Source of the DNA: a virus
Length of the DNA stretch: 64,000 nucleotides
IMG/VR virus record: IMGVR_UViG_3300012936_000001
Location: 103,119 to 167,118 of that record
Direction: 5' to 3' (one strand)
In this document: positions 1 to 64,000 of the stretch, piece by piece
How the letters are laid out: each line of letters starts with the position of its first letter
How positions within the stretch are numbered: the first letter of the stretch is position 1
Made by a program: the position numbers and the translations under genes
The notes under the pieces: model-generated
What the model was told of the DNA's origin: nothing
The model's input: the letters and a program-made list of their open reading frames with translations, nothing else
Database searches by the model: none

Positions 1-2253
1 ATAGTTCCACAAGGCTCTCCTATGTCCGGAATAGGAAATGATACAAAGATTCAATCCTTATCAAATTGCTTTGTAATTGAAGCACCGGCAGATTCATACG
101 CAGGGATTCTAAAGACAGATCAAGAACAAGTACAGATCATGAAACGCCGAGGTGGAGTTGGCTTTGATATTTCTACAATAAGGCCGAAAGGACTTCCTAC
201 TTCCAACGCTGCAAAAACAACTGATGGGATTGAAGTTTTTATGGACAGATTTTCTAATTCATGCCGAGAGGTAGCGCAAGGTGGCCGCCGAGGAGCATTG
301 ATGTTGACGATATCGGTTCATCACCCTCAAATCATGGATTTTATCAAAATCAAACAAGATCTCAAAAAAGTAACAGGCGCAAATATATCTGTACGAGTAA
401 CGGATGAATTTATGCGAGCTGTGAAAGATGGAACAACATATCAACAACGATGGCCTGTTGATAAATCTGATATAGAAGTCCAGGCAATTGCAGATGCCAA
501 CGAGGTTTGGAACGCACTCATAGAAGGAGCTCATGGTTCAGCAGAACCAGGTATACTTTTCTGGGACACTGCTAAAAGCATGACTCCAGCCGACATTTAC
601 GAAGAAGAAGGCTTCGGCTCAGTATCCACTAATCCCTGTGGTGAGATTATTCTTTCGCCGTATGATTCGTGTCGTCTTATGTTGGTCAACTTAACATCGT
701 TTGTAAAAAACCCTTTTACTTCTAATGCTTCTTTCGATTTTGGAAAATTTCGAAACGTATCTCGAAAAGCTCAAAGGCTCATGGATGATATGATCGATCT
801 CGAGATTGAACAAATTGATAAGATTTTATTCAAGATTGGTATTGATCCTGAAGATGATGAAATAAAATTCTACGAAAAAAGTTTGTGGCGGAAAATAAGG
901 CATGCCGCCCTCACAGGTAGGCGTACCGGCCTCGGAATAACAGGCCTCGGAGACGCGATCGCGATGCTAGGCCAAACCTATGGATCCGAGTCTTCGATCA
1001 AGACAACCGAAGAAATCTATAAATGGCTGTCTCTTGCATCATACGAGGAGTCAATTCAGTTAGCCAAAGAACGCGGGGCTTTCCCGATTTGGAATCTTCA
1101 AAGAGAAGAAGGGCATCCATTTCTTGATAGGGTTATTAATTCCTTAACTGATGAGTCACAAGAAGACTATAAAAAATACGGCAGAAGAAATATTGCGAAC
1201 ACAACAACAGCTCCAGCCGGCTCGGTTTCTTGCCTTACACAGACTACTTCTGGTATTGAACCTGCGTTTATGCTGTACTACAAGCGCAGAAAAAAAGTCC
1301 AAGGAGACGAGGAAGTCACCTTTGTCGATGAATTAGGAGATAAGTGGACAGAGTTCAACGTATATCATCATGGATTTAAACAGTGGCTTGACTCTACTGA
1401 ACCAGACTGCGAATGGGAAAAAGACAACATTGATGTTGCAGTGTCACATTCTCCATACGCCGGCGCTACCGCAAACGAAATAGACTGGAGAGCAAAAGTA
1501 AAATTACAATCCGTTGCTCAAAAGTGGATTTGTCATGCAATCTCAAATACTACAAATCTCCCTTCAGAAATTGACGTTGAAACAGTTAAGGATATCTACC
1601 GAATGGGATGGGAACTCGGGTGCAAGGGAGTGACCGTATACAGAGATGGCTCTCGATCCGGAGTTCTTGTCTCCACGGATGACAAAAAGGAAGATAAAGA
1701 CATTTTCAAAGAGAGGCATGCCCCAAAAAGACCCGACACCCTCAAGTGCGATATTATACATACTTCTGTCAAGGGAACAAAATGGGTTGTGCTTGTTGGA
1801 CTTATGGATGGAAAACCATATGAAGTCATAGGCGGCGAAGCCGAAATGATTGAGCTCCCGAGGAGATACAAGAGTGGAACACTCAATAAAAGATCTTTCA
1901 AAACTACTAATTCGAAATACGACCTTACAATTGGGGAAGGTGATGATGCTCTTTGTGTCAAGGATGTCGTGTCGGTCTTTGATAACCCGAACTATGCTGG
2001 CTACACTAGAACTATTTCTTTGGCTCTTCGCCATGGCGTACCTGTACAATATCTCGTAGAACAACTACAGAAAGATAAAGAAGCAGATCTATTCTCGTTC
2101 TCAAAGGTAATTTCTAGATGTATTAAGAACTATATTACAGATGGCACAAAGGCTAGTAAGCAGTCATGTTCAAACTGCGGTGCAGAAGGAACAATAATTT
2201 ATCAGGAGGGATGCCAAACTTGTACTGCATGTGGGTTCGGTGCATGCGGATAG
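1..2253 (+). CDS. nrdJ: Class II (B12-dependent) ribonucleotide reductase, 5'-truncated by the window edge
   Basis: LSNCFV, TNPCGE, TTAPAGSVS and GIEP motifs; C-terminal CxxC..CxxC; frame is open from base 1. Confidence 0.92.
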   Translation: MVPQGSPMSGIGNDTKIQSLSNCFVIEAPADSYAGILKTDQEQVQIMKRRGGVGFDISTIRPKGLPTSNAAKTTDGIEVFMDRFSNSCREVAQGGRRGALMLTISVHHPQIMDFIKIKQDLKKVTGANISVRVTDEFMRAVKDGTTYQQRWPVDKSDIEVQAIADANEVWNALIEGAHGSAEPGILFWDTAKSMTPADIYEEEGFGSVSTNPCGEIILSPYDSCRLMLVNLTSFVKNPFTSNASFDFGKFRNVSRKAQRLMDDMIDLEIEQIDKILFKIGIDPEDDEIKFYEKSLWRKIRHAALTGRRTGLGITGLGDAIAMLGQTYGSESSIKTTEEIYKWLSLASYEESIQLAKERGAFPIWNLQREEGHPFLDRVINSLTDESQEDYKKYGRRNIANTTTAPAGSVSCLTQTTSGIEPAFMLYYKRRKKVQGDEEVTFVDELGDKWTEFNVYHHGFKQWLDSTEPDCEWEKDNIDVAVSHSPYAGATANEIDWRAKVKLQSVAQKWICHAISNTTNLPSEIDVETVKDIYRMGWELGCKGVTVYRDGSRSGVLVSTDDKKEDKDIFKERHAPKRPDTLKCDIIHTSVKGTKWVVLVGLMDGKPYEVIGGEAEMIELPRRYKSGTLNKRSFKTTNSKYDLTIGEGDDALCVKDVVSVFDNPNYAGYTRTISLALRHGVPVQYLVEQLQKDKEADLFSFSKVISRCIKNYITDGTKASKQSCSNCGAEGTIIYQEGCQTCTACGFGACG

Positions 2254-2259
2254 ATCATT

Positions 2260-2288
2260 TTGAACATCAGAAGAAAGATGATTATAAT
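2260..2288 (+). promoter_or_regulatory. Sigma70-like promoter TTGAAC-N17-TATAAT
   Basis: Exact 17-nt spacing, upstream of the SD/TTG start at 2316. Confidence 0.6.
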
Positions 2289-2315
2289 ATTCTTGAATCA
2301 CTAAAGGGAGAAAAA

Positions 2316-3044
2316 TTGAACATATTTGCAAATGGCGACTGCCGAGAACTCATAAAGAAAATACCGGATGAATCAGTAGACCTAATTCACACTGATCCTC
2401 CATACGTGACCACTAAGTTTCACTGGGATCATCAAGAAATGGTTACGCCAGAATTAGTTGATGAATTTTTTCGTATTCTAAAGCCGGCCGGTTCGCTGTA
2501 TTGCTGGTGCGGTATTGGCGAAAAAGGAAATTCACTCATGCGATGGCATCCAATTATTTCTACAAAGTTTTATTTCAAAGATCTAATAACCTGGAAAAAA
2601 AGACGCGGGATCGGCATGCGAAAAGGTTGGTTATATACCAGAGAAGAATTGATGTGGTTTGTCAAGGATAACAAAAAATTTATCTGGAACAAAGATTTTC
2701 AATATACCGATGAACCAAATCAATTCAAAAAAGGGTTTAAAGGCACAAAGGTACATCCTTTTAAGAGGATCACCAATGTCTGGATCGATGTCCCTGAAAT
2801 ACTAAGTAGAAGAGACAAAAAGACATCTCATGCGACTCCCAAACCAATGAAAGGGATCACAAGAGTTATACAATGTCATACGAAAGAAGGAGACGTAATA
2901 TTTGATCCATTCGCTGGTTCTGGATCAACGCTAAAGGCAGCCGAACTGTTAAAAAGAAATTATATAGGATTTGAACTAGATAAAGAAATATTTGAAGAGA
3001 CAAGACAAACATTAGGAGAACACAAGAATGAACTGGACGACTAG
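2316..3044 (+). CDS. DNA methyltransferase, N6-A/N4-C family (beta class)
   Basis: DPPY followed by HATPKP and FDPFAGSGST; TTG start after the SD AAGGGAG. Confidence 0.88.
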   Translation: MNIFANGDCRELIKKIPDESVDLIHTDPPYVTTKFHWDHQEMVTPELVDEFFRILKPAGSLYCWCGIGEKGNSLMRWHPIISTKFYFKDLITWKKRRGIGMRKGWLYTREELMWFVKDNKKFIWNKDFQYTDEPNQFKKGFKGTKVHPFKRITNVWIDVPEILSRRDKKTSHATPKPMKGITRVIQCHTKEGDVIFDPFAGSGSTLKAAELLKRNYIGFELDKEIFEETRQTLGEHKNELDD

Positions 3045-3648
3045 AATAGACCCGAAGATAAAAGAACTGGAACTAAGACAGAATCCTGTAATCATAAGAG
3101 TAAACAAGTTCAATGAGGATACTGCTGCAGAATTTGCCACCCAAATGTCGATGGCACATAACACAGGGCAGTCAGTTATTCCTATTGTCATAGATTCTTA
3201 TGGAGGCCAAGTATATTCTCTTATGAGTATGATATCGGCAATTCGATCTGCGGAGCTTCCTGTTGCAACCATAGTAGAAGGAAAGGCAATGTCATGTGGA
3301 GCGATCTTGTTTTCTTGTGGCAACGAAGGATTGCGTTTTGTTGCGCCAGAATCGACAATCATGATTCACGATGTGTCTAGTGGGGCATTTGGCAAAAACG
3401 AAGAAATTCAATCAAACGCAAAAGAAACAAAACGCTTAAACAAATTGGTTTATGAAATTATGGCAGACAATTGTCGCAAGAAAAGAGACTACTTTACGAA
3501 GGAAGTGCAGAATCGAGGACGCGCAGATTGGTATATTACTCCCAAGAAAGCCAAGAAAATGGGTCTAGCAGATCATATTGGGCTACCGAAATTGGATATC
3601 TCAGTTAGCGTTGAAATTAATTTGGCGTTAAAGGAGGAGTCTGAATAA
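3028..3648 (+). CDS. clpP: ClpP-like serine protease
   Basis: IDSYGG, AMSCGA (Ser), MIHD (His), DWY (Asp). Confidence 0.85.
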   Translation: MNWTTRIDPKIKELELRQNPVIIRVNKFNEDTAAEFATQMSMAHNTGQSVIPIVIDSYGGQVYSLMSMISAIRSAELPVATIVEGKAMSCGAILFSCGNEGLRFVAPESTIMIHDVSSGAFGKNEEIQSNAKETKRLNKLVYEIMADNCRKKRDYFTKEVQNRGRADWYITPKKAKKMGLADHIGLPKLDISVSVEINLALKEESE

Positions 3649-3671
3649 TTATAGCCATATAGGAGCTATAT

Positions 3672-4121
3672 ATGGTTGAAATATTTTCACAGTGGATTGC
3701 GACCCATAAAGCAGTCACATCATGGTTCCATGCTGCTCACCACCTTACAAAAGGTGTTGGGTTCGGCGGGGACCATGTTAACATTTACGGAAAGATATAT
3801 ACAGAATTTCAAGAAGACTTTGATGCTATAGTTGAAAAAGGGCTTGGGTTATGTAACGATGAGACGCTAGCAGATCCTCTCACCATATTGTCATCCGCAT
3901 CCACAATGTTAGGCCAATACTTTCAGCCATCAAATTCTTGCCCAGATAAATTAGCCATCGCTGCATGTGAATTGTCAAAAAGATATGTCGATTTATTACA
4001 GCAGTTTTATACGAGGTTTGAGTCCTGTGGGCATTTAACTATGGGTCTTGACGACATGATGGCAGCCATGGCAAATCGATACGAAACGCATGTTTATCTA
4101 CTACAACAGAGAGTAAAATAA
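3672..4121 (+). CDS. Dps/ferritin-like protein
   Basis: HAAHHLTKG...DH...EDFDAIVEK ferroxidase-like pattern; helical, 149 aa. Confidence 0.7.
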   Translation: MVEIFSQWIATHKAVTSWFHAAHHLTKGVGFGGDHVNIYGKIYTEFQEDFDAIVEKGLGLCNDETLADPLTILSSASTMLGQYFQPSNSCPDKLAIAACELSKRYVDLLQQFYTRFESCGHLTMGLDDMMAAMANRYETHVYLLQQRVK

Positions 4122-4534
4122 TGAAACTTACAAAAAGACAGCTTAAGAGAATTATAAAAGAAGAGTACACACGGTTGGTAAGCGAAGGTCTTATCGCAGA
4201 GTCTTATGGGCAAGATTATCGAAACCAAAAGAAAGCTATCGGCCGCAACACTGGCTACTTTGATATGCTTTCACAAAACAGATACCGCCCCTCTCCTGAC
4301 ACAGTTTTTAACATGATAGACAAATTACATGGTAAGCCAGGCAAGACGATCGCTGCTAAGCTCGCATCTCATAGAGGAATATCGCTCGATGATCTTGAGG
4401 CCGCTTATTCAGAAGCAAAACTTGACGGTGGACCTGACGCTGGAATTATTGAGGCTGCTATCGACTATAAGAAATATGGTCTTCCAAGAACAAAAGACAC
4501 ATATGTTCCATATCAGCAAGGTGGCCCAGAATGA
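4121..4534 (+). CDS. Leader-tagged hypothetical protein (MKLTKRQLKRIIKEEY...GLIAE)
   Basis: Shares the 27-aa N-terminal leader with six other ORFs in the window. Confidence 0.85.
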   Translation: MKLTKRQLKRIIKEEYTRLVSEGLIAESYGQDYRNQKKAIGRNTGYFDMLSQNRYRPSPDTVFNMIDKLHGKPGKTIAAKLASHRGISLDDLEAAYSEAKLDGGPDAGIIEAAIDYKKYGLPRTKDTYVPYQQGGPE

Positions 4535-4791
4535 GAATAACCGAAGCAAATCTCCGAAAAGCCATTAGGAATCTGATCAAGGAATATGATGATGGCTTTG
4601 GTAACTATTATGACGGAGAAGACGCGGAGGAAGCGTCTTATGATGCTTTGTATCACAACCTAGACGGTTGGGCGAACAACAGTATGGATAAAAATTATCT
4701 GATATCTGGTTTACAATCCGGCTTTCAAAATGCAGACTATGAAACAATTGTAATGGTTGTTGAAGACTGGATTGCAGAAAACGCAGAGTAA
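4531..4791 (+). CDS. Small acidic protein with a variant leader (MRITEANLRKAIRNLIKE)
   Basis: ATGA overlap; basic leader followed by an acidic body. Confidence 0.75.
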   Translation: MRITEANLRKAIRNLIKEYDDGFGNYYDGEDAEEASYDALYHNLDGWANNSMDKNYLISGLQSGFQNADYETIVMVVEDWIAENAE

Positions 4792-4802
4792 ATATACCAA
4801 GG

Positions 4803-5627
4803 ATGAAAACAATGGGTTTGCGGCAACAGATATTATCTCGTAGCGATTATCACAGAGGATTATTGATTTTTATCGAATCAAATCCTGGCTGTACCGAAGA
4901 AGATATTTTTAATTCGCCGATAGCTAATGCACTAATTCCTATCGCGATCCGCAAGCAAGCCATAAATCTGTGGGTAGACAAATTAATTGTTGACGGTTAC
5001 ATACAAGAAAAAAATGGAAAATTGTATTCATCAAATTCCGCAGAATGGGAAGGGCATAATATAAAAACAGAAAGTAAGTTACGTCGATCGATCATTGAAT
5101 CAATTGAAAATAACACGCTTTCCCGCGACGAAGAGTTAGATCTTCTGTTCTTGATACACGACAAAAAACACGCAGCTTCGTTTGGAGAAATAATCCCGGG
5201 ACTAGAAAAGGCAATCAAACTATTTTCCAAACGTTGTAACAGTTATCTCCACCGTGGAGTGACAGGTGAAGAAGCAAGATATATAGCATCATCAGATGTT
5301 GGAGACATTATAGAGAATCCTGGATACTCATCTTTTTCCAGAAGACCAGACATCGCAAGAAAATTTGCGAAATCATACCAGACAGAAGAAATGCCAATTG
5401 TTTTAGAATTAGATAGAGGGGCGATGGCGTTTGATTATAATAGCTGGATATGGAATTTTTGGTACGGCAAAATGGGAACACAGCTTTTCTGGGACAATGA
5501 CGCCCCAGATATTATGGAGCTTGCTGAAGAAGAGCAAGAATGGATCTTACCAAGAAATTCAAAGTTTGAAATAACCAAAATAAGAAAAGCTTTCAAATGT
5601 TTAAATTTCGAGGTTAAACTTAAGTGA
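4803..5627 (+). CDS. ADP-ribosyltransferase (R-S-E clade, Alt/VIP2-like) with an internal tag
   Basis: YLHRG, YSSFS and EQEWILPRNSKFEI motifs; preceded by KTESKLRRSIIES. Confidence 0.75.
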   Translation: MKTMGLRQQILSRSDYHRGLLIFIESNPGCTEEDIFNSPIANALIPIAIRKQAINLWVDKLIVDGYIQEKNGKLYSSNSAEWEGHNIKTESKLRRSIIESIENNTLSRDEELDLLFLIHDKKHAASFGEIIPGLEKAIKLFSKRCNSYLHRGVTGEEARYIASSDVGDIIENPGYSSFSRRPDIARKFAKSYQTEEMPIVLELDRGAMAFDYNSWIWNFWYGKMGTQLFWDNDAPDIMELAEEEQEWILPRNSKFEITKIRKAFKCLNFEVKLK

Positions 5628-5634
5628 GAATAAA

Positions 5635-6531
5635 ATGGCAGTAGACAAAGAATTTTACAATGAAGCTAGCGCAGCAAAACTAGGATGGGAACCGGATTGG
5701 TTCATATCTGGACATAAATACTTTGATAAAAAATTAACAAGTGCAATAAGAAAATGGCAGAAGCAGAATGGACTCTATGCGGATGGAATGTGCGGACCTT
5801 CTACTTTTCGAAGAATCAACGCAGAGAGAGAATCTCAAGTTGATCTAGAGGAGTTAGGTTGGATAACCGACACATCTGATGTTATCTGGTGGCAGAACAA
5901 ACCTATCAAGATTGATTGGCCGGCTGATAAGGTCCACACTTTCAAGGATCCTGGATTCCCATATCCTATCAGTAAAGGAGTAAGAAAAAATTCAAGGAAA
6001 AGAGATATTCGGTCTTTTGTAACACACTGGGATGTCTGCTTAAGCGCAATGAGTTGTGCAAAAGTTCTCGTAAAGAAAAACATATCGATTCACTTCTGTA
6101 TCGACAATGATGGCACAATCATACAGTTGCACGATCTCAACGATTGGTGTTGGCACGCCGGCAACGGCCCTGTAAATAAGCATGGTGTAGGTGTCGAGAT
6201 CTCAAACGTCTATTATCCGAAATATCAGAATTGGTATGTAAAGAACGGATTTGGGAAGAGGCCAATTATGTCTGGTGCTTTAGCTCAGAATAAACCACTA
6301 GACGACTTCCTATGGTTCTATGATGTACAACTTGATGCATTAAAAGCTCTTTACAAAGCGATTCATGAAGGATGCGGCGTCCCCCTTGAGGCCCCAAAAA
6401 CAAAATGGGCGTACGATAAAGAAGCCGCTTCGGGAAGGTGGAAAGGATTCATGAATCATTATCACTGTTCAAAAAAGAAAATAGATTGCGGCGGCTTAGA
6501 CATCGAAAAAATACTGGAAGAACTAAAATAG
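5635..6531 (+). CDS. Endolysin: peptidoglycan-binding domain plus N-acetylmuramoyl-L-alanine amidase
   Basis: WQKQNGLYADGMCGPST binding motif; SIHFCIDNDG, WHAG, GVEI, NHYH..KIDC. Confidence 0.85.
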   Translation: MAVDKEFYNEASAAKLGWEPDWFISGHKYFDKKLTSAIRKWQKQNGLYADGMCGPSTFRRINAERESQVDLEELGWITDTSDVIWWQNKPIKIDWPADKVHTFKDPGFPYPISKGVRKNSRKRDIRSFVTHWDVCLSAMSCAKVLVKKNISIHFCIDNDGTIIQLHDLNDWCWHAGNGPVNKHGVGVEISNVYYPKYQNWYVKNGFGKRPIMSGALAQNKPLDDFLWFYDVQLDALKALYKAIHEGCGVPLEAPKTKWAYDKEAASGRWKGFMNHYHCSKKKIDCGGLDIEKILEELK

Positions 6532-6557
6532 CTTTTCATCTAGGTATATCTTTTTGT

Positions 6558-6596
6558 AAATCCCTCTATAATAGAAAAATTATAGAGGGATTTTTT
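6558..6596 (+). terminator. Perfect 15-bp hairpin with T tract, overlapping the RBS of the next gene
   Basis: aaatccctctataat-agaaaa-attatagagggattt. Confidence 0.6.
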
Positions 6597-7559
6597 ATGT
6601 TAGATTACAGTCAAAACAAAAGTTTATATAAAGACAAGTCCAAAACAGTTTCGACAGATCTTCGTGCTCCATTCAAGTGGGCAGGATCGAAAAATAGAAT
6701 GTTCAAAAGATATATGGCTTCTGGATTTTTTACTTCCGAAGAACCAAAATATTTTGTTGATTTATTCGCGGGTACGGGGATTGTTTCTCAATGGGTTATG
6801 AAAAATTATCCGGGTATAGAAATTATAATCAACGAATCATGCGAAGAGCTTATTAACATGTATCGGTCAATGCAAAATTTTTATTCTGATTTCGAAAAAG
6901 AATACAAGAAGCATGTTGCTTCGTATGCTTCCTATTATACTCCGGACGACAGAAAGAAACATTACTATAGCCTAAGGGACAAGTACGCCCTAAATTACCA
7001 AGGGATGACACCTGCTGAAGAAGGTGCCACCCTGTTTTATCTTTTGCAGACAGGGTTTAACGGTATATGGCAAACCTCAAAGAATTTTAATTGGAGATAT
7101 GCTACAGCCGCCGGAGTTATGACCTGGAAACCAAACGGAGATCTTTTTGATTTGGCCAAAATCAAGAGATACGCAGAATTTATCCGAAAATGTAAGTTGA
7201 ACACGGGGGATTTTGAAAAACTAAAGTCACACGCTGGAAAAGACACGTGGTTTTATGCAGATCCTCCATATCGAGTATCTCGCGCTAAGTATGAATCATC
7301 TGGCGTCTTTGGGTCAGAAGACCATCAGCGACTTATAGACTTTGCAAATCTTGCTCATTCGAAAGGTTCGTTGATTGCTATGAGCAATAGAGAAGATGTC
7401 TGTTTTGGATTAGGAGAGGAACCAAAGACAATCACTAGAGGATTTTTCGCAGATAAATTTAATAATGATTGGAACGTTAATTATTTTGATGTAAAATATA
7501 CTGCCGGCAGACACAATAAAGGAGCGAAAGGCAAAGAAGTATTGATAAAAAATTATTAG
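6597..7559 (+). CDS. DNA adenine methyltransferase (Dam/D12 class)
   Basis: PFKWAGSK, VDLFAGTG and YADPPY motifs. Confidence 0.88.
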   Translation: MLDYSQNKSLYKDKSKTVSTDLRAPFKWAGSKNRMFKRYMASGFFTSEEPKYFVDLFAGTGIVSQWVMKNYPGIEIIINESCEELINMYRSMQNFYSDFEKEYKKHVASYASYYTPDDRKKHYYSLRDKYALNYQGMTPAEEGATLFYLLQTGFNGIWQTSKNFNWRYATAAGVMTWKPNGDLFDLAKIKRYAEFIRKCKLNTGDFEKLKSHAGKDTWFYADPPYRVSRAKYESSGVFGSEDHQRLIDFANLAHSKGSLIAMSNREDVCFGLGEEPKTITRGFFADKFNNDWNVNYFDVKYTAGRHNKGAKGKEVLIKNY

Positions 7560-7568
7560 GAGAAAATT

Positions 7569-8282
7569 ATGAAAATAGATCTTTATGACGATGGTATTGG
7601 CTCCGTAGAATATGTACAACATATGGGAGAAGATATCACAGTGGTAAATTCTGCCCGAGTATCTTTTGGAAAACATAAGGAAACGATGGATGGCAAAGAC
7701 AAAAAACTCATCAAGTATCTCTTACGTCATCGTCATACTTCTACACTCGAGCATAATATTGTCACTTTTCGTTTTGTTGTTCCTCTTTATATTCGTTCGC
7801 AGCATCATCGTCATCGTACTTGGTCTTACAATGAAATTTCTAGAAGATATACGGAAGAGAATATAAGATTTTATGAACCAAAAGAATTCCGAACTCAGCA
7901 CAAATCCAATCGCCAGGCATCAAACATAGATAAAGTAAATCCAATCATGGGTTATTATGAAGACGGCGGACCCTCGTACGCTGACTCCCTAATAAGGCGG
8001 CATCACCTAGACTCTCTACATCTCTATAACGACTTAATGTCAAAAGGTGTTTGCAGAGAACAAGCTCGAGGAGTTTTGCCTCAAAATATGTATACGGAAT
8101 ATTACGGAACGTGCAATCTGAATAATCTCATAAAATTCTATGAACTCAGGACTCACGAAGGCGCACAATGGGAGATTCAAAAATTAGCACACGCTTGCAT
8201 GGATATAGCAAAAACTCTCTGGCCGATCACAATAGACTCCTATATTAGTCTAAAAAATAAAAGATTGGATTCAAAAAAATAG
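7569..8282 (+). CDS. thyX: FAD-dependent thymidylate synthase
   Basis: HTSTLEH, RHRTWSYNEISRRY, EQARGVLP, AQWEI. Confidence 0.95.
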   Translation: MKIDLYDDGIGSVEYVQHMGEDITVVNSARVSFGKHKETMDGKDKKLIKYLLRHRHTSTLEHNIVTFRFVVPLYIRSQHHRHRTWSYNEISRRYTEENIRFYEPKEFRTQHKSNRQASNIDKVNPIMGYYEDGGPSYADSLIRRHHLDSLHLYNDLMSKGVCREQARGVLPQNMYTEYYGTCNLNNLIKFYELRTHEGAQWEIQKLAHACMDIAKTLWPITIDSYISLKNKRLDSKK

Positions 8283-8345
8283 ATACTTATATCTGTTAGT
8301 TCTCTGTTCTTGTCAGGAAAATTATATTTAAAAAAGGGGAAAGAA

Positions 8346-8663
8346 ATGAGCGAGAACGGATGGGAAATACACTCGAAATTAGTATTAAAAGAATTAGAAA
8401 CATTGGCAGCCTCGATAAGACAGTTGCAGGCACAGATAGTCGACCTAAAAAGTGAGATAGCAGAAATAAAAGCCAGAGAAGACAAGGTGCAAATGTTGAC
8501 TCAGTGGAAAGAAAGAGTTGATGAAGTGGCTTCGCCATCTCAAATGAGAGATCTTCAAAAACAAGTACAGCAACTTCAGGACTTTAAAGTAAAAGCCACA
8601 ACCGCATTTATTGCTGTACAGATGGTGGTTGCCGGCGCCTTTGCATTAATAAAAATGTTTTAA
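8346..8663 (+). CDS. Coiled-coil protein with a C-terminal membrane anchor
   Basis: Heptad pattern, hydrophobic C-terminus, SD present. Confidence 0.65.
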   Translation: MSENGWEIHSKLVLKELETLAASIRQLQAQIVDLKSEIAEIKAREDKVQMLTQWKERVDEVASPSQMRDLQKQVQQLQDFKVKATTAFIAVQMVVAGAFALIKMF

Positions 8664-8692
8664 TTGTAAAATAAAAGTTTCTTCTATATAAT
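8664..8692 (+). promoter_or_regulatory. Early-type promoter TTGTAA-N17-TATAAT
   Basis: Member of the repeated nnGTAn-N17-TAnnnT class. Confidence 0.7.
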
Positions 8693-8723
8693 CTTTTTGA
8701 ACTTATTGTGTAGGAGAAACTTT

Positions 8724-9527
8724 ATGCCTGAAGCACCAGAAGTACGATCAATGGCCCAATCGCTTGCAAAACTGTGGAGTGGAAAGACACTGACTAATGT
8801 AGAAGTAGTTTCTGGACGCTACATCAAGAACGAACTGACCGGACTAGATACGATAAAATCCTTGCTTCCTCTCAAGGTCGTTGGTGTCGGCGTTCATGGA
8901 AAGTTCTCTTATGCCATACTTGAAAACGAGACTTTTGCTTGGTTTACCATGGGCATGACTGGCTGTTGGAGAAAGGAAAATAACAAACATGCCCGTGTCA
9001 AATTTTCTTTTGGTGGCTTTGACACTTATTTTACGGACATGAGAAATTTTGGTACTGTGAAATTTGTGCGAGGCAAACACAAAATGATAGAAAAACTAGA
9101 GTCGCTAGGTCACGATCTCATTGCAGAAGACATGGATAATGAAGAGTTTGTTATCAGAATGCAAGCAAAATCAAAGTGGCAACTATGCAAGGCATTGATG
9201 GACCAGACAATCATAGCTGGAGTTGGAAACTATATCAAAGCTGATTCTCTGTGGCTCGCAAAGCTTAGTCCAAAGAAGTTGGTCGGAGACTGTACTGACG
9301 AAGAACTAATAAATCTTAAAGATTGTGTTCGACGAGTTATGCTTGAGTCCTTCAATTCAGGAGGTGCAACCATTCGAACATACAAAAACATTGATGGCGA
9401 AGAGGGTGAGTATGGCTCAAGGTTCCTTGTGTATGGCAGAAAAGAAGACCCGGACGGAAATCCAGTCATTCGTGACACGTTCGCAGATGGGAGAACAACT
9501 CATTGGTGTCCGAAAGTCCAGAGCTAG
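8724..9527 (+). CDS. Fpg/Nei family DNA glycosylase/AP lyase
   Basis: N-terminal MPEAPEV, HGK, GMTG, DMRNFG, AGVGNY (H2TH), GRTTHWCPKVQ. Confidence 0.92.
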   Translation: MPEAPEVRSMAQSLAKLWSGKTLTNVEVVSGRYIKNELTGLDTIKSLLPLKVVGVGVHGKFSYAILENETFAWFTMGMTGCWRKENNKHARVKFSFGGFDTYFTDMRNFGTVKFVRGKHKMIEKLESLGHDLIAEDMDNEEFVIRMQAKSKWQLCKALMDQTIIAGVGNYIKADSLWLAKLSPKKLVGDCTDEELINLKDCVRRVMLESFNSGGATIRTYKNIDGEEGEYGSRFLVYGRKEDPDGNPVIRDTFADGRTTHWCPKVQS

Positions 9528-9682
9528 CCATAGGTGATTATGTTATGAAAATTATGGGATACGGAGCCGGAAAACTAACCGGCGTTGTTGTTGGCATCGA
9601 AAAAGAAAAGGTCGTTGTCTTTACGGAAAATGAAATAGACAGGTGGCATTTAAGATTTGTAAGGGTGATGTATGAAATATAA
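9503..9682 (+). CDS. Small hypothetical protein (KOW/SH3-like), not in the ORF track
   Basis: 59-codon frame ..IGDYVMKIMGYGAGKLTGVVVGIEK.. fills the gap between genes. Confidence 0.4.
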   Translation: MVSESPELAIGDYVMKIMGYGAGKLTGVVVGIEKEKVVVFTENEIDRWHLRFVRVMYEI

Positions 9683-10283
9683 AACAATTCTAGCAGACCC
9701 TCCATGGAAATTATGCACCGGCGGCCAAAAATCTCTGGCGGTACATACACATTATCCTGTACAGACAAAAGACCAGATTATATCAACGATGACCAATTGG
9801 TTATCACAATACGAGGTAGCAGATGAGGCTCATTTATATTTGTGGACAGTTAATTCTTATTCCGCCGGCTATTCAAGAGGCATTCTTGATGCCGTTGACG
9901 TTTGTAACGCTCTTGGCTTTCGACCTGTAACGAACATCGTCTGGACAAAGCCCCAATCAAATCCAACTCCGTATGGTCAAAGAGCAGTTGAGCTTTGTCT
10001 TTTTGGCGCAAAATGGAGAAAGGGAAACCATAGAGAGGTCATGTATAAAGGAACCAATAATCAAGAATGCGTAGCACAGGCCGGTCTTGTAAGAAGCACG
10101 GATTGGTTCACTTCAGACAGGAGAGAACACTCAAGAAAGCCAGATGAATTTTATGAATACATAATGAATAGATCCAAGGGCCCATATCTTGAACTATACA
10201 GCAGAACAGCTCATCCAAAATGGGACTCTGTCGGAAATCAAACTGGAAAATTTAATATTAACACAAACCAAAAAGATAATTAA
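9672..10283 (+). CDS. MT-A70 family N6-adenine methyltransferase
   Basis: ILADPPW, LYLWT, REHSRKP, YLELYSR. Confidence 0.88.
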   Translation: MKYKTILADPPWKLCTGGQKSLAVHTHYPVQTKDQIISTMTNWLSQYEVADEAHLYLWTVNSYSAGYSRGILDAVDVCNALGFRPVTNIVWTKPQSNPTPYGQRAVELCLFGAKWRKGNHREVMYKGTNNQECVAQAGLVRSTDWFTSDRREHSRKPDEFYEYIMNRSKGPYLELYSRTAHPKWDSVGNQTGKFNINTNQKDN

Positions 10284-10297
10284 CAACAGGAGAAAAC

Positions 10298-10531
10298 ATG
10301 AAATTATCCGATAACACAATCGCACAAATCGCAAAATGCCTTCAGGTAGCAATTCTATCAGGGACGGATGTCGTTGATAATTTGCGACAACTCCGGCTCG
10401 TAGCAAATGGAGAGATGCTCGAAGTTGATCCCAAGTACATGTCAGACTTTGAACACGCACTCGCAAAGATGGTGGAAGAACTAGAAGAGAAAAGCGACCC
10501 GAATCAACTAGGACTTTTTGACGAGACGTGA
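10298..10531 (+). CDS. Hypothetical protein
   Basis: Strong SD, clean ORF. Confidence 0.7.
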   Translation: MKLSDNTIAQIAKCLQVAILSGTDVVDNLRQLRLVANGEMLEVDPKYMSDFEHALAKMVEELEEKSDPNQLGLFDET

Positions 10532-11253
10532 AAAACAAAAAATCAAAACTAAGAATAGATAATGCCGCAGCAATGATAAAAAATTCATATCAGATGCACC
10601 GCGGCATGATCTCTATTCATGGGGAGTATACTCGAGACTTAAATGAAATATTGGAAAAATTTGATCAAGAAGCTTCTAGTGAGAAAAAGAACGGTGAAAA
10701 AATGTCAGATTCTACAGAGGTTACAGTAGGCATAGGAGATTCGCAATCAAGTAATCAGGCACCAAAAAAAGAAAAAACAAAAAGATATAAAAAGCTTGAC
10801 AAAAAAAGAAAAATAATTCCCGCGAAAGAAGTTCATCCACCTTGGGCAAAGGAATTATACAGAAAAATAATGAGAAAATGCCACCCGGACATTTTGCAAA
10901 ATTCTACTATATCGGCCGTAGAAAAACAATACAGGGCCGAAGTCGTACTTCAGGTTACAGAAGCAATAAAAAACAGAGAATATGCCGAGATTCTCTTCCT
11001 TGGGATAACTGTCGAATCCTACACGGAAAAATTAAAAGCTTCTGACCAATTAAAGATGTTGAATAACATGTTTGCAGGCCTTGCCGATAAGATAGACAAA
11101 ATTCAAAATTCTGTCTCTTGGCTATGGGGAATAAATTGGGACAATATTGAGTCTCGCGTTCATATAATACAAGTTGTAATGAGATCAAAGGGTTTTCCGT
11201 TACCTTCCCGGCAAGAAATAATTGCAAAAATTGTAGAACACGAATTAGAATAA
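10528..11253 (+). CDS. J-domain-like protein
   Basis: LYRKIMRKCHPD motif. Confidence 0.55.
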   Translation: MKNKKSKLRIDNAAAMIKNSYQMHRGMISIHGEYTRDLNEILEKFDQEASSEKKNGEKMSDSTEVTVGIGDSQSSNQAPKKEKTKRYKKLDKKRKIIPAKEVHPPWAKELYRKIMRKCHPDILQNSTISAVEKQYRAEVVLQVTEAIKNREYAEILFLGITVESYTEKLKASDQLKMLNNMFAGLADKIDKIQNSVSWLWGINWDNIESRVHIIQVVMRSKGFPLPSRQEIIAKIVEHELE

Positions 11254-11307
11254 ATTCTGTGTAGCCAGGCCACAAATGTGCTAAATTATCATATGGCAGG
11301 AGGAACT

Positions 11308-11460
11308 ATGTCAAATCCATGGGACTATGAATATCATCACCCAAATAAATCAATACGCAAAAAATCAAAAGAAGCAATAAAGACTTTTGTATTTGCTACT
11401 GCAATCGTTGTAGGAATTTATTACCACTTTCTAAAAAGCAATGTAAAACCAATCAATTAA
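11308..11460 (+). CDS. Small membrane protein
   Basis: SD AGGAGG, one hydrophobic segment, upstream promoter at 11259-11287. Confidence 0.5.
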   Translation: MSNPWDYEYHHPNKSIRKKSKEAIKTFVFATAIVVGIYYHFLKSNVKPIN

Positions 11461-11469
11461 AATTACAAT
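11441..11469 (+). promoter_or_regulatory. Early-type promoter ATGTAA-N17-TACAAT
   Basis: Exact spacing, upstream of dnaE. Confidence 0.65.
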
Positions 11470-11492
11470 AGTAATGAACTATAGGAGAATAA

Positions 11493-14400
11493 ATGAAACC
11501 AACAAAATTTGTCGGATTGCATGCTCACGATGGCTTTTCGACTTTCGATGGCCTTGACTATCCACAGGATCACATTGACTTTGTAAGATCCAACGGCATG
11601 AATGCAATGGCCATTACGAATCACGGGCACATGAATTCGTATGCACACGCGCAGCTTCACGTTGAAAAGATTAATAAAGCCGGAGCTAATTTCAAGTTCA
11701 TTCCAGGCTGTGAGATGTATGTTCATCCCGACTTGAATCTTTGGCAACTAGAATACGACATTCGCAAAGCGAAGAAGAAGGGCAACCTAGAAGAGGCGGC
11801 CCGCCTAGAAGAACTACGTAAAGAGATAGATCCCACCATTCAATCGTCTGGTGATGATGTCGAAGAAGTTGCAACAGAAGACGCCGGTCTAACGATCGAG
11901 AATGAAGACGAAACAAAGTCTGGAAAGTTCTTTGATCCAATCAAAAGACGTCACCACTTGGTAGTTCTTCCTCGAACCTCAACAGGGCTGCAGCGGCTTT
12001 TTCATCTAGTGTCTCGTGGATACAAGGAAGGATTTTATCGCTTTCCTCGAGTTGATTATAAGATGTTGAAAGAGGCTGCCAAAGGTGGACATATAATGGT
12101 GTCGACAGCCTGCCTAGGTGGTCCGTTGAGCTATGAAGTCTTCAAGCAGTTGGATGGAATAGAGTTCGATGACATACGCCCTGAACTTCTTGATAATCCA
12201 GAATTACGCAAAAAGATTATGCAGAACGTATCCATTGCATATAATCAGCTGGTCAATGCAATCGGAGAAGAGGGAGTAATGCTCGAACTTCAGTTCAATC
12301 GACTCGGCGCACAACATCTTGTGAATCGCGTTCTTATTGAGTTCGCTCGAGATAATGGCCTTACAGATAAACTCATCGTAACATGTGATTCACATTATTC
12401 AAAGCCTTCGCATTGGAAAGAGCGTGAGCTTTACAAAAAACTTGGATGGATGAATCACCGTGAATTCTCACCGGATTCTTTGCCGAAGTCTATCGAAGAA
12501 CTCAAGTGTGAACTGTATCCAAAGAATGCAGATCAGGTGTGGCAGTCATACAAAGATACAACGCAGGGAATGCCGTTCTATTCAGACAAGGAAGTATTCG
12601 ATGCTGTCGAACGCACTCACTATATTGCCTATGAGATGATTGGAGATATTCAGCCGGATCGCTCTCAAAAGCTTCCGTCGTATGTAATCCCAAAAGACAA
12701 GACAGCTGATCAGGCACTTATTCTTTCATGTAAAAAAGGGCTTGTTGAAAGAGGTCTGCATAAAAGTAAAGAATACATCGATCGACTTAAGTATGAACTT
12801 ACGGTCATCAAATCAAAGAACTTTTCAGAATACTTCTTGACCACCAAGGCAATTATCGACTTGGCAAGAAAGCATATGTTCGTCGGCCCCGGCCGCGGCT
12901 CTGGAGCCGGTTCACTTGTGAATTATGTACTCGGTATCACAGATGTTGATCCTATCAAGTATGGTCTTCTCTTTGAAAGATTCTTGTCTCCTGACCGAAA
13001 AGACATGCCAGACATCGATACAGACATCGGCGACCGAGATCAATTGATTACCTTGATGCGTGAAGAGTTCGGAACAGAGAACATTGTTCCTATCTCAAAC
13101 TACAATACTTTCAAACTCAAGTCATTGGTAAAAGACATATCTAGATTCTATGGCATTGAGTTCTCAAAGGTAAACAAGGTTCTATCAAGTCTAGACCGAG
13201 ATGTTCGCCAAGGGCTTCGATCGGACGGTGTAGAAGTGAATGGCCCTGTCGAAGCAAAGCTAGAGTGGGCAATAAAGTATTCTCCGGCTTTCTCAAAATT
13301 CATCGAAGATCATCCGGAGATTGCAGAACCTATTGATGTATTGTTCAAACAGAACAAGGCGCTTGGCCGACATGCAGGTGGAGTTATTGTATCAGAAAAT
13401 ATTGCAGAACGAATGCCTCTCATTCTTGCTCGTGGAGAACTACAGACTCCGTGGGTAGAAGGAGCTTCGTACAAACATCTAGAACATTTTGGTTGGGTAA
13501 AGTTTGATCTTCTCGGCCTAGAAACTCTTCGGATCATAGAAAGAACAATCGAGCTTATTCTCAAGAGAAAGAAAGGAATCAAGGATCCATCGTTCGATCA
13601 GATCAAGGATTGGTTCAATGAGAATATGGCAACGGACACTATCGACTTTGATGATCAACGAGTGTATAAAAACGTGTATCATAAAGGCAAGTGGGCTGGT
13701 ATATTTCAGTGTACTCAGGCAGGTGCCCAACAATTGTTCAAGAAGGCTCAACCGTGTTCGATTGTAGATATAGCAACGCTAACTTCTATCTATCGTCCAG
13801 GACCGCTTGGAGCAAACGTAGATAGATTGTATCTTCGCAACAAGAAGGAGTACAGTGCAACATACGGCCATCCTCTCATCGAAAAGATTCTTGAAGAGAC
13901 ATTCGGTTGCATTATCTTTCAAGAGCAGGTGATGGAGCTTGCGAACAAGGTTGCTGGTATTCCAAAAGAGGAATGTAATTCTGTACGTAAAATGATGAAG
14001 CCGCAAGGCTCATCCAAAGATGCTTTGTCAAAAGCAAAAGCACTGGAAGATAGATTCGTCGGCGGCTGTATCGAGAATGGCATCTCTAGAAAGATTGCTC
14101 AAAAGTTGTTCGATGACATTATGTTGTTCGCATCGTATGGGTTCAATAAGTCACACGCGGTTGCTTATGCGATTGATTCGTACTATTGTGCTTGGCTGAT
14201 GACATACCATGAAGAAGAATGGCTCTGTGCGTATCTCGAATCCATGGAAGGCAATCCGGACAAACGAGGAAAAGCTTTCTCCGAAGTCCAAGCTCTGGGA
14301 TATGAGATTGTTCCAATCGATATCAACTACGCTGAAAAGAACTGGACTATTCTTCCAGGAAAGAAGTTCATGCCATCGTTCCGTTCCTGCAAAGGGATTG

Positions 14401-15074
14401 GCGATACGGCGATCGATGAGATAATAGAGAATAGACCTTATCATTCTTTCAATGAGATGTTCTGGACCGATGAAGGAAAGTGGAAACTCAGCAAGTTCAA
14501 CAAGCGTGCCATAGAAAGCCTTATTCGGATCAAGGCTCTCGAGTCGATGGGCGAGATAGGCGATGGCAAACTGTTTGAGTCCTACAAACACGCGTATGAG
14601 TCGATTATACCAAATTGGAATAATATCCGAAAGTCTCTCAAGAAGAATCCACTTCAAGGCAAAGATAATTTCTACGAAGCAGTCGAGACAAATGCCGGCT
14701 GCGGTGAGTGGACTCGGATGGAAATCATCAAGAATGATATGGACCTTCTAGGATCAGTGTCCGTAGAGAAGATCGTGCCGCCTCGATACTTGAAGAGGTT
14801 CAGCCAAGAAGGATTTTTACCGGTTGATGAATATGCCGGCAGATATTTTTACTGGTTCATTGTCGTTCAAATGACTCCGAAGAAAACAAAAAACGGGAAG
14901 TCTTATCTCCGACTAAAGATTATGGGACAAAACGGCCGGCAGGAATGGATGAACGTCTGGTCCTGGAATGGAATAGACCAGATCGACCCTTATACGGTCT
15001 GTGTTGCTGAAGTCTCAGAGAATGCGTTCGGAAAGTCTTCTCGCTGGTCACGATTCGAAATATTCACAGAATAA
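11493..15074 (+). CDS. dnaE: DNA polymerase III alpha subunit
   Basis: PHP domain (LHAH..STFDG, TNHG, CDSHY), GRGSGAGS, MPDIDTD, HAGGV, KFDLLGL, YGFNKSHA. Confidence 0.97.
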   Translation: MKPTKFVGLHAHDGFSTFDGLDYPQDHIDFVRSNGMNAMAITNHGHMNSYAHAQLHVEKINKAGANFKFIPGCEMYVHPDLNLWQLEYDIRKAKKKGNLEEAARLEELRKEIDPTIQSSGDDVEEVATEDAGLTIENEDETKSGKFFDPIKRRHHLVVLPRTSTGLQRLFHLVSRGYKEGFYRFPRVDYKMLKEAAKGGHIMVSTACLGGPLSYEVFKQLDGIEFDDIRPELLDNPELRKKIMQNVSIAYNQLVNAIGEEGVMLELQFNRLGAQHLVNRVLIEFARDNGLTDKLIVTCDSHYSKPSHWKERELYKKLGWMNHREFSPDSLPKSIEELKCELYPKNADQVWQSYKDTTQGMPFYSDKEVFDAVERTHYIAYEMIGDIQPDRSQKLPSYVIPKDKTADQALILSCKKGLVERGLHKSKEYIDRLKYELTVIKSKNFSEYFLTTKAIIDLARKHMFVGPGRGSGAGSLVNYVLGITDVDPIKYGLLFERFLSPDRKDMPDIDTDIGDRDQLITLMREEFGTENIVPISNYNTFKLKSLVKDISRFYGIEFSKVNKVLSSLDRDVRQGLRSDGVEVNGPVEAKLEWAIKYSPAFSKFIEDHPEIAEPIDVLFKQNKALGRHAGGVIVSENIAERMPLILARGELQTPWVEGASYKHLEHFGWVKFDLLGLETLRIIERTIELILKRKKGIKDPSFDQIKDWFNENMATDTIDFDDQRVYKNVYHKGKWAGIFQCTQAGAQQLFKKAQPCSIVDIATLTSIYRPGPLGANVDRLYLRNKKEYSATYGHPLIEKILEETFGCIIFQEQVMELANKVAGIPKEECNSVRKMMKPQGSSKDALSKAKALEDRFVGGCIENGISRKIAQKLFDDIMLFASYGFNKSHAVAYAIDSYYCAWLMTYHEEEWLCAYLESMEGNPDKRGKAFSEVQALGYEIVPIDINYAEKNWTILPGKKFMPSFRSCKGIGDTAIDEIIENRPYHSFNEMFWTDEGKWKLSKFNKRAIESLIRIKALESMGEIGDGKLFESYKHAYESIIPNWNNIRKSLKKNPLQGKDNFYEAVETNAGCGEWTRMEIIKNDMDLLGSVSVEKIVPPRYLKRFSQEGFLPVDEYAGRYFYWFIVVQMTPKKTKNGKSYLRLKIMGQNGRQEWMNVWSWNGIDQIDPYTVCVAEVSENAFGKSSRWSRFEIFTE

Positions 15075-15076
15075 TC

Positions 15077-15105
15077 ATGTAAATACAAATAACCATTAGT
15101 ATAAT
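15077..15105 (+). promoter_or_regulatory. Early-type promoter ATGTAA-N17-TATAAT
   Basis: Exact spacing, heads the nucleotide-modification operon. Confidence 0.7.
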
Positions 15106-15126
15106 ATAACAGCACACGGAGTAAAA

Positions 15127-15990
15127 ATGAAAACTGTATTCAGAGATCTCAATAAAGCCTTTGTGTTTTCGCTCGCAGCTCTCCAGAGGGATGGTAAGCT
15201 TGTGAACTCGCGAGGCACAAAACAAAAAGAAATAATCAATTATAACATCTGTATTCTAGATCCGACCGCACTGTCTATCGAACCAAGGGCACGTAAGTTC
15301 AATCCAAGCTATGCAACAACAGAATGGTTATGGTATTTGAGCCAATCTCGTTCGGCAAAAAATATTGGCAAAATGGCAGGAATATGGAAAAAGATAGCAG
15401 ACGGAAGAGATGAGGTAGAAAGCAACTACGGCACATATATTTTTGAACAGTGGAACTGGGCAGTACAAGAACTGTTACTTGATAAAGATACCCGCCGTGC
15501 AACGATTGCAATCAACCAGCCATTTCACAAGTATGCCAATCCATGCGACTATCCATGTACACAGTATCTTCAGTTCTTGATAAGGGACAACAAACTTCAT
15601 CTAATCGTCAACATGAGATCAAATGATGCAGTATTCGGTTTTTGCAATGATGTTTTTGCCTTCTCATTATTTCAACAGATGATGCTTAACGAACTTAACT
15701 ACAATGACCGGGAAGGAGGCAAAGCACTTGAACTAGGGCATTATTATCACCACGCTGGATCGTTCCATATATATGAATCTCATTGGCCAATGATGGATAA
15801 GATACTCAGCAACTACTATCCGTTATACTTGCAAAAAGAGGGTTCTGGTGAACTTCCAAAACTCAAGAAATACAAACTGCGAGAAACTGTCCATGGCTTC
15901 GTCGGTAGGTATATGTTGCCAGAAGATGACATGACGAAAGAACAAATAAAAGAATTCACCCAAAAGATAGCAAAGGAAATCTATGTCTAA
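15127..15990 (+). CDS. Thymidylate synthase family protein, dCMP hydroxymethylase-like
   Basis: DTRRA, YPCT, MRSNDAVFGFCND (Asp at the base-specificity position), GSFHIY. Confidence 0.8.
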   Translation: MKTVFRDLNKAFVFSLAALQRDGKLVNSRGTKQKEIINYNICILDPTALSIEPRARKFNPSYATTEWLWYLSQSRSAKNIGKMAGIWKKIADGRDEVESNYGTYIFEQWNWAVQELLLDKDTRRATIAINQPFHKYANPCDYPCTQYLQFLIRDNKLHLIVNMRSNDAVFGFCNDVFAFSLFQQMMLNELNYNDREGGKALELGHYYHHAGSFHIYESHWPMMDKILSNYYPLYLQKEGSGELPKLKKYKLRETVHGFVGRYMLPEDDMTKEQIKEFTQKIAKEIYV

Positions 15991-16495
15991 TATATTAGAA
16001 CAAGCAAACAACATTATCAACAATCGATCGGAAGAAAAAGAACGCCAATACGGCCCAATGGGAGAAGGCTTTGAAAGAGCCGCAATGATTGCGTCAGGTA
16101 TGTCTGGAAAAGAATGGACCGCTCATGACATGTTTATTGCAATGGTAGCACTCAAATTCTCGAGACAGTCTTATAATTTCAAAGAAGACAATCTTCTCGA
16201 CGCTGTCGCATACCTTGGAGCGTGGCAAAATTACATCGATGAACAAGAGAAAAAGAAAGATGAACAAGAGAAAAAGAAAGATGAAGAACAAAAACACGAA
16301 GGAAAAATTATTAAGAATGATTTCCTCTCGGCGGTTGGAAATCAGACGCATGAGGATCTTAAAAAGGAGTCGATTCAAAAAAAATCAGATTCGCACAACC
16401 CCTATTCTCTTAAGAAAGCTTTAGTTGAACAAATGGGAAATCATGGTTATACTATGCTTGTTCCCCCATCATTTCAACACGAGGATGAAAAATGA
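15983..16495 (+). CDS. DUF6378-like all-alpha nucleotide pyrophosphatase-like protein
   Basis: ILEQANNII..RQYG..MVALKFSR..DNLLDAVAY pattern; located in the nucleotide operon. Confidence 0.6.
   Translation: MSNILEQANNIINNRSEEKERQYGPMGEGFERAAMIASGMSGKEWTAHDMFIAMVALKFSRQSYNFKEDNLLDAVAYLGAWQNYIDEQEKKKDEQEKKKDEEQKHEGKIIKNDFLSAVGNQTHEDLKKESIQKKSDSHNPYSLKKALVEQMGNHGYTMLVPPSFQHEDEK
16238..16285 (+). repeat. Exact 21-bp tandem duplication (DEQEKKK x2)
   Basis: gatgaacaagagaaaaagaaa twice, then gatgaa. Confidence 0.9.
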
Positions 16496-16938
16496 AAATT
16501 TGGAAAATGAGAGAAGTAAAAACACCTACAAGAGGCACGCCAGGATCTGCTGGAATTGATTTCTATGTTCCTGAAGATTATCCGGATAGTCTTTGTACCA
16601 TAGCCCCGGGAGAAAGATTCTTTATTCCATCTGGAATTAAAGCGAATGTACCTGATGGTTTTGCGCTTATAGCCATGAACAAATCTGGCGTTTCAATGAA
16701 GAAAGGCCTAATGGTTGGTGCATGCGTTGTCGATTCTGACTATCAAGGTGAAATTCATCTACATCTAATCAATACTTCAAATAAGAAAGTTACTATATCG
16801 CCAGGAGAGAAGCTGATTCAATTTCTATTAGTGCCAGTAAGCCACTGTGAAGTAGAAGTAGTTAAGTGGCCGGATGAGTTGTTCGATCAAGAGACAATAA
16901 GAGGCTCAGGTGGATTCGGCTCAACGGGAACAAAATAG
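16492..16938 (+). CDS. dut: Trimeric dUTPase
   Basis: SAGIDF, KSG, VDSDYQGEI, RGSGGFGSTG. Confidence 0.95.
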   Translation: MKIWKMREVKTPTRGTPGSAGIDFYVPEDYPDSLCTIAPGERFFIPSGIKANVPDGFALIAMNKSGVSMKKGLMVGACVVDSDYQGEIHLHLINTSNKKVTISPGEKLIQFLLVPVSHCEVEVVKWPDELFDQETIRGSGGFGSTGTK

Positions 16939-16988
16939 CTGAAGCGCATAAATATAAATTGCAATCTTCTAGAAATTGGAGATAAGAA

Positions 16989-17879
16989 ATGATAGAACCT
17001 TCTTCCGTAAACATGGTGATATACCACGCAAACTGTAACGATGGATTTGGCGCAGCATACGCTGCTTGGAAACTGTTAGGAAACAGAGCTGAGTACTATG
17101 CTGCCAATCACGGTACGCCGCCTCCTGACGTAAAGGGAAAGAAAGTAGTGATACTTGATTTTTCATATGGTAACACAACGACAAAGCTTTTGATTGAAGA
17201 CGCCGAATCTTTGTTTATTATCGATCATCATAAATCAAACATGGTTGAGCTCCATGACATTACAAATACACATTTTGATATGACAAAAAGCGGTGCCATG
17301 CTATCATGGGAGTTCTTTCACCCAGGCAAAGAGGCGCCAAAATTTATTCAATATATACAGGACCGAGATCTCTGGAAGTGGGAACTACCGTATTCGAAAG
17401 AGTTCAGCGCTGCCTTTGACATGGTCCCATGGGAGTTTGACGAATATGAAAAATTTGAAGATGATTCTGTGTTCGACGATGCTGTTAAACGTGGATCATA
17501 TATACTTGCATATTCAAAGACAGTGGTCAAGAAAGTATGCGATAAAGCGACAAAAAGAAATTTTGGAGAACATGATGTGATGGTCGTAAATTCTTCTCAT
17601 TGGATGTCTGAAATTGGAGCTACTCTCGCAAAAGACTGCGACTTCGCGATGATATGGTACTACGATCACGATGAACAAATATACAAATGTTCGCTCAGAG
17701 CATTTCATGACACCGTCGACGTGTCTGAGATAGCAAAGAGATTCAAGGGAGGTGGTCATCGAAAGGCTGCGGGGTTTGTCCTGCCGAGGCAAAAACATCC
17801 GGATTCTATCTTCTTTCCGGAAAAAGAAATTAAGAATTGTGAATGGATGGAAGAAAGAGGAGAGTTCGGTGCCGACTAG
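16989..17879 (+). CDS. DHH/DHHA1 family phosphoesterase
   Basis: YHANCNDG, IDHH, GGGHRKAAGF. Confidence 0.88.
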   Translation: MIEPSSVNMVIYHANCNDGFGAAYAAWKLLGNRAEYYAANHGTPPPDVKGKKVVILDFSYGNTTTKLLIEDAESLFIIDHHKSNMVELHDITNTHFDMTKSGAMLSWEFFHPGKEAPKFIQYIQDRDLWKWELPYSKEFSAAFDMVPWEFDEYEKFEDDSVFDDAVKRGSYILAYSKTVVKKVCDKATKRNFGEHDVMVVNSSHWMSEIGATLAKDCDFAMIWYYDHDEQIYKCSLRAFHDTVDVSEIAKRFKGGGHRKAAGFVLPRQKHPDSIFFPEKEIKNCEWMEERGEFGAD

Positions 17880-18285
17880 ACCAGAATGGGATAAGATATG
17901 GACGGACTTCGCAAAGTTGATCTCTACTCGTTCAACAGATCCGACTTTCCAGGTAGGGTGTTGTATCGTGACACAAGACAATACTCAGGTACTCGCTATC
18001 GGATATAACGGAGACCACAAAGGTGGACCGAACGAGAGAGAATCAATGGAGCCTGGCCATTCGGGATTTATTCATGCAGAGATTAACGCTCTTATTAAGA
18101 TGGATTATAATAATCCAAAGAAGAAAACAATATATCTCACCTTATCTCCATGCAAATCCTGCTGTAAGGCCATAATTAATGGTGGTATAGATAGAGTAGT
18201 GTACACAACCGAGTACCGGGAAACATCTGGAATAGAATTATTACAAAAGGCAGGAATTGAGGTCGTATACTATTCTGCCGAATAA
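17869..18285 (+). CDS. dCMP deaminase
   Basis: IGYNG, HAEINA, PCKSC; GTG start after an SD. Confidence 0.9.
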   Translation: MPTRPEWDKIWTDFAKLISTRSTDPTFQVGCCIVTQDNTQVLAIGYNGDHKGGPNERESMEPGHSGFIHAEINALIKMDYNNPKKKTIYLTLSPCKSCCKAIINGGIDRVVYTTEYRETSGIELLQKAGIEVVYYSAE

Positions 18286-18314
18286 TTATTTGAAAGAATA
18301 GGAGAAATCAAGCG

Positions 18315-21300
18315 ATGTTACTAGATGAACTTTTAGAAAGCGTAATAATGGCAGCGCATGCATTGAACGAAAAAGATGCATCAAAAAGTCTAGACGAAGT
18401 AGAAGGAGATGAGGAGAAAGACGACTTTGGTGAATTTAATAAGTACATTGACAGAATAACAAAGAATTCAAAAAGTTTGGAAGATTTGCTCAAAAAGGAA
18501 CTCGGCGACAATGAAGGTGCTAAAAGTATCCTTTTGCCTTTTGAAACTACGCGAACACTCTTGTTAGGGACACAGGAAACGATAGCGAATCCAAAAACAG
18601 ATTTTCAAGATCCAAAAAATGAAAATGCGAAACAAATAAATAGCACTTTGCAAAATTTTATGATCAATCTTGTATCACTGCGAAGAGGGCTGGAAAGTCT
18701 AGCGGAATGGTCAAAAGGCTTAGATAAGATAGGAATTAAGGACGCACAATTTAATAAGTTGTTTGGTGTTGTTCAAAAAGAATCAATGATTCATAAATCT
18801 AGTCTTTCTTCTCTGCTATTAGAAATGAAATCACCAGAAGACTATCCTGCTGGATCTATTGCAAAAGCGATTGCAAACCTTGCCAATTTCAACGTTAATC
18901 TAAAAGACGTTTTTGACCCAGACGGAAGAGAACATAAATTAGTAATCAATTATTTTAAGAAGCTGGATGACAACATTGGCAAATTAGAAAAGACGCTAGG
19001 AAACAAAAAAGCACTTGAAAGCGAAATTGATAAATTTTTCAAAACAAGACCAGGCCAAGGTGTCATTGCAGCTGCCTGGTCCTTTGCTAAGTCAATGGTG
19101 GCATCCTTTTTTAAGCCGGCACCTATTGGCGATGGAACAATTCTTAATGCTAGGCAAGCCATGGGATCAATAGAAGAACCATCAGGCCTCTTGTTTCTTA
19201 GTCCAAAGCAGATCATAGATATAAACGAGAAGGTCAACACTGGTCTCAAGGACATGAAGAAGAATGTCTCTATCGTGCGGGACATGCTCGCATTCGGCGG
19301 AAAAGACGCAGACAGAATCCAGGCATACATCAAGGATAACGAAATAGAGGCCGACGATTATCTAGAAGATCTAGATGCAAATATAGACTGGGACAAAGAA
19401 AAAGACTACAAGAAGCTAAAAGCGGCAATGATATCGTCAGACTATTATGGAGAATCCTATCAGGTTCAAAAAAATCTAATACACAAGAACACGATGCAAA
19501 ATCTTTTGTTCGAAGACGCAGAAGAATTTGTCGATCTTTGGAATCAATTTCTCTCAAAAGGTAACAACATAACCCAGAAGACAAAGGAAGCCGGGACCCT
19601 CCTGTTTCCGAAATTATCAGATGATTATGACTGGAGTGGTGAAACCCTAAATTGGGAAAAGAAAAAAGAGCCCGACATGGCTTTTCCGCAAGGTAGCCTT
19701 TATCCCTCCTCTGACGACCCAGAATTTCGAGCGATATTGAAAAAGGTTGAGAAGAAAGAACCTCTCTCAGACGAAGACCAAAATAAATTAAAGGAATTAG
19801 TGAAGGAAGAACCATATAAAAAAGCAGATCTCGCACAGGCCTTCATCGAAGACAAAGGTAATGATATCAATAACGCAGATTTGGCCAATCAGATTGCTGA
19901 CATTATTACGTTAGGTAACGATGAAGTATTGCTGTCTGCGGTTGACGATGACAGAGAGCAGATCAACAAAACCTTAGAAGAAAAAGGAATCCCGTATGCA
20001 ATCAACGCAGAAAAGGATGATGACGGCAAACCCATTGCAATTAGATTGATAAGGGTTGAAGATAAGCCAGAGCGCGGAATAAATCTGCCCGCCGGTAAGA
20101 CAAAGGTCTCAAGGGCTGCGATGAAGGCTTTATTTCCCGATAAAGATGAGATAATCACCCAAGCACTCGCCGCGTTAGGAAATTACGAATTGATCGAATC
20201 TAATAAATTGCTGCACAGAAATTCACTAGCCCAGTTATTATCCGAAGAAAAACAATCGCTATTAAAGTACATTGTTTCTTATTATAGCAAGAACGCTATT
20301 GATCAAACCCAAAAACACTGGGAAAATACCCCGGGAGCCAAAGACGCGGCACTGAAAAGACTGAACAATATGCTAATACAAAAGAAAGATGTGCTCAAGG
20401 AAAAAGGAATTGATCTTGATGAAGAAATAGAGATTGCCGAAGAAGAGCCAGGTGAAACAACGATTACACTAGAGCCTGGTAAATACCCTGATCCAAAAAG
20501 CGCCGAGGAGGAACTTGACAGCTCACCTGTGACTGATGATCTACCAACCGCGGAAAAGAAGAAAGTAGCGTCAGTCATGGTTGGTGTATCACAGAAAGAA
20601 ACAACGCCTCAAGAAGCTAACGCTGAATTGTTTGGCACTGGCTTGGGAGTAATGACCCCCACAGGTAAACCCTTGGAGTTGGTCGAAGAGGAACCTCCTC
20701 CACCCAAGCCGAAGAAGGAAGAAGGGCAGCCGGTACCCGATGAGAAAGAAACATTTTATTATTCTTTTACACCGCTGAACACATTTAGGCCTACCAAGAC
20801 CAAAATCGCTACAGTTGAAGAAATCATAGCCAATATGAAGAACGATAGCATCGCGTCGCATATGGTTTATTTATCTGCAAAAGATGGTTGGTCTATGAAC
20901 ACTTTTGGCTCCTTTGACAACGACTGGCCTCAGGTCCTAGGAGGATCCTCGGATGCTGCCTCTGAGAAAAAAGGCGTCTCAAAACAAAAAATCAAATCCC
21001 TATTCAGCAACACTACTTCGAAATTCTACGACGACCTTGAATATAAATATACCGGCAAAGACGGCAGCAACAGCAAACGTGATATGGGCAGTTCGTTGAT
21101 GATGCATATTCCAAAAGCTATTGCTTCAGCAACCGGCCTGGAGCTGACAGAATCTCGCCTTATTCACAAGTCAAGTCTATCATCTCTTCTCAGAGAGGCT
21201 TCTGTTTTTGATAAAATATTTGATGAGTTTCATTCTAGTTTTGCTAAGAAAGCGCAAGATAAAGATGGAGGAATATTCAAAAAAGAACCATTGAAAAAAT

Positions 21301-22253
21301 TCCTAAGAGGCATTTTTGAGAAGGAAGAATTAAAATCCGTCATGAAAGACTTAGGGGTCGACGATGTTTTCTCCGGTGGAACAGATGATGAAGAACCGGA
21401 AGCAGACGTTCAACCAGTGAGTGTGCCAAAAACTGGCAGCCCAAAGGAGGATGTGGAGAAAGACCTCAACAAAGCCGGGATCCAAAATTCGAAAGAAGTT
21501 GCTAATGACCTTGATGCGGATGGAGATGGCAATATAACGTCCAAAGAAGCTGAGGATCTTGCAAAGAAAAAGGAGGACATAACCGCCAAACCTGGGGAAG
21601 ACGATTCAACTAATCTTATTGTGGAACCTTCCGCCGAACAGAAAGATTCGGGCACAAAGATAAGCAGAAAAACAGACTTGAGAGATTTCACCGAAGATGA
21701 ACAAGATACCATCGAACTGGCGCTTGCCGACATATTAGATGGAGATATTGTAACAGAATCCAGCCTACACAAACTTGGACTAGGCATTTTACTTGAAAAC
21801 AAAGCAAACGATTTTGTAGAGCTGTTATTTGATTCTGGCCTAGAAGCTGAGCAGGTTCAAACCATTATCAAGAAGATAAAAGACAACAAGGATCTTAGCG
21901 ACAAATTAAAGAAGCTCGGCATAGATATGGAAGAGACATCAGAAAAATCTATTCCAGGCGTAACTATTCGACCGAAATTTATGGACCTCATTAATAAAAA
22001 GAAAAAACAACTAGCAACCCAAGCATTCACGCGAGATCCAGAAGAGGGTGGTATAAAAGGTCTTCCTGGGGTCAATGTATTGAAGAAAATGTTCGGGGAC
22101 CCGACACAAGTTGCTAATATCGAAAAGACTTATAACTATATTGCCAAGAAAACAGTAAAGGCTCCAATCTTTCCAGAAGGAAAGCGCAGCCCCAAATCAA
22201 AACTTATTCACAAACGTAGTCTTACCGAAGCATTATTTAGTGACGATGACTAG
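18315..22253 (+). CDS. 1312-aa acidic protein with six internal linker repeats (putative virion polyprotein)
   Basis: Six copies of the motif ..[LM][IL]H[KR].S[LM]..LL.E. Confidence 0.8.
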   Translation: MLLDELLESVIMAAHALNEKDASKSLDEVEGDEEKDDFGEFNKYIDRITKNSKSLEDLLKKELGDNEGAKSILLPFETTRTLLLGTQETIANPKTDFQDPKNENAKQINSTLQNFMINLVSLRRGLESLAEWSKGLDKIGIKDAQFNKLFGVVQKESMIHKSSLSSLLLEMKSPEDYPAGSIAKAIANLANFNVNLKDVFDPDGREHKLVINYFKKLDDNIGKLEKTLGNKKALESEIDKFFKTRPGQGVIAAAWSFAKSMVASFFKPAPIGDGTILNARQAMGSIEEPSGLLFLSPKQIIDINEKVNTGLKDMKKNVSIVRDMLAFGGKDADRIQAYIKDNEIEADDYLEDLDANIDWDKEKDYKKLKAAMISSDYYGESYQVQKNLIHKNTMQNLLFEDAEEFVDLWNQFLSKGNNITQKTKEAGTLLFPKLSDDYDWSGETLNWEKKKEPDMAFPQGSLYPSSDDPEFRAILKKVEKKEPLSDEDQNKLKELVKEEPYKKADLAQAFIEDKGNDINNADLANQIADIITLGNDEVLLSAVDDDREQINKTLEEKGIPYAINAEKDDDGKPIAIRLIRVEDKPERGINLPAGKTKVSRAAMKALFPDKDEIITQALAALGNYELIESNKLLHRNSLAQLLSEEKQSLLKYIVSYYSKNAIDQTQKHWENTPGAKDAALKRLNNMLIQKKDVLKEKGIDLDEEIEIAEEEPGETTITLEPGKYPDPKSAEEELDSSPVTDDLPTAEKKKVASVMVGVSQKETTPQEANAELFGTGLGVMTPTGKPLELVEEEPPPPKPKKEEGQPVPDEKETFYYSFTPLNTFRPTKTKIATVEEIIANMKNDSIASHMVYLSAKDGWSMNTFGSFDNDWPQVLGGSSDAASEKKGVSKQKIKSLFSNTTSKFYDDLEYKYTGKDGSNSKRDMGSSLMMHIPKAIASATGLELTESRLIHKSSLSSLLREASVFDKIFDEFHSSFAKKAQDKDGGIFKKEPLKKFLRGIFEKEELKSVMKDLGVDDVFSGGTDDEEPEADVQPVSVPKTGSPKEDVEKDLNKAGIQNSKEVANDLDADGDGNITSKEAEDLAKKKEDITAKPGEDDSTNLIVEPSAEQKDSGTKISRKTDLRDFTEDEQDTIELALADILDGDIVTESSLHKLGLGILLENKANDFVELLFDSGLEAEQVQTIIKKIKDNKDLSDKLKKLGIDMEETSEKSIPGVTIRPKFMDLINKKKKQLATQAFTRDPEEGGIKGLPGVNVLKKMFGDPTQVANIEKTYNYIAKKTVKAPIFPEGKRSPKSKLIHKRSLTEALFSDDD

Positions 22254-22262
22254 GAGAAATAA

Positions 22263-22721
22263 ATGAAAAAGAAACTCACAGAAAAAAGAATCATCAACGC
22301 TATACGTAAAGTGTATCGCCAAAGACTGGCAGAAGTCGCCATAGCAGCCGGGCTAGAAGAAGCAGACATGTATGACAAAAGAGGCAACATGATTCTCTCT
22401 CAAGGATTGAAAGTTCGACACAAGGCTTCCGGATATGAATATACTGTAGACCATGTAGAGGGCGACGGAGACGGCGCAGTTATATATCTTCGGCACCCAG
22501 ACCAACCAAGATTCGAAGCAAGCGATTCAAACATGACAATATCAGAATCCGGAGTTTCCGTCGATCTATCCGGTGTAGATTTACAGAGAGTCGCTGGCAA
22601 AAAGAAAATGCCAAAGGTTCAGCTGAAAAAGAAACCAGATGCCGGAGAGTTGAAAATACCAAAGTCTTCTCTTTTGGCGGTAAGTAAAGAAGAATTCGAC
22701 AAAGCATATGAGGTAGAATAA
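22263..22721 (+). CDS. Hypothetical protein with a basic leader
   Basis: MKKKLTEKRIINAIRKVYRQRLAE; SD present. Confidence 0.75.
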   Translation: MKKKLTEKRIINAIRKVYRQRLAEVAIAAGLEEADMYDKRGNMILSQGLKVRHKASGYEYTVDHVEGDGDGAVIYLRHPDQPRFEASDSNMTISESGVSVDLSGVDLQRVAGKKKMPKVQLKKKPDAGELKIPKSSLLAVSKEEFDKAYEVE

Positions 22722-23407
22722 TGGATAGAACAATTAAAAAAATTATCAAAGAGACGTTAGCCGTGAAAGAAAAAGGCCCGATAAACGAGTCTTATGTTAC
22801 TCGAGCAAAGAAATATGATTTACCTACAGAACTATTGTCCGAAAAGAATAAGAAGGCACACCAGGAGCTCTTAGCCAACTATGTGGAATCTCTCAATGCG
22901 GTCTCTGCGAAACTAGACACTGTATCTCGAGACGATGCTAGCCTAAACCATTCTTCGATTCGTTCACTAAAAATTGATGAAACATATAATGCCAACGCTG
23001 CTTATCTTCATGCCCTTTTCTTCCAGAACATCTCAGACCTCAAGTCAGTTATCACGATGGATTCTCTTACTTTTATCAGGATCGAAAGAGATTTTGGATC
23101 TTTTGATGCGTGGCAAAAAGATTTTATTGCAACATGTCTTTCAGCTAGAAATGGATGGGGACTATTGGTATACAATATGTTCCTAGGAAGATACATGAAC
23201 GTGGTCGTAGACCTCCATTCTCTCAACGTTCCGATTGCTTCTATTCCTATCTTGATTATGGATTGTTGGGAACATTCATACTACAGAGATTATCTTAAAG
23301 ATCGCAAGACATATGTGTATGCTATGATGAAAGAAATAAATTGGGAAGTAGTAGAAAAAAGAGTCCGTAAAGCAGAAAAGATCGCCAAGATTCAGGAGAA
23401 AGGATAA
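22721..23407 (+). CDS. Fe/Mn superoxide dismutase with an N-terminal tag
   Basis: H..YV, LHALFF, IERDFGSFDAW, GWGLL, MDCWEHSYY. Confidence 0.85.
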   Translation: MDRTIKKIIKETLAVKEKGPINESYVTRAKKYDLPTELLSEKNKKAHQELLANYVESLNAVSAKLDTVSRDDASLNHSSIRSLKIDETYNANAAYLHALFFQNISDLKSVITMDSLTFIRIERDFGSFDAWQKDFIATCLSARNGWGLLVYNMFLGRYMNVVVDLHSLNVPIASIPILIMDCWEHSYYRDYLKDRKTYVYAMMKEINWEVVEKRVRKAEKIAKIQEKG

Positions 23408-24114
23408 TGAGATATAAGAGGAATAGGCTTTGGGAACTTGCAGGTATAGTTCATCGATCCGAACTTCTTACCGAAGGAGGTGACGATGCCGGTGACGACA
23501 AAGAACTAGATGCTGGCGGTGACGACGATGCAGGCGGAGATGATGCAGAAGATTCCGGTGGCGATGATCTTTTCGGCGGAGGAGACGAAGGCGGCGATGA
23601 GGGTGAATCTGGAGGCGATAAGGAAGGTGAAGAAAAAGAAGAAGAGGAGCCTGCCGAAGTTCTCACAGCATCAGAGATTTCTCGATACGGCACCGGAGAG
23701 TTTGAGACCGAGATCGATGAAATCTTTATGACTATTTTTGATCAGGCGAAAGGCCGAGCAAAAGTAAGATCGGAAAAATCTATTGGTTATCCTGGAAAAA
23801 TAGATTTGGAGGAATCAAGAAAATATAGCCTGAGAGTGCTTCTGGAAGAAGCAGACCCAAATTCTGAAGAGTTTGATTTAGTCTTTTTTACAAATGAAAT
23901 AGCAAGATACATAAACAACTATACTACTCTGCTAGACGTAGAAGGAATTTTATTTTCGAAGGCAAAGCAATTTTTATTAAATCAGCGATCGAAAGAAGAA
24001 GCAAATACGTTTGAAGAACTTCTAGCAAGAGATCATGGTCTTAACTTTTCTCATGACGACATATACAAAAAACCACTACCACCGGAGGCTGCAGGAGCCA
24101 AGGCTTCATCATAA
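23407..24114 (+). CDS. Acidic Gly/Asp-rich tagged protein
   Basis: RLWELAGI..LLTE leader, GGDD low-complexity region, internal ESRKYSLRVLLEE. Confidence 0.75.
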   Translation: MRYKRNRLWELAGIVHRSELLTEGGDDAGDDKELDAGGDDDAGGDDAEDSGGDDLFGGGDEGGDEGESGGDKEGEEKEEEEPAEVLTASEISRYGTGEFETEIDEIFMTIFDQAKGRAKVRSEKSIGYPGKIDLEESRKYSLRVLLEEADPNSEEFDLVFFTNEIARYINNYTTLLDVEGILFSKAKQFLLNQRSKEEANTFEELLARDHGLNFSHDDIYKKPLPPEAAGAKASS

Positions 24115-24413
24115 TGTCAAAAAATAAAAGATATGATTTCAGTACAAGGAAGAGCATTCATTTCCACCTGAATAAAAATATTCACGCAGATCTGAGAATT
24201 GCTCTTTTACAAAAAGGTCTCACGATGCAAGATGCTTTAGAGGCATGTTCAGTTTTGATAGCAGAACAACATCCTTTTATGGAGAAACACCTTGATAAAG
24301 TGGTTGAAAGAAAACTTAATGGGGAGAAGCAAATTGCAAAAAGAGAAGCAGAATCAATATACGAAGCTATTGAAAGAGCTAGAAGACCTGAAGAAAAAGA
24401 TTCAGGAAATTGA
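24114..24413 (+). CDS. Hypothetical protein (possible ribbon-helix-helix DNA binder)
   Basis: RKSIHFHL strand followed by two helices. Confidence 0.5.
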   Translation: MSKNKRYDFSTRKSIHFHLNKNIHADLRIALLQKGLTMQDALEACSVLIAEQHPFMEKHLDKVVERKLNGEKQIAKREAESIYEAIERARRPEEKDSGN

Positions 24414-24645
24414 AAAAGAAAAAGAAGAAATGTTAGAAAGAGAAAAGCTTTCTGCCAAAAACCAGAATCTTATTTCTCGTTCTTTGCTCGACTGTGCACA
24501 ACAAATTACTGTCATTTCTACAGCTATTCATACATGTTTAGATAGAATTGATGCAATAGATGCGGAGTTTATGGTTCTGAAGGAAGCCATAGGGCTTAAA
24601 AATCAAGATTATAATTTTTTTAATAATGGAACGACCTATAATTAA
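24292..24645 (+). CDS. Coiled-coil hypothetical protein
   Basis: Heptad-rich ORF; start uncertain. Confidence 0.55.
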   Translation: MIKWLKENLMGRSKLQKEKQNQYTKLLKELEDLKKKIQEIEKEKEEMLEREKLSAKNQNLISRSLLDCAQQITVISTAIHTCLDRIDAIDAEFMVLKEAIGLKNQDYNFFNNGTTYN

Positions 24646-24668
24646 TAATGACACCAAAGGAGAAAGTC

Positions 24669-24953
24669 ATGTTGAGTGAAAAAGAAATTGTCGAAGCAGT
24701 AAAGGAAATGCCAAAAGAAGAGAAAAAGTCTTTGTCCGAAAAATTAGCCGAACAATTTTATCTAGATGTAAAAAGTAAAGGCGTTCTTGATGCTATTCAA
24801 GAAAAGGCGGTATCTAGAAAGCTATTAGTTTTTATTGTTGCGACAGCACTGATGTGGTATGGACTTGATCCAGAAACATGGTCAACAATCGCAATCATAT
24901 ACATTGGATCTCAATCCGCTGTAGATATTGCCAAAGTGCTTAAGGGCATATAA
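24669..24953 (+). CDS. Holin-like membrane protein
   Basis: SRKLLVFIVAT..WSTIAIIYIGSQSAVD, two short hydrophobic segments. Confidence 0.5.
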   Translation: MLSEKEIVEAVKEMPKEEKKSLSEKLAEQFYLDVKSKGVLDAIQEKAVSRKLLVFIVATALMWYGLDPETWSTIAIIYIGSQSAVDIAKVLKGI

Positions 24954-24956
24954 GGC

Positions 24957-25286
24957 ATGGACTTTATTAAGAAATTCTGGAAATGGATTGTTGGTTTCTT
25001 TGCCATTCTCATTGGTGTTCTATTATTAAGACCTAAGGGAAATCCAGAGCTACAAGCTGAAAAATCAAAAAATAAAAAATTAGAAGATCTTAATAAAAAT
25101 ATTAGAAAAATAGAATCCGAAGGCAAAGAAAAAGTTTTTGATAAATTTGCAAAAAAATCAGAGGACATTCAAAAAAAGACTACCGAACTCAGAGACCAAA
25201 TAGAACTTGAAGAAATCCAAAGGGTTGAGTCTATTAAGTCAGCAGAAGACGCGACAGCGGCCATCAAGGAGAAACTCCAAAAATGA
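24957..25286 (+). CDS. N-terminal TM plus coiled coil (i-spanin-like)
   Basis: KKFWKWIVGFFAILIGVLLLR followed by a charged helix. Confidence 0.5.
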   Translation: MDFIKKFWKWIVGFFAILIGVLLLRPKGNPELQAEKSKNKKLEDLNKNIRKIESEGKEKVFDKFAKKSEDIQKKTTELRDQIELEEIQRVESIKSAEDATAAIKEKLQK

Positions 25287-25690
25287 TTTTATTTCTATGT
25301 TCTATGTTATTTGCTGATGAAGTAATCACGCTGAAGAAGGGCGAGTCTGCTCCTTTTGATGGTACCCTACTTTCGCCAGAAGCGGCCGCAAAACTATTAG
25401 CCTCTTCAGAGTCAGATTTGTCCAAATGTAAAGCCGACCTTGAAATACAAAAACTTCAATTTGAAAACAAACTAGATCTCGAGACAGGACTTTTGACAGT
25501 AGAGATAGACACTTGCAAGTTGGAGAGAGATCGTCAAAAAAAGATATATGAAGAACATATAAAATTATTAGAACAGAGATCCAAACCATCATGGCATGAT
25601 AATCTATTGTTTGCAGGCGGTGTTGCCACCGGCGTTGCAGTCGTAGTCTTATCTGCCTGGACGCTCGATAAAATACAGGTGAATCAATAA
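25283..25690 (+). CDS. Exported coiled-coil protein with a C-terminal hydrophobic segment (spanin-like)
   Basis: Short signal peptide, GESAPFDGTLL, C-terminal FAGGVATGVAVVVL. Confidence 0.5.
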   Translation: MILFLCSMLFADEVITLKKGESAPFDGTLLSPEAAAKLLASSESDLSKCKADLEIQKLQFENKLDLETGLLTVEIDTCKLERDRQKKIYEEHIKLLEQRSKPSWHDNLLFAGGVATGVAVVVLSAWTLDKIQVNQ

Positions 25691-26982
25691 TGAAACTAGA
25701 TGAAAAAAGACTCATAAGAGCTGTTGGCAACTGGCTTTTTGAATACTCCGGAATTCCTAATGGCAACCGCACATATGACAACCTTGCAGGGAACCTAGGT
25801 GACGAAGAAAGTGAGCTACCAACTGCAACTCCTATTGTTGCAATGGATCAAACAGCTGCTCAGCTAACATATGATCTTCCACCAGTAGAGGATGAAGAGT
25901 ATGTGCCTGAAAATGCAGAAGAATTATCGAGGGCTGCTAGAGAACTTACAAAACAGGTTCCAGATGATCAGGTTGCAAATTTCTATTCTGACCTGAGCAA
26001 AATGATCGAAAATTCAATTGACAAAAGCCGAGACGTGGAAATTCAGGAACACCCTCCCGTCGAAGAGGATATAAAAAACCCGATAAAAGTTAAAGAAAAT
26101 AAAGATTATTTTCGTAGATCTGGTGTAGCCAACCGTAAAACAAGTTACATTAATCATGTAACAAACAAAGGAGGCATTATGTCAGAATCAAGAGGAAAAA
26201 AATCAGCCCGTCAACGCGACTTCGGGCGCTCTTGGGCGCAAGGCGACGACCTAAGAATGACCTGGAAAGATGATCTAGAAACATCGGATGACTATCGTGA
26301 CATGGACGACTTTGACCTAGGAGAATTGGCTGATGAGTTCGTTCCGGATGCTGAAGACATTCAGGCGTTCATGGACGCAAACGATGAAGACGATCCAACT
26401 AAGGTTCCCGGCTTTGATATGGAAATTCATGGTCAAGAGTTCGAACTAGAAGACTTCGTGAAGTCCAAAGTATTTCCTACCGCTAAGCGAGCCAGCGCGG
26501 TGCACAATAAACTGGAAAGAGAAATAAATCCTGTTATTCGAATGACACAGTCCGCTCCGCAGGTGGCAGATAGGCTTATGTCTCTTGTTCGCTCAAACTT
26601 CGCGGCAGACGCTTTTCTTGACGCTGTATATCATGCGGACCTTATGGAAGAAGAAACTATCGAAGATCTTCGGGAAATGTCCCGAGGTAACGAAGAACAA
26701 CGTGAAGCGTTCTATAAGTCTGACATGTATCAATTTTTTGCTTCGATCGCTTTTGTGCGTCCGGCGGTGAAAGAACTTGAAAGACTCGCAAAGCTTGGTA
26801 AGGACGTATTCGACCCCAAGCGCAGAAAGTCTCAAATCAGTCCTGCCGATGCAAAGTCGATTATCAAGTCTGTCAAAAACGCATGGTCTCGAAAGAACGC
26901 GGCTCAAATGTCTCGGTTCGCAGAACGGGCTTTTGAAAACCTCCACTACTTCGAAGCTCGTGATAAATCTGTAATGGGGTAG
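25690..26982 (+). CDS. Tagged hypothetical protein with a probable internal in-frame start at 26179
   Basis: MKLDEKRLIRAVGNWLFE leader; internal promoter, SD and ATG. Confidence 0.8.
   Translation: MKLDEKRLIRAVGNWLFEYSGIPNGNRTYDNLAGNLGDEESELPTATPIVAMDQTAAQLTYDLPPVEDEEYVPENAEELSRAARELTKQVPDDQVANFYSDLSKMIENSIDKSRDVEIQEHPPVEEDIKNPIKVKENKDYFRRSGVANRKTSYINHVTNKGGIMSESRGKKSARQRDFGRSWAQGDDLRMTWKDDLETSDDYRDMDDFDLGELADEFVPDAEDIQAFMDANDEDDPTKVPGFDMEIHGQEFELEDFVKSKVFPTAKRASAVHNKLEREINPVIRMTQSAPQVADRLMSLVRSNFAADAFLDAVYHADLMEEETIEDLREMSRGNEEQREAFYKSDMYQFFASIAFVRPAVKELERLAKLGKDVFDPKRRKSQISPADAKSIIKSVKNAWSRKNAAQMSRFAERAFENLHYFEARDKSVMG
26123..26175 (+). promoter_or_regulatory. Intragenic early-type promoter GTGTAG-N17-TACATT with palindrome and SD AAAGGAGG
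   Basis: Exact 17-nt spacing; GTTACAT-N5-ATGTAAC; in-frame ATG at 26179. Confidence 0.7.
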
Positions 26983-26985
26983 ATT

Positions 26986-27345
26986 ATGAACAAACCAACT
27001 CTTATGGATCTTTATTTTCCAGGCACTAGTTCCTCGGTCTCTTTGACCGAGGCTTCTACTATTCCCACGGAACTTCCGATTGATGTAAAAGATAAATCAC
27101 TATGGAAACTAAAAGAAGATCCTGAAAGGCTTCTTAGGATTTATCGGCTTTCGAAAGAGAAAGAGTTTAAGTATTTTGTACAAGATCTGCTGGAACTTCA
27201 GGATGAAGAAGGGCACCATGCCAGAATTACAATTCAATATCCCCAAATCAAGATAGAACTTTGGACACATGATCTTAAACAGGTGACAGAGTCAGATTTT
27301 CAATGGGCGGAAAAGGCGGACAAAATATACAATGGCTACAAATGA
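26986..27345 (+). CDS. Pterin-4-alpha-carbinolamine dehydratase-like protein with an N-terminal extension
   Basis: EEGHHARI..IELWTHD..VTESDFQWA. Confidence 0.7.
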   Translation: MNKPTLMDLYFPGTSSSVSLTEASTIPTELPIDVKDKSLWKLKEDPERLLRIYRLSKEKEFKYFVQDLLELQDEEGHHARITIQYPQIKIELWTHDLKQVTESDFQWAEKADKIYNGYK

Positions 27346-27658
27346 CCTAATGGTTTCTGATTCTTTGAAGGGGTTGTTTGACGAACCAGTTAAGCAACCC
27401 CAAAGCTTTATTTCTCTTGTGCATCCTATAGGGGGAATCATTACAAGAATTACAAGTTCCCCTTCAGGAACAAAATACTTTATAATGCCAAAAGATGCAA
27501 CTACAGCGTTTCAGTTATTTGCCAAGAATAAAGTAGATAAGCTTATATTTAAGTACATGGACATTGAGATGGTTCATAAGATTTCTAATCCTCTGATTTC
27601 AATTGATAATTCTCAGGGAAAACTACTTATTCAAATAGAGAGTATACATGAGACGTAA
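27332..27658 (+). CDS. Hypothetical protein
   Basis: Tightly packed ORF within the operon. Confidence 0.6.
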   Translation: MATNDLMVSDSLKGLFDEPVKQPQSFISLVHPIGGIITRITSSPSGTKYFIMPKDATTAFQLFAKNKVDKLIFKYMDIEMVHKISNPLISIDNSQGKLLIQIESIHET

Positions 27659-28250
27659 GAAACTTTTTGACCTAGATAAACTAATAATGCAAGAAACAAA
27701 AAGAGCCATGGCTGGTGTCATAGAACCAGAGAGAAGGCTTCAGCAAGTTCAGGCCGAAAAAAACAAACCCTTTAAGGCAAAGGAAAAATCTAGGAAAGAT
27801 ATTAGCAAAGACAACGAGAAAGAAGGAGAGGTTGACGAAGCGGAAAAAGACGACGGTGCAAAAGTCAAAAAGTCGGCTCTTCCCGAAATTGACATGTCCG
27901 CTATTTCAGATCTTGTAGATACCATCCGAGCAGGAAAGTCTCTGAAGGACAAGAAAACTCGTGCGGATTTAAAGGCATACTATCAAAGATTAAACGAAGA
28001 TGAAAGACTGGCACTTTATGCATTTCTCTCAGGGCTTGCAGAGGTCATGACAGATCCAGAAGGGGACGCTGGACAAGATGCTGCCCATCCAGCTAAGGAT
28101 CCATATAAACTCAAGATGAGCCGATCAGCCCCGAAAGCAGATAAGAAAGCGAAGGCAAAAGGAGAAGATTCTCCCATTGTTGTCGGTGAAGCTGCAGACA
28201 AATCAAGAGAAAAAAGAATCATTCGATCCAACTTCAGAAGAAGAAGATGA
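27648..28250 (+). CDS. Hypothetical protein with basic termini
   Basis: ORF in the tagged-protein cluster. Confidence 0.7.
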   Translation: MRRKKLFDLDKLIMQETKRAMAGVIEPERRLQQVQAEKNKPFKAKEKSRKDISKDNEKEGEVDEAEKDDGAKVKKSALPEIDMSAISDLVDTIRAGKSLKDKKTRADLKAYYQRLNEDERLALYAFLSGLAEVMTDPEGDAGQDAAHPAKDPYKLKMSRSAPKADKKAKAKGEDSPIVVGEAADKSREKRIIRSNFRRRR

Positions 28251-29320
28251 AGATAACACGAAGCCAATTACGAAGAATGATCTCTCTTATCACAGAGGCA
28301 GCTGATTCTCATCGGTGCCTCGATGGCCGAATAGTTCCTAAGGATTCAAAGGATTGTTATCTGGATATCTGTGCTCGAATCGAAGATGCAGAATATATAC
28401 GAAATGGAATGTCTGGAGGCACAGCCACAAGAGCTTATTATAATGGGGTACTTGCAGACCTAAGAAAGAAAAGAAGAAGATTATCCAAGAATTTACATGA
28501 ATCTGTTGCTCAAAGAAAAAAATTACAAAAGTGGATGAGCCAGCCGAGCTGGGACACCATTTCTAGAGGAGCGAGAATCCAAAGAAAAAGAGATGCCGAT
28601 TATAAGCTTCTATTTAAAGACAAAAGAGACACTTCGTATGGCGAGCCCATAATGTGGAGAAGTGATATGGGACTAGAAGAGCCACCCGAAGACTATAAGC
28701 CGACTCTTTCGAAAGAAAAAAGAGATACATATAGAAGAGCTTCTTTTGCCCAGTCTAAAATATATGACTGGTGGCAGAAGAATGCAGACATAGAATTTTT
28801 GAAAAGTGTTCAAAAGATTCATTGGATAGGCTGGATTAATGAAAAAGCCGCAATCGGAGGATCCGAAAAGCCTAAGGGGGTAGACGGTCTCAAATTTTTT
28901 AATAGAAAATATAGAAGAGGCAAATTCCACAAAGACGCTCTTTCTACGGTCGGTTACACTGGAAGGATTCCAGCCACAATGAATGCAGTTGGAATAGTTA
29001 TCAAGAATTCTCATCCAATTTTTGCTAGCAACGATGACATATGGACAAACGAACTGTACATGGCAACCGAAGCAGATATAGAATTCTATAGCAACAGCGG
29101 GCTTCCCAAGAAGCCTTCAACCGCTATAGATCCAATGAGTGTAATTTTCGATGCGACTGATGTTAGGGGTAGGATAATTAGTGAGATAGTCATAGACAAT
29201 TGGGCTTGGGAAGAAATATATCTCGGTGCGGCTTTATCCAAGAAAGATGTTGCAAAAATAAAAAATTACTGTAGATCCGCAAACATCAACATAATTAATA
29301 ATAACTTTAAAGGATTATAG
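28247..29320 (+). CDS. Tagged multi-segment hypothetical protein
   Basis: MKITRSQLRRMISLITE leader; internal LRKKRRRLSKNLHES. Confidence 0.75.
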   Translation: MKITRSQLRRMISLITEAADSHRCLDGRIVPKDSKDCYLDICARIEDAEYIRNGMSGGTATRAYYNGVLADLRKKRRRLSKNLHESVAQRKKLQKWMSQPSWDTISRGARIQRKRDADYKLLFKDKRDTSYGEPIMWRSDMGLEEPPEDYKPTLSKEKRDTYRRASFAQSKIYDWWQKNADIEFLKSVQKIHWIGWINEKAAIGGSEKPKGVDGLKFFNRKYRRGKFHKDALSTVGYTGRIPATMNAVGIVIKNSHPIFASNDDIWTNELYMATEADIEFYSNSGLPKKPSTAIDPMSVIFDATDVRGRIISEIVIDNWAWEEIYLGAALSKKDVAKIKNYCRSANINIINNNFKGL

Positions 29321-29329
29321 GAGAATCAC

Positions 29330-30478
29330 GTGAATCTTAAGAGCCTAAGAAAAATAATTTTGGAGACAATCAATGAAAAAAATACTCCCTCCAAAAGAAA
29401 AAACCGCAAAAAATATTTAAATAAAGTATTGTCAGAAGCTAGCCAAATATTATTAGAAGAAGAACAGGCTGACTATAAGACAATAGAAGACAAAATAAGA
29501 GGATTTAACTATGCTCTGAAAGATGGCGCGGAGGAAACAAGAAGTTTTCTTGATAACGAAGGAAAGAGTTCTACTTTTCGGGATTTCCTAAAGTCCGGAG
29601 AAGACGATGGATCAGCCGATGATGACGTTGTCAAGATATCAGAAGCTCCCCAGACCCTAGAATCTCTTCAGCCAAGTCAAGGATTTATTGATGCGGGTCA
29701 ATCTGTCTCATTCTCTTTCTGCAATTACAAATTTGGATTCAAGCCACCTCTCATGGGCGGTCCATATACTGCAAAAGACCCCCTGAGTTGTGCTGGCGAC
29801 GTTATACTCGACGGTCACCATAGATGGTCCGGCGGTGTAGCCGTAAATCCAAAAGCGCAGATAAACACTCGAGATTTTGGAGTAAAAGGAGACCCGGGTC
29901 AAAAATTAGCAAAAATGCAAGCCGCGGTTGCATCTCAGACTCCTGCAAATCAGCCTATTCCTTCGAAAAGCGGAGATAAGTCTGGTGACATCATGGGTAA
30001 AAGTGCAGCTGAACTCGAACCTATCTTGACAAATATGTTAGGAAAAGCAGCGAGTGAATTTGATGGCAAAGCCGATGATGAAATAATTCTTGGGGATAAG
30101 TTTATTAATGATCTTAAGGCCGATACTGGAAACCGTGCTCAACTCAAGAGTGTTTTTGGAATAACTGAAGATGACCTAAATAACGTAAAACCTGAACAGA
30201 CATACGCTTCTTTCGATGCAATAGACTGTCCGGTAAGAAAAAAGATTATTGCAGGATCTAGTAAAAATCTTGCATCTATGAGAAAGCAAGCAGCTGGAAC
30301 CCCAAAAGAACGTGACGACATGCCTCAATTAGACCACGATGACATCGGAGGAGATGCTGGATTTGCACAGATTCGGAGAGATCTCGCAAAAGGTAGAATA
30401 AATATCGAGTCTCCTTATGTCAACGAAAATAAACAATTGAAAAGATGGAATAAATTAGCTGGTCTTCTTAAGGACTAA
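29330..30478 (+). CDS. ParB/Srx-fold-like protein with N- and C-terminal tags
   Basis: LQPSQ..ILDGHHRW; ends with NENKQLKRWNKLAGLLKD. Confidence 0.7.
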   Translation: MNLKSLRKIILETINEKNTPSKRKNRKKYLNKVLSEASQILLEEEQADYKTIEDKIRGFNYALKDGAEETRSFLDNEGKSSTFRDFLKSGEDDGSADDDVVKISEAPQTLESLQPSQGFIDAGQSVSFSFCNYKFGFKPPLMGGPYTAKDPLSCAGDVILDGHHRWSGGVAVNPKAQINTRDFGVKGDPGQKLAKMQAAVASQTPANQPIPSKSGDKSGDIMGKSAAELEPILTNMLGKAASEFDGKADDEIILGDKFINDLKADTGNRAQLKSVFGITEDDLNNVKPEQTYASFDAIDCPVRKKIIAGSSKNLASMRKQAAGTPKERDDMPQLDHDDIGGDAGFAQIRRDLAKGRINIESPYVNENKQLKRWNKLAGLLKD

Positions 30479-30490
30479 TTGGAGAAAAAA

Positions 30491-31771
30491 ATGAACATAA
30501 GACAACTTAGAAAATTGGTATTGGAAACTGTATCGGAAGAACGTCGACGACCATCTAGAAGGAAGCGTAGAGCGATCAAAGAGAACCGCTCAAAGAAACT
30601 TGCAAGAATTCTTCTTGAGGCAGATAAAGAATTAAAAGAACAAGAGGAAGGCGGTGCTGCGCCGGCAGCCACTGCAAACTATGCGGACATGGAACTTTCG
30701 ATGGTTGGTCTTGATGCAGGAAATGTTTATGATACAGTAACCGATTCATCTGAGGGTGACTTAAATGATCTTCAGAAAAATATAATTGCTCAGGATAAGA
30801 ATATGCCGAAAGACAAAGCAGGTTTCAGTGCATATGCAAAGGAACAACTGCCAGAAAAGGAAGAATTTATCAAGCGTTATAATGAAGTCGTCGCAAAAGT
30901 AAAAAGCGATGGTGGACGTGGTTTTCATAAGGCATACATGCCGGCCCTCGAAGGAGATGATGCTCCTCAAGTCAGCCAAGCGCTTACGGACGAAAATGCA
31001 CCTTTTGGAATTGATGTCGACGCTTCTCAAGGAAAGTTTGCTGATATTCTTGCAAAGGCCAAGAACATTCAGATAGATGGAAAGAATCTGCTTGATATGA
31101 CTGCTGCAGAGATGGCACAGAAAAAAGATCAGATCAAGACCGCCATGAAAGAAAATTCATGGTTTGCTGGCGATCTTCTACTTGAATTTTCCCCGCATGA
31201 TTCTTTCCCATGGCCTGGCGCAAAGAAAGCAATCGACGGAGCTAAAACTCTTGGAAAGGGCGCACCTATTCTAAAAGCAGATCAAATAACCGGCCCTGCT
31301 GCTCTGTTTCTTACTCTTGGGCATTTTGACGATGCTCCCGATAAGCTCGAACTCCCAAGTGAACCTGGTTCCGTTACAGCTGGGCAAGCGAAGCCTACCC
31401 AAACAAACATTCAGCTTGCGAAGTCTCTCAGGTTTGCCCTTAATAACATGTACGGTAAATGGGACACGGAAGGTATGGGCGGCGCGTATGCCACAAAGGA
31501 CGGAGATATTCTTGATGGCCATCATCGTTGGAGTTCTCAATATCTTAGAAACGGCGCGGCCGCTGACTTGCCTGGATTGTACAAGATCCAAGCTCCATTT
31601 TCTCAGGATCTCCTAAAAATGCTTACCGCCATTGGAAACGCAATGGGGCGTGGAACAAAAGAAGGTGAGCCTGATGCAAAGAAGGAAGCTGCATGGCATA
31701 AGGGAAATGTTATCAACGAAAACGCAGTTATCAATCGCTGGAACAAGCTTGCTGGCTTGTTGAAAGACTAA
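30491..31771 (+). CDS. ParB/Srx-fold-like protein with N- and C-terminal tags (paralog)
   Basis: AKPTQ..ILDGHHRW; ends with NENAVINRWNKLAGLLKD. Confidence 0.7.
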   Translation: MNIRQLRKLVLETVSEERRRPSRRKRRAIKENRSKKLARILLEADKELKEQEEGGAAPAATANYADMELSMVGLDAGNVYDTVTDSSEGDLNDLQKNIIAQDKNMPKDKAGFSAYAKEQLPEKEEFIKRYNEVVAKVKSDGGRGFHKAYMPALEGDDAPQVSQALTDENAPFGIDVDASQGKFADILAKAKNIQIDGKNLLDMTAAEMAQKKDQIKTAMKENSWFAGDLLLEFSPHDSFPWPGAKKAIDGAKTLGKGAPILKADQITGPAALFLTLGHFDDAPDKLELPSEPGSVTAGQAKPTQTNIQLAKSLRFALNNMYGKWDTEGMGGAYATKDGDILDGHHRWSSQYLRNGAAADLPGLYKIQAPFSQDLLKMLTAIGNAMGRGTKEGEPDAKKEAAWHKGNVINENAVINRWNKLAGLLKD

Positions 31772-31787
31772 TCTCTAGAGAACCAAG

Positions 31788-32162
31788 ATGAAAATATCAA
31801 AAAGACAGCTCAAAAGAATCATCAAAGAAGAGTATTCTAAACTTAGACGTCGCGGACTAATCCGTGAGATGCATCATGATACTAGTCATCAACCATTTCA
31901 ATTCGATCGAAGTGATCCTATAGCCTGTGCAGAGTATGATGTTTTTGATAACAACTATGAAGGCTCTGTGCCTCCAGGTTGCTCCCCTCAGTGGAAAAAA
32001 GATTATGATGATGCTTTCGAGGAAATCGAAGCAGAATATGAGGAACATCTAATTCAACAAGAGCCTAGATCTTATGATGGATATGGTAGTTCAGACTATG
32101 GTTATGACGAGCCATACTATGATCCTGAGTGGGGAGATTCTCCAAAAGATAGGGAACATTAG
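31788..32162 (+). CDS. Leader-tagged acidic hypothetical protein
   Basis: MKISKRQLKRIIKEEYSKLRRRGLIRE leader. Confidence 0.85.
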   Translation: MKISKRQLKRIIKEEYSKLRRRGLIREMHHDTSHQPFQFDRSDPIACAEYDVFDNNYEGSVPPGCSPQWKKDYDDAFEEIEAEYEEHLIQQEPRSYDGYGSSDYGYDEPYYDPEWGDSPKDREH

Positions 32163-32174
32163 TCATTAAATCCT

Positions 32175-32220
32175 GTGTAAAGCATTTCAGAATAGGTTAC
32201 ATTATATATGTAACCTTTTT
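32175..32220 (+). promoter_or_regulatory. Early-type promoter GTGTAA-N17-TACATT overlapped by the palindrome AGGTTACAT-N5-ATGTAACCT
   Basis: Read directly from the sequence. Confidence 0.7.
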
Positions 32221-32234
32221 CAATTGGAGTAAAC

Positions 32235-33434
32235 ATGGGCGGTTGTGCGAAACACATGATGCATCCCTACGATAACCTGGGAATAACTTTTGATGAACTT
32301 GCAGACTTAATATGCAAAGTTGGATCAGCCTCAATAAAAGCCTACGAAAAGGTGGATGGGACAAACATCCACTGGTCCTTGGCAGAAGATAACGAGCCTA
32401 GGTTCGCCTTGAACATGGGGCAACTTATTAAAGGCGGCCTTACAATAGATGAGTTCTCAGAGTGGCTCAAACATCACCCCGGTCGAGCTCAGTTCATGGC
32501 TGGCGCCATGGAGTTGTATAGTCGCAAGTTCAAAACACACGGTGGTATTCCATGGCATTTCAAAAAAGACTTGAGTCTATGGGTAAATACCGAGATTATT
32601 TCAAAAGCCAATCCACAGTGCCTAGAATATGACCATGATTGCCTTGTATTTCACGACTTGGTAGAATACTCACCAGAACAAAAGAAATGCGTTTCTGTGG
32701 CATCTGAGCATTCTTGGGGCTGGTCTTCTTTTATCGTAGAGACAACCGGCTGCAAATCATATGATTGGAAGACATATCACAAGCTGGACGTTAAATTAAG
32801 CGCCAACTTTCGGGCTGTTCAAACCTATCTTTCAAAGCTTCATGAGATTATGGATTATTGGAAGTTATCTCCAAACGATACTTTGAAAACTTATTATGCA
32901 AAGATTACGTCCAAAGAATTGTCACAGTGGCTACCTCGGGCAGCCGCTCAAGCCGTGGTAGAAAACGTCTGGTACGGCGGCAAGTCAAATGTTCGATATA
33001 TTAGACAAGAATTAGTAGACTGGGCTCCAATGACTAGGTTCAACCGGATAGCTCTTTCAAAGCATCGAGCAGGATATCAAGGTGAATGCAAACGTGAGAT
33101 GAAACTGTTATTCGATTCTTTTGGAGCTGAGATGATTCAAGACACAAAAAGCAACCTTATTGAGGATTCTTCTCGACAGAAAAAACTAATGTTATCAAAA
33201 ATGGAAAAATCGATGGAAGAAGTAAAAGCTTTTCATAACACTATGAATGATGACGTATCGGGAACGCTTCTCTCGAAAACAGAGGAAGAGTTGGAGAGAT
33301 TTACAAGACTCAAAGTGTCGCCCCCGTCTATGGAAGGAATAGTTTTCGAAATGTACCATGGAAAGTACAAGCTGACTGGCGCCTTCCCATCGATGAACCG
33401 TGTTGCTGGCGCAGCTCGATACGGAATAAAATAG
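32235..33434 (+). CDS. ATP-dependent ligase-like nucleotidyltransferase (DUF6267-like)
   Basis: EKVDG (motif I), EGIVF (motif IV), YKLTG (motif V). Confidence 0.6.
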   Translation: MGGCAKHMMHPYDNLGITFDELADLICKVGSASIKAYEKVDGTNIHWSLAEDNEPRFALNMGQLIKGGLTIDEFSEWLKHHPGRAQFMAGAMELYSRKFKTHGGIPWHFKKDLSLWVNTEIISKANPQCLEYDHDCLVFHDLVEYSPEQKKCVSVASEHSWGWSSFIVETTGCKSYDWKTYHKLDVKLSANFRAVQTYLSKLHEIMDYWKLSPNDTLKTYYAKITSKELSQWLPRAAAQAVVENVWYGGKSNVRYIRQELVDWAPMTRFNRIALSKHRAGYQGECKREMKLLFDSFGAEMIQDTKSNLIEDSSRQKKLMLSKMEKSMEEVKAFHNTMNDDVSGTLLSKTEEELERFTRLKVSPPSMEGIVFEMYHGKYKLTGAFPSMNRVAGAARYGIK

Positions 33435-33442
33435 TCACGGCT

Positions 33443-33470
33443 AAAAGAAAAAAGCCGGGAAACCGGCTTT
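33443..33470. terminator. Intrinsic terminator between convergent genes
   Basis: aaagccgg-gaaa-ccggcttt with a flanking A tract. Confidence 0.8.
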
Positions 33471-33491
33471 ATTAGTTTAAGATCTTTGAAT

Positions 33492-34034
33492 TTATGATGT
33501 AAGGATTGAAAGGTATTCTTCTGCGTGTGGCTTCAAAAATTTTGGAAGCATTTTTTCAAAAGACTTCCAGTCTCCGGTTGCTATAGCTTCTCTTACCCAG
33601 GCTCCTTTGGCCATCGGCGAATTTCCTTGGCCTCGCTTGAAGTGTTCGGCTTTTTCTTCTGCGACGTTAACTATGGTCCCACCAAGATTGGTTCCATATC
33701 TTGCATTCAATTTGGCGCCCGGGAACCTCGCAACATCTTCAGTTCCCCCGTATATTCGGAAAGATACATTGTCTCCTCTTTCGTTGGCAGAAGCGATGAT
33801 GTCATACACTTCACCGACTGGAGATTTTGCAAAGCGAACCTCTACGAACGAAGGAAGAAGAGGAATAATTAAGTTCTCCCACGCTCTGCGCATGTTGCTC
33901 CCGCTTATAGACTTCCTATCTTTTTCTGACGTGACGATAATTACGCGGTCGCATTCCGAGATGGCTTGTTCCGTGAGATAGTGATGACCGGCGTGATAAG
34001 GTTTCATAGCACCGGGTACTAATCCAATTTTCAT
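33492..34034 (-). CDS. HxGH nucleotidylyltransferase (cytidylyltransferase-like)
   Basis: LVPGAMKPYHAGH Rossmann-like motif; SD AGGAG on the minus strand. Confidence 0.8.
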   Translation of the reverse strand: MKIGLVPGAMKPYHAGHHYLTEQAISECDRVIIVTSEKDRKSISGSNMRRAWENLIIPLLPSFVEVRFAKSPVGEVYDIIASANERGDNVSFRIYGGTEDVARFPGAKLNARYGTNLGGTIVNVAEEKAEHFKRGQGNSPMAKGAWVREAIATGDWKSFEKMLPKFLKPHAEEYLSILTS

Positions 34035-34107
34035 ATATGACTCCTACGTTTGTATACTTATAATATAATTATATTAGAGTGTGGTTACACAGGATTTGGA
34101 GAACAAA

Positions 34108-35343
34108 ATGGATAAAATTAAGTTATTAAATGAATCAACCGGCGCGTTTAAAACATTAGTAGGCTCTGCAAAAGATAGTTTGGGTAATTTTTACGATGTT
34201 ATAAAAGCTAGTTTCAAAGGAGTATTTAGGTCTTTTATTTATTGGGCAAGAGTGCACTTTCCTTTGACGCCGTTCCGCTCCATGGAATCTTATAGAAATA
34301 TGGCAAGAAATTATGATCAGGACATGAACAGGATTTATGGAGAGTTAGATTCAGCAATGTCCAAAATGTCTGTTTCAAATGGGACCCTGATGTTAATGAA
34401 CCCTACGGCTGGCGTTGTATCAATGTTAGCAGATGCTAGTATTGGCTACAATACTGGTGATCTTGGTGATTGGTTTCAAGATCTTGGATTGCGAGATATA
34501 ATTTTCGATCGAAATTCAGTAACAAATTTTGAAGGCGCTTTTGGTTATCTAGATGAATCAAATCCGGATGCCCTGAAAGAAAGATTTGCAAAAATTACTG
34601 GTGTCGCATATCAGTCTGGTGGTGGCGATTACTTTAATTCTATATTCGGAAGCATTCAAAGGATTTTTCTTCTCGATCTAAAAAAAGATTCATATGATCG
34701 ACCTGGGAACATAATACTGGAGGCAGATGAGAATCAATCTTTGGATGAAATGAAAAAAGAACTTTTTCTAAAACACATGGAAATTATCGGTTTCTTTGAA
34801 ATGTTCGAAGCTGTAGCAGAAAAATTTACAGCTAGAAAAAAAGAATATGTACAGGAATTAATGGATAGCGTTGAAGAAGCAAATCGAATCGGCAGTGCTA
34901 TACTCGAATCAAAAACTCCAAAAGAATTTTCGGAACAAGTAACGCCACTTATAACTGCTTCAAAAAGCGAGATAACAAAAAAGCTTGATATCGCTGGTTT
35001 CGTTAAAATGTCAGAAGATGAATTTAAGAAATTAAAGCAAGACAAAAAGAATTATAAAGAAATAGCAAAAAAAGTTGGCCAAGGTCTGGATGGCAATGAA
35101 TTAGATGAAAAAATTATGGAGCATGTTTTTACGGCAGCGAGATCTGATTTTGCAAACGTGATTGGAGAATCAATGAAAAGTTCATATGATGAGTTGAAGG
35201 AGATAATAACAGGCAACTTAAATAAAACACAACAAAAATCAATTCAACAAACAGAAAACGGAAAAGCATATCTTGATTGGATGAACAAAACAATGAAAAA
35301 ACTCGACGATTCTTTAACAAATTCTGAATCTTTGCAAAAATAA
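34108..35343 (+). CDS. Hypothetical helical protein with a short leader (MDKIKLLNE)
   Basis: Long ORF, SD GGAG; internal IILE/A. Confidence 0.75.
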   Translation: MDKIKLLNESTGAFKTLVGSAKDSLGNFYDVIKASFKGVFRSFIYWARVHFPLTPFRSMESYRNMARNYDQDMNRIYGELDSAMSKMSVSNGTLMLMNPTAGVVSMLADASIGYNTGDLGDWFQDLGLRDIIFDRNSVTNFEGAFGYLDESNPDALKERFAKITGVAYQSGGGDYFNSIFGSIQRIFLLDLKKDSYDRPGNIILEADENQSLDEMKKELFLKHMEIIGFFEMFEAVAEKFTARKKEYVQELMDSVEEANRIGSAILESKTPKEFSEQVTPLITASKSEITKKLDIAGFVKMSEDEFKKLKQDKKNYKEIAKKVGQGLDGNELDEKIMEHVFTAARSDFANVIGESMKSSYDELKEIITGNLNKTQQKSIQQTENGKAYLDWMNKTMKKLDDSLTNSESLQK

Positions 35344-35360
35344 AGTAAAAGGAGTCAGAT

Positions 35361-35723
35361 ATGAATAAAAAAAGAACATGGGTACCAGAAATCTGCTACG
35401 AGGAATATGGAGAAGACACAATGACTGGCGGACTACCATTTATTCCAGTCCCAAAAGATAAAGAAATGCCCAATGTCATGTTTTTCTTTGGGTCTCAAGA
35501 AACCGGAGAGTTTGAACCTGATGCCGAGGGCAACGAGCAAGCCATTGTAGAAATGGAAGTCTATCAGTATGGTTGTATGAAATATCTTCAGCAGAATCTA
35601 GATGAGGAAACATTTGACAAGGTTCGAGTTGCCCTGGGATTGCAAACTCTAAACGAAGCAAGACAGGCCGGCAGCAAGATTTCAGAAAAGGTTCTAGACA
35701 ACGTCAAGTCTAAGCTTTCTTAA
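35361..35723 (+). CDS. Hypothetical protein
   Basis: SD AAGGAG, clean ORF. Confidence 0.7.
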   Translation: MNKKRTWVPEICYEEYGEDTMTGGLPFIPVPKDKEMPNVMFFFGSQETGEFEPDAEGNEQAIVEMEVYQYGCMKYLQQNLDEETFDKVRVALGLQTLNEARQAGSKISEKVLDNVKSKLS

Positions 35724-35725
35724 AT

Positions 35726-35754
35726 TTGTAAAATCAAATTAAATTTGTTATAAT
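35726..35754 (+). promoter_or_regulatory. Early-type promoter TTGTAA-N17-TATAAT
   Basis: Exact spacing. Confidence 0.7.
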
Positions 35755-35779
35755 CTCTTTGAACATTAGGGGAGATTAT

Positions 35780-36553
35780 ATGACCTATTTAGAAAAAAGC
35801 CATATTGAATCGGCTTGCAAAAAGATGAAAGGCTTCTACGACCAGTTGCAAAACCTATACTCTGACTTTGATCTAGACCTTGAAGAAAATAGAGGGAGAC
35901 GAAACATATTAATGTCTCAGCCCATGGAGCACTTTGTCGCCCAAGAACTACGTCCATTTTTTAAAGAGGTTATAAACGATGGCAGAACTGGCAAAGCTGA
36001 CATACTAATAAAAGACGGAGAGGTCGAAATAGAACTCGAGTGCAAACTGACATCTCCTCATTCTTCTGGCACGGTGGCTTTCCAATCGGACCATGAGACT
36101 CTTCAGAAGAAAGGGTCTTTGGATTACATTTATATCATCGCCAACGAAACATTTGATGGTTTCTGTGCTATACATTTTTCTGGATTAACAACAGAAGATT
36201 TTCGAGATCTGTCTACCGGAGCAAGAGGAAAAGTACAAATGTACAAATGGAAAGGAATGAAGAAAGCAAAAGTCCTCATGGGAGAAGTAATAAACAACAC
36301 GGATAAACTAATCACCGGGAAAACAGATCTTATTGGAAAAGTTTTTCGAAAAAACTGGGAAAAGTGTGACAAGTGGAAAAAAGCAAAAGAAAATCTTTCC
36401 GAAGGCCAAGTGTATGAAAGAAAAAAATTGCAAGGCCAAATAGAAAGATTGAATAAAAATACAAGCAACAGAATTAACAAGATCATGAAAGATATTAGAA
36501 TACTAGAGGAAAGAAATCCAAGCTACACAATCAATTTTGAGGCAATAAAATGA
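35780..36553 (+). CDS. PD-(D/E)xK restriction-endonuclease-like nuclease
   Basis: E..GKADILI...ELECK pattern. Confidence 0.55.
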   Translation: MTYLEKSHIESACKKMKGFYDQLQNLYSDFDLDLEENRGRRNILMSQPMEHFVAQELRPFFKEVINDGRTGKADILIKDGEVEIELECKLTSPHSSGTVAFQSDHETLQKKGSLDYIYIIANETFDGFCAIHFSGLTTEDFRDLSTGARGKVQMYKWKGMKKAKVLMGEVINNTDKLITGKTDLIGKVFRKNWEKCDKWKKAKENLSEGQVYERKKLQGQIERLNKNTSNRINKIMKDIRILEERNPSYTINFEAIK

Positions 36554-36744
36554 AAGCACACCCTACACTTATAGAAAAACTAATCAAGACATATGAAGTA
36601 TACTCCGGGTGGAGAGATCAGGCAAAATTAAAAAAAGCTTTGGCAGAACTTAATTTTGCGGTATATAAGAGACAAGACGGATTGGAAGTTTTGGTAGATA
36701 AAGACGAAATGGAAAAACTTCTTCGACAACAAGTTCAGGAATAA
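36550..36744 (+). CDS. Small hypothetical protein
   Basis: ATGA overlap. Confidence 0.55.
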   Translation: MKAHPTLIEKLIKTYEVYSGWRDQAKLKKALAELNFAVYKRQDGLEVLVDKDEMEKLLRQQVQE

Positions 36745-36754
36745 GAGGTGCTGA

Positions 36755-37177
36755 GTGGAATACAACGTAGGGGAAATACTTTGGATTGTTTCTAACTCTC
36801 CCGGAATTGTTGTAGTAAGAGTCATTGAAGAAATTACAAAAAAAACTCTTTCGGGCACAAAGACAAGCTATATAGTCGAAGTACTCGGAAAGGATGATTC
36901 CGGATATGATTTGGAAAACATAAAGGGAAAGATTCACCGTTCAAAAGATGATGCAGTATCAACGATGATGGAAAACACTAGAAAAGCTATAGACAGCCTT
37001 GTTGCGCAACACGTGAAACTTATTGCAAGCCTGTGGAACACAGGTGAGAAAATCGCAGCTCCACCAGAATCAGCTCGAAACAATACACCATCAGCTGATA
37101 ATTATGAAGTTATAGAGTTAGAGAATGGTACAAAAGCAAGAATAAAAGTTTCAAACATCAAGGAGAAAATAGGATGA
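36755..37177 (+). CDS. Hypothetical protein
   Basis: GTG start after an SD. Confidence 0.6.
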   Translation: MEYNVGEILWIVSNSPGIVVVRVIEEITKKTLSGTKTSYIVEVLGKDDSGYDLENIKGKIHRSKDDAVSTMMENTRKAIDSLVAQHVKLIASLWNTGEKIAAPPESARNNTPSADNYEVIELENGTKARIKVSNIKEKIG

Positions 37178-37368
37178 GCGAACAAATAGTTAGCGGAACC
37201 CAACTACAGGATCTTCGCAGCCAAAAAGTTATTACAGAAAATGAAATCGCAATTGTCGAAGGTGACTTGATACTGGCAAAAAATGTTCTCACCCAAGAGA
37301 GAAGAATTATTGGAAAGAAAAACGAAGTCATCAAAGAATCAAACGAGAGAAGAATTCTAAAAGGATAA
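37174..37368 (+). CDS. Small hypothetical protein
   Basis: ATGA overlap. Confidence 0.6.
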   Translation: MSEQIVSGTQLQDLRSQKVITENEIAIVEGDLILAKNVLTQERRIIGKKNEVIKESNERRILKG

Positions 37369-37373
37369 AATAT

Positions 37374-38981
37374 ATGAGTGAAGATGTCACATCAAAAAAA
37401 ATTCTATTTGAAGAAGATGCAAGGTCAGAGCTTCTAGAAGGGGTTTCTAAATTAGCGCAGGCTGTAAGTACAACCATGGGGCCTGGTGGCCTCAACGTTG
37501 TTATCGAAAGGCCAGGCATGGTTCCTGTTCTAACAAAAGATGGTGTGACTGTAGCCAAAGCTGTCAATCTAAAAAATGAAATGCAAAACCTTGGAGTCCA
37601 ACTAGTAAAAGAAGCAGCACAAGGTTCTGCAGAAATTGCAGGAGATGGAACCACAACAGCGACAGTTTTGGCTCATTCTATTTTTTCTCGAGGGCTCAGA
37701 GCCATCAATGCCGGTCATAACCCTGTACAAGTTCGCAACGGAATAAAGGCTGCGACTGAATGCGTAATTCAGGATCTGGTTGCAAAATCAAAAAAGATCG
37801 AATCGGACAATGAAATTATTGATGTTGGTACTATCTCTGCAAACGGCGAACAAGAAATAGGGGAACTCTTATGCAAGGCAATGAATGCTGTCGGTATGGA
37901 CGGGGTGATTGCAGTAGAAGAAGCGAAGGGTTTCAAGACTAGTCTAACCACAATGGAAGGCCTACGCCTAAACCGGGGGTTCATCTCTCCGTATTTTATC
38001 AATGATTCCGCAAAGGGAGTTTGTGTACTTGAAAAACCGTTGGTTCTTCTGGCAAATAAGACAATACGAAATATCAAAGAGATTCTTCCCATCCTTGAAA
38101 AGGTTCACCAGATGCAAAGATCTCTGTTAATAGTTGCAGAAGAAGTAGAAGGCGAAGCTTTGAATGCTCTAGTTCTTAATAACACAAAGGGAATCCTGAA
38201 ATGTTGTGTTATCAGAGCGCCGGAGTTCGGCCAAGGAAGAATTCAGACAATGGATGATCTTGCTCTTTTGCTTGGGACAGAAGTCATATCTTCTTCTGAT
38301 GAAAATTCAATAGCCGGTTTTGATTGCAGCGCACTCGGAACATGTACGAAAATTACTATTAGCAGAAATGAAACAGTGGTTATCGGATCTAATTGTGATG
38401 CCAAAGATCTAAGAGATAGAGCACGAGAACTACGAGAATACATCGAAAGCTCAATATTGTCACCAGACGAGGAGTCTGTTCAAAGAAGAAGGCTAGCCAG
38501 ATTGTCTGGTGGTGTAGCCATATTACGGGTTGGAGGATCAACCGAGGCAGAACTTCGCGAAAGAAAAGACCGAGTGGAAGATGCGTTGCATGCAACTCGG
38601 GCTGCAGTATCTTCTGGTATCTTGCCAGGCGGTGGAACTGCTTTGCTACGATCAGCCGAGAGATATAGAAACACGAAACACTCAGGAAAAGATGCAACAG
38701 CCGACTGGAAGATTGGCTTCAATATCGTGATTGACGCATGTAAAGACCCTATATACAAATTAACAAAGAACGCTGGACAAGTACCGGAACTTATAATCGC
38801 AAAGACTCTTGAACTCAAGGCTTCAATGGGCTTCGACGCAAGGAAAGAAGAGTGGGTTAACCTTATAGACGCAGGAATAATAGACCCAACATTGGTCGTA
38901 ACGTCAGCTTTACGACACGCTACTTCTGCAGCAGATAATCTCCTATCTGTTGCTTGTGCAATGACTATTGAAAAAAATTAA
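37374..38981 (+). CDS. groEL: Chaperonin GroEL
   Basis: TMGPGG, TKDGVTVA, GDGTTTATVLA, GILPGGG, AGIIDP. Confidence 0.96.
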   Translation: MSEDVTSKKILFEEDARSELLEGVSKLAQAVSTTMGPGGLNVVIERPGMVPVLTKDGVTVAKAVNLKNEMQNLGVQLVKEAAQGSAEIAGDGTTTATVLAHSIFSRGLRAINAGHNPVQVRNGIKAATECVIQDLVAKSKKIESDNEIIDVGTISANGEQEIGELLCKAMNAVGMDGVIAVEEAKGFKTSLTTMEGLRLNRGFISPYFINDSAKGVCVLEKPLVLLANKTIRNIKEILPILEKVHQMQRSLLIVAEEVEGEALNALVLNNTKGILKCCVIRAPEFGQGRIQTMDDLALLLGTEVISSSDENSIAGFDCSALGTCTKITISRNETVVIGSNCDAKDLRDRARELREYIESSILSPDEESVQRRRLARLSGGVAILRVGGSTEAELRERKDRVEDALHATRAAVSSGILPGGGTALLRSAERYRNTKHSGKDATADWKIGFNIVIDACKDPIYKLTKNAGQVPELIIAKTLELKASMGFDARKEEWVNLIDAGIIDPTLVVTSALRHATSAADNLLSVACAMTIEKN

Positions 38982-38998
38982 TTTTTTTTGAAAAAACT

Positions 38999-39027
38999 GT
39001 GTACTCCGATTAAAATGTGATTAAATT
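38999..39027 (+). promoter_or_regulatory. Early-type promoter GTGTAC-N17-TAAATT
   Basis: Exact spacing, upstream of the sigma gene. Confidence 0.55.
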
Positions 39028-39058
39028 ACTTAAGCAAAGTCATTCAATCGGAGGGAAC

Positions 39059-39805
39059 ATGAACGATTCTGTCAAAGCGTATACAAAATCTGCTACGCGT
39101 CACAAATTATTAACCAAAGAGCAAGAGCAAGACCTTGCACGACGAATGTCAAATGGGTGTGTTAAGTCTCGAGATAAGCTTATATCATCTAATCTCAGGC
39201 TCGCTTTGTCGGTTGCGAATAAGTACCGAGGTTCAAAAGTCTCTATGGAAGACCTGATCCAAGAAGCCAACGTAGGTCTTATACGGGCTGTCGATCGGTT
39301 CGACCATAAGAAAGGATTCCGATTCTCAACGTATGCAATCTGGTGGATTCGACAAGCGGTAAAAAGATTTATTGCTTCACAGTCGCATGTTAAGTTTCCT
39401 ACAGGTTCTCGTCATACTATCTGGAAGATCAATAACGCCCGCAAAGAATACGAGCTCGAGTTCGGAGTGATGCCTTCAGATGGAGAGGTAGCTGAAATTC
39501 TTGGGCTAGATGCAAAACTCGTATCTGATCTTCGGTTCGGAATGCAATGGCCTGTTGATATCGATAAACCCATGGGAGATGAATCTGGCGCGAGAACCTT
39601 TGGAGACACATTGGTCGACGAAAATGCAGTCAACATCGAAGAAGAACTTGATAATCAAAAGTTACTTCAGATTATTCGAAATGCTTTTGCATCGTTGAAG
39701 CCCCAAGAGGAAAAAGTGCTGCGACTAAGATTTGGAATAAGCGAACACGAAGAGGATTTATCAATAACAAAAAAAGAATACAACAAAATCAAGGAGGGCA
39801 AATAA
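39059..39805 (+). CDS. Sigma70-family RNA polymerase sigma factor lacking region 4.2
   Basis: LLTKEQE, SNLRL, DLIQEANVGL, GFRFSTYAIWWIRQA; ends shortly after VLRLRFGI. Confidence 0.9.
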   Translation: MNDSVKAYTKSATRHKLLTKEQEQDLARRMSNGCVKSRDKLISSNLRLALSVANKYRGSKVSMEDLIQEANVGLIRAVDRFDHKKGFRFSTYAIWWIRQAVKRFIASQSHVKFPTGSRHTIWKINNARKEYELEFGVMPSDGEVAEILGLDAKLVSDLRFGMQWPVDIDKPMGDESGARTFGDTLVDENAVNIEEELDNQKLLQIIRNAFASLKPQEEKVLRLRFGISEHEEDLSITKKEYNKIKEGK

Positions 39806-39806
39806 T

Positions 39807-40064
39807 ATGCCAATGCCAAAAGGAAAAAAACATACACATGGATATGCAACTGTCTCCGGAGTAGGAAAGGGCTTTCGGGAGATTGCCGAGCAGATGACAA
39901 GTGAAGGAAAAAAGATGAATCATGCGACAGCAAGAAATTATTTTTTGCGAGCAATGGAGAAATTAGCTAAGCCACTGTCCGAATATTCTGGCCGATCAGC
40001 AAATGATATTGCTTCAGACGTAAGATTTCAAACAGCAGTAGCAGACCTTTTGAGAAATAAATAA
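39807..40064 (+). CDS. Sigma region-4.2-like helix-turn-helix protein
   Basis: GFREIAEQM...HATARNYFLRAMEKL; has its own strong SD. Confidence 0.65.
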   Translation: MPMPKGKKHTHGYATVSGVGKGFREIAEQMTSEGKKMNHATARNYFLRAMEKLAKPLSEYSGRSANDIASDVRFQTAVADLLRNK

Positions 40065-40351
40065 TGAACGTCTTTGGCCTTATCAAGAACGACCTAATGT
40101 CTTTGTCAATACAGACTGAATTACTAGAACTTTTAGACTGGAACGAAGAGGCATTAGAGGTATTTGTCCTACATGTATCGCAAATTATTAATGGTCTCAT
40201 GATTGTACAAGATAATTATAATTTACAGCTTGATAGCATTAGGAGAAAAATCTCTGACATGTCTGACGATAAGGCTGCAGATTTAGTAATAAAACTTATT
40301 CGAAATCATGAAGAGGAAATAATAAACTTTGAAAAGGAGAAATCAAATTGA
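40064..40351 (+). CDS. Hypothetical protein
   Basis: TAATG coupling. Confidence 0.6.
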   Translation: MNVFGLIKNDLMSLSIQTELLELLDWNEEALEVFVLHVSQIINGLMIVQDNYNLQLDSIRRKISDMSDDKAADLVIKLIRNHEEEIINFEKEKSN

Positions 40352-40608
40352 GTAAGAAAATTGAATGGGTGTACTTTTCCAAAAGAAGAAACATAGACTT
40401 GGTAGAACTTATAAAAAAAGGACAGTGCCAGTCTTATGAAGAATTATGTAAAATTTGTGAAGTGTATCAAGTAATACCTCCTACGATTAGCGAGTGGCAA
40501 ATATGTGAATCACAAGCTTTACCAAAACCAAAGGTTGTCCCTTCCAAGAAGCCCGAGACAAAAAAACCTACAAAAAGGACGACAAGGGCCAGGAAAGCAA
40601 AATCATGA
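40348..40608 (+). CDS. Hypothetical protein with a basic tail
   Basis: TTG start after an SD. Confidence 0.6.
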   Translation: MSKKIEWVYFSKRRNIDLVELIKKGQCQSYEELCKICEVYQVIPPTISEWQICESQALPKPKVVPSKKPETKKPTKRTTRARKAKS

Positions 40609-40766
40609 GACAAATTTTAATTCCAATACTTTATGCGTTCTGCATAATAAACTGCATCAATATGGGAATCTGTATTGGCATCGGGAATTATTCGAGTGCT
40701 TTGTTTGCTTTTGGGTGTTTTGCACTGTGCGGGTACGGCATTTGGTCAGACAAAAAAAGAGGATAA
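40605..40766 (+). CDS. Small membrane protein (not in the ORF track)
   Basis: MRQILIPILYAFCIINC.. hydrophobic, 53 aa, fills a gap. Confidence 0.45.
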   Translation: MRQILIPILYAFCIINCINMGICIGIGNYSSALFAFGCFALCGYGIWSDKKRG

Positions 40767-40767
40767 T

Positions 40768-41310
40768 ATGTACAGAAAGATTATACAGTTTCCAAATAAA
40801 AGACTGCGTACGAAAACTAAAAAGGTGGAGAATTTTGAATCCATTCAAAATATCGTAAAAGACATGGTCGATACATGTAATGTTGAAATGGCTGTAGGGC
40901 TCGCCGCGAATCAAATAGGGTATGATAGGTCAATTGTCGTTATAGACATAGCCAAATCTGGAGCACAACAAACTATCCAAGGTTGTGAAATAAACCCTAA
41001 TTTTTTGGTAATCTGTAATCCAAAATTATCTGTAGATGGCGAAGACCGGGCATGGCAGGAAGAATGTTTGTCGTTATCAGGTGTTCAGGGAAAAGTAACC
41101 CGGAAGTCGAATGCAAAAATAAAATATCAGAATGAAAACGGAGAACATAAAGAACTCGAGGCCAAGTGGCCATTCTCCGGAGTGTTACAGCACGAGTGCG
41201 ATCATTTAGAAGGTATCACCTTTAATTTTAGAATGAGAAAATATGCTGCACAAAGAATGATAAATAAATTATACAAATCTAGAAAATTGAATTCAAGGGG
41301 GAAAAAATGA
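40768..41310 (+). CDS. def: Peptide deformylase
   Basis: GLAANQIG, EECLS, QHECDHLEG. Confidence 0.92.
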   Translation: MYRKIIQFPNKRLRTKTKKVENFESIQNIVKDMVDTCNVEMAVGLAANQIGYDRSIVVIDIAKSGAQQTIQGCEINPNFLVICNPKLSVDGEDRAWQEECLSLSGVQGKVTRKSNAKIKYQNENGEHKELEAKWPFSGVLQHECDHLEGITFNFRMRKYAAQRMINKLYKSRKLNSRGKK

Positions 41311-41591
41311 AATCAGCTCTAGACATCGGGCCTTTTGGACGAGCTCGTAAAATAATTCATGGTACTGCGCAAAATATGGCTAGAGGGTTCGAGTTTCAGA
41401 ACCTTATAAAAAAACTAGAGGAAGCAAACGAGCTCATGGAAAAGTGCGAAAGTGAGATGGAGAAAAAATTAACACAGTTAGTTATAGATCAGTTAGAAGA
41501 AAGGATTAACCAAATGATAATTCCACCGGACATGGCAAATGAATTCAGAAACAAAAAACAGGATGATAAAATACCTGGAAAGGCATTATGA
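41307..41591 (+). CDS. Hypothetical protein
   Basis: ATGA overlap. Confidence 0.55.
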   Translation: MKSALDIGPFGRARKIIHGTAQNMARGFEFQNLIKKLEEANELMEKCESEMEKKLTQLVIDQLEERINQMIIPPDMANEFRNKKQDDKIPGKAL

Positions 41592-41778
41592 AAATATGTC
41601 GACGAAAGAGCAGACAGAATGCCTGAATAGAATACTACAAAGAATATTAGGATCCAAGGGCAATTTTTTTGAAGAAGATCAACTGTTAGAAATGGTTGAA
41701 GAACTGAAAAAGGAGAAATGGACAATAGCCTCAATTCTTGCGCACATGGACCTGATAGACTATGAGGATAGAACATGA
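41563..41778 (+). CDS. Hypothetical protein
   Basis: Packed ORF; start uncertain. Confidence 0.5.
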   Translation: MIKYLERHYENMSTKEQTECLNRILQRILGSKGNFFEEDQLLEMVEELKKEKWTIASILAHMDLIDYEDRT

Positions 41779-42014
41779 GCAACGTTATATATCTAGAAAA
41801 ATACATAAAAAAAGAAGAAGAAAAAGAAGACGCTTTGGATAACTACATCGACGTTCTATCACTCTCTACAGACGAAATACTTGCCACTTTAGTTTGCCGG
41901 TTGAGAGGTGAGATTTTCAATGGACATCTTAAGACCGAGAATCTTATCTTGGAAGCAAAGGCAAGAATAAAAATGTTAGATTCTGTGTGCAATACAATAG
42001 AAAAATCCCAGTAG
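41775..42014 (+). CDS. Hypothetical protein
   Basis: ATGA overlap, SD present. Confidence 0.55.
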   Translation: MSNVIYLEKYIKKEEEKEDALDNYIDVLSLSTDEILATLVCRLRGEIFNGHLKTENLILEAKARIKMLDSVCNTIEKSQ

Positions 42015-42067
42015 ATTATTAGGAGGCAAGTACTTATTAAATAAGGGGCTTTTTTGGGAGAGAGGAA

Positions 42068-42589
42068 ATGATCTTATCGATATCATTGCAGATTTTAATT
42101 GCTTGGTTGTATGGTCATTTTCTCGAATATTTTTTACATATAGCCATGCACGATTACAAAAGATTCCCGTATCTTTTCAAGCATCATTTCGGTGGGCATC
42201 ACAAGATAGCAAAACACAACTCCATGAGAGACAACAGTTATGATGAAGTCTTTGATCGATCAAGCTTGTTCGAGATAGCCAGCATATCAATAGGTTTGTT
42301 GCTACACGCACCAATCGCTTTTTGGTTTCCTTTTGCTTACGCTACTCTGGTGATAAACTTAGCCACCTATTATTGGCTTCATAGAAAGTCGCACATTGAT
42401 ATAGAGTGGGCAAAAAAACATCTTCCATGGCACTATGATCATCACATGAACCCAAACCAACATGCGAATTGGGGGGTTAGACTTCCCATCATTGATCACA
42501 TGTTTGGAACGAGGGTGGAGAAAAAATTAACCAGAAAAGAGATAAGAGAAAAAATAAAAGAAATCAGCAAGAACCGGTGTAATGACTGA
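42068..42589 (+). CDS. Fatty acid hydroxylase/sterol desaturase superfamily membrane protein
   Basis: His boxes HIAMH, HFGGHH, HRKSH, HYDHH, then NWG..DHMFGT. Confidence 0.8.
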   Translation: MILSISLQILIAWLYGHFLEYFLHIAMHDYKRFPYLFKHHFGGHHKIAKHNSMRDNSYDEVFDRSSLFEIASISIGLLLHAPIAFWFPFAYATLVINLATYYWLHRKSHIDIEWAKKHLPWHYDHHMNPNQHANWGVRLPIIDHMFGTRVEKKLTRKEIREKIKEISKNRCND

Positions 42590-42605
42590 TTGTGTAAGCT
42601 ATATT
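42577..42605 (+). promoter_or_regulatory. Early-type promoter GTGTAA-N17-TATATT
   Basis: Exact spacing, upstream of uvsE. Confidence 0.6.
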
Positions 42606-42634
42606 AATAGAGTAACAACAATCACGGAGTAAAA

Positions 42635-43552
42635 GTGCGACAAGAAAATCTCAATCTCGGTTACGCATGTATCAACATGCACCTCGCAGAGTCAGAAAAG
42701 ATATCACCTGCTAAAACGTGCCGCAAGGCTACAATGAAAGAAAAAGGACTGCCTCATCTCGAGTTCCTCTTCGAACAAAATATTCGTAACCTGCATCGTA
42801 TTCTACAATGGAACAGCAAAAATGGATTCACGCTGTATCGCATGTCTTCTGACATGTCGCCGTGGTGCTCTGAGTACAACCTAGAAGACTTGCCAAATTG
42901 GTCAAAGCTCAAGGGTCTACTACGAGAAGCTGGCAACTTTGCCAAAGAAACCGGCCAACGTCTGTCTTTTCATCCAGGCGCTTTCACTGTCCTGGCCGGC
43001 AAAAATCAAGCCACACTCAAAAAGTCTTTGCATGAACTAGAAATTCACGGACAAATTATGGACGCACTTGGCATGCCTCGTTCGCGCTATGCGAAGATCA
43101 ACATTCATCTCGGCGGAGCGTACGGCGATAAAGATTCTGCAATCGCAAGATTTATCGACAACTACAAAAAGCTTTCTCCTGCCGTGACAACACGACTCAC
43201 GCTCGAGAACGACGACCGGCTCAACCTGTATTCCACCAAAGAATTGTTCGAAAAAGTGTGGCCACATACGCAGATCCCCATCGTCTTTGACTATCATCAC
43301 CACGACATTCATCCAGATGGCCTTTCCCGCGAGGAGGCACTGCGTCTGGCTGTCTCCACATGGGGAGATGTAAAACCAACCACTCACTATTCCGAGACAG
43401 CGCAGAAAGAAAACCCAAAAGCCCTGTTGCGCCAACACAGCAAAATGGTCGAAAATTACATCGACACATATGGTATCGACATCGACTGTGTCATCGAGGC
43501 CAAGCACAAAGAGCTGGCATGTCAAGAGTACCTCCGCCTTTGGGGAAAGTAA
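42635..43552 (+). CDS. uvsE: UV damage endonuclease
   Basis: LGYACIN, YRMSSD, RLSFHPG, LTLENDD, FDYHHH, IEAKHKE. Confidence 0.93.
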   Translation: MRQENLNLGYACINMHLAESEKISPAKTCRKATMKEKGLPHLEFLFEQNIRNLHRILQWNSKNGFTLYRMSSDMSPWCSEYNLEDLPNWSKLKGLLREAGNFAKETGQRLSFHPGAFTVLAGKNQATLKKSLHELEIHGQIMDALGMPRSRYAKINIHLGGAYGDKDSAIARFIDNYKKLSPAVTTRLTLENDDRLNLYSTKELFEKVWPHTQIPIVFDYHHHDIHPDGLSREEALRLAVSTWGDVKPTTHYSETAQKENPKALLRQHSKMVENYIDTYGIDIDCVIEAKHKELACQEYLRLWGK

Positions 43553-43929
43553 TGTCGAAGATAAACAACCTTGAGTTCATCGCTTCATACTTGTTTCTTT
43601 TTCCCGGGGTTGCTGCCTCTGAAATTCGAAGAGCTCTTTACGTCTGGAAAGAAGGGCAGATCGATGACGGCTTCGATGACAAGCTTACATATGCCGTGTA
43701 TTTCAACAAGATAAAAAATAGAAAAGGATACGTCGACAGATTATGGTCTTCTCCGAAGAGAACCAGGTGGATTCTTCAGCCTGACGGAATAAAGAAAGTT
43801 AGGCCTGAAATATTCGAAGATATTAAAAATATAAATTCTTGTGTAGCCAAGAAGAATTCAAGTTATTTTAATATAGTGAGAACAACAAAGGAGGAAGCTA
43901 ATCATGTTGAAGCCAAAGCAACTTATTGA
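43552..43929 (+). CDS. Hypothetical protein
   Basis: TAATG coupling with uvsE. Confidence 0.55.
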   Translation: MSKINNLEFIASYLFLFPGVAASEIRRALYVWKEGQIDDGFDDKLTYAVYFNKIKNRKGYVDRLWSSPKRTRWILQPDGIKKVRPEIFEDIKNINSCVAKKNSSYFNIVRTTKEEANHVEAKATY

Positions 43930-44722
43930 AAATTGTCATAGAATGATAAGAGAAATGGACGCAGATAAGAATTTGCGTGATACAAATGGTTGGAACTATG
44001 ATTTCATGAAGTCCATGATAGAACGATACAAAAAGGGAATGAAGATAACACATCCCATGCGAAAGATCATAATGGACAAAATAGAAAACGGTCTTAAACC
44101 TCCCGTATCGGAAGAACTTACGTCGAAGTATGACAAAGAGAAACATCTCGCCGAATATCTTTCCTCAGAACAAGCGAGAATCTTTGAAGATATCTGGAAG
44201 CAGAAAAAGAAGTATTCAAAGATATCAAAAAAACAAGAAGACTTTTTGGCCTCTTTGAAAAATGAGGCAAAGAAAAACATGAAAGAAGGCCGGTGGGAAC
44301 CAACAGAAAAAGAAATTTTAGAAATAAAGCTGGCACTTGATGTCGCCAGATGTTATAGCACAACTTTTTGGCAAACTCATGGCCGTTCAAATTCTAGGTA
44401 CGAAGCTTGTGCAGCGTTCTATGAACGTGTTGCCGAGGGAGTAAAGGACCGTCGATGGTATTCAAAAGACGATTTCAGAAAGTTCTGTGATGTTATTCGT
44501 ACGAAATTAAATATGATACAAAATCCAAAGCATAAACCATCAGATTTTAGATACGCGGCTTCGGCAATGACGAAATATGTCACAGTTCCCGGAATAATAG
44601 TCTCTGAACCTTATGTTCGACACAGCGGCCACTTTTCATCTATAGTTCAAGAGCTTCTTATAGATGGAAAAGTTATGATTCTACCGGTTGATAATATCAA
44701 GAAAAGAAAGCCGAGAAATTAA
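43904..44722 (+). CDS. Hypothetical protein
   Basis: Strong SD; promoter GTGTAG-N17-TATTTT at 43841-43869. Confidence 0.75.
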   Translation: MLKPKQLIENCHRMIREMDADKNLRDTNGWNYDFMKSMIERYKKGMKITHPMRKIIMDKIENGLKPPVSEELTSKYDKEKHLAEYLSSEQARIFEDIWKQKKKYSKISKKQEDFLASLKNEAKKNMKEGRWEPTEKEILEIKLALDVARCYSTTFWQTHGRSNSRYEACAAFYERVAEGVKDRRWYSKDDFRKFCDVIRTKLNMIQNPKHKPSDFRYAASAMTKYVTVPGIIVSEPYVRHSGHFSSIVQELLIDGKVMILPVDNIKKRKPRN

Positions 44723-44725
44723 TAT

Positions 44726-44911
44726 ATGCAAGGAAAGAGGGTGATCGTGTTTGTTACTAATTCTTCTTGTTCTCATATGTCGCTAGGTTACGACGTGGTA
44801 TACGGAACATGCGTTGAAGAAAAAGAAGATACGTATATCATTCTTTTGGATGGTGGAGACATAGTAGAAAGATCAAAAGAATTCGTGGAGGAATGGGATG
44901 AGTGGGAGTAA
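44726..44911 (+). CDS. Small hypothetical protein
   Basis: Packed ORF. Confidence 0.5.
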   Translation: MQGKRVIVFVTNSSCSHMSLGYDVVYGTCVEEKEDTYIILLDGGDIVERSKEFVEEWDEWE

Positions 44912-45359
44912 CCAAAGGGTTCCGATGTGGCAACCGCCAATGATAAACAAGTGGGATAAACCGCTGGTTCAGGAAAGGTATTTTCCAGACAGGTGGAAGA
45001 TGCTTGTATGTTGTCTGATGTTGAATCTTACGTCATACAAACAAGTCTTACCAATTGTCGATGGCTTTTTTGAACGTTGGCCCGATGCTCAAAAGGCATC
45101 AGAAGCAGAAGAAGCAGAAATGAAGGAATACATAAGGTCTTTGGGAATGTACAATAAACGTGCAAAAACAATTATAAGAATGTCAAAAGAGTTTCTAAGT
45201 GGATTCTCTCAGCCAAAAGACTTATATGGATGTGGAAAATACGCTAGTGATTTTGATGCAATCTTTTGGGACGGACAATGGGAGAACGTTAAGCCAACCG
45301 ACGGAGCCCTGTTGAGATATAAGAAGTTTCTCTCTGCATATTACAAAAGAACAACATAA
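44898..45359 (+). CDS. MBD4-like HhH DNA glycosylase
   Basis: WKMLVCCLMLNLTS..FFERWP..LGMYNKRAKTI..LYGCGKYASD..PTD..L.RY. Confidence 0.82.
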   Translation: MSGSNQRVPMWQPPMINKWDKPLVQERYFPDRWKMLVCCLMLNLTSYKQVLPIVDGFFERWPDAQKASEAEEAEMKEYIRSLGMYNKRAKTIIRMSKEFLSGFSQPKDLYGCGKYASDFDAIFWDGQWENVKPTDGALLRYKKFLSAYYKRTT

Positions 45360-45387
45360 TTAAATACAAGACCTAGTAGGAGCAATC

Positions 45388-45852
45388 ATGGATAAAAGAA
45401 AAATTAAATCTATCATTAAGGAATCAATCAGAACCGTTCTCAAAGAGTCAAACCAGCAGTTGCCTTGGTTTATATCTGAATTTATTGAAGACTTTTCAGT
45501 TTATTTTGACGCCACAGAGGTGCGAGATCCCAAAAATATAAAACGGTTCAAAGTGCAATTCATAGGAGGCAAAAGATATAACGGATATAAATTTACCAAA
45601 ATACGAGTTCTTTTTACCGGTGGAGTGTCAACCTGGGCAGAAGACCTTAATCCTCATGAAGCATATCAAATGGTATATTCGTTGCCGGCTAGACGTATAC
45701 TACCTTCAAAACAATCTACAAGCGATAAAAACATACGATTGTCTTATGACCTTCTTGAAAAATATACAGAACAATGCAATGCGCTTGGAATTGAAGTAAT
45801 TCCATCGTGGGATAGAAAATATAGCCGAGCTCCATTCGCAGTACATTACTAG
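45388..45852 (+). CDS. Tagged hypothetical protein (MDKRKIKSIIKESIRTVLKE)
   Basis: Variant leader; ATAATTA upstream. Confidence 0.75.
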   Translation: MDKRKIKSIIKESIRTVLKESNQQLPWFISEFIEDFSVYFDATEVRDPKNIKRFKVQFIGGKRYNGYKFTKIRVLFTGGVSTWAEDLNPHEAYQMVYSLPARRILPSKQSTSDKNIRLSYDLLEKYTEQCNALGIEVIPSWDRKYSRAPFAVHY

Positions 45853-45856
45853 ATCA

Positions 45857-46054
45857 TTGATTAGAGTCGGAAAACTAGTTTTATACAGATCGGTTGGTTT
45901 TAAGCACGAGCCAGCTCTAGTAATCAGAGGGCCTTTTGAACACGAGTTTCAATATGAGTACAAGCCGGTAGTAGAGATTCTTCTGTGTTTTGATTTGTAC
46001 AAAGACGGTAAAATAATTTATAACGTTCCAAAAAAATATTTACGTACATTTTGA
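45857..46054 (+). CDS. Small hypothetical protein
   Basis: ORF fills a gap. Confidence 0.45.
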   Translation: MIRVGKLVLYRSVGFKHEPALVIRGPFEHEFQYEYKPVVEILLCFDLYKDGKIIYNVPKKYLRTF

Positions 46055-46070
46055 ATATAACGTGTATAAT
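46042..46070 (+). promoter_or_regulatory. Early-type promoter ACGTAC-N17-TATAAT
   Basis: Exact spacing. Confidence 0.65.
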
Positions 46071-46093
46071 AATATTGAATCAACGGAGGATAG

Positions 46094-46555
46094 ATGAAAG
46101 ATCTCTATCAAACTTTAGAGGTGTCTGAGAAAGCGAACGTCGACCAGATAAAATCTTCCTACAGAAGGCTGGCGAAAAAGTATCATCCGGACTTATCAAA
46201 CCTCGAGGATGCAGAAACACGTTTCAAGGAGGTGAGCATCGCATACAACGTGTTATCTTGCCCTAAAGCGAGAGCAGAATATGATGCACACAGGCTCTCC
46301 GGATCTCTATCTTCTGTTGGTTCTCAATATGATCTTATAAAGAAGTGCAAATCTTGCAATGGACTAGGGCATAAGAAATCAGTGTGTTTTATGTGTGGAG
46401 GCCAAGGGGACTTTTGGAAAAAAGTAAAATATGGGCCGTCTATAGTACCGTCTAGAATAATCTGCACCTCTTGCAAAGGATACGGTTCTACAAATTCTGT
46501 GTGCAAAGAGTGCGACGGAGTAGGAACAAAAATTTATACAAGGGGAAAAAAATGA
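46094..46555 (+). CDS. Short DnaJ-like protein (J domain plus CxxCxGxG zinc finger)
   Basis: DLYQTLEV..YHPD; four CxxCxGxG repeats; no C-terminal domain. Confidence 0.88.
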   Translation: MKDLYQTLEVSEKANVDQIKSSYRRLAKKYHPDLSNLEDAETRFKEVSIAYNVLSCPKARAEYDAHRLSGSLSSVGSQYDLIKKCKSCNGLGHKKSVCFMCGGQGDFWKKVKYGPSIVPSRIICTSCKGYGSTNSVCKECDGVGTKIYTRGKK

Positions 46556-46821
46556 ATCAATCTTTATTGGAAGCGTGCGCCCGGGCTGTATTCGAGCTTG
46601 TGGCAAAAGATAATCAAAAAATGACATGGACTGAATTTGTAGGTATTATTCAGAATATGAACTCCGGGGTTTTTGGAAAGTTTCATAATCTGTCAACAAA
46701 AAAATCAGAAATACAAAAACAGTTAAGAGAGTACGTGGATTCTTGCACTCAAGAACAAGATAATACTGTGTGTGATGTGTGCGAATGTACGCCATGTGAC
46801 TGCCATTGGGGAATAATATAG
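46552..46821 (+). CDS. Hypothetical protein with a Cys-rich tail
   Basis: CDVCECTPCDCHWG. Confidence 0.55.
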   Translation: MNQSLLEACARAVFELVAKDNQKMTWTEFVGIIQNMNSGVFGKFHNLSTKKSEIQKQLREYVDSCTQEQDNTVCDVCECTPCDCHWGII

Positions 46822-46829
46822 GAGAAAAA

Positions 46830-47132
46830 ATGAAAATACTAAATCAACAAAATGAACTTACGACCCAAGAACAAGTATATAATTTCGTCATTTCGAAATT
46901 TCACGAAATGGGTTGGCTTGACAAAGATATATGCCGAAAAATAATGCTTGCTGATTATGCCATACTTCGAAAAAGATATACCGAAAATGGAATCACTGTT
47001 GCTAGAACAATGTGCGACAAAGTAGCCATGGAAAAATCAGACATTCAGGACTCAACTCAAGAAAAAACAGTGTTGTTTGAAATGTTTGTCGGTCTATCAA
47101 AGATTATTCTGACGAAGTCAAATGAAGATTGA
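46830..47132 (+). CDS. Hypothetical protein
   Basis: SD AGGAG. Confidence 0.6.
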   Translation: MKILNQQNELTTQEQVYNFVISKFHEMGWLDKDICRKIMLADYAILRKRYTENGITVARTMCDKVAMEKSDIQDSTQEKTVLFEMFVGLSKIILTKSNED

Positions 47133-47409
47133 TCACGTAGCAATTCAGGTGGATGATCCCAAGGCAGCTGCAGAATGGTATTCTACTAGGTTCAAGGGAG
47201 ATGTTCTGTATTCTGATAAAACTTGGGCTATAGTGAAATTTGGAGAAACTAAATTGGCATTTGTTATACCTCAGCAACACCCAGCTCATTTCGCTTTCGA
47301 AGTACAAGATTTCGACCGTAAGGATAAAGTAAAAAGCCACAGAGACGGATCTCGGTCTGTATACAAAAAAGATCCATGGGGTAACATATACGAGCTCGTT
47401 AAATATTAA
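47122..47409 (+). CDS. VOC/glyoxalase family protein
   Basis: IDHVAIQV..WY, HFAFEV, DPWGNIYELV. Confidence 0.85.
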   Translation: MKIDHVAIQVDDPKAAAEWYSTRFKGDVLYSDKTWAIVKFGETKLAFVIPQQHPAHFAFEVQDFDRKDKVKSHRDGSRSVYKKDPWGNIYELVKY

Positions 47410-47477
47410 GAAAATTCTAAACAATATGCAATGAGTTGATAATATAAAGAAGTCACTTCATCAACAAAGGAGAAAAA

Positions 47478-47657
47478 ATGCTATTGATGATTATGATGCT
47501 CGCATGCGGAGGGAAAGATAACGACTCCGCTGCAGAACAGAAAGAAGAGACAGTAGAGTCACAAGATACGGCCACTGAGCCAGCAGGAGAACCTGCACAA
47601 GAAGACACCGCTTCCGAACCAGAAGATACCGGTGAAGACACAGCAACGGAGGAATAA
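47478..47657 (+). CDS. Small acidic lipoprotein (not in the ORF track)
   Basis: MLLMIMMLAC-GGKDND..DTA/DTG-rich; strong SD. Confidence 0.7.
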   Translation: MLLMIMMLACGGKDNDSAAEQKEETVESQDTATEPAGEPAQEDTASEPEDTGEDTATEE

Positions 47658-47923
47658 TGTTTGCTATATTCTTAACGGCCTTTTTGGCTTGTAGTAATGA
47701 CACAAAAGAAACTACGAACACAAAAAATAATACCAAAACAACGGAAGATGCGGAGGCGACAAAACAAAGTCCCACCAATGTTCAGATGACAAATACTTCG
47801 AACACTTCCAAGAATGAAAACGTAGATACAACCGATAATACAACTAATCAAACTTTGGAAACACAGACAAATGAAGTCAAGGAGTTTGTACAGGAATCCG
47901 TTAATACATCAGAGACGGAATAA
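47657..47923 (+). CDS. Thr/Asn-rich lipoprotein
   Basis: MFAIFLTAFLAC-S lipobox. Confidence 0.7.
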   Translation: MFAIFLTAFLACSNDTKETTNTKNNTKTTEDAEATKQSPTNVQMTNTSNTSKNENVDTTDNTTNQTLETQTNEVKEFVQESVNTSETE

Positions 47924-47926
47924 CCT

Positions 47927-48012
47927 GGCCTTGAATAAGGTCGCCAACCACCGTGCGGATTATAAGTAATGGCTTATACCACGGCCTTGACTTAAACGTC
48001 TAAAAGGTTGGC
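47927..48012 (+). ncRNA. Candidate structured non-coding RNA upstream of a tRNA
   Basis: Nested stems gccaacc/ggttggc, ccgtg/cacgg, tataagt/gcttata. Confidence 0.4.
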
Positions 48013-48016
48013 ATTC

Positions 48017-48090
48017 GGACCCTTAGCTCAGTTGGTTAGAGCATCCGACTCATAATCGGCAGGTCCAAGGTTCAAGTCCTTGAGGGTCCA
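48017..48090 (+). tRNA. tRNA with CAT anticodon, Ile2-type (no encoded CCA)
   Basis: GGACCCT/AGGGTCC acceptor stem, D arm, CTCATAA loop, GGTTCAAGTCC; sequence resembles bacterial tRNA-Ile2 rather than Met. Confidence 0.9.
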
Positions 48091-48123
48091 CTCATTATAA
48101 CAACACAACACAATGGAGAAAAA

Positions 48124-48309
48124 ATGGAAAAAGAACAATTATCAAAAGTGTGTTTCACAGCATCGCTCGCATCCGTCTTGGTGTCAATTGCAGTTTGGGT
48201 ATTGATGAACCCAGAAGATCCTGCTCATGGTGAACGATTCGCCTTGTTTATTGGCTTGTGGGCACCGACATTGATGGGCCTCGCAAACTATTATCGAACC
48301 CAGGAGTAA
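48124..48309 (+). CDS. Small two-TM membrane protein
   Basis: ..ERFALFIGLWAPTLM. Confidence 0.7.
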   Translation: MEKEQLSKVCFTASLASVLVSIAVWVLMNPEDPAHGERFALFIGLWAPTLMGLANYYRTQE

Positions 48310-48311
48310 AC

Positions 48312-48515
48312 ATGAATGGTTTTGAGTTTCTATTTGCTTTGACAGCAGTCGCTGGAATGACAACTATACATTTTTTGTGGCTTCGTTTGGCATACAAAAT
48401 GGAAAATATTAACAAAAAACCTAAACCTGAACATTCAAAACACGAAATAATTGATGACATAATCGATTACGACGGAATGGGACAAGGTAGATTCGTATCA
48501 GAGATTAGGAGATAA
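48312..48515 (+). CDS. Small membrane protein
   Basis: N-terminal TM, DYDGMGQGRF tail. Confidence 0.55.
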   Translation: MNGFEFLFALTAVAGMTTIHFLWLRLAYKMENINKKPKPEHSKHEIIDDIIDYDGMGQGRFVSEIRR

Positions 48516-48516
48516 C

Positions 48517-48846
48517 ATGAAGAAATCGACAATCTGGCTTATAGACATCGATGGTACGGTGTGCGAAGATATTCCCAATGAAGAGTCCTATCGATTTCAT
48601 GCTGCAGAACCGCTTCCGGGAGCTTTGGAAAAAGTAAAAGAACTTTACGAAAAAGGCGACCGCGTTACATTCTTCACGTCGCGGACAACGGAACACGCAG
48701 AGCAAACAGAGTACTGGTTGAAAAAACACGGATTTCCGTATGAATCAGTCTGCTACAATAAGCCACGAATCAACGATGGAGAAGAATATCACTGGATAGA
48801 CAACAAGTCTGTACACGCAACTTTTGTCCCGGAAGGATTGAAATAA
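48517..48846 (+). CDS. Minimal HAD-superfamily phosphatase
   Basis: LIDIDGT, FTSR, KP..WIDN. Confidence 0.8.
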   Translation: MKKSTIWLIDIDGTVCEDIPNEESYRFHAAEPLPGALEKVKELYEKGDRVTFFTSRTTEHAEQTEYWLKKHGFPYESVCYNKPRINDGEEYHWIDNKSVHATFVPEGLK

Positions 48847-48851
48847 TTTTT

Positions 48852-48925
48852 GCGCTCATAGCTCAGCTGGATAGAGCATCGGCCTTCTAAGCCGAGGGTC
48901 CCAGGTTCGAATCCTGGTGGGCGTA
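48852..48925 (+). tRNA. tRNA-Arg(TCT) (no encoded CCA)
   Basis: GCGCTCA/TGGGCGT acceptor stem, CTTCTAA loop, GGTTCGAATCC. Confidence 0.93.
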
Positions 48926-48934
48926 CTTTCTCAT

Positions 48935-48959
48935 GAGGTTCCGAAAGGAACCTCTTTTT
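48935..48959 (+). terminator. Intrinsic terminator
   Basis: gaggttcc-gaaa-ggaacctc followed by ttttt. Confidence 0.9.
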
Positions 48960-49106
48960 ACAATTTAAGATTATAAGACATAATTGACATGCAGAATACT
49001 TGGAGAAAAAAATGAGTGAACAATGGATTTTTTACCTAGACGCTATTATTCCAGCTCTTGGCCTAATATATTTTTATTATTGCTTGCACAACATCGGAGA
49101 GAAAAA

Positions 49107-50012
49107 ATGAAATATGCTTTATTGACAATGTTCTTTGGATGTGGCAGCGACATTCTCATATCAACAAAATATGAAGAAAAAACAAACGACACTAGTGATG
49201 TAATCGCCGTAGAAGATACTAACACGCCAAGCCCGGCTGCAGAGCCCGAACCTCAGCCATCGGATGACCCCGGTAATCAAATGACAGACCTATCGGTTGG
49301 TTTAGCGACAATGCACTTTCGGCAGATATCTTGTCCAGCATGTGTTGGAGCGTATGGAGAATTTGAGATATCCGCAGATCTTAAGATGCATCAACCAACT
49401 TCCGGAGACTATTTTGAATATATGACTCCAGTCGGCACTTGCACTACTCAAATGATAGAAAGTTATGTAAGTTCGCAGCCTCTAGCGGCCACGCAGCCAG
49501 CGATGTTCAATAGCATCACACTGAACCCATCCGGTGAGGGACAATGGACAAATAATTATTTGTATGAGTATCAGATTCAACGTCAGACGCCACATACGAT
49601 TACCACCGAAAATGGAACTATTGTCGACGCATTTATCACTATCGAAGGATTTGATGACATTCAACCTTACACTCTGCTTTGGGTTGATCCATCCTATGCA
49701 TTTGACGCCGTAATTTCCAAGAATGGTACAACATTTACGTGGTACCCAGTTCTGCCTCTAGACTACTTTGAAATCATAGTTGCGGTGTATTCACCAGACG
49801 GATCTCAGCTTCTTGGCGCAGTTAGCTGTATGGAGACAGACACTGGTTACATGTTCGTGCCTGGTAATTATTTTCAATCGTATCCTACCTGGTCCTTGGC
49901 CGCGGTACACCTTATAAGACACAGAATAGGGAAACAAGTAGCACCCGAATTCAATGGATATATAGATTCACATATGATATGGGAAGTTATTGGAACTGGT
50001 CATATAGAGTAA
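49107..50012 (+). CDS. Lipoprotein with a beta-rich extracellular domain
   Basis: MKYALLTMFFGC signal, Pro/Glu/Asp linker, CPAC. Confidence 0.7.
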   Translation: MKYALLTMFFGCGSDILISTKYEEKTNDTSDVIAVEDTNTPSPAAEPEPQPSDDPGNQMTDLSVGLATMHFRQISCPACVGAYGEFEISADLKMHQPTSGDYFEYMTPVGTCTTQMIESYVSSQPLAATQPAMFNSITLNPSGEGQWTNNYLYEYQIQRQTPHTITTENGTIVDAFITIEGFDDIQPYTLLWVDPSYAFDAVISKNGTTFTWYPVLPLDYFEIIVAVYSPDGSQLLGAVSCMETDTGYMFVPGNYFQSYPTWSLAAVHLIRHRIGKQVAPEFNGYIDSHMIWEVIGTGHIE

Positions 50013-50030
50013 GGACGCATACTTATTTGT

Positions 50031-50462
50031 ATGTGGAAGAAAAATGCTCATGTTGTTATTGTAGATTTTGTGTATCATAAGAAAAATGATATAAAAAACA
50101 AAAGTTTTCGATTTGCGAAGATTATAGAGGTGGGGAAAGATGATTTATTAGTTTCTCCAAAAACTTCATGGTCTTATAGAAAGCTCTTGATCGTTCCAAA
50201 AAGTTCCTGCGTACTAGTAGACGAAAACAAGATAAATCCTCAAGCGCTTCGGAGAGAGCCAGACATTGGGGATCTAGTCTGTGCTTTTACCCAGAAGTTT
50301 TCTGGCTCAACAGAATATAATATTGGACACATTTACGAAAAAAAGTACTCTCCAGGAAATCCAATAGAATATCTAGTAAAGATGGGAGAGAAAGAAGAAT
50401 GGTATCCATCGGATAGATTATTGGTCATAGAAGGAGACAAAAATGCAAAGCCACCTAAGTGA
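50031..50462 (+). CDS. Hypothetical protein (two SH3-like halves)
   Basis: Beta-rich ORF. Confidence 0.55.
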   Translation: MWKKNAHVVIVDFVYHKKNDIKNKSFRFAKIIEVGKDDLLVSPKTSWSYRKLLIVPKSSCVLVDENKINPQALRREPDIGDLVCAFTQKFSGSTEYNIGHIYEKKYSPGNPIEYLVKMGEKEEWYPSDRLLVIEGDKNAKPPK

Positions 50463-50640
50463 AATAGACAAAAGTTACTTTGAGCATATGAAACATGCGA
50501 TCGGATATTCCTGGAAAATTTTCAAAATATCCCTTGCTTTGTTTTTGCATGCAATTTTTCCAAATATATTTGTACATTATGCGTCAACAGAGATAGAATC
50601 TATAAGAGAGGAGATGAAAAATGACATTGCCAATAATTAA
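50443..50640 (+). CDS. DUF6356-like small protein
   Basis: HL....SYFEHM.........LHAIFP. Confidence 0.6.
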   Translation: MQSHLSEIDKSYFEHMKHAIGYSWKIFKISLALFLHAIFPNIFVHYASTEIESIREEMKNDIANN

Positions 50641-50760
50641 CTTTTGTATCAATCTTGCTATCGTTGGTGGCTTAATTTGGGTTGACAAAAGACACAAAAA
50701 AGAATTGAAAGCTATGGAATCAAAATTACTAAAAGCAAATCCTGCGTCTAGGAGAAGAAA

Positions 50761-51201
50761 ATGAACATTAGTTATTCTGGAATTGTCCTGTCTGAACAAG
50801 ACCGACAAAATCTATTAGGTCACCTGAGCGAAATGATTCCACTCGGTTGGGAGGTAGTTGCTCATCATATGACGATTTGTATGGGGCCACTAGTCCACCC
50901 AAAGGAAAGCAAAAGACGCAAAGGCCATGACTATTCTGCTTTTGGTATGCCAGGAACTCCGCATAATCTTCAAGTGACAGAAGTAGGATTAGATGAACGA
51001 GCCATGGCAGTTAAGGTAATTTCTCCCTCTGTCACTCAAAATGAAAAAAAAGGAGGGTTTGCACACATTACGATAGCTGTAAATCGGGCTGGTGGCGGAA
51101 AACCATTTCATTCGAACAAAATTCCCGCACAGAATTTCAGTGATATTTCGGACTTAGGAATTATAGTACGGGGAACAGTGGAAGAGATTCCACAATCATA
51201 A
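50761..51201 (+). CDS. 2H phosphoesterase
   Basis: HMTI and HITI motifs. Confidence 0.75.
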   Translation: MNISYSGIVLSEQDRQNLLGHLSEMIPLGWEVVAHHMTICMGPLVHPKESKRRKGHDYSAFGMPGTPHNLQVTEVGLDERAMAVKVISPSVTQNEKKGGFAHITIAVNRAGGGKPFHSNKIPAQNFSDISDLGIIVRGTVEEIPQS

Positions 51202-51218
51202 CAATAACTGGGGGAACC

Positions 51219-51674
51219 ATGAATCTTTTCGAAGATGAATCAGTAAAATTATTTATTACAAAAGCCATGTCAGAAGGAGTAGAGTTTTCAAGCCCTTTGA
51301 ATACGGAAGATATAAAATCTATCTTAGCCAGAACAGTTAATGAGCTAGAGAATCATCCATCCAGCCCCATCTTTTCGCAGGAGGGCCCAAAAAGAGAAGA
51401 AGAGGGAATCTATTCTATCCTTATAGAAGACCTTACAATGAATACGATAATGTCGATAGTTTATCAGTCATCGTCTATGCATTTCAATATGATACAAGAC
51501 ATAAAAACCCTTACTTCAAAAGAAAAGAATATTATTTTTCACAGTGTTCTTAATTCTATAGGTGTTGTAATAGACTCAGGTCTGGCCGGCCAAGTATATC
51601 CAAGAAATGAGAAGCTATTAGACGTGCCCCAACAGGCCAACAGATCAAATAAAGACTGCTGGGTGATGCCATGA
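51219..51674 (+). CDS. Hypothetical protein
   Basis: SD present, clean ORF. Confidence 0.6.
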   Translation: MNLFEDESVKLFITKAMSEGVEFSSPLNTEDIKSILARTVNELENHPSSPIFSQEGPKREEEGIYSILIEDLTMNTIMSIVYQSSSMHFNMIQDIKTLTSKEKNIIFHSVLNSIGVVIDSGLAGQVYPRNEKLLDVPQQANRSNKDCWVMP

Positions 51675-52423
51675 AAAAAGATTATGCTATAAAAAACAAA
51701 GACTGTGTAGAATTCCTAAAAGAATTAGATTCTGAGTCTATAGACTTGATTGTTGTGGATCCTCCTTATTTTGAAATAGCAAAAGAAGAATGGGACAGAC
51801 AATGGTCTGGAGAATCAGATTATATTTCATGGTGTGAAGAATGGACGCGAGAATGCTTTCGCGTACTGAAGCCGGGTCGCTGCTTTTATGTATTTGGCAC
51901 AACAAAGACAAATACTTTTCTTAAATACAAGCTAGATGTTCTAGATGAAATTGACGGATTTCAGTATAACAATTGGCTGATATGGCATTATGAATATGGA
52001 GGAAAGTCCAGAAAATCATTCTCAAGGAAGCACGAAGATTGCTTGATGTATTCAAAAGGGGATTCTTTTCTTTTCAATGCCGAAGACGTTCGAATTCCAT
52101 ATGTTAATAAAAAGAACCCTCAGAATAAACCAGGTGGAAAAATACCTACCGACGTGTGGTTTTCTAATAAGGCGATGTCTGGAGAAGATCGAATTATCCA
52201 TCCGACACAAAAACCACTCAAGATTCTGCGTAGGATGATAAAAGCATCTTCCAATCATGGCGACATTGTTCTTGATTGCTTTTCCGGATCCGGAGCTACT
52301 GCCATGGCAGCACTACAATGTGGTAGAAGATTCGTGGGCTGCGAAAAAGATTCTGCTTATTTTCATAATTCTATTAACAGAATATTGAAAACGACTTACT
52401 TAAGTGAAAACCAGGAGAAATAG
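51671..52423 (+). CDS. DNA methyltransferase, N6-A/N4-C family (beta class)
   Basis: DPPY, HPTQKP, LDCFSGSGAT. Confidence 0.9.
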   Translation: MKKDYAIKNKDCVEFLKELDSESIDLIVVDPPYFEIAKEEWDRQWSGESDYISWCEEWTRECFRVLKPGRCFYVFGTTKTNTFLKYKLDVLDEIDGFQYNNWLIWHYEYGGKSRKSFSRKHEDCLMYSKGDSFLFNAEDVRIPYVNKKNPQNKPGGKIPTDVWFSNKAMSGEDRIIHPTQKPLKILRRMIKASSNHGDIVLDCFSGSGATAMAALQCGRRFVGCEKDSAYFHNSINRILKTTYLSENQEK

Positions 52424-52639
52424 TTCATGAATTTCTTGAGCCGCATTAAAAATTCAAAGGAGCTCGAATAATGAAAACATTCTTATTTGGTTTTTTGGCT
52501 GGTTGTCTCATAACCAGCCATTTTTTTAATGGCAACTATCTAATTTATTTTTTATCCGGACTATTGTTGTTCGGATTTATTTTATTTAAGTCCTATCAAA
52601 AATTTGATAGAGAGAGTGCCGACTTCTGGGAGGAATATC

Positions 52640-53608
52640 ATGAGTAACTATAGCCCTTTATTGGACGTTCTGTCCAAGATCAAAGACTACGGAGGATTTG
52701 TAAACTCACACAGTCACCTTGACAGAGCCAATACAATTACTCATGAGTCTATGCAAAGAGTAAACGATCATCTTTTTGAGAAGTGGAGGTATGTAGAAAA
52801 TGTAAAGTCAGAATCTTCGGAAAGAGATTACGAAAAAAGAATATCTCTTGCCCTTGAATCCCAGAAAAAAATGGGCGTGACAAAAATTTGTACCTTTATT
52901 GATATTGATACTGTTGCAGGGCTAAGGGCCCTGAAGGCAGCGGACAAAGTCAAATCAAACATTGCGGGAATTGACTTAAAGATTGCTTGCCAAACACTTG
53001 ACGGTGTCTTGGATTCAACTCCCAAGAATTTAATTGAAGAAGGGTTGTCTCTGGGGATGATCGATATAATAGGATCTCTACCTGGAGCCGACAAAGGAAA
53101 AGCAGAGGAACATCTAGATGTTATCATGGGATGGGCAAAAGATACCGGAAAAATGGTTCACGCGCACGTAGATCAGTTGAATATCAGTGATGAAGTAGAA
53201 ACAGAACTTCTTGCTCAAAAAACAATTCAGCATGGACTTGAGGGAAAAGTAGTTGCAATCCATGGAATCTCGTTGGCGTGTCACAAAAAAGAATACCGAG
53301 ATAGAGTGTATGGATTATGTAAAGATGCTGGAATCATGTTTATCAGTTGTCCCTCTGCATGGATTGACCACAGAAGAACGGAGATCATGTCTCCGACACA
53401 CTCAGCGATCACTCCGGTCGACGAATTATTGAAATATGATATCCCTGTTGCATTAGGTACAGATAACATACACGATGTATACAAGCCCTTCTGCGATGGA
53501 TCCATGATCAACGAAATGAGGTTATTGGTAGATGCATGTCGAGTTTATGACTCGAGCGACATAATTAGAATATGTACCACAAATGGATATAAAGCATTGG
53601 GATTTTAA
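52640..53608 (+). CDS. Amidohydrolase, cytosine deaminase-like
   Basis: FVNSHSHLD, HAHVD, AIHG, ALGTDN. Confidence 0.8.
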   Translation: MSNYSPLLDVLSKIKDYGGFVNSHSHLDRANTITHESMQRVNDHLFEKWRYVENVKSESSERDYEKRISLALESQKKMGVTKICTFIDIDTVAGLRALKAADKVKSNIAGIDLKIACQTLDGVLDSTPKNLIEEGLSLGMIDIIGSLPGADKGKAEEHLDVIMGWAKDTGKMVHAHVDQLNISDEVETELLAQKTIQHGLEGKVVAIHGISLACHKKEYRDRVYGLCKDAGIMFISCPSAWIDHRRTEIMSPTHSAITPVDELLKYDIPVALGTDNIHDVYKPFCDGSMINEMRLLVDACRVYDSSDIIRICTTNGYKALGF

Positions 53609-53609
53609 C

Positions 53610-53957
53610 ATGAGAAGAGAAGACATAAAAAACTTTATACGGATGCTGAACGAATGCGGTTGTGAAGAGGAAGAACATTCGATTTATGGAAACACAATGT
53701 ATAAACCGGAATATCAGGCTGATCTCGTATCAATGATGTATCAAAAGGGTCCCTCGACCGAACCTATGTGTCCGGCCAGTTATCAAAAATGTATCGATCA
53801 TTTTTGCGTAGACCCCCACTCTGTACTCGAGACACTACGTCCGATTATGAGGCAGGTTGGGATTGGTTGTCCGCAATCCTTCGCTCAGGCCCTAGCAGAT
53901 ATGTTTGAAATAGCCCAGGAAGTTGGTATAATAAAACCTTTTAGTACCGAGCAATAG
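53610..53957 (+). CDS. Tagged hypothetical protein (MRREDIKNFIRMLNE)
   Basis: Variant leader; ATAATTA upstream. Confidence 0.65.
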   Translation: MRREDIKNFIRMLNECGCEEEEHSIYGNTMYKPEYQADLVSMMYQKGPSTEPMCPASYQKCIDHFCVDPHSVLETLRPIMRQVGIGCPQSFAQALADMFEIAQEVGIIKPFSTEQ

Positions 53958-53959
53958 AA

Positions 53960-54949
53960 ATGAGCGCGCAATTATTAAATAGCCCTCGCAGAAGGTGGGA
54001 CTTGTTTGTTTTGGAGACACAATATAACTACAGCAGATCTCTTCTCACCGAGGCTCCCGGAGGCTTGCCGGAAGACACAACCGTTAAAGATGCTCTCGAA
54101 GCAATGGATATACTTTCAACGGAAGGCAAAAAGGCAGAAGTAATTAACATGATCTTTAATTATTTCTCTTCCTCCATTAATCCTTTTGAGAAATTTTTGA
54201 ATACATTTATAGAAGTTGCAGGAGAAAAAGTCGATTCGGCGGGTGATGGCTGGTTCTCCAAATTAACAAGCGCGGCAGCGGCTGCAAAAAACAAAAAAGA
54301 TCAAATACAAAAAGATGTAAAAAAAATCATGGCTGAAATCAAGAAGATGACAGACGCATATAAATCGAAGGGAATACTAGCAGTACTAAGACTTGGTGAG
54401 ACCAATGCAAAGCATCCTTTTATGGCAATAATAGGAACAATAATAAAGATTTTTTCAGACAACAAAGACCTTATTTTGTCCGTCATTAAGAAATTAGGAG
54501 CCGATCCCGAAGTTCAGAAGTCCATAAAAACTTTCGTAGACAAAGTCGTTAGTGCGGCATCACCGCTTTTACCGGGTTTGCGTTTTGCAATTACTACTGC
54601 CAAATTTGTGATAAAAGTAATCGGTTCGGCAAAAGATGTAATCGACAAAGTAAAGTCAGGACCAGATGAATTTTTCAATGCTGTTATTGACGATGTTGGA
54701 CAGGCACCAGACAAAAACACGAAGCTTTCCCCATTCCTTGATTTGTTCAACATGGCTGATGAGTTTCAGGTTATGTTGGATGATAAACTAGAAGCTGATT
54801 TTTTGGCGGACTATCGTAAAAGTTTGCAAGCAGTAGTAGCCTCTGAGCCAGACAAACCACTGAGTGCATTCGATATAAACGACGCTTTGCAGAAGTACTT
54901 AGAAAATAAATACAATGATCATACAGTAAAAATCCCGGAGAAACAATGA
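53960..54949 (+). CDS. Helical hypothetical protein (..SRSLLTE/A)
   Basis: Long ORF with an N-terminal LLTE site. Confidence 0.7.
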   Translation: MSAQLLNSPRRRWDLFVLETQYNYSRSLLTEAPGGLPEDTTVKDALEAMDILSTEGKKAEVINMIFNYFSSSINPFEKFLNTFIEVAGEKVDSAGDGWFSKLTSAAAAAKNKKDQIQKDVKKIMAEIKKMTDAYKSKGILAVLRLGETNAKHPFMAIIGTIIKIFSDNKDLILSVIKKLGADPEVQKSIKTFVDKVVSAASPLLPGLRFAITTAKFVIKVIGSAKDVIDKVKSGPDEFFNAVIDDVGQAPDKNTKLSPFLDLFNMADEFQVMLDDKLEADFLADYRKSLQAVVASEPDKPLSAFDINDALQKYLENKYNDHTVKIPEKQ

Positions 54950-55140
54950 CAAAGACAGGTGATAGAGTAAGTCTATTTCATAATATAGGAAAAAAAGGCA
55001 CAGTAACCAAGATGATTCCAGTAAAAGTGCAAACATATTTTACACACGGTTCTGCAGGAAATACTTGGGCGCTAGTCATAAAATGGGATGATGGCACCGA
55101 AACTACGGAAAAATTAACCGATGTAATGCGAATCGATTAG
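54946..55140 (+). CDS. Small KOW/SH3-like protein
   Basis: GDRV...GTV...IKWDDG. Confidence 0.55.
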   Translation: MTKTGDRVSLFHNIGKKGTVTKMIPVKVQTYFTHGSAGNTWALVIKWDDGTETTEKLTDVMRID

Positions 55141-55964
55141 ATTCCAGCCATTTTTCTCATTCTTCGCAGGGTCCAGTCGTTCATCCTTCTGGACTCTGAC
55201 TTTTTTCCGTACTCTCTTTTATAATCAATCTCGCCAGGCGTAGTACGAGAGAATTTATATACTGTCAAATTGTTGACAAGGTCCATGCAGTGGTCTACTA
55301 CACTTTCACAGTTTTCTTCCCTGTCATCATAAAAGAAAACGTTCTTGCATTCAAGATCCCGGATGAGCATCTCGACAGTCTCTCCTTTTGGATCGTCTCC
55401 TACGCAGAATATATTTCTCTTTGATATCGGACAGCCAATGTACTCAAGATAATCATAGACATTCTGTCTATTGGCCTCGCCCTTCCGTGCAGTACAAATG
55501 TATACGTAATGCCCTTGTCCTAGCTTTTCACGCAAGATATCGGTGCCAAGGATCGGAACATAAGATTCTACGGGGACATCTTCCGGAATAGGGTAGTTCC
55601 ACCTGATAGTAGGATCTCCATAGTCGGCATCTCTGAGCGGGGAGAAATATTGGTTTCTCCATTCTTTTGTCATGACATTCCTGGCACTGATATAGCCATA
55701 CTGATCTAGGTCAATGCAAGAACCATCTACCGATCGGGGCGAGATCCCATGAGCCTTCATTATCCTTGCCGCTTCTCCAGTCCTGTCCGGATCACATGTG
55801 AGAAACTTGTTCCCGTCCTGGTGTCCGACATATAGCTTAAAGCTGGCATCGGGTGCAATAGTAAGTGTTTCATCGAAATCAAACACATGCAACTCTCGAT
55901 TCATTTTATCGGCTTTTACATTTAAACTTTCGACCATTAACTTCAGCGCTTTGATTCTATCCAT
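55137..55964 (-). CDS. HAD-superfamily phosphatase with N- and C-terminal tags
   Basis: VFDFDETL, ICTAR, K, FYDD; ends with SESRRMNDWTLRRMRKMAGI. Confidence 0.75.
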   Translation of the reverse strand: MDRIKALKLMVESLNVKADKMNRELHVFDFDETLTIAPDASFKLYVGHQDGNKFLTCDPDRTGEAARIMKAHGISPRSVDGSCIDLDQYGYISARNVMTKEWRNQYFSPLRDADYGDPTIRWNYPIPEDVPVESYVPILGTDILREKLGQGHYVYICTARKGEANRQNVYDYLEYIGCPISKRNIFCVGDDPKGETVEMLIRDLECKNVFFYDDREENCESVVDHCMDLVNNLTVYKFSRTTPGEIDYKREYGKKSESRRMNDWTLRRMRKMAGI

Positions 55965-56007
55965 AACTTTCTTCTCAACAATAAAAACCACATGCATAAT
56001 TATAACC

Positions 56008-56214
56008 ATGAGAAGGAAAAATGTATACGCAGATGTAAGAACAGGGGATCTTGTTCGCACGGGTTCCGGGGAAATAGGAATAGTTGTGGACATAGTGTCT
56101 TCAGAGTATGAAAAAGGAAGATTGAACCGGGTGTTCATAGACCCAAATATATATCATGTTCTTGTTGAAAACGAATGTATCACTCTTATAAGGGAGGGGT
56201 TTAGGGTAATATAA
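56008..56214 (+). CDS. Small KOW-like protein
   Basis: GDLV...GIVV pattern. Confidence 0.5.
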   Translation: MRRKNVYADVRTGDLVRTGSGEIGIVVDIVSSEYEKGRLNRVFIDPNIYHVLVENECITLIREGFRVI

Positions 56215-56232
56215 CTTTTGGGGGGAACATTA

Positions 56233-56457
56233 ATGTTATATAAACCAGAATCGGGGGATCTGGTTGCAGTGCCATGTTATATGGCAGTAGTATCTGGGGC
56301 TTCGGCAGATTCTTCCTACGGGATTGTTGTAGGAAGAACGAAAAGAAAAAATTTTTGGAACATATTGGTAGATGGTCAATTAACGCCTCTCCACGTCAAT
56401 GCGGTGGTGCCAATGATTAGCCTGGAGGGGATATGGTTGCAGATCAACCCCAGATAG
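56233..56457 (+). CDS. Small KOW-like protein
   Basis: GDLV...YGIVV. Confidence 0.5.
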   Translation: MLYKPESGDLVAVPCYMAVVSGASADSSYGIVVGRTKRKNFWNILVDGQLTPLHVNAVVPMISLEGIWLQINPR

Positions 56458-56654
56458 GACAATTGGTATATTACACTACGGTACCGATCGCAATCCTTAT
56501 GAAGGTCGGAGATTCCGAAAATTTATGGAAAGTTGGCATAGTTGTCGAAAACATTAATAGTTATCAGTGTATAATTATGGGTGACGGAGGCAAGAAAGAA
56601 CAGTGCTGGATTACGATGATAAGAAAAATATGGCCTGGGGACCAGAGCCTTTGA
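56433..56654 (+). CDS. Small KOW-like protein
   Basis: IGQLV...VGIVV. Confidence 0.5.
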   Translation: MVADQPQIGQLVYYTTVPIAILMKVGDSENLWKVGIVVENINSYQCIIMGDGGKKEQCWITMIRKIWPGDQSL

Positions 56655-56854
56655 AAATAGGCAGCCTCGTTCTGGTTAACGATATATTTAAAGATGTGAG
56701 AAAATGCGGTAACATCGGCATAATTATAGGATGTAGATACGGATTCGGATTCGGCTTGACAGATTGGATTGTCTTGCTCAACGGAAAAGTATCTGAATAC
56801 AATGCCGGTGTGCTATGGCCAATAGAGGAAGTTTTATATGAAAAAAAAATATAG
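56603..56854 (+). CDS. Small KOW-like protein
   Basis: IGSLV...IGIII; start uncertain. Confidence 0.45.
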   Translation: MLDYDDKKNMAWGPEPLKIGSLVLVNDIFKDVRKCGNIGIIIGCRYGFGFGLTDWIVLLNGKVSEYNAGVLWPIEEVLYEKKI

Positions 56855-58994
56855 TTTGAAGAGAATATTGGGAGAAGCCCCTGAGACATTTTTTGGTTTG
56901 GATTTTCTTAAGCCGGAGATTGACACAGAACCGGTTGTGATAGATCCGGCTCAAAAAAGAGGCGGCCTATCATTGGGACAAATGTTTATTGTTTCCGGAA
57001 ATTTTGTTGGCATATCTAGAAAAAATGTTCTGAAGGGTTTCAAGAGACAGAAAGGCGATAGCCACTACACAGAGCTGACGAAAACTGAAAAAAAATCAAA
57101 AGGAATGACAGATGCGCAAATCACAGACGCATACGTGTCTCTCGATATAAATCCCCCTTCTGGAAAAGAGTTAAATGTTTTTGTGATCAGCGGACAAAGT
57201 AATTTCCTTAGAACTTTGCGACTAAGGGGATCGAAAGGCGGAACTCGGGGCGTGGGTTCTCTATCAAAGGCAGCGACATATCCAAAATTTGTTTATGGTT
57301 CTATCGTGAAGATCAATCCCCCAGACGGTAAAATCCCTACTGACTCAGCTCAGATAGAGAATATAAAGAATGCTTCAAAGAACAGAAACAGAGACGTGTT
57401 ATTCACCGGATGTGTTCCATTGGAAAGCCTTTATCTTGCATTAGACAAATCTGAAGGCGATACAGGTGTACTTTCGGTGGCTGAAAGGCAAAGTGCACTA
57501 GATGCATACAACGCACTGCAAAATACCCAAAAGACTACTATAGACACCTATCTCGAGCCCGGAGGCTTTAGGACATGGAAAGATGCAATAGAAGAAATTT
57601 ATCCTGCAGATAAAAAAGTATCAATAACAAAAGGCAAATTCAGTGGCGACCTATCAAGCACTGACAGTGCAAAGATTAAGAAACTTTTTAACGATAAAAT
57701 TGCCTCAGCTGCGGGAAGAGGCGAATTACTTCTAGCAAATATATTTCCAAATCTTGTTGAAATAGGCGGATCTGCTCAGGAGGCAGGAGTTGATCTTGTT
57801 GAAGTGGTTACCAACAAAAACTTCGAAGTAAAAGAACCAAAATTCAGAGTTGGTGTAAAATCTGTTGAACCTGCATTAGCATTCAGTGAGTTTATACAGC
57901 CTGTTCTTGAAGATATAAAATTAGTTCTGGCAAGGGAGGGTCAAATGATCGCAGAAGAGATCGCCCTGAAGACAACAGATGACATCAGGGCAATGTCAAT
58001 CGAAGATTTTGCAAATCTAATGGGCTTTGACTATAACTCACTCGACAGTAGTTCTAAGAGTAAATTTAATGCTGATTTCAAGTTAATAGAACAGATTTCG
58101 GTTGATGATTTATTAGGAGAAATACCCAAACAGACAGCTGCGAATATAGAATTGATTGGTGAACTGCAAGGTAAATTTAGGAGTTTGGAAGTAGCGCACT
58201 CAAACCTAGAGAAAGTAGCCAGAAATGTAGCGCAACCATATTTTCTGCAAGCCGCGCAATTAGTGAAAGCAAATTTATCCGACGGATCTTTGATAGCAGA
58301 GATGATTGGAGAGTCAGGGGACGTGCAAGAAGTCTTTCGGAAAAAAATATACGCTGAATATTTGGCAGCGATAGCACCAACCACAGTGTTTTCTGGTGGA
58401 AATATTATAGTGGTAACTGAGGAAGGCTACAGGATTTTTACACCAGAAAGCATGACAAGATTTGTTTTATCTGTTTTTATAAACGATGCCAAGCTCCTTG
58501 CACGAATTACTTCTGGTGGAGTTGGCATGGACATCAAATCAAAATTAGAGGAGGAGCCTGTCGCAGACTTGCAAACCTTTTTCGACGCCTATTCTGAAAC
58601 TTTGGGTGAGGATATGGCCGAAAAGTTAAAATTAACAACGGAGTCCAAATATTCGCTCATGAACATCCTTCGAGAAGACTGTGAATCAATGATCCTCGGA
58701 GATCCGATCGGTACACCGTATAGGGAAGAGATAAAATCAAAATCGAGAGAAGGAATCAAGTCAAAAGCGAAACTGTTCCGGATAGCCCAGAAGTCACAGT
58801 CCATGCACGACAGATTACTTGATGATGATAATCTTCCGGAATGGGTTCAGGACATGATAACGACATCCGAAGACAGACTTCGTGCGGCCTATGATTATAT
58901 CGAATATAAATTGCATAGGATGAAGACTGACGGTGTAAAGCTCACCGAGGCAAGAAAGAGAAAATTAATCAGTGACATGCTAAAAGTTATATAA
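56838..58994 (+). CDS. Multi-domain tagged protein with a PD-(D/E)xK nuclease-like core
   Basis: GRGELLL..GVDL..FEVK; tags KKKYSLKRILGE, ESKYSLMNILRE and LTEARKRKLI. Confidence 0.7.
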   Translation: MKKKYSLKRILGEAPETFFGLDFLKPEIDTEPVVIDPAQKRGGLSLGQMFIVSGNFVGISRKNVLKGFKRQKGDSHYTELTKTEKKSKGMTDAQITDAYVSLDINPPSGKELNVFVISGQSNFLRTLRLRGSKGGTRGVGSLSKAATYPKFVYGSIVKINPPDGKIPTDSAQIENIKNASKNRNRDVLFTGCVPLESLYLALDKSEGDTGVLSVAERQSALDAYNALQNTQKTTIDTYLEPGGFRTWKDAIEEIYPADKKVSITKGKFSGDLSSTDSAKIKKLFNDKIASAAGRGELLLANIFPNLVEIGGSAQEAGVDLVEVVTNKNFEVKEPKFRVGVKSVEPALAFSEFIQPVLEDIKLVLAREGQMIAEEIALKTTDDIRAMSIEDFANLMGFDYNSLDSSSKSKFNADFKLIEQISVDDLLGEIPKQTAANIELIGELQGKFRSLEVAHSNLEKVARNVAQPYFLQAAQLVKANLSDGSLIAEMIGESGDVQEVFRKKIYAEYLAAIAPTTVFSGGNIIVVTEEGYRIFTPESMTRFVLSVFINDAKLLARITSGGVGMDIKSKLEEEPVADLQTFFDAYSETLGEDMAEKLKLTTESKYSLMNILREDCESMILGDPIGTPYREEIKSKSREGIKSKAKLFRIAQKSQSMHDRLLDDDNLPEWVQDMITTSEDRLRAAYDYIEYKLHRMKTDGVKLTEARKRKLISDMLKVI

Positions 58995-59058
58995 AAAGAT
59001 AATATATATTAATAGGATAAGATAGATAGTCTGTGCCTATATCTAATCGGAGAACAAA

Positions 59059-59793
59059 ATGAGACTAACAAAAAGACAACTGAAAAGAATAATCAGAGAA
59101 GAGTATTCAAGGCTCAGAAGTCGTGGCTTGATCAAAGAAATGTATGAAGAATATTATCCCGAAGACGAATTCGATGCTTATGAACACGTAGAAAATACTA
59201 TGGGTGACGGGTCTCCCGATGCTCCAGGCATGTATGATGGTCTTACCGAAGATCAAATTGATCAGGTCCTTGATGTTCTTGACGAGATGAGAGAAGAAGA
59301 GGAAAGACGTCACGGGTACAGGGATGAGATGATGGACTATGACCCATCCCCTATGACGAACTATGATTCTTTCGGCTTTGCAACCTCAAGACCAGGTGGT
59401 CACATGGGCGAAAGCCGAAGAAGGAGAAGAACTCTGCGAGAAAGCATCGGGTCTACAGTTCTTGTAGAGATAGAAGAACTTCTTCTCGATGAACTCGGAG
59501 ATGACATTGATGCAAAGATATCAATGGCCAAGGCAGTTGCGCTTATAAAATCAAATATGCCGTATGTAATGAAAGGACAATCGGCAAAGGACATTGAGGA
59601 TTTTATATATAGTCACAACGATTTTTACCATGACATCGTAATAGACCCAATTTCTCGATCGGTTATGTTAAAACAAATATTTGATGACGACGATGAAACA
59701 ATTAGTTCACCCTATCATTACTCAGATTCACCTATACACCGCGGAAGCGTCGGAGTCAAAGCTGGCCGCAATCCTTTCCCGGGAGAATACTAA
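59059..59793 (+). CDS. Leader-tagged array gene 1
   Basis: MRLTKRQLKRIIREEYSRLRSRGLIKE. Confidence 0.88.
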   Translation: MRLTKRQLKRIIREEYSRLRSRGLIKEMYEEYYPEDEFDAYEHVENTMGDGSPDAPGMYDGLTEDQIDQVLDVLDEMREEEERRHGYRDEMMDYDPSPMTNYDSFGFATSRPGGHMGESRRRRRTLRESIGSTVLVEIEELLLDELGDDIDAKISMAKAVALIKSNMPYVMKGQSAKDIEDFIYSHNDFYHDIVIDPISRSVMLKQIFDDDDETISSPYHYSDSPIHRGSVGVKAGRNPFPGEY

Positions 59794-59794
59794 G

Positions 59795-60208
59795 ATGAGA
59801 ATCACAAAAAGACAACTCAAAAGAATCATCCGGGAAGAATACCAAAACTTAAGAGAGAAAGGCCTTATCAGTGAGATGAGCCGAAGGCCTCGTCCTTCCA
59901 ATGTTGACCGTCAGGCAATGTATAGTGGATACGGTGGGCCACCCGCTGTCTTCAATGCTCTTTCTATGGCCATAGCAAAAGTCATGAACATGAAAGGAGG
60001 AATGTGGATTCAAAAGAAAAGAAATCCTCTCCGAAGTCTCAAGAATGCTGTAAATACTATTATGATTAAGGATCCTGTTGTCTCCGACGAGTATTTTGAA
60101 ATTAGAGATAACCCCGCCTATGACTTTGGTCTACAAGAAATCATCGATCAATTGGTCATGGATGAAAGGGAAATAAAAAGAATCATATTGGACGTCGTAT
60201 TATCCTAG
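59795..60208 (+). CDS. Leader-tagged array gene 2
   Basis: MRITKRQLKRIIREEYQNLREKGLISE; true start is 59795 after GGAGAA. Confidence 0.88.
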   Translation: MRITKRQLKRIIREEYQNLREKGLISEMSRRPRPSNVDRQAMYSGYGGPPAVFNALSMAIAKVMNMKGGMWIQKKRNPLRSLKNAVNTIMIKDPVVSDEYFEIRDNPAYDFGLQEIIDQLVMDEREIKRIILDVVLS

Positions 60209-60218
60209 GAGCAAATAC

Positions 60219-60623
60219 ATGAAAATCACAAAAAGACAATTAAAAAGAATTATCAGAGAAGAATACTCTAGACTTAAACGAAGAGGCTTGATCAAAGAAA
60301 GTTTCGGGATGATGGATTCATATGGAAACCCAGACGAATACATCACAAACATGGAGATGGGCATAGGTTATTCCGATGCCGAAGAGATGCAAATAGACGA
60401 CTTGGACAAGATATTTGATGCCGTTGCAGACATTCAACGAAAAAATTTCAACTATGAAGATCTTGCGATGGCACCAGATGAAGTCATTCAACGTCTAATC
60501 ATGGAGTCAGAGCCTATTTTCGAATTGGCAATGGAAGCAACATACGGAGAGGGTTATGATCAATCTCCACTTTCCGATAGATGGCGGGGTTTTCTTATAG
60601 CTCTACTTTCTATGGGCCGATAA
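60219..60623 (+). CDS. Leader-tagged array gene 3
   Basis: MKITKRQLKRIIREEYSRLKRRGLIKE. Confidence 0.88.
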   Translation: MKITKRQLKRIIREEYSRLKRRGLIKESFGMMDSYGNPDEYITNMEMGIGYSDAEEMQIDDLDKIFDAVADIQRKNFNYEDLAMAPDEVIQRLIMESEPIFELAMEATYGEGYDQSPLSDRWRGFLIALLSMGR

Positions 60624-60643
60624 CAATTTATTTTGAGAAAAAA

Positions 60644-61132
60644 ATGAGAATAACAAAAAGACAATTAAAAAGAATTATTAGAGAAGAGTATTCTAGACTC
60701 AAACGAAGAGGGCTTATTCGCGAGATGAGAGGCGGAGGGCACTATGATTCAATAATGAGTGCTAACCCAGAATTTGAACTGGACCCTGGAGAGTTGCAAT
60801 CAAAAATGGCTCAGGCCCCCATGAAAGCTCGTAAATTAGCATCTGATCCAAGGATCCAAGCTGCGGAAGGAATGTTGGCACAACACGAACTCGGAGGACG
60901 GTTGATGCCTTTGCTCGACCAACTTTTGGAATCAGGCATTGTAACAGGTGATGACCAAATGACAGAAGCATTGTGTGAGATTCTTGGAGAGGCCGGCCTC
61001 AGTACGACTGTATATAATTATAGTTATGATGACCCATACGGCCCTTTTATTTCTGGACATAATATAGTTTGGATAAAACTTTCTGGAAACCAGGCTCTTG
61101 TCATGATCGACGATTATCGCGGACCTAGATAA
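60644..61132 (+). CDS. Leader-tagged array gene 4
   Basis: MRITKRQLKRIIREEYSRLKRRGLIRE. Confidence 0.88.
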   Translation: MRITKRQLKRIIREEYSRLKRRGLIREMRGGGHYDSIMSANPEFELDPGELQSKMAQAPMKARKLASDPRIQAAEGMLAQHELGGRLMPLLDQLLESGIVTGDDQMTEALCEILGEAGLSTTVYNYSYDDPYGPFISGHNIVWIKLSGNQALVMIDDYRGPR

Positions 61133-61155
61133 CAACAACTTAATTGGAGAAAAAA

Positions 61156-61800
61156 ATGAGAATATCAAAAAGACAACTTAAAAGAATAATCAGAGAAGAG
61201 TATTCGAAATTGAAGAGAAGAGGCCTTCTCCGTGAGATGGCCGGTGGACGACTGCGAGTAGGGACGAAGATTGGAAAAAACCATATTGGCCCGTCTGCAG
61301 CTGAATTTCCTGGGCTTCATACAATCGGCGAGCTCATGCACGGAAACTCTGTTGATGGAACCGGTTTTTATATCGCGCAGGATGATGAGGGAAATTATTA
61401 TCTGCCAGATCAGTATGGAGATGAGCCCTTTGGAGATGAGATCGAAGACATCCTATATTCAATGGTTCCTTCGAGAAAGAAAAAGAAAAAGCTGAAGAAA
61501 AAAGGCAAGAAAGCTATGAGAGGCCGTTCCTCGATGAGAGCGCCAATGGACCTCGGAAGGCACTATGTTGCTCCTGCAGATCCTGATGATGCGCAAGAGG
61601 CTATGGAACTTGCCATGGAATTTGGAATACCAAGTCCTCAAGTCGTTGGTCAAGTTGGTGGATACGGCAGCACGTATGTTATCCTAACTGATGGAATGGG
61701 TAAATATTATCTTCCTTTGACGGCAACAGAAGACGACGATCTTAGCGTTCAAGAACTTATTGAAATGCTCGACGATGCCAAATCCGAGGGCGATCTTTAA
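61156..61800 (+). CDS. Leader-tagged array gene 5
   Basis: MRISKRQLKRIIREEYSKLKRRGLLRE. Confidence 0.88.
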   Translation: MRISKRQLKRIIREEYSKLKRRGLLREMAGGRLRVGTKIGKNHIGPSAAEFPGLHTIGELMHGNSVDGTGFYIAQDDEGNYYLPDQYGDEPFGDEIEDILYSMVPSRKKKKKLKKKGKKAMRGRSSMRAPMDLGRHYVAPADPDDAQEAMELAMEFGIPSPQVVGQVGGYGSTYVILTDGMGKYYLPLTATEDDDLSVQELIEMLDDAKSEGDL

Positions 61801-61833
61801 CAACGTTCACAGACAACAAATCCTAAAATAAAA

Positions 61834-61885
61834 TCGTACATTTGATTCCCTCCTGGTACAATATACTTGTAACCAACAGGAGGGA
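61834..61885 (+). promoter_or_regulatory. Early-type promoter TCGTAC-N17-TACAAT inside an SD-sequestering hairpin
   Basis: tccctcctg/caggaggga arms; inner GGTACAA-N5-TTGTAAC. Confidence 0.7.
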
Positions 61886-61893
61886 TTTTCATT

Positions 61894-62958
61894 ATGATAG
61901 TAAGTCCAATTAACAATCACGCGAATCGCGTCTATTCTCACCGGACAGGCTGGGCGAGAATGTGGGCAAACTGCCTGGGAACAACACTAGGCTTCAACGC
62001 AGACTGGTCCAATGAACCCAAGGTATATCTTGAACATGGCATGGAGTGGAAAGTAGGTGCTAAGTCTATTAAATATTTCTTGGCTTCTGAGAAACAACTC
62101 AAAGAACTTGCCGAGGAAAACAAAAAGAGAGTTGCAGACGGCAAACCAAAAAAAGAATCTTCGTGGGAAAAGCTTGCGAAAAAAGCAAAGATGTTCGAGA
62201 ACTTTGAAGGACAACTATTCTCTCTCGACATCGACTGTCCTATGTACGGAACATTACTCAAGACAAGAATCAAACCATGGGTTCCTCAGGTCTTTAAGAA
62301 TCTCGACTTTGATAAGATTGATCAGGTCTGCAAAAGAGCGACAACGATAAAACAAGAAGACCTGAAAAGGGGATTTGTCGTTCTTGGAGATTCTCATTCC
62401 TTATCTGCTTGGCATGAAGACGCAGCTCTTTGTCGCAACGATGGCCAGACACTGAATGGAGCTATCAGCCGTGGGTTCAGTACATGGCTTCAGCCTTTCG
62501 TGGACGCTGGTTCAAAGATGAGCAAGCTTCGCCTCTACTTCGGCAACATTGATATACGTCATCACATCTGTCGATTGGCTACGACGAAAGAAGAACAGCT
62601 GACGATGACAAAAGATCTCGTACGACGATACTTTGCAGAGATTCAGAAGACGATAAAACAATATGATATTACTCACGTCGAAATAGTTGGAGCCTTGCCT
62701 ATCGAGAATGAATCTCGTCGACTTCCAAAGACTGGATACCATAAGGGAAAACCTTTTTGGGGAACATGGCAAGAAAGAAATGACGTTGCAGAAGCTTTCA
62801 ATGCTTTATGCAAAGGAATGTGCGAACGACTTTCAGGATACACTTATATTGGCTGGAAAGATTCATACAAGAACGAAAAAGGTGAACTTGACTTTGAGTA
62901 CATGGAAAGACCACAGTCGGTTCACATCTCACCCGAGCATTACATGTGGAGTATATAA
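61894..62958 (+). CDS. SGNH-like (GDSH) phage protein, probably linked to DNA modification
   Basis: LGDSHS, FGNIDIRHH, PIENESRRLPKTGYHKGKPFWG, SVHISP. Confidence 0.55.
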   Translation: MIVSPINNHANRVYSHRTGWARMWANCLGTTLGFNADWSNEPKVYLEHGMEWKVGAKSIKYFLASEKQLKELAEENKKRVADGKPKKESSWEKLAKKAKMFENFEGQLFSLDIDCPMYGTLLKTRIKPWVPQVFKNLDFDKIDQVCKRATTIKQEDLKRGFVVLGDSHSLSAWHEDAALCRNDGQTLNGAISRGFSTWLQPFVDAGSKMSKLRLYFGNIDIRHHICRLATTKEEQLTMTKDLVRRYFAEIQKTIKQYDITHVEIVGALPIENESRRLPKTGYHKGKPFWGTWQERNDVAEAFNALCKGMCERLSGYTYIGWKDSYKNEKGELDFEYMERPQSVHISPEHYMWSI

Positions 62959-62959
62959 C

Positions 62960-64000
62960 ATGCTATCTTCTCTTATTGAACTAAATGATTATTACAAAGA
63001 CTTTTTGCGATACTACAAAAAAGCAAAGAAAGTACAGGTGGAATGTAACCTAGGTGGAAAGCCATACGTCGGGTCTTGTGGTGATGACCTGATTGAACAG
63101 GTTCATATCTATGATACTGTAGAACGGCAACATGCTGGATTTCAGAACATGTTGCAAGATCTTTGGTTCGGAACCCAAGCTCCGAAATACTATAAATGGA
63201 ACAAAGAACACAAAGAGAGAAACGATTCTTATAATGATCAACACAAGTTCTGGAGCCGACGTGAATGGTTGTGGATTTTCATGTTTCATCGGATCACAGG
63301 ATCTGGCGCTTCCTTTGAAGCCGATCACGGCTATCGCAACTCTGTTATTCCTCATCTTGCAAAGCTCGAGACCTGTGAAAAGATGGCAGATTGGGTAAGG
63401 CACAATGATGATATACCCATGTTTACATCTATTGGTAATCAAATTCCAATGTTTCCATCAAAACATCTATGGGAAAGCTTGAACAAGTCAGGACATGAAT
63501 ATAAAACTCCAGGAAAACTCTGGATAGCTGAATGCATGACTCAGCTCGTCGATGATGTTTGGAGCTGGGTTGATAAGATAAGATACCTTGAAGAAAGAAA
63601 AGTTACCATTCGAGAAGTCGTAGACTTCATGTGTGAATGGAACAGAGACAGAGGGATGAAAAGATTCCACTTTCAGTTCACGGCAACTGCTGCAGACCTT
63701 GCGGATTACTTCCCAGATATCGTTGACCCGATGTCTCATATGTACTACGGCAAGAACGCAAAAGAATCCATGGACATGTTTGCTACAAAGATCGGCAGAT
63801 ACAAAAAAGATCTTTATTATGATTATGTGATGGAGTCGGCAGTCAAAGATACTGGCGGTGCTCCTCGCGACCTAGAGGACGTAATGTGTGACTACATTCG
63901 ATATGTCGAGAACTATATTCCCGACAGTAAACAAAAAACATATGAGCATCTTGATCGAACAACGGTCTGGAACTCATCGTCAATCACAAATCATCCAAAA
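62960..64000 (+). CDS. Helical DNA-base-modification enzyme candidate (aGPT-Pplase/amino acid:DNA transferase-like), runs off the window
   Basis: Hand-translated open frame MLSSLIELNDYY...FHRITGSG...TAADLADYFP...YYGKNA...DLEDVMCDYIRY; absent from the track because it has no stop. Confidence 0.55.
   Translation, partial: MLSSLIELNDYYKDFLRYYKKAKKVQVECNLGGKPYVGSCGDDLIEQVHIYDTVERQHAGFQNMLQDLWFGTQAPKYYKWNKEHKERNDSYNDQHKFWSRREWLWIFMFHRITGSGASFEADHGYRNSVIPHLAKLETCEKMADWVRHNDDIPMFTSIGNQIPMFPSKHLWESLNKSGHEYKTPGKLWIAECMTQLVDDVWSWVDKIRYLEERKVTIREVVDFMCEWNRDRGMKRFHFQFTATAADLADYFPDIVDPMSHMYYGKNAKESMDMFATKIGRYKKDLYYDYVMESAVKDTGGAPRDLEDVMCDYIRYVENYIPDSKQKTYEHLDRTTVWNSSSITNHPK

Follow-up and report, generated by a model that had tools for sequence, protein, structure and literature searches.

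The end of a 167-kb IMG/VR contig from an uncultured T4-like jumbo phage of marine origin, whose polymerase is of the DnaE type, encodes several proteins that begin almost identically, which raises the question of what the common N-terminal peptide does. The window analysed here is this contig end, 64,000 nt in length, and positions refer to it unless they are given as genome positions.

A near-identical leader on unrelated proteins

The original prediction had claimed a shared 27-aa leader on seven open reading frames, followed by complete divergence. The leader was present in all seven (starts 4121, 31788, 59059, 59795, 60219, 60644 and 61156), near-identical and with the consensus M[KR][IL][TS]KRQLKRII[KR]EEY..L...GL[IL].E. 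The genes are as follows.

4121..4534, + strand: full-leader gene (leader 4121-4201); basic 110-aa payload, pI 8.8
31788..32162, + strand: full-leader gene with the 27-aa leader; acidic 97-aa payload, pI 4.1
59059..59793, + strand: gene 1 of a five-gene tandem array, full leader; acidic 217-aa payload
59795..60208, + strand: array gene 2, full leader; basic 110-aa payload, pI 9.3
60219..60623, + strand: array gene 3, full leader; acidic 107-aa payload
60644..61132, + strand: array gene 4, full leader; acidic 135-aa payload (start 60644 chosen over an in-frame ATG at 60581)
61156..61800, + strand: array gene 5, full leader; acidic 187-aa payload

A leader profile searched against six frames of the 167-kb genome found these seven N-termini as the only full leaders, with E values from 1e-17 to 1e-19; upstream of the window it also matched two half-leaders. 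The divergence of the payloads was also borne out, the best E value being 0.5 when the seven were compared with each other by blastp. Neither the leader nor the seven payloads had a covering family in Pfam, PHROGs or NCBIfam. No paper containing KRQLKRII turned up in a full-text literature search, and tblastn of the 29-aa leader versus 50,697 GenBank phages gave 0 matches, for which the low-complexity filter may account.

The leader is strongly basic (charge +8) and amphipathic, with a hydrophobic moment in the top 1% of shuffles. Its core is a tag of 14 aa, MKITKRQL[KR]RII[KR]E, and the 21-aa and 27-aa forms consist of this core plus a second helix turn, closing again with [LI]xE; all three length classes (14, 21 and 27 aa) thus terminate in [LI]xE, and Glu14 within the leader forms another I-x-E. 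The AlphaFold2 model of the 60219 protein placed the leader helix at residues 5-21 and disorder at residues 22-37, around the predicted cut after Glu27, followed by a helical payload. Foldseek of this model against PDB and BFVD gave no match at E <= 0.001. The nearest ESM Atlas clusters were viral hypothetical proteins with scores of <= 0.81, a lead at most.

The leader was also found in relatives. In metagenomes, more than 800 protein clusters (roughly 840) begin with it, the peptide being nearly invariant. Related records of 240-305 kb hold 21-29 tagged genes each, and the tandem arrays run from 5 to about 20 tagged genes with unrelated payloads. Among 135 metagenomic full leaders, column entropy stayed at <= 1.1 bit through the invariant Glu27, jumped after position 28 and was >= 3 bits from position 29. 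The P1' residue was Ser, Met or Ala, and position 25 was Ile, Leu or Val. The sharp invariant boundary at Glu27 makes the cleavage claim directly testable.

The 123 metagenomic payloads fell into 40 unrelated clusters, two of which had winged-helix matches, sub-threshold only. The payloads are small, with a median pI of 4.1. That payloads are mostly acidic, as predicted, held for 99% of these 123 and for five of the seven in the window, the exceptions 4121 and 59795 being basic. The recognisable enzymes expected among them came down to the Fe/Mn superoxide dismutase at 22721 and no others. A "library of effector enzymes" was therefore an overstatement, since most payloads are small, acidic and without a known family. 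The genes for RNR, DnaE, methylases, ThyX, Fpg, dUTPase, dCMP deaminase, GroEL, UvdE and deformylase, on the other hand, were without the tag, as predicted for replication and metabolic genes.

The shared 5′ end could in principle be a DNA or RNA element, such as a recombination handle for cassettes or a translation-initiation region, the peptide being incidental. The tandem cassette arrays with swapped payloads, and the fused double and triple leader open reading frames that occur in metagenomes, would suit such an element. However, the seven leader paralogues showed a dN of 0.20 versus a saturated dS of 1.6, their codons were 57% identical at third positions versus 85% at second positions, and the 60 nt upstream of the seven genes were unrelated, the DNA not being conserved. 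The near-invariance of the peptide across more than 800 clusters also speaks against an element of this kind, which we consider highly improbable. The constancy of the leader is selection acting on the peptide. The more specific idea of a DNA repeat or recombination handle was ruled out by the synonymous divergence of the leader codons.

Diverged short leaders and a candidate polyprotein

Twelve further genes had been listed as carrying variant leaders. When a short-leader profile trained solely on leaders of relatives was applied, three of them were significant (28247, 4531 and 45388) and three were borderline (22721, 30491 and 29330; E 0.4-2.6). The remaining six (22263, 23407, 25690, 34108, 53610 and 56838) were not recovered by this profile and are left unsupported.

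28247..29320, + strand: 357-aa protein with the diverged short leader MKITRSQLRRMISLITE; 19 bits, E 1.3e-4, significant
4531..4791, + strand: 86-aa acidic protein with the diverged leader MRITEANLRKAIRNLIKE; E 3.2e-4, significant
45388..45852, + strand: 154-aa protein with two overlapping short-leader motifs (..KIKSIIKE and ..IRTVLKE); E 0.033, weak yet significant
22721..23407, + strand: Fe/Mn superoxide dismutase with an N-terminal extension of ~24-30 aa resembling a short leader (motifs ..IKKIIKE and ..PINE); borderline, E 0.4
29330-30478 and 30491-31771, + strand: adjacent genes with borderline short leaders (..LRKIILE and ..LRKLVLE); E 1.1-2.6
18315..22253, + strand: 1312-aa protein that belongs to no known family and repeats a 12-residue leader-core pattern internally

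The loose motif [LIVMF][KR][KRQNS][LIVMA][ILVM]xE occurred 21 times in the proteome, 15 of these within the first 21 residues, where ~1.6 were expected. A terminal [LI]xE by itself is weak evidence, because the bare motif occurs often, at 1.3 per 100 residues, and N-termini showed no enrichment of it (58 genes versus 45 expected). Upstream of the window, short leaders were present on a head-module gene at genome position 63171 and on a gene at genome position 53385, the latter behind an exact late-promoter box. The pattern inside the 1312-aa protein is h-x-K-x-x-L-x-x-h-h-x-E, for example LIHKSSLSSLLLE, which makes this protein a candidate polyprotein, cut at the internal leader-core copies. 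No homologues of it were found in five relatives at E <= 1e-5.

Candidate late promoters precede some of these genes.

3645..3652, + strand: candidate late promoter box ATAATTAT, 27 nt upstream of the start at 3672
18282, 34054/34065 and 56571: further candidate copies

The box at 3645 heads a unit in which gene 4121 overlaps the stop of a Dps-like gene (3672-4121), and upstream of the window, boxes of its class also precede the scaffold, sheath and tube genes. The copy at 18282 precedes the gene of the 1312-aa protein (18315). Before the 59059 array only one-mismatch copies were seen, and among the genes of relatives' arrays a box preceded 1 of 85. Late expression of the arrays is therefore no more than a tentative assumption.

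The prohead protease and the proposed role of the leader

A gp21-type prohead protease gene (Peptidase_S77) was found upstream of the window at genome positions 62079-62684, with a PF03420 match of 92.6 bits at 62169-62585. The protein is 33% identical to T4 gp21, the ELxHP (His) and SSRGxGS (Ser) motifs align, and its N-terminus, MSDLKLLTE, is T4-like. A gp23-type capsid protein is also encoded upstream of the window (PF07068, 214 bits). The site at which T4 gp23 is cut in maturation, FLTE|AEIGG, is matched in the alignment by Q[LV]LRE|AN in the phage and four relatives, so that the capsid propeptide cut site is conserved in the clade, with L-R-E|A opposite T4 LTE|A.

The two [LI]xE-richest proteins of the proteome flank the protease gene, namely a 567-aa protein with 24 sites versus 10 expected and a 279-aa head-module protein with 14 versus 4.7 expected. 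By position, composition and [LI]xE density, the 567-aa protein, encoded at genome positions 65212-66915, is the candidate scaffold. A PHROGs search of the head-module neighbours gave no match, and a predicted complex of this candidate (5-row alignment) with a 40-aa leader (30-row alignment), which had a score of 0.00 and a mark of 0.32, was counted neither for nor against binding.

The S77 protease was present in 11 of the 11 large leader-bearing records tested. Across 596 Gb of prokaryote genomes the leader was found once, on a 305-kb MAG contig that also carries the S77 protease. Flavobacterium phage immuto, the nearest cultured phage by capsid protein, has the protease and no such leader. 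The leader is confined to phages encoding a T4 gp21-type (S77) prohead protease.

The leader might instead be the recognition sequence of another phage enzyme with many substrates, either a RiPP-like maturase or a ClpP-like system for which it would be a degradation tag. A ClpP-family protease gene (3028-3648) does lie just upstream of one tagged operon. However, no other enzyme was found travelling with the arrays, and S77 is the sole enzyme with a known matching specificity, besides its presence in all 11 records; recognition by a different enzyme seems quite unlikely. A radical-SAM maturase acting on a RiPP-like leader was considered and rejected, PF04055 being absent from this genome (G000) and from two relatives, G001 (96% complete) and G003 (100% complete).

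The reading that we regard as probable is that the leader serves as a capsid-targeting propeptide and is cut off after Glu, like those of T4 internal proteins. Packaging, cleavage and injection of the tagged proteins are what we infer from this likeness. At head assembly the leader helix would bind the acidic scaffolding core, and the attached protein would thereby be built into the prohead. The S77 protease would cut after Glu27, and possibly after Glu14 too, releasing a small, mostly acidic mature protein that would stay in the head beside the DNA. Upon infection, this mature protein would enter the host, like T4 IPI-III and Alt. Every test that was run fits a T4-style tag, and the original prediction is thus supported in part; six of the twelve variants are unsupported, and the notion of a library of effector enzymes goes too far.

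Another possibility is that the leader is retained and acts in the infected cell as a basic amphipathic helix unrelated to the capsid, where it might bind to nucleic acid, to a membrane or to some host protein, or else mask its own acidic payload. The strong positive charge (+8), the amphipathicity and the very acidic payloads would fit such a helix; moreover, cleavage is a step that we infer, and late expression of the arrays is conjectural. Retention, however, leaves unexplained the invariant Glu27 and the collapse of conservation right after it, the closing of all three length classes in [LI]xE, and the strict link of the leader with S77-protease phages. The motif also opens a head-module gene and recurs inside the 1312-aa protein. 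A retained leader is thus unlikely.

With the leader read as a capsid-targeting propeptide, the tandem arrays, whose payloads are unrelated, point to a rapidly evolving set of injected proteins. These are plausibly, as a speculation, counter-defence factors. If the tag works in this way, one peptide would mark all head-packaged, host-delivered proteins of an abundant marine lineage, and more than 800 clusters would be readable from metagenomes as candidate factors for first-minute host takeover or counter-defence. The T4 internal-protein strategy would then scale from three proteins to dozens per genome, and a second, longer packaging tag would be available to load foreign proteins into T4-type capsids.

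More tentatively, the 12-residue h-x-K-x-x-L-x-x-h-h-x-E could be a portable "address plus cut site", placed at the N-termini of 20-30 small acidic proteins per genome and in giant polyproteins, and loading a large, fast-changing injected arsenal into the capsid of a widespread marine jumbo T4-like clade. We consider this extension possible and rather doubtful. If true, this would be an effector repertoire larger in scale than that described for any other phage, with members such as DNA-mimic or other counter-defence factors.

Comparison with T4 and phiKZ-type phages

Capsid-targeting tags have been known in principle from T-even phages since the 1990s, and the capsid-targeting sequence (CTS) of T4 internal proteins was reportedly the subject of Mullaney & Black 1996 and Repoila et al. 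1994. T4 IPI-III are basic proteins, whereas the payloads of the present system are small and acidic (median pI 4.1). In T-even phages a conserved CTS is found on diverse internal proteins (PMC3012670, PMC9026906). The CTS of IPI, IPII and IPIII and the propeptide of Alt are removed by gp21 at L/I-X-E (PMC9026906, PMC3012670), and many L/I-X-E sites are cut in T4 core proteins (PMC9026906).

The present system resembles that of T4 in having an N-terminal tag on unrelated proteins, a terminal [LI]-x-Glu, a gp21-type S77 protease in the genome, a capsid protein with a homologous cut site, and cargo genes that are polymorphic and clustered. In contrast, the T4 tag MKTYQEFIAE is 10 aa long and neutral to acidic, while that of the phage is 14-27 aa long and strongly basic. 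Direct comparison revealed no detectable homology between leader and T4 CTS, the initial MK and the terminal hydrophobic-x-E being all that they have in common. Because length, charge and sequence differ, the leader was classed as CTS-like in its working and not as a homologue. T4 has 3-4 tagged genes, compared with nine in the partial genome studied here and 21-29 in each related genome, and the leader exceeds by far, in length as in conservation, what a gp21 site requires.

In phiKZ, 201phi2-1 and SPN3US, propeptides of inner-body and ejection proteins are cut by gp175/gp245 proteases after S/A-X-E (PMC9026906, PMC5694885). These giants are alike in their large genomes, in the possibility of several cut sites per propeptide, and in having many head-internal proteins processed after Glu by a distant gp21 relative, as presumably happens in this phage. 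On the other hand, P3 in this phage is Leu/Ile as in T4, its protease scores as a bona fide Peptidase_S77, its tag is a single near-invariant peptide instead of a set of diverse propeptides, and its head module is T4-like and not phiKZ-like. The principle was thus already known, and what is seen here is most likely the T4 tag in a longer form that is put to much wider use.

The leader peptide and its variants

The sequence M[KR][IL][TS]KRQLKRII[KR]EEY..L...GL[IL].E opens the ORFs at window 4121, 31788, 59059, 59795, 60219, 60644 and 61156, with 16 of 27 positions invariant across the seven. A leader profile was searched in six frames against the whole genome. Full-length matches were obtained only at these seven N-termini (E 1e-17 to 1e-19), and two half-length leaders, at genome 53385 (MKITKRQLRRIIKE) and genome 52540, were recovered 5′ of the window. 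Beyond residue 27, blastp showed no similarity among the seven proteins (best E 0.5), and thus the common 27-aa leader followed by divergence, as originally predicted, was confirmed. Among the seven leaders, 85% of second codon positions but only 57% of third positions were identical, dN was 0.20 and dS was about 1.6, with saturation in 6 of the 21 pairs. The leader flanks (60 nt upstream and 81 nt downstream) showed background identity (~30%). Taken together, the codon positions, dN/dS and flanks indicate that selection acts on the leader peptide, which is not a DNA repeat. The synonymous divergence likewise speaks against the leader 5′ end being a DNA-level cassette handle, a reading that is thereby contradicted.

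The original prediction had listed twelve further ORFs as variants closed by [LI]xE. To grade them, all 2,399 candidate + strand starts of the genome were scored with a profile for which 80 leaders of related genomes were the sole input. A clear top group (E < 1e-7) comprised the seven core genes together with both half-leaders upstream of the window. Three variants were significant (28247, E 1.3e-4; 4531, E 3.2e-4; 45388, E 0.033), three ranked next without significance together with a head-module gene at genome 63171 (22721, 30491 and 29330; E 0.4-2.6), and 22263, 23407, 25690, 34108, 53610 and 56838 were not recovered among the starts scored. The loose pattern [LIVMF][KR][KRQNS][LIVMA][ILVM]xE had 15 of its 21 proteome occurrences within the first 21 residues (~1.6 expected). 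Bare [LI]xE was not enriched at N-termini of the proteome (58 genes versus 45 expected), so closure by [LI]xE carries no weight alone as the mark of a tag. The Fe/Mn superoxide dismutase at window 22721-23407 (Sod_Fe_C, 80 bits) has an N-terminal extension of ~24-30 aa resembling a short leader, and could be an enzyme packed in the capsid.

When the leader core was reduced to the 12-mer h-x-[KR]-x-x-[LMI]-x-x-h-h-x-E, 16 copies were counted in the proteome, and shuffles gave 1.2 ± 1.0. With a single exception, the copies lay in leader genes, head-module gene 63171, 45388 or a 1312-aa protein (window 18315-22253). The latter contains four strict and two looser copies, e.g. LIHKSSLSSLLLE, the six resembling [LM]IHK[SN]xLxxLLxE. 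It matched nothing in Pfam or PHROGs, and five relatives yielded no homologue (E ≤ 1e-5). As a lead only, this protein may be a polyprotein cleaved by the head protease at the motif copies.

The 60219 protein was modelled with AlphaFold2 (9-row alignment, mean pLDDT 72). Residues 5-21 and the payload were helical; residues 22-37, spanning the predicted cut, were of low confidence (pLDDT < 50 at 28-34) and without secondary structure. The hydrophobic moment of leader residues 4-21 was 0.68, exceeding 99% of shuffles. An amphipathic helix leading into an exposed linker, as modelled, is the shape that would be expected of a targeting helix with a protease site after it.

Head module, protease and candidate promoter

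The window (G000:C1:103119-167118) is the final 64 kb of a 167,118-bp IMG/VR viral contig, 62% complete by CheckV estimate, with nearly all genes on the + strand. A T4-type head module is present 5′ of the window, and the search for a prohead protease found a Peptidase_S77 gene.

Head-module genes (genome coordinates)
57599-59179, candidate terminase, by position and size only
59213-61237, candidate portal, by position and size only
62079-62684, Peptidase_S77 (gp21-type) prohead protease, 92.6 bits
66962-68920, Gp23-family capsid protein, 214 bits

The protease shares 33% identity with T4 gp21, and the ELxHP and SSRGxGS motifs, where gp21 has its catalytic His and Ser, align. Its N-terminus, MSDLKLLTE, resembles the T4 counterpart MNEPQLLIE. 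When capsid N-termini were aligned, the T4 maturation site FLTE↓AEIGG lay opposite Q[LV]LRE↓AN of the phage and four relatives. The genome's two highest [LI]xE densities were found in the proteins flanking the protease gene: an acidic 567-aa scaffold candidate with 24 sites where its composition predicts 10, and a 279-aa protein with 14 where 4.7 are expected. In T4, core proteins are fragmented by cleavage at L/I-X-E (PMC9026906). The S77 homology and the expected substrates give good support for a T4-like protease in this phage that is specific for Glu and takes Leu or Ile at P3. Judged by the capsid protein, Flavobacterium phage immuto is the closest cultured phage (44% identity); it has an S77 protease, and the leader was not found in it.

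The window also encodes a DnaE-type DNA polymerase III alpha (11493-15074; PHP, NTPase, finger and HhH domains) in this phage with a T4-type head module, and four DNA methyltransferases (2166, 6438, 9672, 51671). A run of host-like genes (37374-43552) includes a GroEL-type chaperonin (37374-38981), a peptide deformylase (40675-41310) and the UV endonuclease UvdE (42635-43552).

Genome-wide, 14 of 39 + strand copies of the box ATA[ACT]TTAT sit 22-45 nt upstream of a gene start (~1 expected). Genes with the box in front include the scaffold candidate and several large ones 3′ of the capsid gene, e.g. 73247 and 79544, apparent tail genes by position; the box is therefore a candidate late promoter. 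It also lies ahead of the short leader at genome 53385 and of window 3672, 18315, 34108 and 56603 (boxes at 3645, 18282, 34054/34065 and 56571); the 3672 unit includes tagged genes 4121 and 4531. The five-gene array at 59059 has only one-mismatch copies, and in the relatives' arrays the box preceded 1 of 85 genes. Late expression of tagged genes is therefore plausible but not established.

A ClpP-family protease (3028-3648) opens the stretch at window 3028-5627, and a candidate late operon comes next. The operon consists of a Dps-like gene at 3672-4121, the tagged genes 4121 and 4531 and, at 4803-5627, a protein with a sub-threshold ADP-ribosyltransferase match (22.4 bits; cut-off 23.4), reminiscent of T4's packaged Alt. 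In metagenomic proteins P0135, P0137 and P0142, a Dps-like gene and a leader gene are joined in frame. Less probably, the leader could be a recognition tag for a different enzyme, with which a ClpP-family gene near one tagged operon is consistent; radical-SAM genes, on the other hand, were not found in complete relatives.

The leader in metagenomes and related phages

A word-seeded search with residues 1-40 (E ≤ 0.01) found the leader in 839 clusters of proteins 73-235 aa long. Longer proteins added 18 clusters. Every cluster was metagenomic in origin (Tara, ENA, JGI) and unnamed. In 135 full-length leaders, column entropy was at most 1.1 bit through Glu27, which is invariant; position 28 was Ser (68%), Met or Ala, and entropy reached at least 3 bits from position 29. 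The payloads (n = 123) fell into 40 unrelated clusters, with a median length of 87 aa and a median pI of 4.08 (99% below pI 6). Five metagenomic ORFs (P0004, P0050, P0134, P0138, P0149) contain two to three complete leaders, each Met-initiated and with a different payload; these may be tandem cargo genes fused through stop loss, or natural polyproteins.

IMG/VR gave 128 confirmed matches, many on 240-293 kb contigs. Four large relatives carry 21-29 leader ORFs apiece, mainly in tightly packed tandem arrays, with three length classes built on one core and all terminated by [LI]xE.

Leader length classes
14 aa, MKITKRQL[KR]RII[KR]E
21 aa, core ...EEKxKLLxE
27 aa, core ...EEYSRLKRRGLIKE

The 27-aa leader has an additional internal I-x-E at residues 12-14. 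It might be argued that the leader is kept in the mature protein as a basic helix with an intracellular role, consistent with its net charge of +8. However, this does not account for the invariant Glu boundary, for the [LI]xE ending that three length classes share, or for the copy in the head module.

An S77 protease was present in 11 of 11 large leader-bearing records tested. The complete 293-kb relative G003 has two neighbouring gp23-type major capsid paralogues (G003:C1:176278-178692; L078, L080). Bacterial and archaeal genomes (596 Gb) gave a single match, NHDW01000006.1 (L099; 305,838 bp), in a MAG labelled Methylococcaceae bacterium TMED69. This MAG also contains an S77 prohead protease gene, and the sequence probably belongs to a jumbo phage whose genome was misbinned. 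Pfam, PHROGs and NCBIfam contained no model matching the leader, and a full-text literature search did not find the motif.

Probable capsid targeting and comparison with T4

The leader is probably a capsid-targeting tag. Established here are its anatomy, peptide-level selection, the Glu boundary, the protease with its predicted substrates, and the co-occurrence of leader and protease. By analogy with T4 (PMC9026906, PMC3012670), the leader helix would dock the tagged protein onto the scaffolding core, the prohead protease would clip the leader off after Glu, and the mature payload would stay in the head and enter the host along with the DNA. Because the payloads are small, acidic, diverse and encoded in tandem arrays, and given the T4 IPI* precedent, we speculate that they may be counter-defence factors.

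T-even phages have a capsid targeting sequence (CTS) that is conserved on diverse, polymorphic internal proteins (PMC3012670, citing Repoila et al. 1994), and the CTS has been proposed as a general route by which T4-like phages load varied proteins (PMC9026906). What is new here is the tag itself, which is 14-27 aa long, basic and without homology to the T4 CTS, MKTYQEFIAE. Also new are its near-invariance over more than 800 clusters, the scale, with 21-29 tagged genes in a genome, the acidity of the payloads, and the tag motif copies within a large protein.

Follow-up and report, generated by a model that had tools for sequence, protein, structure and literature searches.

Prohead proteases normally strip a terminal propeptide or destroy the scaffold, and to our knowledge tailed phages are not usually thought to be makers of true polyproteins. 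In T4, the gp21-processed proteins IPI, IPII, IPIII and Alt carry capsid-targeting sequences (CTS), (L/I)-x-E-ending peptides that are removed after targeting to the prohead core (PMC5694885, PMC9958956); each protein has just one of them, N-terminal and 10-20 aa long, the proteins are encoded by separate small genes, and their products remain in the head, either internal or ejected. Alt is trimmed at both ends, at ITE-6 and LTE-619 (PMC5694885), while gp23 loses its first 65 residues and gp22, gp67 and gp68 are broken down into peptides (PMC9958956). The gp22-type scaffold is a charged, helical, prohead-entering protease substrate whose gene adjoins the capsid gene. In the giant phages phiKZ, 201phi2-1 and SPN3US, inner-body and ejection proteins are cut by gp175/gp245 after Glu at x-X-E, some propeptides at several sites (PMC10052503, PMC5694885); in SPN3US serine is preferred at P1' and all substrate cleavages give N-terminal propeptides, save self-cleavage of the protease (PMC10052503). 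Polyvalent proteins are long and multi-module, and it has been proposed that the capsid carries them into the host, that they are sometimes processed by proteolysis and that they evolve fast in a modular way; they bear recognisable effector domains and often an embedded MPTase peptidase (Iyer et al. 2017, PMC5512222).

The locus described here lies in a window of 64,000 nucleotides, the whole stretch of DNA that was analysed, taken from a 167-kb record (G000) that is a fragment of a ~270-kb T4-like jumbo phage, marine and uncultured. A reading frame of 1312 aa (P0001) is open over 18315-22253 on the plus strand, as are all features given below in window coordinates, and encodes a putative head-internal polyprotein with no Pfam or PHROG family. 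We give a probability of roughly one half to the sequence-based reading that P0001 is a polyprotein of the head interior, expressed late and cleaved by the prohead protease.

Repeated cassettes in one reading frame

The first-pass annotation had described six linker repeats in this protein, the internal copies bracketed by an upstream E|S and a downstream LLxE and the intervening segments mutually unrelated, and this description was borne out. There are five clear copies and one degenerate copy with the consensus h-[IL]-H-[KR]-x-S-L-x-x-L-L-x-E, all five internal copies are bracketed as described, and the best segment-versus-segment BLASTP match has E = 0.16; the segments also showed no similarity to other proteins of the phage by BLASTP.

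The frame is preceded by a promoter-like ATAATTAT (18282-18289, 33 nt upstream of the ATG) and a ribosome-binding site AGGAG (18300-18304), and starts with an N-terminal mini-leader, MLLDELLE|S (18315-18338), that ends in an h-x-E|S site. Segment 1 (aa 9-156, 18339-18782, ~16 kDa), predicted helical and without family, is followed by cassette 1 (S157-E170, 18783-18824), QKE|SMIHKSSLSSLLLE|M. Segment 2 (aa 171-380, 18825-19454, ~23 kDa) alone has a distant homolog (P0003, 32% identical, on a 566-nt Tara contig), and cassette 2 (S381-E400, 19455-19514) reads YGE|SYQVQKNLIHKNTMQNLLFE|D. Then come segment 3 (aa 401-628, 19515-20198, ~25 kDa, net charge -17), cassette 3 (S629-E644, 20199-20246), LIE|SNKLLHRNSLAQLLSE|E, segment 4 (aa 645-946, 20247-21152, ~33 kDa), with a Pro/Lys/Glu-rich stretch, and cassette 4 (S947-E961, 21153-21197), LTE|SRLIHKSSLSSLLRE|A. 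Segment 5 (aa 962-1148, 21198-21758, ~21 kDa, net charge -22) contains a weak EF-hand-like loop (EF-hand_1, E = 0.1, below the cut-off) and leads to cassette 5 (S1149-E1161, 21759-21797), VTE|SSLHKLGLGILLE|N, which is degenerate and one residue shorter. Segment 6 (aa 1162-1288, 21798-22178, ~14 kDa, net charge about +6) precedes the C-terminal element FPE|GKRSPKSKLIHKRSLTE|ALFSDDD (22179-22250), which contains the copy KLIHKRSLTEALFSDDD. The overall composition of P0001 is rich in K, E and D.

A K/E/D-rich protein without family and with poor structure predictions might be a low-complexity frame in which the repeat is compositional or due to chance, or an artefactual fusion of neighbouring genes, an explanation that we regard as very improbable. 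Shuffle tests argue against it, given that the best 13-mer self-pair scores 50 by BLOSUM62 (shuffle mean 34.4, maximum 44) and that 26 self-pairs score at least 30 (shuffle mean 4.9, maximum 14). The peptide IHKSSLSSLL is common to copies 1 and 4, but seven of its ten codons differ synonymously, which points to selection on the peptide and not to a recent DNA repeat. In addition, linker 1 and linker 2 are each bridged by an independent fragment from Tara Oceans (P0002, 84% identity, with cassette 1 kept, and P0004, 88% identity, with 21 of 22 residues of cassette 2 identical), indicating that the fusion is not an assembly artefact, and the cassettes are conserved in distant positional orthologs (see below). 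P0005, which matches segment 6 at 73% identity, retains the C-terminal copy. The strict linker motif is absent from the rest of the 167-kb record. A reading of the motif as a clamp-binding or SSB-like tail was rejected, as it found no support and protease-type sites flank the motif.

AlphaFold2 models of aa 1-655 and 620-1312 were of low confidence (mean pLDDT 41 and 40), too poor for domain boundaries; the best region lies in segment 1 (pLDDT 60-78 over about aa 40-130), and the linkers are predicted to be helical in these low-confidence models.

Predicted cleavage sites and the head module

The record contains a T4-type head module with a large terminase, a portal, a Peptidase_S77 protease and a Gp23-family capsid protein. 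The protease is of the gp21 type (PF03420, 92.6 bits, above the cut-off; PHROG 207, E = 2e-50), and the capsid protein belongs to PHROG 138, major head protein, and has homologs that carry PF07068 (7965 homologs at E <= 1e-20 in the capsid search). The specificity of the protease was predicted from the homology of this capsid protein to T4 gp23: FLTE65|A of gp23 aligns with AQLLRE|ANTLG, giving a predicted maturation site LLRE|A that is kept across 60 homologs. Cassette 4 has the same ending, SLLRE|AS. A predicted complex of the capsid protein (56-row alignment) with aa 930-975 of P0001 scored 0.00 and 0.00 and gave no verdict.

P0001 has seven h-x-E-[SAG] sites, all at cassettes or termini, a count that is partly circular because the cassettes are themselves partly defined by E|S. 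The depletion within segments is not circular: their 1159 residues hold none of these sites, against 5.2 expected (P(0) = 0.006). At the cassette ends, L-L-x-E closes all five internal copies and the upstream site is [LV]-x-E|S in three of the five; in the other two, QKE|S and YGE|S, P3 is not hydrophobic as it is in the T4 consensus. Looser [LI][LIVF]xE sites occur inside the segments (aa 498, 696, 792, 971 and 1104), so that the actual fragment pattern of P0001 is uncertain.

The same sites bear on the possibility that P0001 serves as an auxiliary protein of the scaffold or core, which would enter the prohead via the same motifs and be cut into filler that is expelled or degraded, giving no mature head proteins. 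High charge, helicity, fast evolution and variable length are typical scaffold features, and P0001 is highly charged, mostly helical or of low confidence, fast-evolving and length-variable; its orthologs, moreover, have the C-terminal tail of the protein encoded at the scaffold position. We nevertheless consider this role unlikely. A separate scaffold candidate, a 571-aa ORF at the gp22 position, already adjoins the capsid gene, and it has 18 h-x-E-[SAG] sites against 4.3 expected, the strongest enrichment of any protein in the record and as expected of a degraded scaffold, whereas the absence of such sites from the P0001 segments suggests that these are protected from shredding. The P0001 gene lies outside the interval between the protease and major capsid genes and thus is without a gp22-like location; it starts at position 121433 of G000 and the capsid gene at 66950, the head module being 54 kb away. 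Furthermore, lengths in the P0001 family run from 458 to 1312 aa against a capsid protein that remains 62-97% identical, which argues against a size-determining role.

To return to the head-internal polyprotein, the six repeated helices carry predicted head-protease cut sites, and it is therefore probable that P0001 is packaged in the capsid and cleaved to give about six pieces. Several unrelated bodies are joined in this protein by cassettes of 13-20 residues, in each of which the amphipathic helix h-[IL]-H-[KR]-x-S-L-x-x-L-L is preceded by an x-x-E|S site and followed by an L-L-x-E| site. By analogy with the T4 capsid-targeting sequence, the helices may attach the precursor to the core of the growing prohead, after which the gp21-type (S77) protease would cut both flanks of each helix and excise the small peptides. 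Some six separate products of 14-33 kDa, most of them acidic, would then be left in the head and may be ejection proteins. The earlier proposal that each linker is both an assembly handle and a double-cleavage cassette in a head protein is supported in part and indirectly: the S77 protease, the LLRE|A match, the confinement of sites to the cassettes and their depletion in the segments, their enrichment in the scaffold-position protein, the ortholog cassettes, the scaffold-type tail and the promoter-like motif all speak for a double-cleavage cassette.

Positional orthologs, leaders and tails

Homology searches with P0001 recovered only close Tara Oceans fragments. With Pfam, the whole protein matched no family at E <= 0.01 and no single segment had a match above the cut-off at E <= 1, PHROG gave no match, tblastn against 50,697 phage records found nothing, a word-based protein search at near length returned the query itself only, the ESM Atlas held no usable match, and IMG/VR scans with P0001 or with a segment-2 alignment revealed no relatives. 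A direct search of the related jumbo records G001-G004 was also negative, the orthologs there being too diverged for it and found by synteny; relatives were reached only via the conserved downstream neighbour gene. The locus of the family is fixed, between a dCMP deaminase gene and a conserved 150-aa gene, and positional orthologs were found at 13 IMG/VR loci and 36 metagenome loci (marine viral or metagenome contigs), the complete ones being 458-1036 aa long with about 30 distinct sequences.

P0001 and these orthologs have nothing in common except the cassettes. BLASTP against the G002 ortholog aligned cassettes only, the counterpart of cassette 1 being QKES FNFIHKSSLASLLLE|A, while the next downstream gene is 63% identical. 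An HMM built from the five copies of P0001 had ortholog cassettes as its top matches (15.8, 12.5 and 8.1 bits) and no match in other proteins of the phage, and no segment of P0001 matched any ortholog body. The family is fast-evolving, and in its typical member a variable body stands between an N-terminal leader and a C-terminal RWxxLAG[IL] tail.

All positional orthologs end in h-x-E|S ... RWxxLAG[IL]. This tail stands likewise at the end of the scaffold-position protein, in G000, in G002 and in an ENA contig, and of two leader-bearing proteins at window positions 29330 and 30479. P0001 and its close relative P0005 are without it and have KLIHKRSLTE[AS]LFSDDD in its place. Most orthologs begin with linker-like leaders such as MLISRIHRSMNRVLE|G and MSIHKIQRSMEMILE|G, longer than the mini-leader of P0001, and P0001 itself is the first in a block of genes whose products bear [LI]-x-E leaders. 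Genome-wide, the core leader pattern is enriched at N-termini, with 29 of 97 matches falling within the first 45 aa. The tight MKITKRQLKRIIxE leader family was considered as a homologous source of the linkers, but an HMM of this family did not detect them and the idea was given up; the likeness of leaders and linkers is only at the level of pattern and not a demonstrable homology.

Upstream of gene starts, TAGGAGAA is the most enriched 8-mer, which supports the ribosome-binding site assigned above. ATA[ACT]TTA[TA] precedes 16 genes of the record at a distance of 18-50 nt from the start (2.2 expected). The genes preceded by this class include those for the portal, the scaffold-position ORF, the sheath and tail proteins, and P0001. 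Among the ortholog loci, 24 of 33 carry the motif, in most of them as ATAATTAT 28-29 nt upstream of the ATG.

The phage encodes a portal and a terminase and P0001 has a promoter-like motif in common with structural genes, but its nearest upstream neighbours belong to nucleotide metabolism (DnaE, thymidylate synthase, DHH phosphoesterase and dCMP deaminase). This context, together with the predicted helicity of the linkers, would fit a non-virion protein, for example a hub of infection or replication, whose uncleaved amphipathic helices dock a partner and whose terminal E residues are structural. Such a function seems to us rather improbable, since the promoter-like motif of structural genes is conserved upstream of the orthologs, the ortholog tail is that of the scaffold-position protein, the genes downstream bear [LI]-x-E leaders, and E|S and LLxE are retained on the two flanks of the helices, in agreement with the capsid maturation site.

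Extending the head-internal reading to the whole family, we tentatively propose, as a possibility we rate below even odds, that a modular grammar of "tag, pack and excise" operates in abundant marine phages of the T4-like jumbo type, in which short amphipathic peptides, as leaders, linkers and RWxxLAG tails, always face their cargo across a protease site and load hypervariable proteins into the head. Cargoes could be fused, internal tags would then be double-cut, P0001 would be the most extreme case, and its fast-evolving acidic products might be effectors that are ejected as part of an arms race with the host. If true, a conserved family in a very abundant clade of marine phages would consist of unrelated cargo modules joined by excisable targeting cassettes, and the capsid-targeting principle of T4 would extend to internal, double-cut tags. 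This would explain the loading and diversification of head-internal, possibly ejected, proteins in these phages, and would provide defined short peptides (leader, linker and tail) with which to seek their binding partner in the prohead.

Comparison with described head and packaged proteins

The T4 CTS proteins are similar to P0001 in that both belong to phages with a T4-type head module and an S77 protease; the (L/I)-x-E-ending peptides of P0001 would likewise be removed after entry into the prohead core, and the same fate of the products, staying in the head or being ejected, is proposed. P0001 shows no sequence homology to the T4 internal proteins or Alt, and instead of one N-terminal propeptide of 10-20 residues it has repeated peptides that are internal and C-terminal, within one chain of 1312 aa, with a site at either end of each and a consensus unlike that of T4, hIH[KR]xSLxxLLxE.

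The phage of P0001 has motifs matching the post-Glu cuts of phiKZ, 201phi2-1 and SPN3US, but it is T4-like and not phiKZ-like, its cassettes are internal, unlike the N-terminal propeptides of SPN3US, and no repeated internal excisable cassette or multi-product chain has been described in that system. With gp22-type scaffolds P0001 has charge, helicity and a putative route into the prohead in common, yet its gene does not adjoin the capsid gene, it is itself without the scaffold-type tail, and it has no consensus cut sites inside its segments, whereas the scaffold-position protein is dense in them. Finally, P0001 resembles the polyvalent proteins in its length, its several modules, its fast evolution and its proposed packaging and delivery. 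Having no Pfam or PHROG family, it is without recognisable effector or enzymatic domains, in contrast to those proteins, and its processing would take place in trans, by the prohead protease acting at repeated cassettes.

A repeated peptide joins unrelated segments of P0001

P0001, a plus-strand ORF of 1312 residues (window 18315-22253), contains five clear copies of the motif h-[IL]-H-[KR]-x-[ST]-[LM]-x-x-[LA]-L, at residues 158, 388, 632, 949 and 1297, and a sixth, degenerate copy at residues 1149-1161. The first-pass annotation had described the internal copies as bracketed by E|S and LLxE (the bar marks a putative cleavage point), which is true for all five of them, and the segments between them as mutually dissimilar, which is borne out by a best E-value of 0.16 among the six segments. 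The repeat is stronger than chance would give: among 13-mer self-pairs the top score is 50, versus a maximum of 44 in shuffled sequences, and 26 self-pairs score 30 or more, versus a shuffle mean of 4.9, and we regard coincidence as extremely improbable. Moreover, copies 1 and 4 share the same ten residues with seven codons synonymously different, which points to the peptide as the target of selection. Nowhere else in the whole record was the strict motif found, the six segments showed no relatedness to other proteins of the same phage, and neither P0001 nor its segments matched any Pfam or PHROG family.

Independent assemblies (P0002, P0004 and P0005, close relatives of P0001) cover linkers 1 and 2 and retain the C-terminal copy, and therefore the fusion is real. 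In AlphaFold2 predictions of the two halves of P0001 (pLDDT 41 and 40) the linkers, like most of the protein, lie in low-confidence, mostly helical stretches. Separately, DLDADGDGNITSKEAE (window 21507-21554, residues 1065-1080) has the form of a canonical 12-residue EF-hand calcium loop, although its Pfam EF-hand_1 match is weak (E = 0.1) and falls short of the cut-off.

The phage and the family at one genome position

The IMG/VR record comprises 167,118 bp, of which the window is the final 64 kb, and is estimated by CheckV to be 62% complete, so that the whole genome is probably about 270 kb. It encodes a T4-type head module, including large terminase, portal, a gp21-type prohead protease of the Peptidase_S77 family (G000 62058-62684; PF03420, 92.6 bits; PHROG 207, E = 2e-50) and a Gp23-family major capsid protein. 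A search with the latter gave 7965 homologs at E <= 1e-20, most of them marine-metagenome sequences, and among cultured phages its nearest relatives are T4-like but distant, one being Flavobacterium phage immuto (44% identity). A closer relative is a 265-kb ENA contig, which carries the capsid protein P0009. Surface samples of Tara Oceans are the source of the close P0001 fragments, and the clade is present in samples from, for example, Tara stations 124 and 125.

About ten small ORFs of the record open with the leader KRQLKRIIxEEY, and a DNA pattern for this leader retrieved related records of jumbo size (273 and 289 kb). In one of these related records, G002, the gene order is the same (DnaE, thymidylate synthase, dUTPase, DHH phosphoesterase, dCMP deaminase), the position of P0001 is occupied by an 882-aa ORF, P0006, and the next gene is 63% identical to the neighbour of P0001. 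BLASTP between P0001 and P0006 aligned the cassettes alone (QKES FNFIHKSSLASLLLE|A, KES KFFHHAGFKNLLTE|A and LES IHLNSLNSLLVE|E). Using the conserved neighbour gene, positional orthologs were collected from 13 IMG/VR and 36 metagenome loci, yielding about 30 distinct complete proteins of 458-1036 aa, the longer of which carry cassettes of like kind (QTES YNLVHRKSLSNLLLE|E, LEAGNLHHRASLTSLLYE|E, LSES YRSSLSFLLLE|Q and KNES FNRRASLKNLLLE|L). When an HMM made from the five copies of P0001 alone was run against 227,000 residues, its best matches were the ortholog cassettes, with zero matches in other proteins of this phage, and no segment of P0001 matched any ortholog body. The cassettes are thus the sole conserved element of the protein, and the remainder, judged from these comparisons, is evolving much faster than the neighbouring genes and the capsid protein. 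At locus L056 (IMGVR_UViG_3300025872_000072) the dCMP deaminase gene adjoins the conserved 150-aa neighbour without a P0001-like gene between them, and therefore the family is dispensable or relocated in some lineages.

At the C-terminus of every ortholog, an h-x-E|S site precedes RWxxLAG[ILVM], after which the chain runs on for a few residues; among family members, only P0001 and its close relative P0005 have a linker-type copy in place of this tail. The ORF directly upstream of the capsid gene, which occupies the scaffold position corresponding to T4 gp22, has the tail too (this record, G002 and one ENA contig); its product is 571 aa long, strongly charged, blocky and scaffold-like. In this record the form RWxKLAG[IL]xK(D) is found at the C-terminus of that ORF (G000:C1:65200-66915, equivalent to L020:14201-15916) and of two proteins with N-terminal [LI]-x-E leaders (window 29330-30478 and 30479-31771), and G002 has the RWxKLAG pattern likewise. 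The tail is a candidate common procapsid-binding peptide, and its core, L-A-G-L-L-K-D, matches in pattern the linker core L-S-S-L-L-R-E.

Predicted protease sites and possible fate of P0001

In T4, 65 N-terminal residues of gp23 are removed (PMC9958956), and the site FLTE65|A aligns with AQLLRE|ANTLG in the capsid protein of this phage, in which LLRE|A is kept in 60 homologs. Given this alignment and conservation, the S77 protease very likely accepts L-L-x-E, with which each internal cassette closes on its downstream side; in linker 4 the ending reads SLLRE|AS. The predicted capsid propeptide has 59 residues (gene at G000:C1:66950-68920), and three more h-x-E sites precede LLRE|A (KLTE|G, RLTE|K and VLLE|N), also conserved in the 60 homologs, which suggests that cleavage reduces the propeptide to small fragments.

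When h-x-E-[SAG] was counted over the record, the scaffold-position ORF was the most enriched (18 versus 4.3 expected), which fits a shredded scaffold. P0001 has seven such sites, near the number predicted from its composition, and none lies outside the N-terminal MLLDELLE|S, the cassettes and the C-terminal element; the count for the cassettes is to some extent circular, E|S having been part of their definition. Not circular is the depletion within the segments, where 1159 residues hold no site versus 5.2 expected (P(0) = 0.006). This depletion speaks for separate products that survive rather than for complete breakdown. The segments do contain looser sites, and two of the upstream cassette sites do not have a hydrophobic P3 residue. 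The conserved serine after the upstream glutamate of the cassettes resembles the preference of the SPN3US protease for serine at P1' (PMC10052503). We give a probability of about 0.5 to P0001 being a head-internal polyprotein; an auxiliary scaffold that is later expelled is an unlikely reading, and a docking protein that stays uncleaved is a slightly more doubtful one.

Leaders, a candidate promoter and comparison with known systems

The N-termini of most orthologs read MLISRIHRSMNRVLE|G or similar, being linker-like and closing in a consensus site, and the products of the gene run headed by P0001 open with basic helices ending in [LI]-x-E. Genome-wide, the core pattern h-x-x-h-h-x-E is clustered at N-termini (29 of 97 matches within the first 45 residues). 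An HMM made from the tight MKITKRQLKRIIxE family alone missed the linkers, and therefore the relation between leaders and linkers is one of pattern, not demonstrable homology.

A homolog of Fe/Mn superoxide dismutase (window 22721-23407; Sod_Fe_C, E = 1e-22) opens with the leader-like MDRTIKKIIKE|T, kept in relatives (MNDETIKKTIRD, MDKTLKEMIAE), and may be an encapsidated enzyme. The third gene downstream of P0001 (window 23407-24114) starts with MRYKRNRLWELAGIVHRSELLTE|GGDD, in which a tail-like R..L.ELAGI and a linker-like IVHRS..LLxE are followed by an acidic Gly/Asp run, and this N-terminus is conserved in the related records G001, G002 and G005. In addition, some small genes stand in arrays and have divergent sequences after a common opening, MK[IL]TKRQLKRIIREE[YK], with five genes in the window (59059-61800) and about 17 in G002 (L016:5526-11395), where one product of 231 aa (L016:5526-6221) has two leaders in a single frame, the second from a possible GTG start.

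The sequence ATA[ACT]TTA[TA] occurs 18-50 nt 5' of 16 gene starts in the record, versus 2.2 expected, preceding the portal, scaffold-position, sheath and other tail genes as well as P0001, which has ATAATTAT 33 nt upstream; of 33 ortholog loci, 24 have the motif ahead of the start codon, in most cases as ATAATTAT with 28-29 nt separating it from the ATG. This promoter-like motif stands 20-40 nt upstream of many genes that are structural or bear leaders (for example G000 59213, 65200 and 73247, and window 18282 and 29290) and is a candidate late promoter that differs from TATAAATA of T4.

The simplest account would be that, much as in T4, proteins are brought to the prohead core by short peptides, which the protease then removes, with the T4 capsid-targeting sequence and Alt, cut at ITE-6 and LTE-619, as precedents (PMC5694885, PMC9958956). 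The peptides would be placed N-terminally, C-terminally or mid-chain with a protease-type site on each body-facing side, and internal ones would therefore carry two. P0001 would yield six products, all but one acidic, of about 16, 23, 25, 33, 21 and 14 kDa, and small excised peptides would also be released; we infer that the products may remain in the head and be ejected. That the bodies diverge so extremely would be consistent with proteins of host conflict, a role argued for packaged polyvalent proteins (PMC5512222), although these have recognisable domains and P0001 has none of them.

The S77 protease, Glu-specific maturation cleavage and targeting propeptides are already known, and in SPN3US all cleavages give N-terminal propeptides, save the self-cleavage of the protease (PMC10052503). 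The literature cited here describes neither a doubly flanked, repeated internal cassette between unrelated bodies nor a tail common to the family members and the scaffold-position protein. What is new relative to the T4 scheme is the predicted arrangement of the peptides, N-terminal, C-terminal or internal, with a site facing each body.

Follow-up and report, generated by a model that had tools for sequence, protein, structure and literature searches.

A leader-coding repeat as probable capsid-loading tag and recombination handle in a cassette array of an uncultured marine T4-like jumbo phage

Five genes lying head to tail in an uncultured marine T4-like jumbo phage each open with the same 27-residue leader, and comparison of this array with its relatives shows, subject to the caveats attached to metagenome assembly, that cassettes turn over and that the leader-coding DNA serves as a handle for their exchange. 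The sequence analysed here (the window) comprises the final 64,000 nucleotides of a virus contig 167 kb long. We propose that the leader has a dual role, as a propeptide for capsid loading and as a repeat for homologous recombination, and assign this explanation a probability of roughly 0.68. As DNA, the ribosome-binding site (RBS) and leader together form a ~90-bp repeat (70–85% identity) opening every cassette. Whole cassettes are deleted, added, swapped or reordered when two copies of it undergo homologous recombination of a kind that is not site-specific, which always leaves a tagged, in-frame gene. As protein, the leader would be a basic amphipathic propeptide that brings small proteins into the assembling prohead core, where a gp21-type protease would cut after I/L-x-E at residue 14–15 and/or 27, freeing the payload in the head. 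Ejection of the payload into the host would be a further step, for which we consider the odds to be even.

The five open reading frames are all located on the plus strand, with spacers of 1, 10, 20 and 23 nt, and each begins with the 27-residue leader, as the sequence-only reading had described. Cassette A1 (59059–59793; 244 aa) is composed of the leader (59059–59139), an acidic module X, an Arg-rich linker (59407–59442) and a module Y. The linker, a candidate second cut site, ends in L126-R127-E128 before Ser129 and resembles the second half of the leader; the same motif ends L005:8643. The second payload that had been suspected in this gene is real, since in relatives module Y follows the leader directly, as a gene of 138–143 aa (Y alone in P0010 and P0015; the X+Y form in P0017, P0018 and P0021). 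Cassette A2 (59795–60208; 137 aa; leader 59795–59875) has a payload of net charge +3, cassette A3 (60219–60623; 134 aa; leader 60219–60299) has an acidic payload, and cassette A4 (60644–61132; 162 aa) has a mosaic leader (60644–60724). Cassette A5 (61156–61800; 214 aa; leader 61156–61236) encodes two small alpha/beta modules; the poly-Lys linker between them (window 61465–61515) differs in length among homologs. A 7-bp repeat, ACAACAA, occurs twice on the plus strand: the first copy (61132–61138) overlaps the A4 stop codon and forms the left end of the interval over which A5 is present or absent, whilst the second (61813–61819) is the fixed right boundary of the array in every relative reaching it. 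Two dispersed family members with a full leader lie elsewhere in the window (4121–4534 and 31788–32162, both plus strand).

The array is preceded by a spacer (58999–59058, plus strand), in which the RBS of the first cassette is accompanied by an AT-rich element that relatives retain. The left flank gene (56838–58994, plus strand; 718 aa) has a basic short N-terminus ending in L-G-E, a variable middle and a conserved 115-aa C-terminal domain (92% identical to that of L046); it is a second modular, tag-like gene. Its middle of ~590 aa is replaced in L046 (7076–8977), nearly absent in L013 (minus strand, 13021–13404) and probably nearly absent too in a contig of run X20, with N-terminus and C-terminal domain kept in L046 and L013; an IMG/VR search with the 718-aa gene gave no relative. 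The right flank gene (61894–62958, plus strand; 354 aa), 98% identical in L046, provides a synteny anchor. It belongs to a conserved gene block to the right of the array (window 61894–64000; L046:12472–16587), which in L046 includes a PLP-dependent enzyme; this block and a divergent thymidylate synthase (window 15127) may, we presume, constitute a DNA base-modification cluster.

A degenerate 48-nt leader pattern matched seven times, at the five array leaders and the two dispersed members, compared with no match in 100 shuffles. In pairwise comparisons the array leaders are identical at 19–25 of 27 residues, with DNA identities of 69–83% and longest exact DNA runs of 11–26 nt. The earlier observation on codon usage is borne out: Leu8 is encoded by ctg/ctc/tta/tta/ctt, the codons for Ile11-12 vary, and pS (0.50–0.83) is far above pN (0.07–0.23). 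The leader peptide is under purifying selection, and the saturation of synonymous sites indicates that selection acts on the peptide rather than on the mRNA. The leader is predicted to form an amphipathic helix (residues 4–20), carries a net charge of +8 and contains I/L-x-E at residues 12–14 and 25–27. Across the clade, leaders of 14–15, 22 and 27 residues occur, each stopping at I/L-x-E; the short variant lacks the segment between the two sites. Among 65 payload families, all of which have the first I-x-E by selection, a second I/L-x-E is present within residues 17–32 in 57, against a background of 27%.

These properties also bear on the idea that the leader is a retained basic helix, docking payloads elsewhere (on DNA, the ribosome, RNA polymerase or a phage replication structure), or an N-terminus for strong translation. 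Charge and amphipathic character would suit such a function, as would the A-rich 5′ codons of the leader, its strong RBS and the position of most tagged genes outside the virion gene block. We nevertheless regard this idea as rather improbable, since leaders of all three length classes end at I/L-x-E, selection is on the peptide and the motif marks genes of the head module (see below). The location of tagged genes is not telling, as in T4, too, the ip genes are found away from the head block.

Syntenic loci, reached through payload searches, confirm the proposal that the array is expandable: among relatives with 91–98% identical flanks, cassettes have been gained, lost, swapped and reordered, so that an array of fixed content, which would have spoken against the proposal, can be set aside. 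In L046 (265 kb) the same flanks enclose, in this order, an extra 319-aa gene, module Y without X, A3 and a further three cassettes. L050 has a 98% identical right flank and six cassettes, with A4 as the sole ortholog and three containing the A5 domain as paralogs, whilst in L052–L054 the first position is taken by another cassette, F. A3 directly follows module Y in most relatives (L046–L049, L051–L058). A5 is absent, and A4 joined to the right flank, in L050, L063–L065 and one contig of run X2 (the tables for runs X2 and X4 being identical, the two entered the count a single time; stretches of run alignments without coverage were excluded). The joint at which A5 is gained or lost (61131–61813) corresponds to the 7-bp repeat beyond the stop codons; the leader is thus not the sole handle, the last cassette being gained or lost at a short repeat after a stop codon.

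The suggestion that RBS and leader act as a recombination handle is supported by three mosaic genes, in which three-way alignments of metagenome assemblies map the switch of parent to three different points. For A1 of the window, all 40 informative upstream sites, and likewise leader nt 5, 7 and 12, match the allele that precedes F, which is linked to the upstream gene, and nearly all sites from leader nt 21–36 onward, together with all 25 payload sites, match the A1-linked allele, placing the switch between nt 12 and 36; this pattern is what loss of F through leader-to-leader recombination would leave. The leader of A4 of the window agrees with the A3-linked allele as far as nt 69 and, from nt 75 onward, with the A4-linked one, and in A1 of L051 the switch lies inside a 21-nt RBS/ATG block. 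Three different payloads following A3 have the first 51–59 leader nucleotides exactly alike. Across 27 leader contexts, the 5′ third of the leader goes with the upstream cassette (0.89 versus a baseline of 0.81) and the 3′ third with the payload (0.86 versus 0.66), the pairs compared not being independent and p values therefore indicative only. Since the crossover points vary (RBS/ATG, nt 12–36 and nt 69–75), with no fixed exchange site of the integron type, the exchange is ascribed to ordinary homologous recombination and not to a site-specific system; an inverted repeat recurring between cassettes was sought in the array and none was found.

Every one of these sequences is a metagenome assembly, in which repeats can generate chimeras, and the A3–A4 and E–A1 junctions were each seen once only. 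The shuffling might then be an artefact, the repeated leader having served to link contigs of co-occurring strains; contig breaks are frequent at leaders, and one crossover falls within a 21-nt identical block. Two crossovers, however, occur where the parents share ~11 nt or fewer, and the Y–A3 and A4–right flank neighbour pairs recur in independent samples, namely those listed above; chimeric assembly is for these reasons unlikely to explain everything. In addition, a second assembly (X1, perhaps of the source sample) contains the flank–A1 junction with 0 differences over 383 nt, and whole cassettes are missing from the 265-kb relative. As an account of the shuffling, we consider misassembly highly improbable.

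The payloads had been described as sharing no visible similarity. Within the window this holds (best shuffle p 0.012–0.016, uncorrected, over 36 pairs), an internal duplication of A5 and a likeness between A1 and A3 being borderline only; it does not hold for the arrays of relatives, which contain paralogs. Four of the six L050 cassettes are gene 4 or share the gene-5 domain, and the C-terminal module of A5 constitutes a paralog family in relatives. Most payloads are acidic, with net charges of −28 (A1), −16 (A3), −9 (A4) and −10 (A5), and 85% of the ~65 payload families in this small sample are net negative, with a median length of 99 aa. One tagged cassette of L050 (1142–1444) encodes a 100-aa Cys-rich payload (~15 Cys), in contrast to the acidic majority. 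Searches of Pfam, PHROGs and NCBIfam with the five array proteins returned nothing, the ESM Atlas gave no usable match for the payloads, and none of the payload families scanned has a known family or fold match. The predicted model of A5 (mean pLDDT 60; C-terminal module ~80) gave no Foldseek match, and its best Z was 4.3, which does not show that the fold is new.

A further suggestion, that payloads were captured at their own ATG, had been based on the Met that follows the final Glu in five of the seven family members in the window. The count is correct, but the excess is absent across the clade, where, of 57 families, 21 have Ser and 9 have Met after the second I/L-x-E, and the homologs found carry the leader. 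Capture of foreign, leader-less ORFs by the leader at their own start codon is consequently not supported, and we judge it very unlikely, even with Met after Glu27 in eight of 26 families with a full-length leader. Leader-less homologs of the A1, A2, A4 and A5 payloads were sought, including in prokaryote genomes, and none was found; the A2 payload has two homologs, both with a leader. Moreover, the otherwise unrelated payloads of A4, cassette D and the A5 family share a few residues after the Met, implying that these residues were inherited together with the leader. Genes already tagged may in addition give rise to new payloads through duplication, divergence and the fusion of modules; fusion and duplication of modules are seen in gene 1, which occurs as Y or X+Y, and in the A5 family, with one or two modules.

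The genome encodes a T4-type terminase, portal, prohead protease and capsid, as homologs of gp17, gp20 (PF07230), gp21 (PF03420; S77 prohead protease) and gp23 (PF07068), the three PF matches being above cut-off and the gp21 homolog lying at G000:62079–62684, and has a bS21 homolog ahead of the scaffold gene. In 80 head modules of the clade, the motif of the first half of the leader starts 30 of 41 orthologs of one gene and 12 of 34 of another, both genes being located between protease and scaffold, and is found on none of the terminase, portal, protease, scaffold and capsid proteins. The two genes (G000:63171–63587 and 63651–63947), candidates for T4 gp67/gp68-like core proteins, sit where the T4 core genes do. 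The capsid propeptide contains invariant L-x-E at residues 24–26, 48–50 and 57–59, the last mostly followed by S or A, as in the leader. The T4-type head genes, the gp21-type cut motif and the occurrence of the same motif on two head-module genes together make packaging plausible, and by analogy with T4 we consider targeting to the prohead with cleavage to be probable. Against the dual role stand the length of the leader, 27 aa compared with 10–19 aa for T4 propeptides (PMC9026906), the acidity of most payload families, where T4 internal proteins are basic, the commonness of I/L-x-E as a triplet, the lack of a clear late promoter ahead of the array and the failure to find a cultured phage carrying the leader.

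Packaging and cleavage would equally be expected if the tagged proteins acted inside the head, as core accessories or as DNA-packing or filler material like the T4 gp67/gp68 fragments, rather than as host effectors, with turnover being largely drift eased by the repeat. The shared motif on two conserved head-module genes, the resemblance of acidic payloads to scaffold material and the lack of family and fold matches fit such a role. Orthologous payloads are, however, 65–98% conserved over folded domains and have fewer internal cut sites than core proteins (1.9 I/L-x-E per 100 aa in the five payloads, compared with 4.2–5.0 in the scaffold and two head-module proteins), and filler is hard to square with dozens of unrelated folds; we consider an exclusively in-head role unlikely, if less so than a docking or translational one.

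A candidate late promoter, ATA[ACT]TTA[AT], was identified in G000, where 30 of 65 matches precede a start compared with 9% expected; it lies mostly 22–35 nt ahead of the portal, scaffold, sheath and tube genes and also precedes several short-leader genes. The AT-rich element in the left spacer of the array is one mismatch off this pattern, and its promoter role is putative; upstream regions of G000 contained no match to the T4 late consensus. Several unrelated proteins (window 29330–31771, 55137–56138 (minus); G000:65212–66915) end in a motif resembling RW.KLAG, the conserved C-terminus of the scaffold, which is possibly a second, C-terminal capsid-binding tag. Derivation of the leader as a copy of a scaffold motif is not supported (hhalign probability 5%). 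The product of G000:97173–98009 (L233:6174–7010) has Cys9 directly after a basic 8-residue leader ending in L-K-E; it is a probable Ntn hydrolase, from a weak C45 match (E 1.7e-4), and could be activated by the prohead protease. The evidence for this is indirect, as C45 enzymes can self-cleave, and the predicted model (pLDDT 33) is unusable.

The leader is a clade trait: other IMG/VR genomes contain 25, 21 and 14 matches to it, and G001 has ~15 tagged genes in a run, apparently at the same locus. The sequencing runs with portions of the locus that were aligned to it are marine. The nearest cultured capsids, those of Flavobacterium phage immuto 2-6A and Microcystis phage Mel-JY01, are just 44–46% identical, and a leader profile matched neither phage. 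As to homology with the T4 capsid-targeting sequence (CTS), a tblastn search of 50,697 phage records with the leader gave no match, a 28-aa query being insensitive, and literature searches on the leader found nothing. Among 185,579 prokaryote genomes, the leader occurs only on a few contigs of marine metagenome-assembled genomes (MAGs), of which 305-kb and 101-kb contigs (L236–L240; NHDW01000006.1, PBIO01000025.1) contain arrays of at least 12 tagged genes. The leader-bearing contigs in five marine MAGs of unrelated taxa are probably mis-binned (jumbo) phage, and no host was named from them.

With the tag as a simple rule, probable head-internal proteins of an abundant uncultured phage clade can be listed from sequence. 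All three T4 internal proteins block restriction enzymes (GmrSD nucleases) (PMC12373910), and the payloads thus represent a ready library for anti-defence screens; anti-defence activity of the payloads themselves is a tentative proposal. Similarly tentative is the fullest reading, in which one coding sequence of a widespread marine jumbo-phage clade is at once virion-loading tag and handle for promoter-less, integrase-free cassettes of dozens of acidic, injected counter-defence effectors; if true, any payload entering the array would be packaged automatically. From the crossovers mapped here it can be seen how a handle for DNA recombination can be maintained by selection acting on a peptide, with every product in frame and tagged.

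In T4, internal proteins are directed to the core by propeptides of 10–19 residues, which gp21 then cuts off (PMC9026906, section 2.6), and the products of the T-even internal-protein (IP) loci share only the capsid-targeting sequence (PMC3012670). The array resembles T-even IPI–IPIII and the two variable IP loci (PMC9026906, PMC3012670, PMC12373910) in having a conserved N-terminal propeptide on unrelated small proteins, a propeptide end with the gp21 motif, T4-type head machinery and a hypervariable locus. It differs in that the tag is a basic helix of 27 (or 14/22) residues with two candidate cut sites, that there are 7–25 copies per genome, that payloads are acidic where those of T4 are basic, and that cassettes have no promoter or stem-loop of their own; the spacers measure 1–23 nt, and promoter-like matches number 9 (8.8 expected) and terminator-like matches 2 (3.3 expected). 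The head-gene order is similar to that of large phages with bS21 among the terminase, portal, protease and capsid genes (PMC9723584); the homolog here (G000:64938–65159) is on the head-gene strand, as in Mel-JY01, whereas it is on the reverse strand in the bS21 clades of that study.

The closest parallel for the handle is PeSL shuffling in the T4-like phages RB49 and phi1, where repeated promoter–stem-loop units are crossover sites (PMC2839356, which ascribes plasticity of the IP locus to analogous non-coding elements). In both systems a repeated element of ~100 bp opens ORFan cassettes, serves homologous recombination and yields chimeric elements, with crossovers at varied positions, including the interval from Shine-Dalgarno to ATG. 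The PeSL is non-coding, however, whilst the handle described here consists of the RBS and a protein-coding leader that is maintained because its peptide is under selection. What is added here is the mapping of crossovers, together with the finding that capture of payloads at their own ATG is not supported; crossovers in CTS-coding DNA may already be noted for T-even loci. Since the payloads are acidic, cassettes are without their own promoter or stem-loop and packaging is inferred only, we do not count the array as a member of either the T-even IP or the PeSL class; it works like both combined, the tag-coding DNA itself being the handle.
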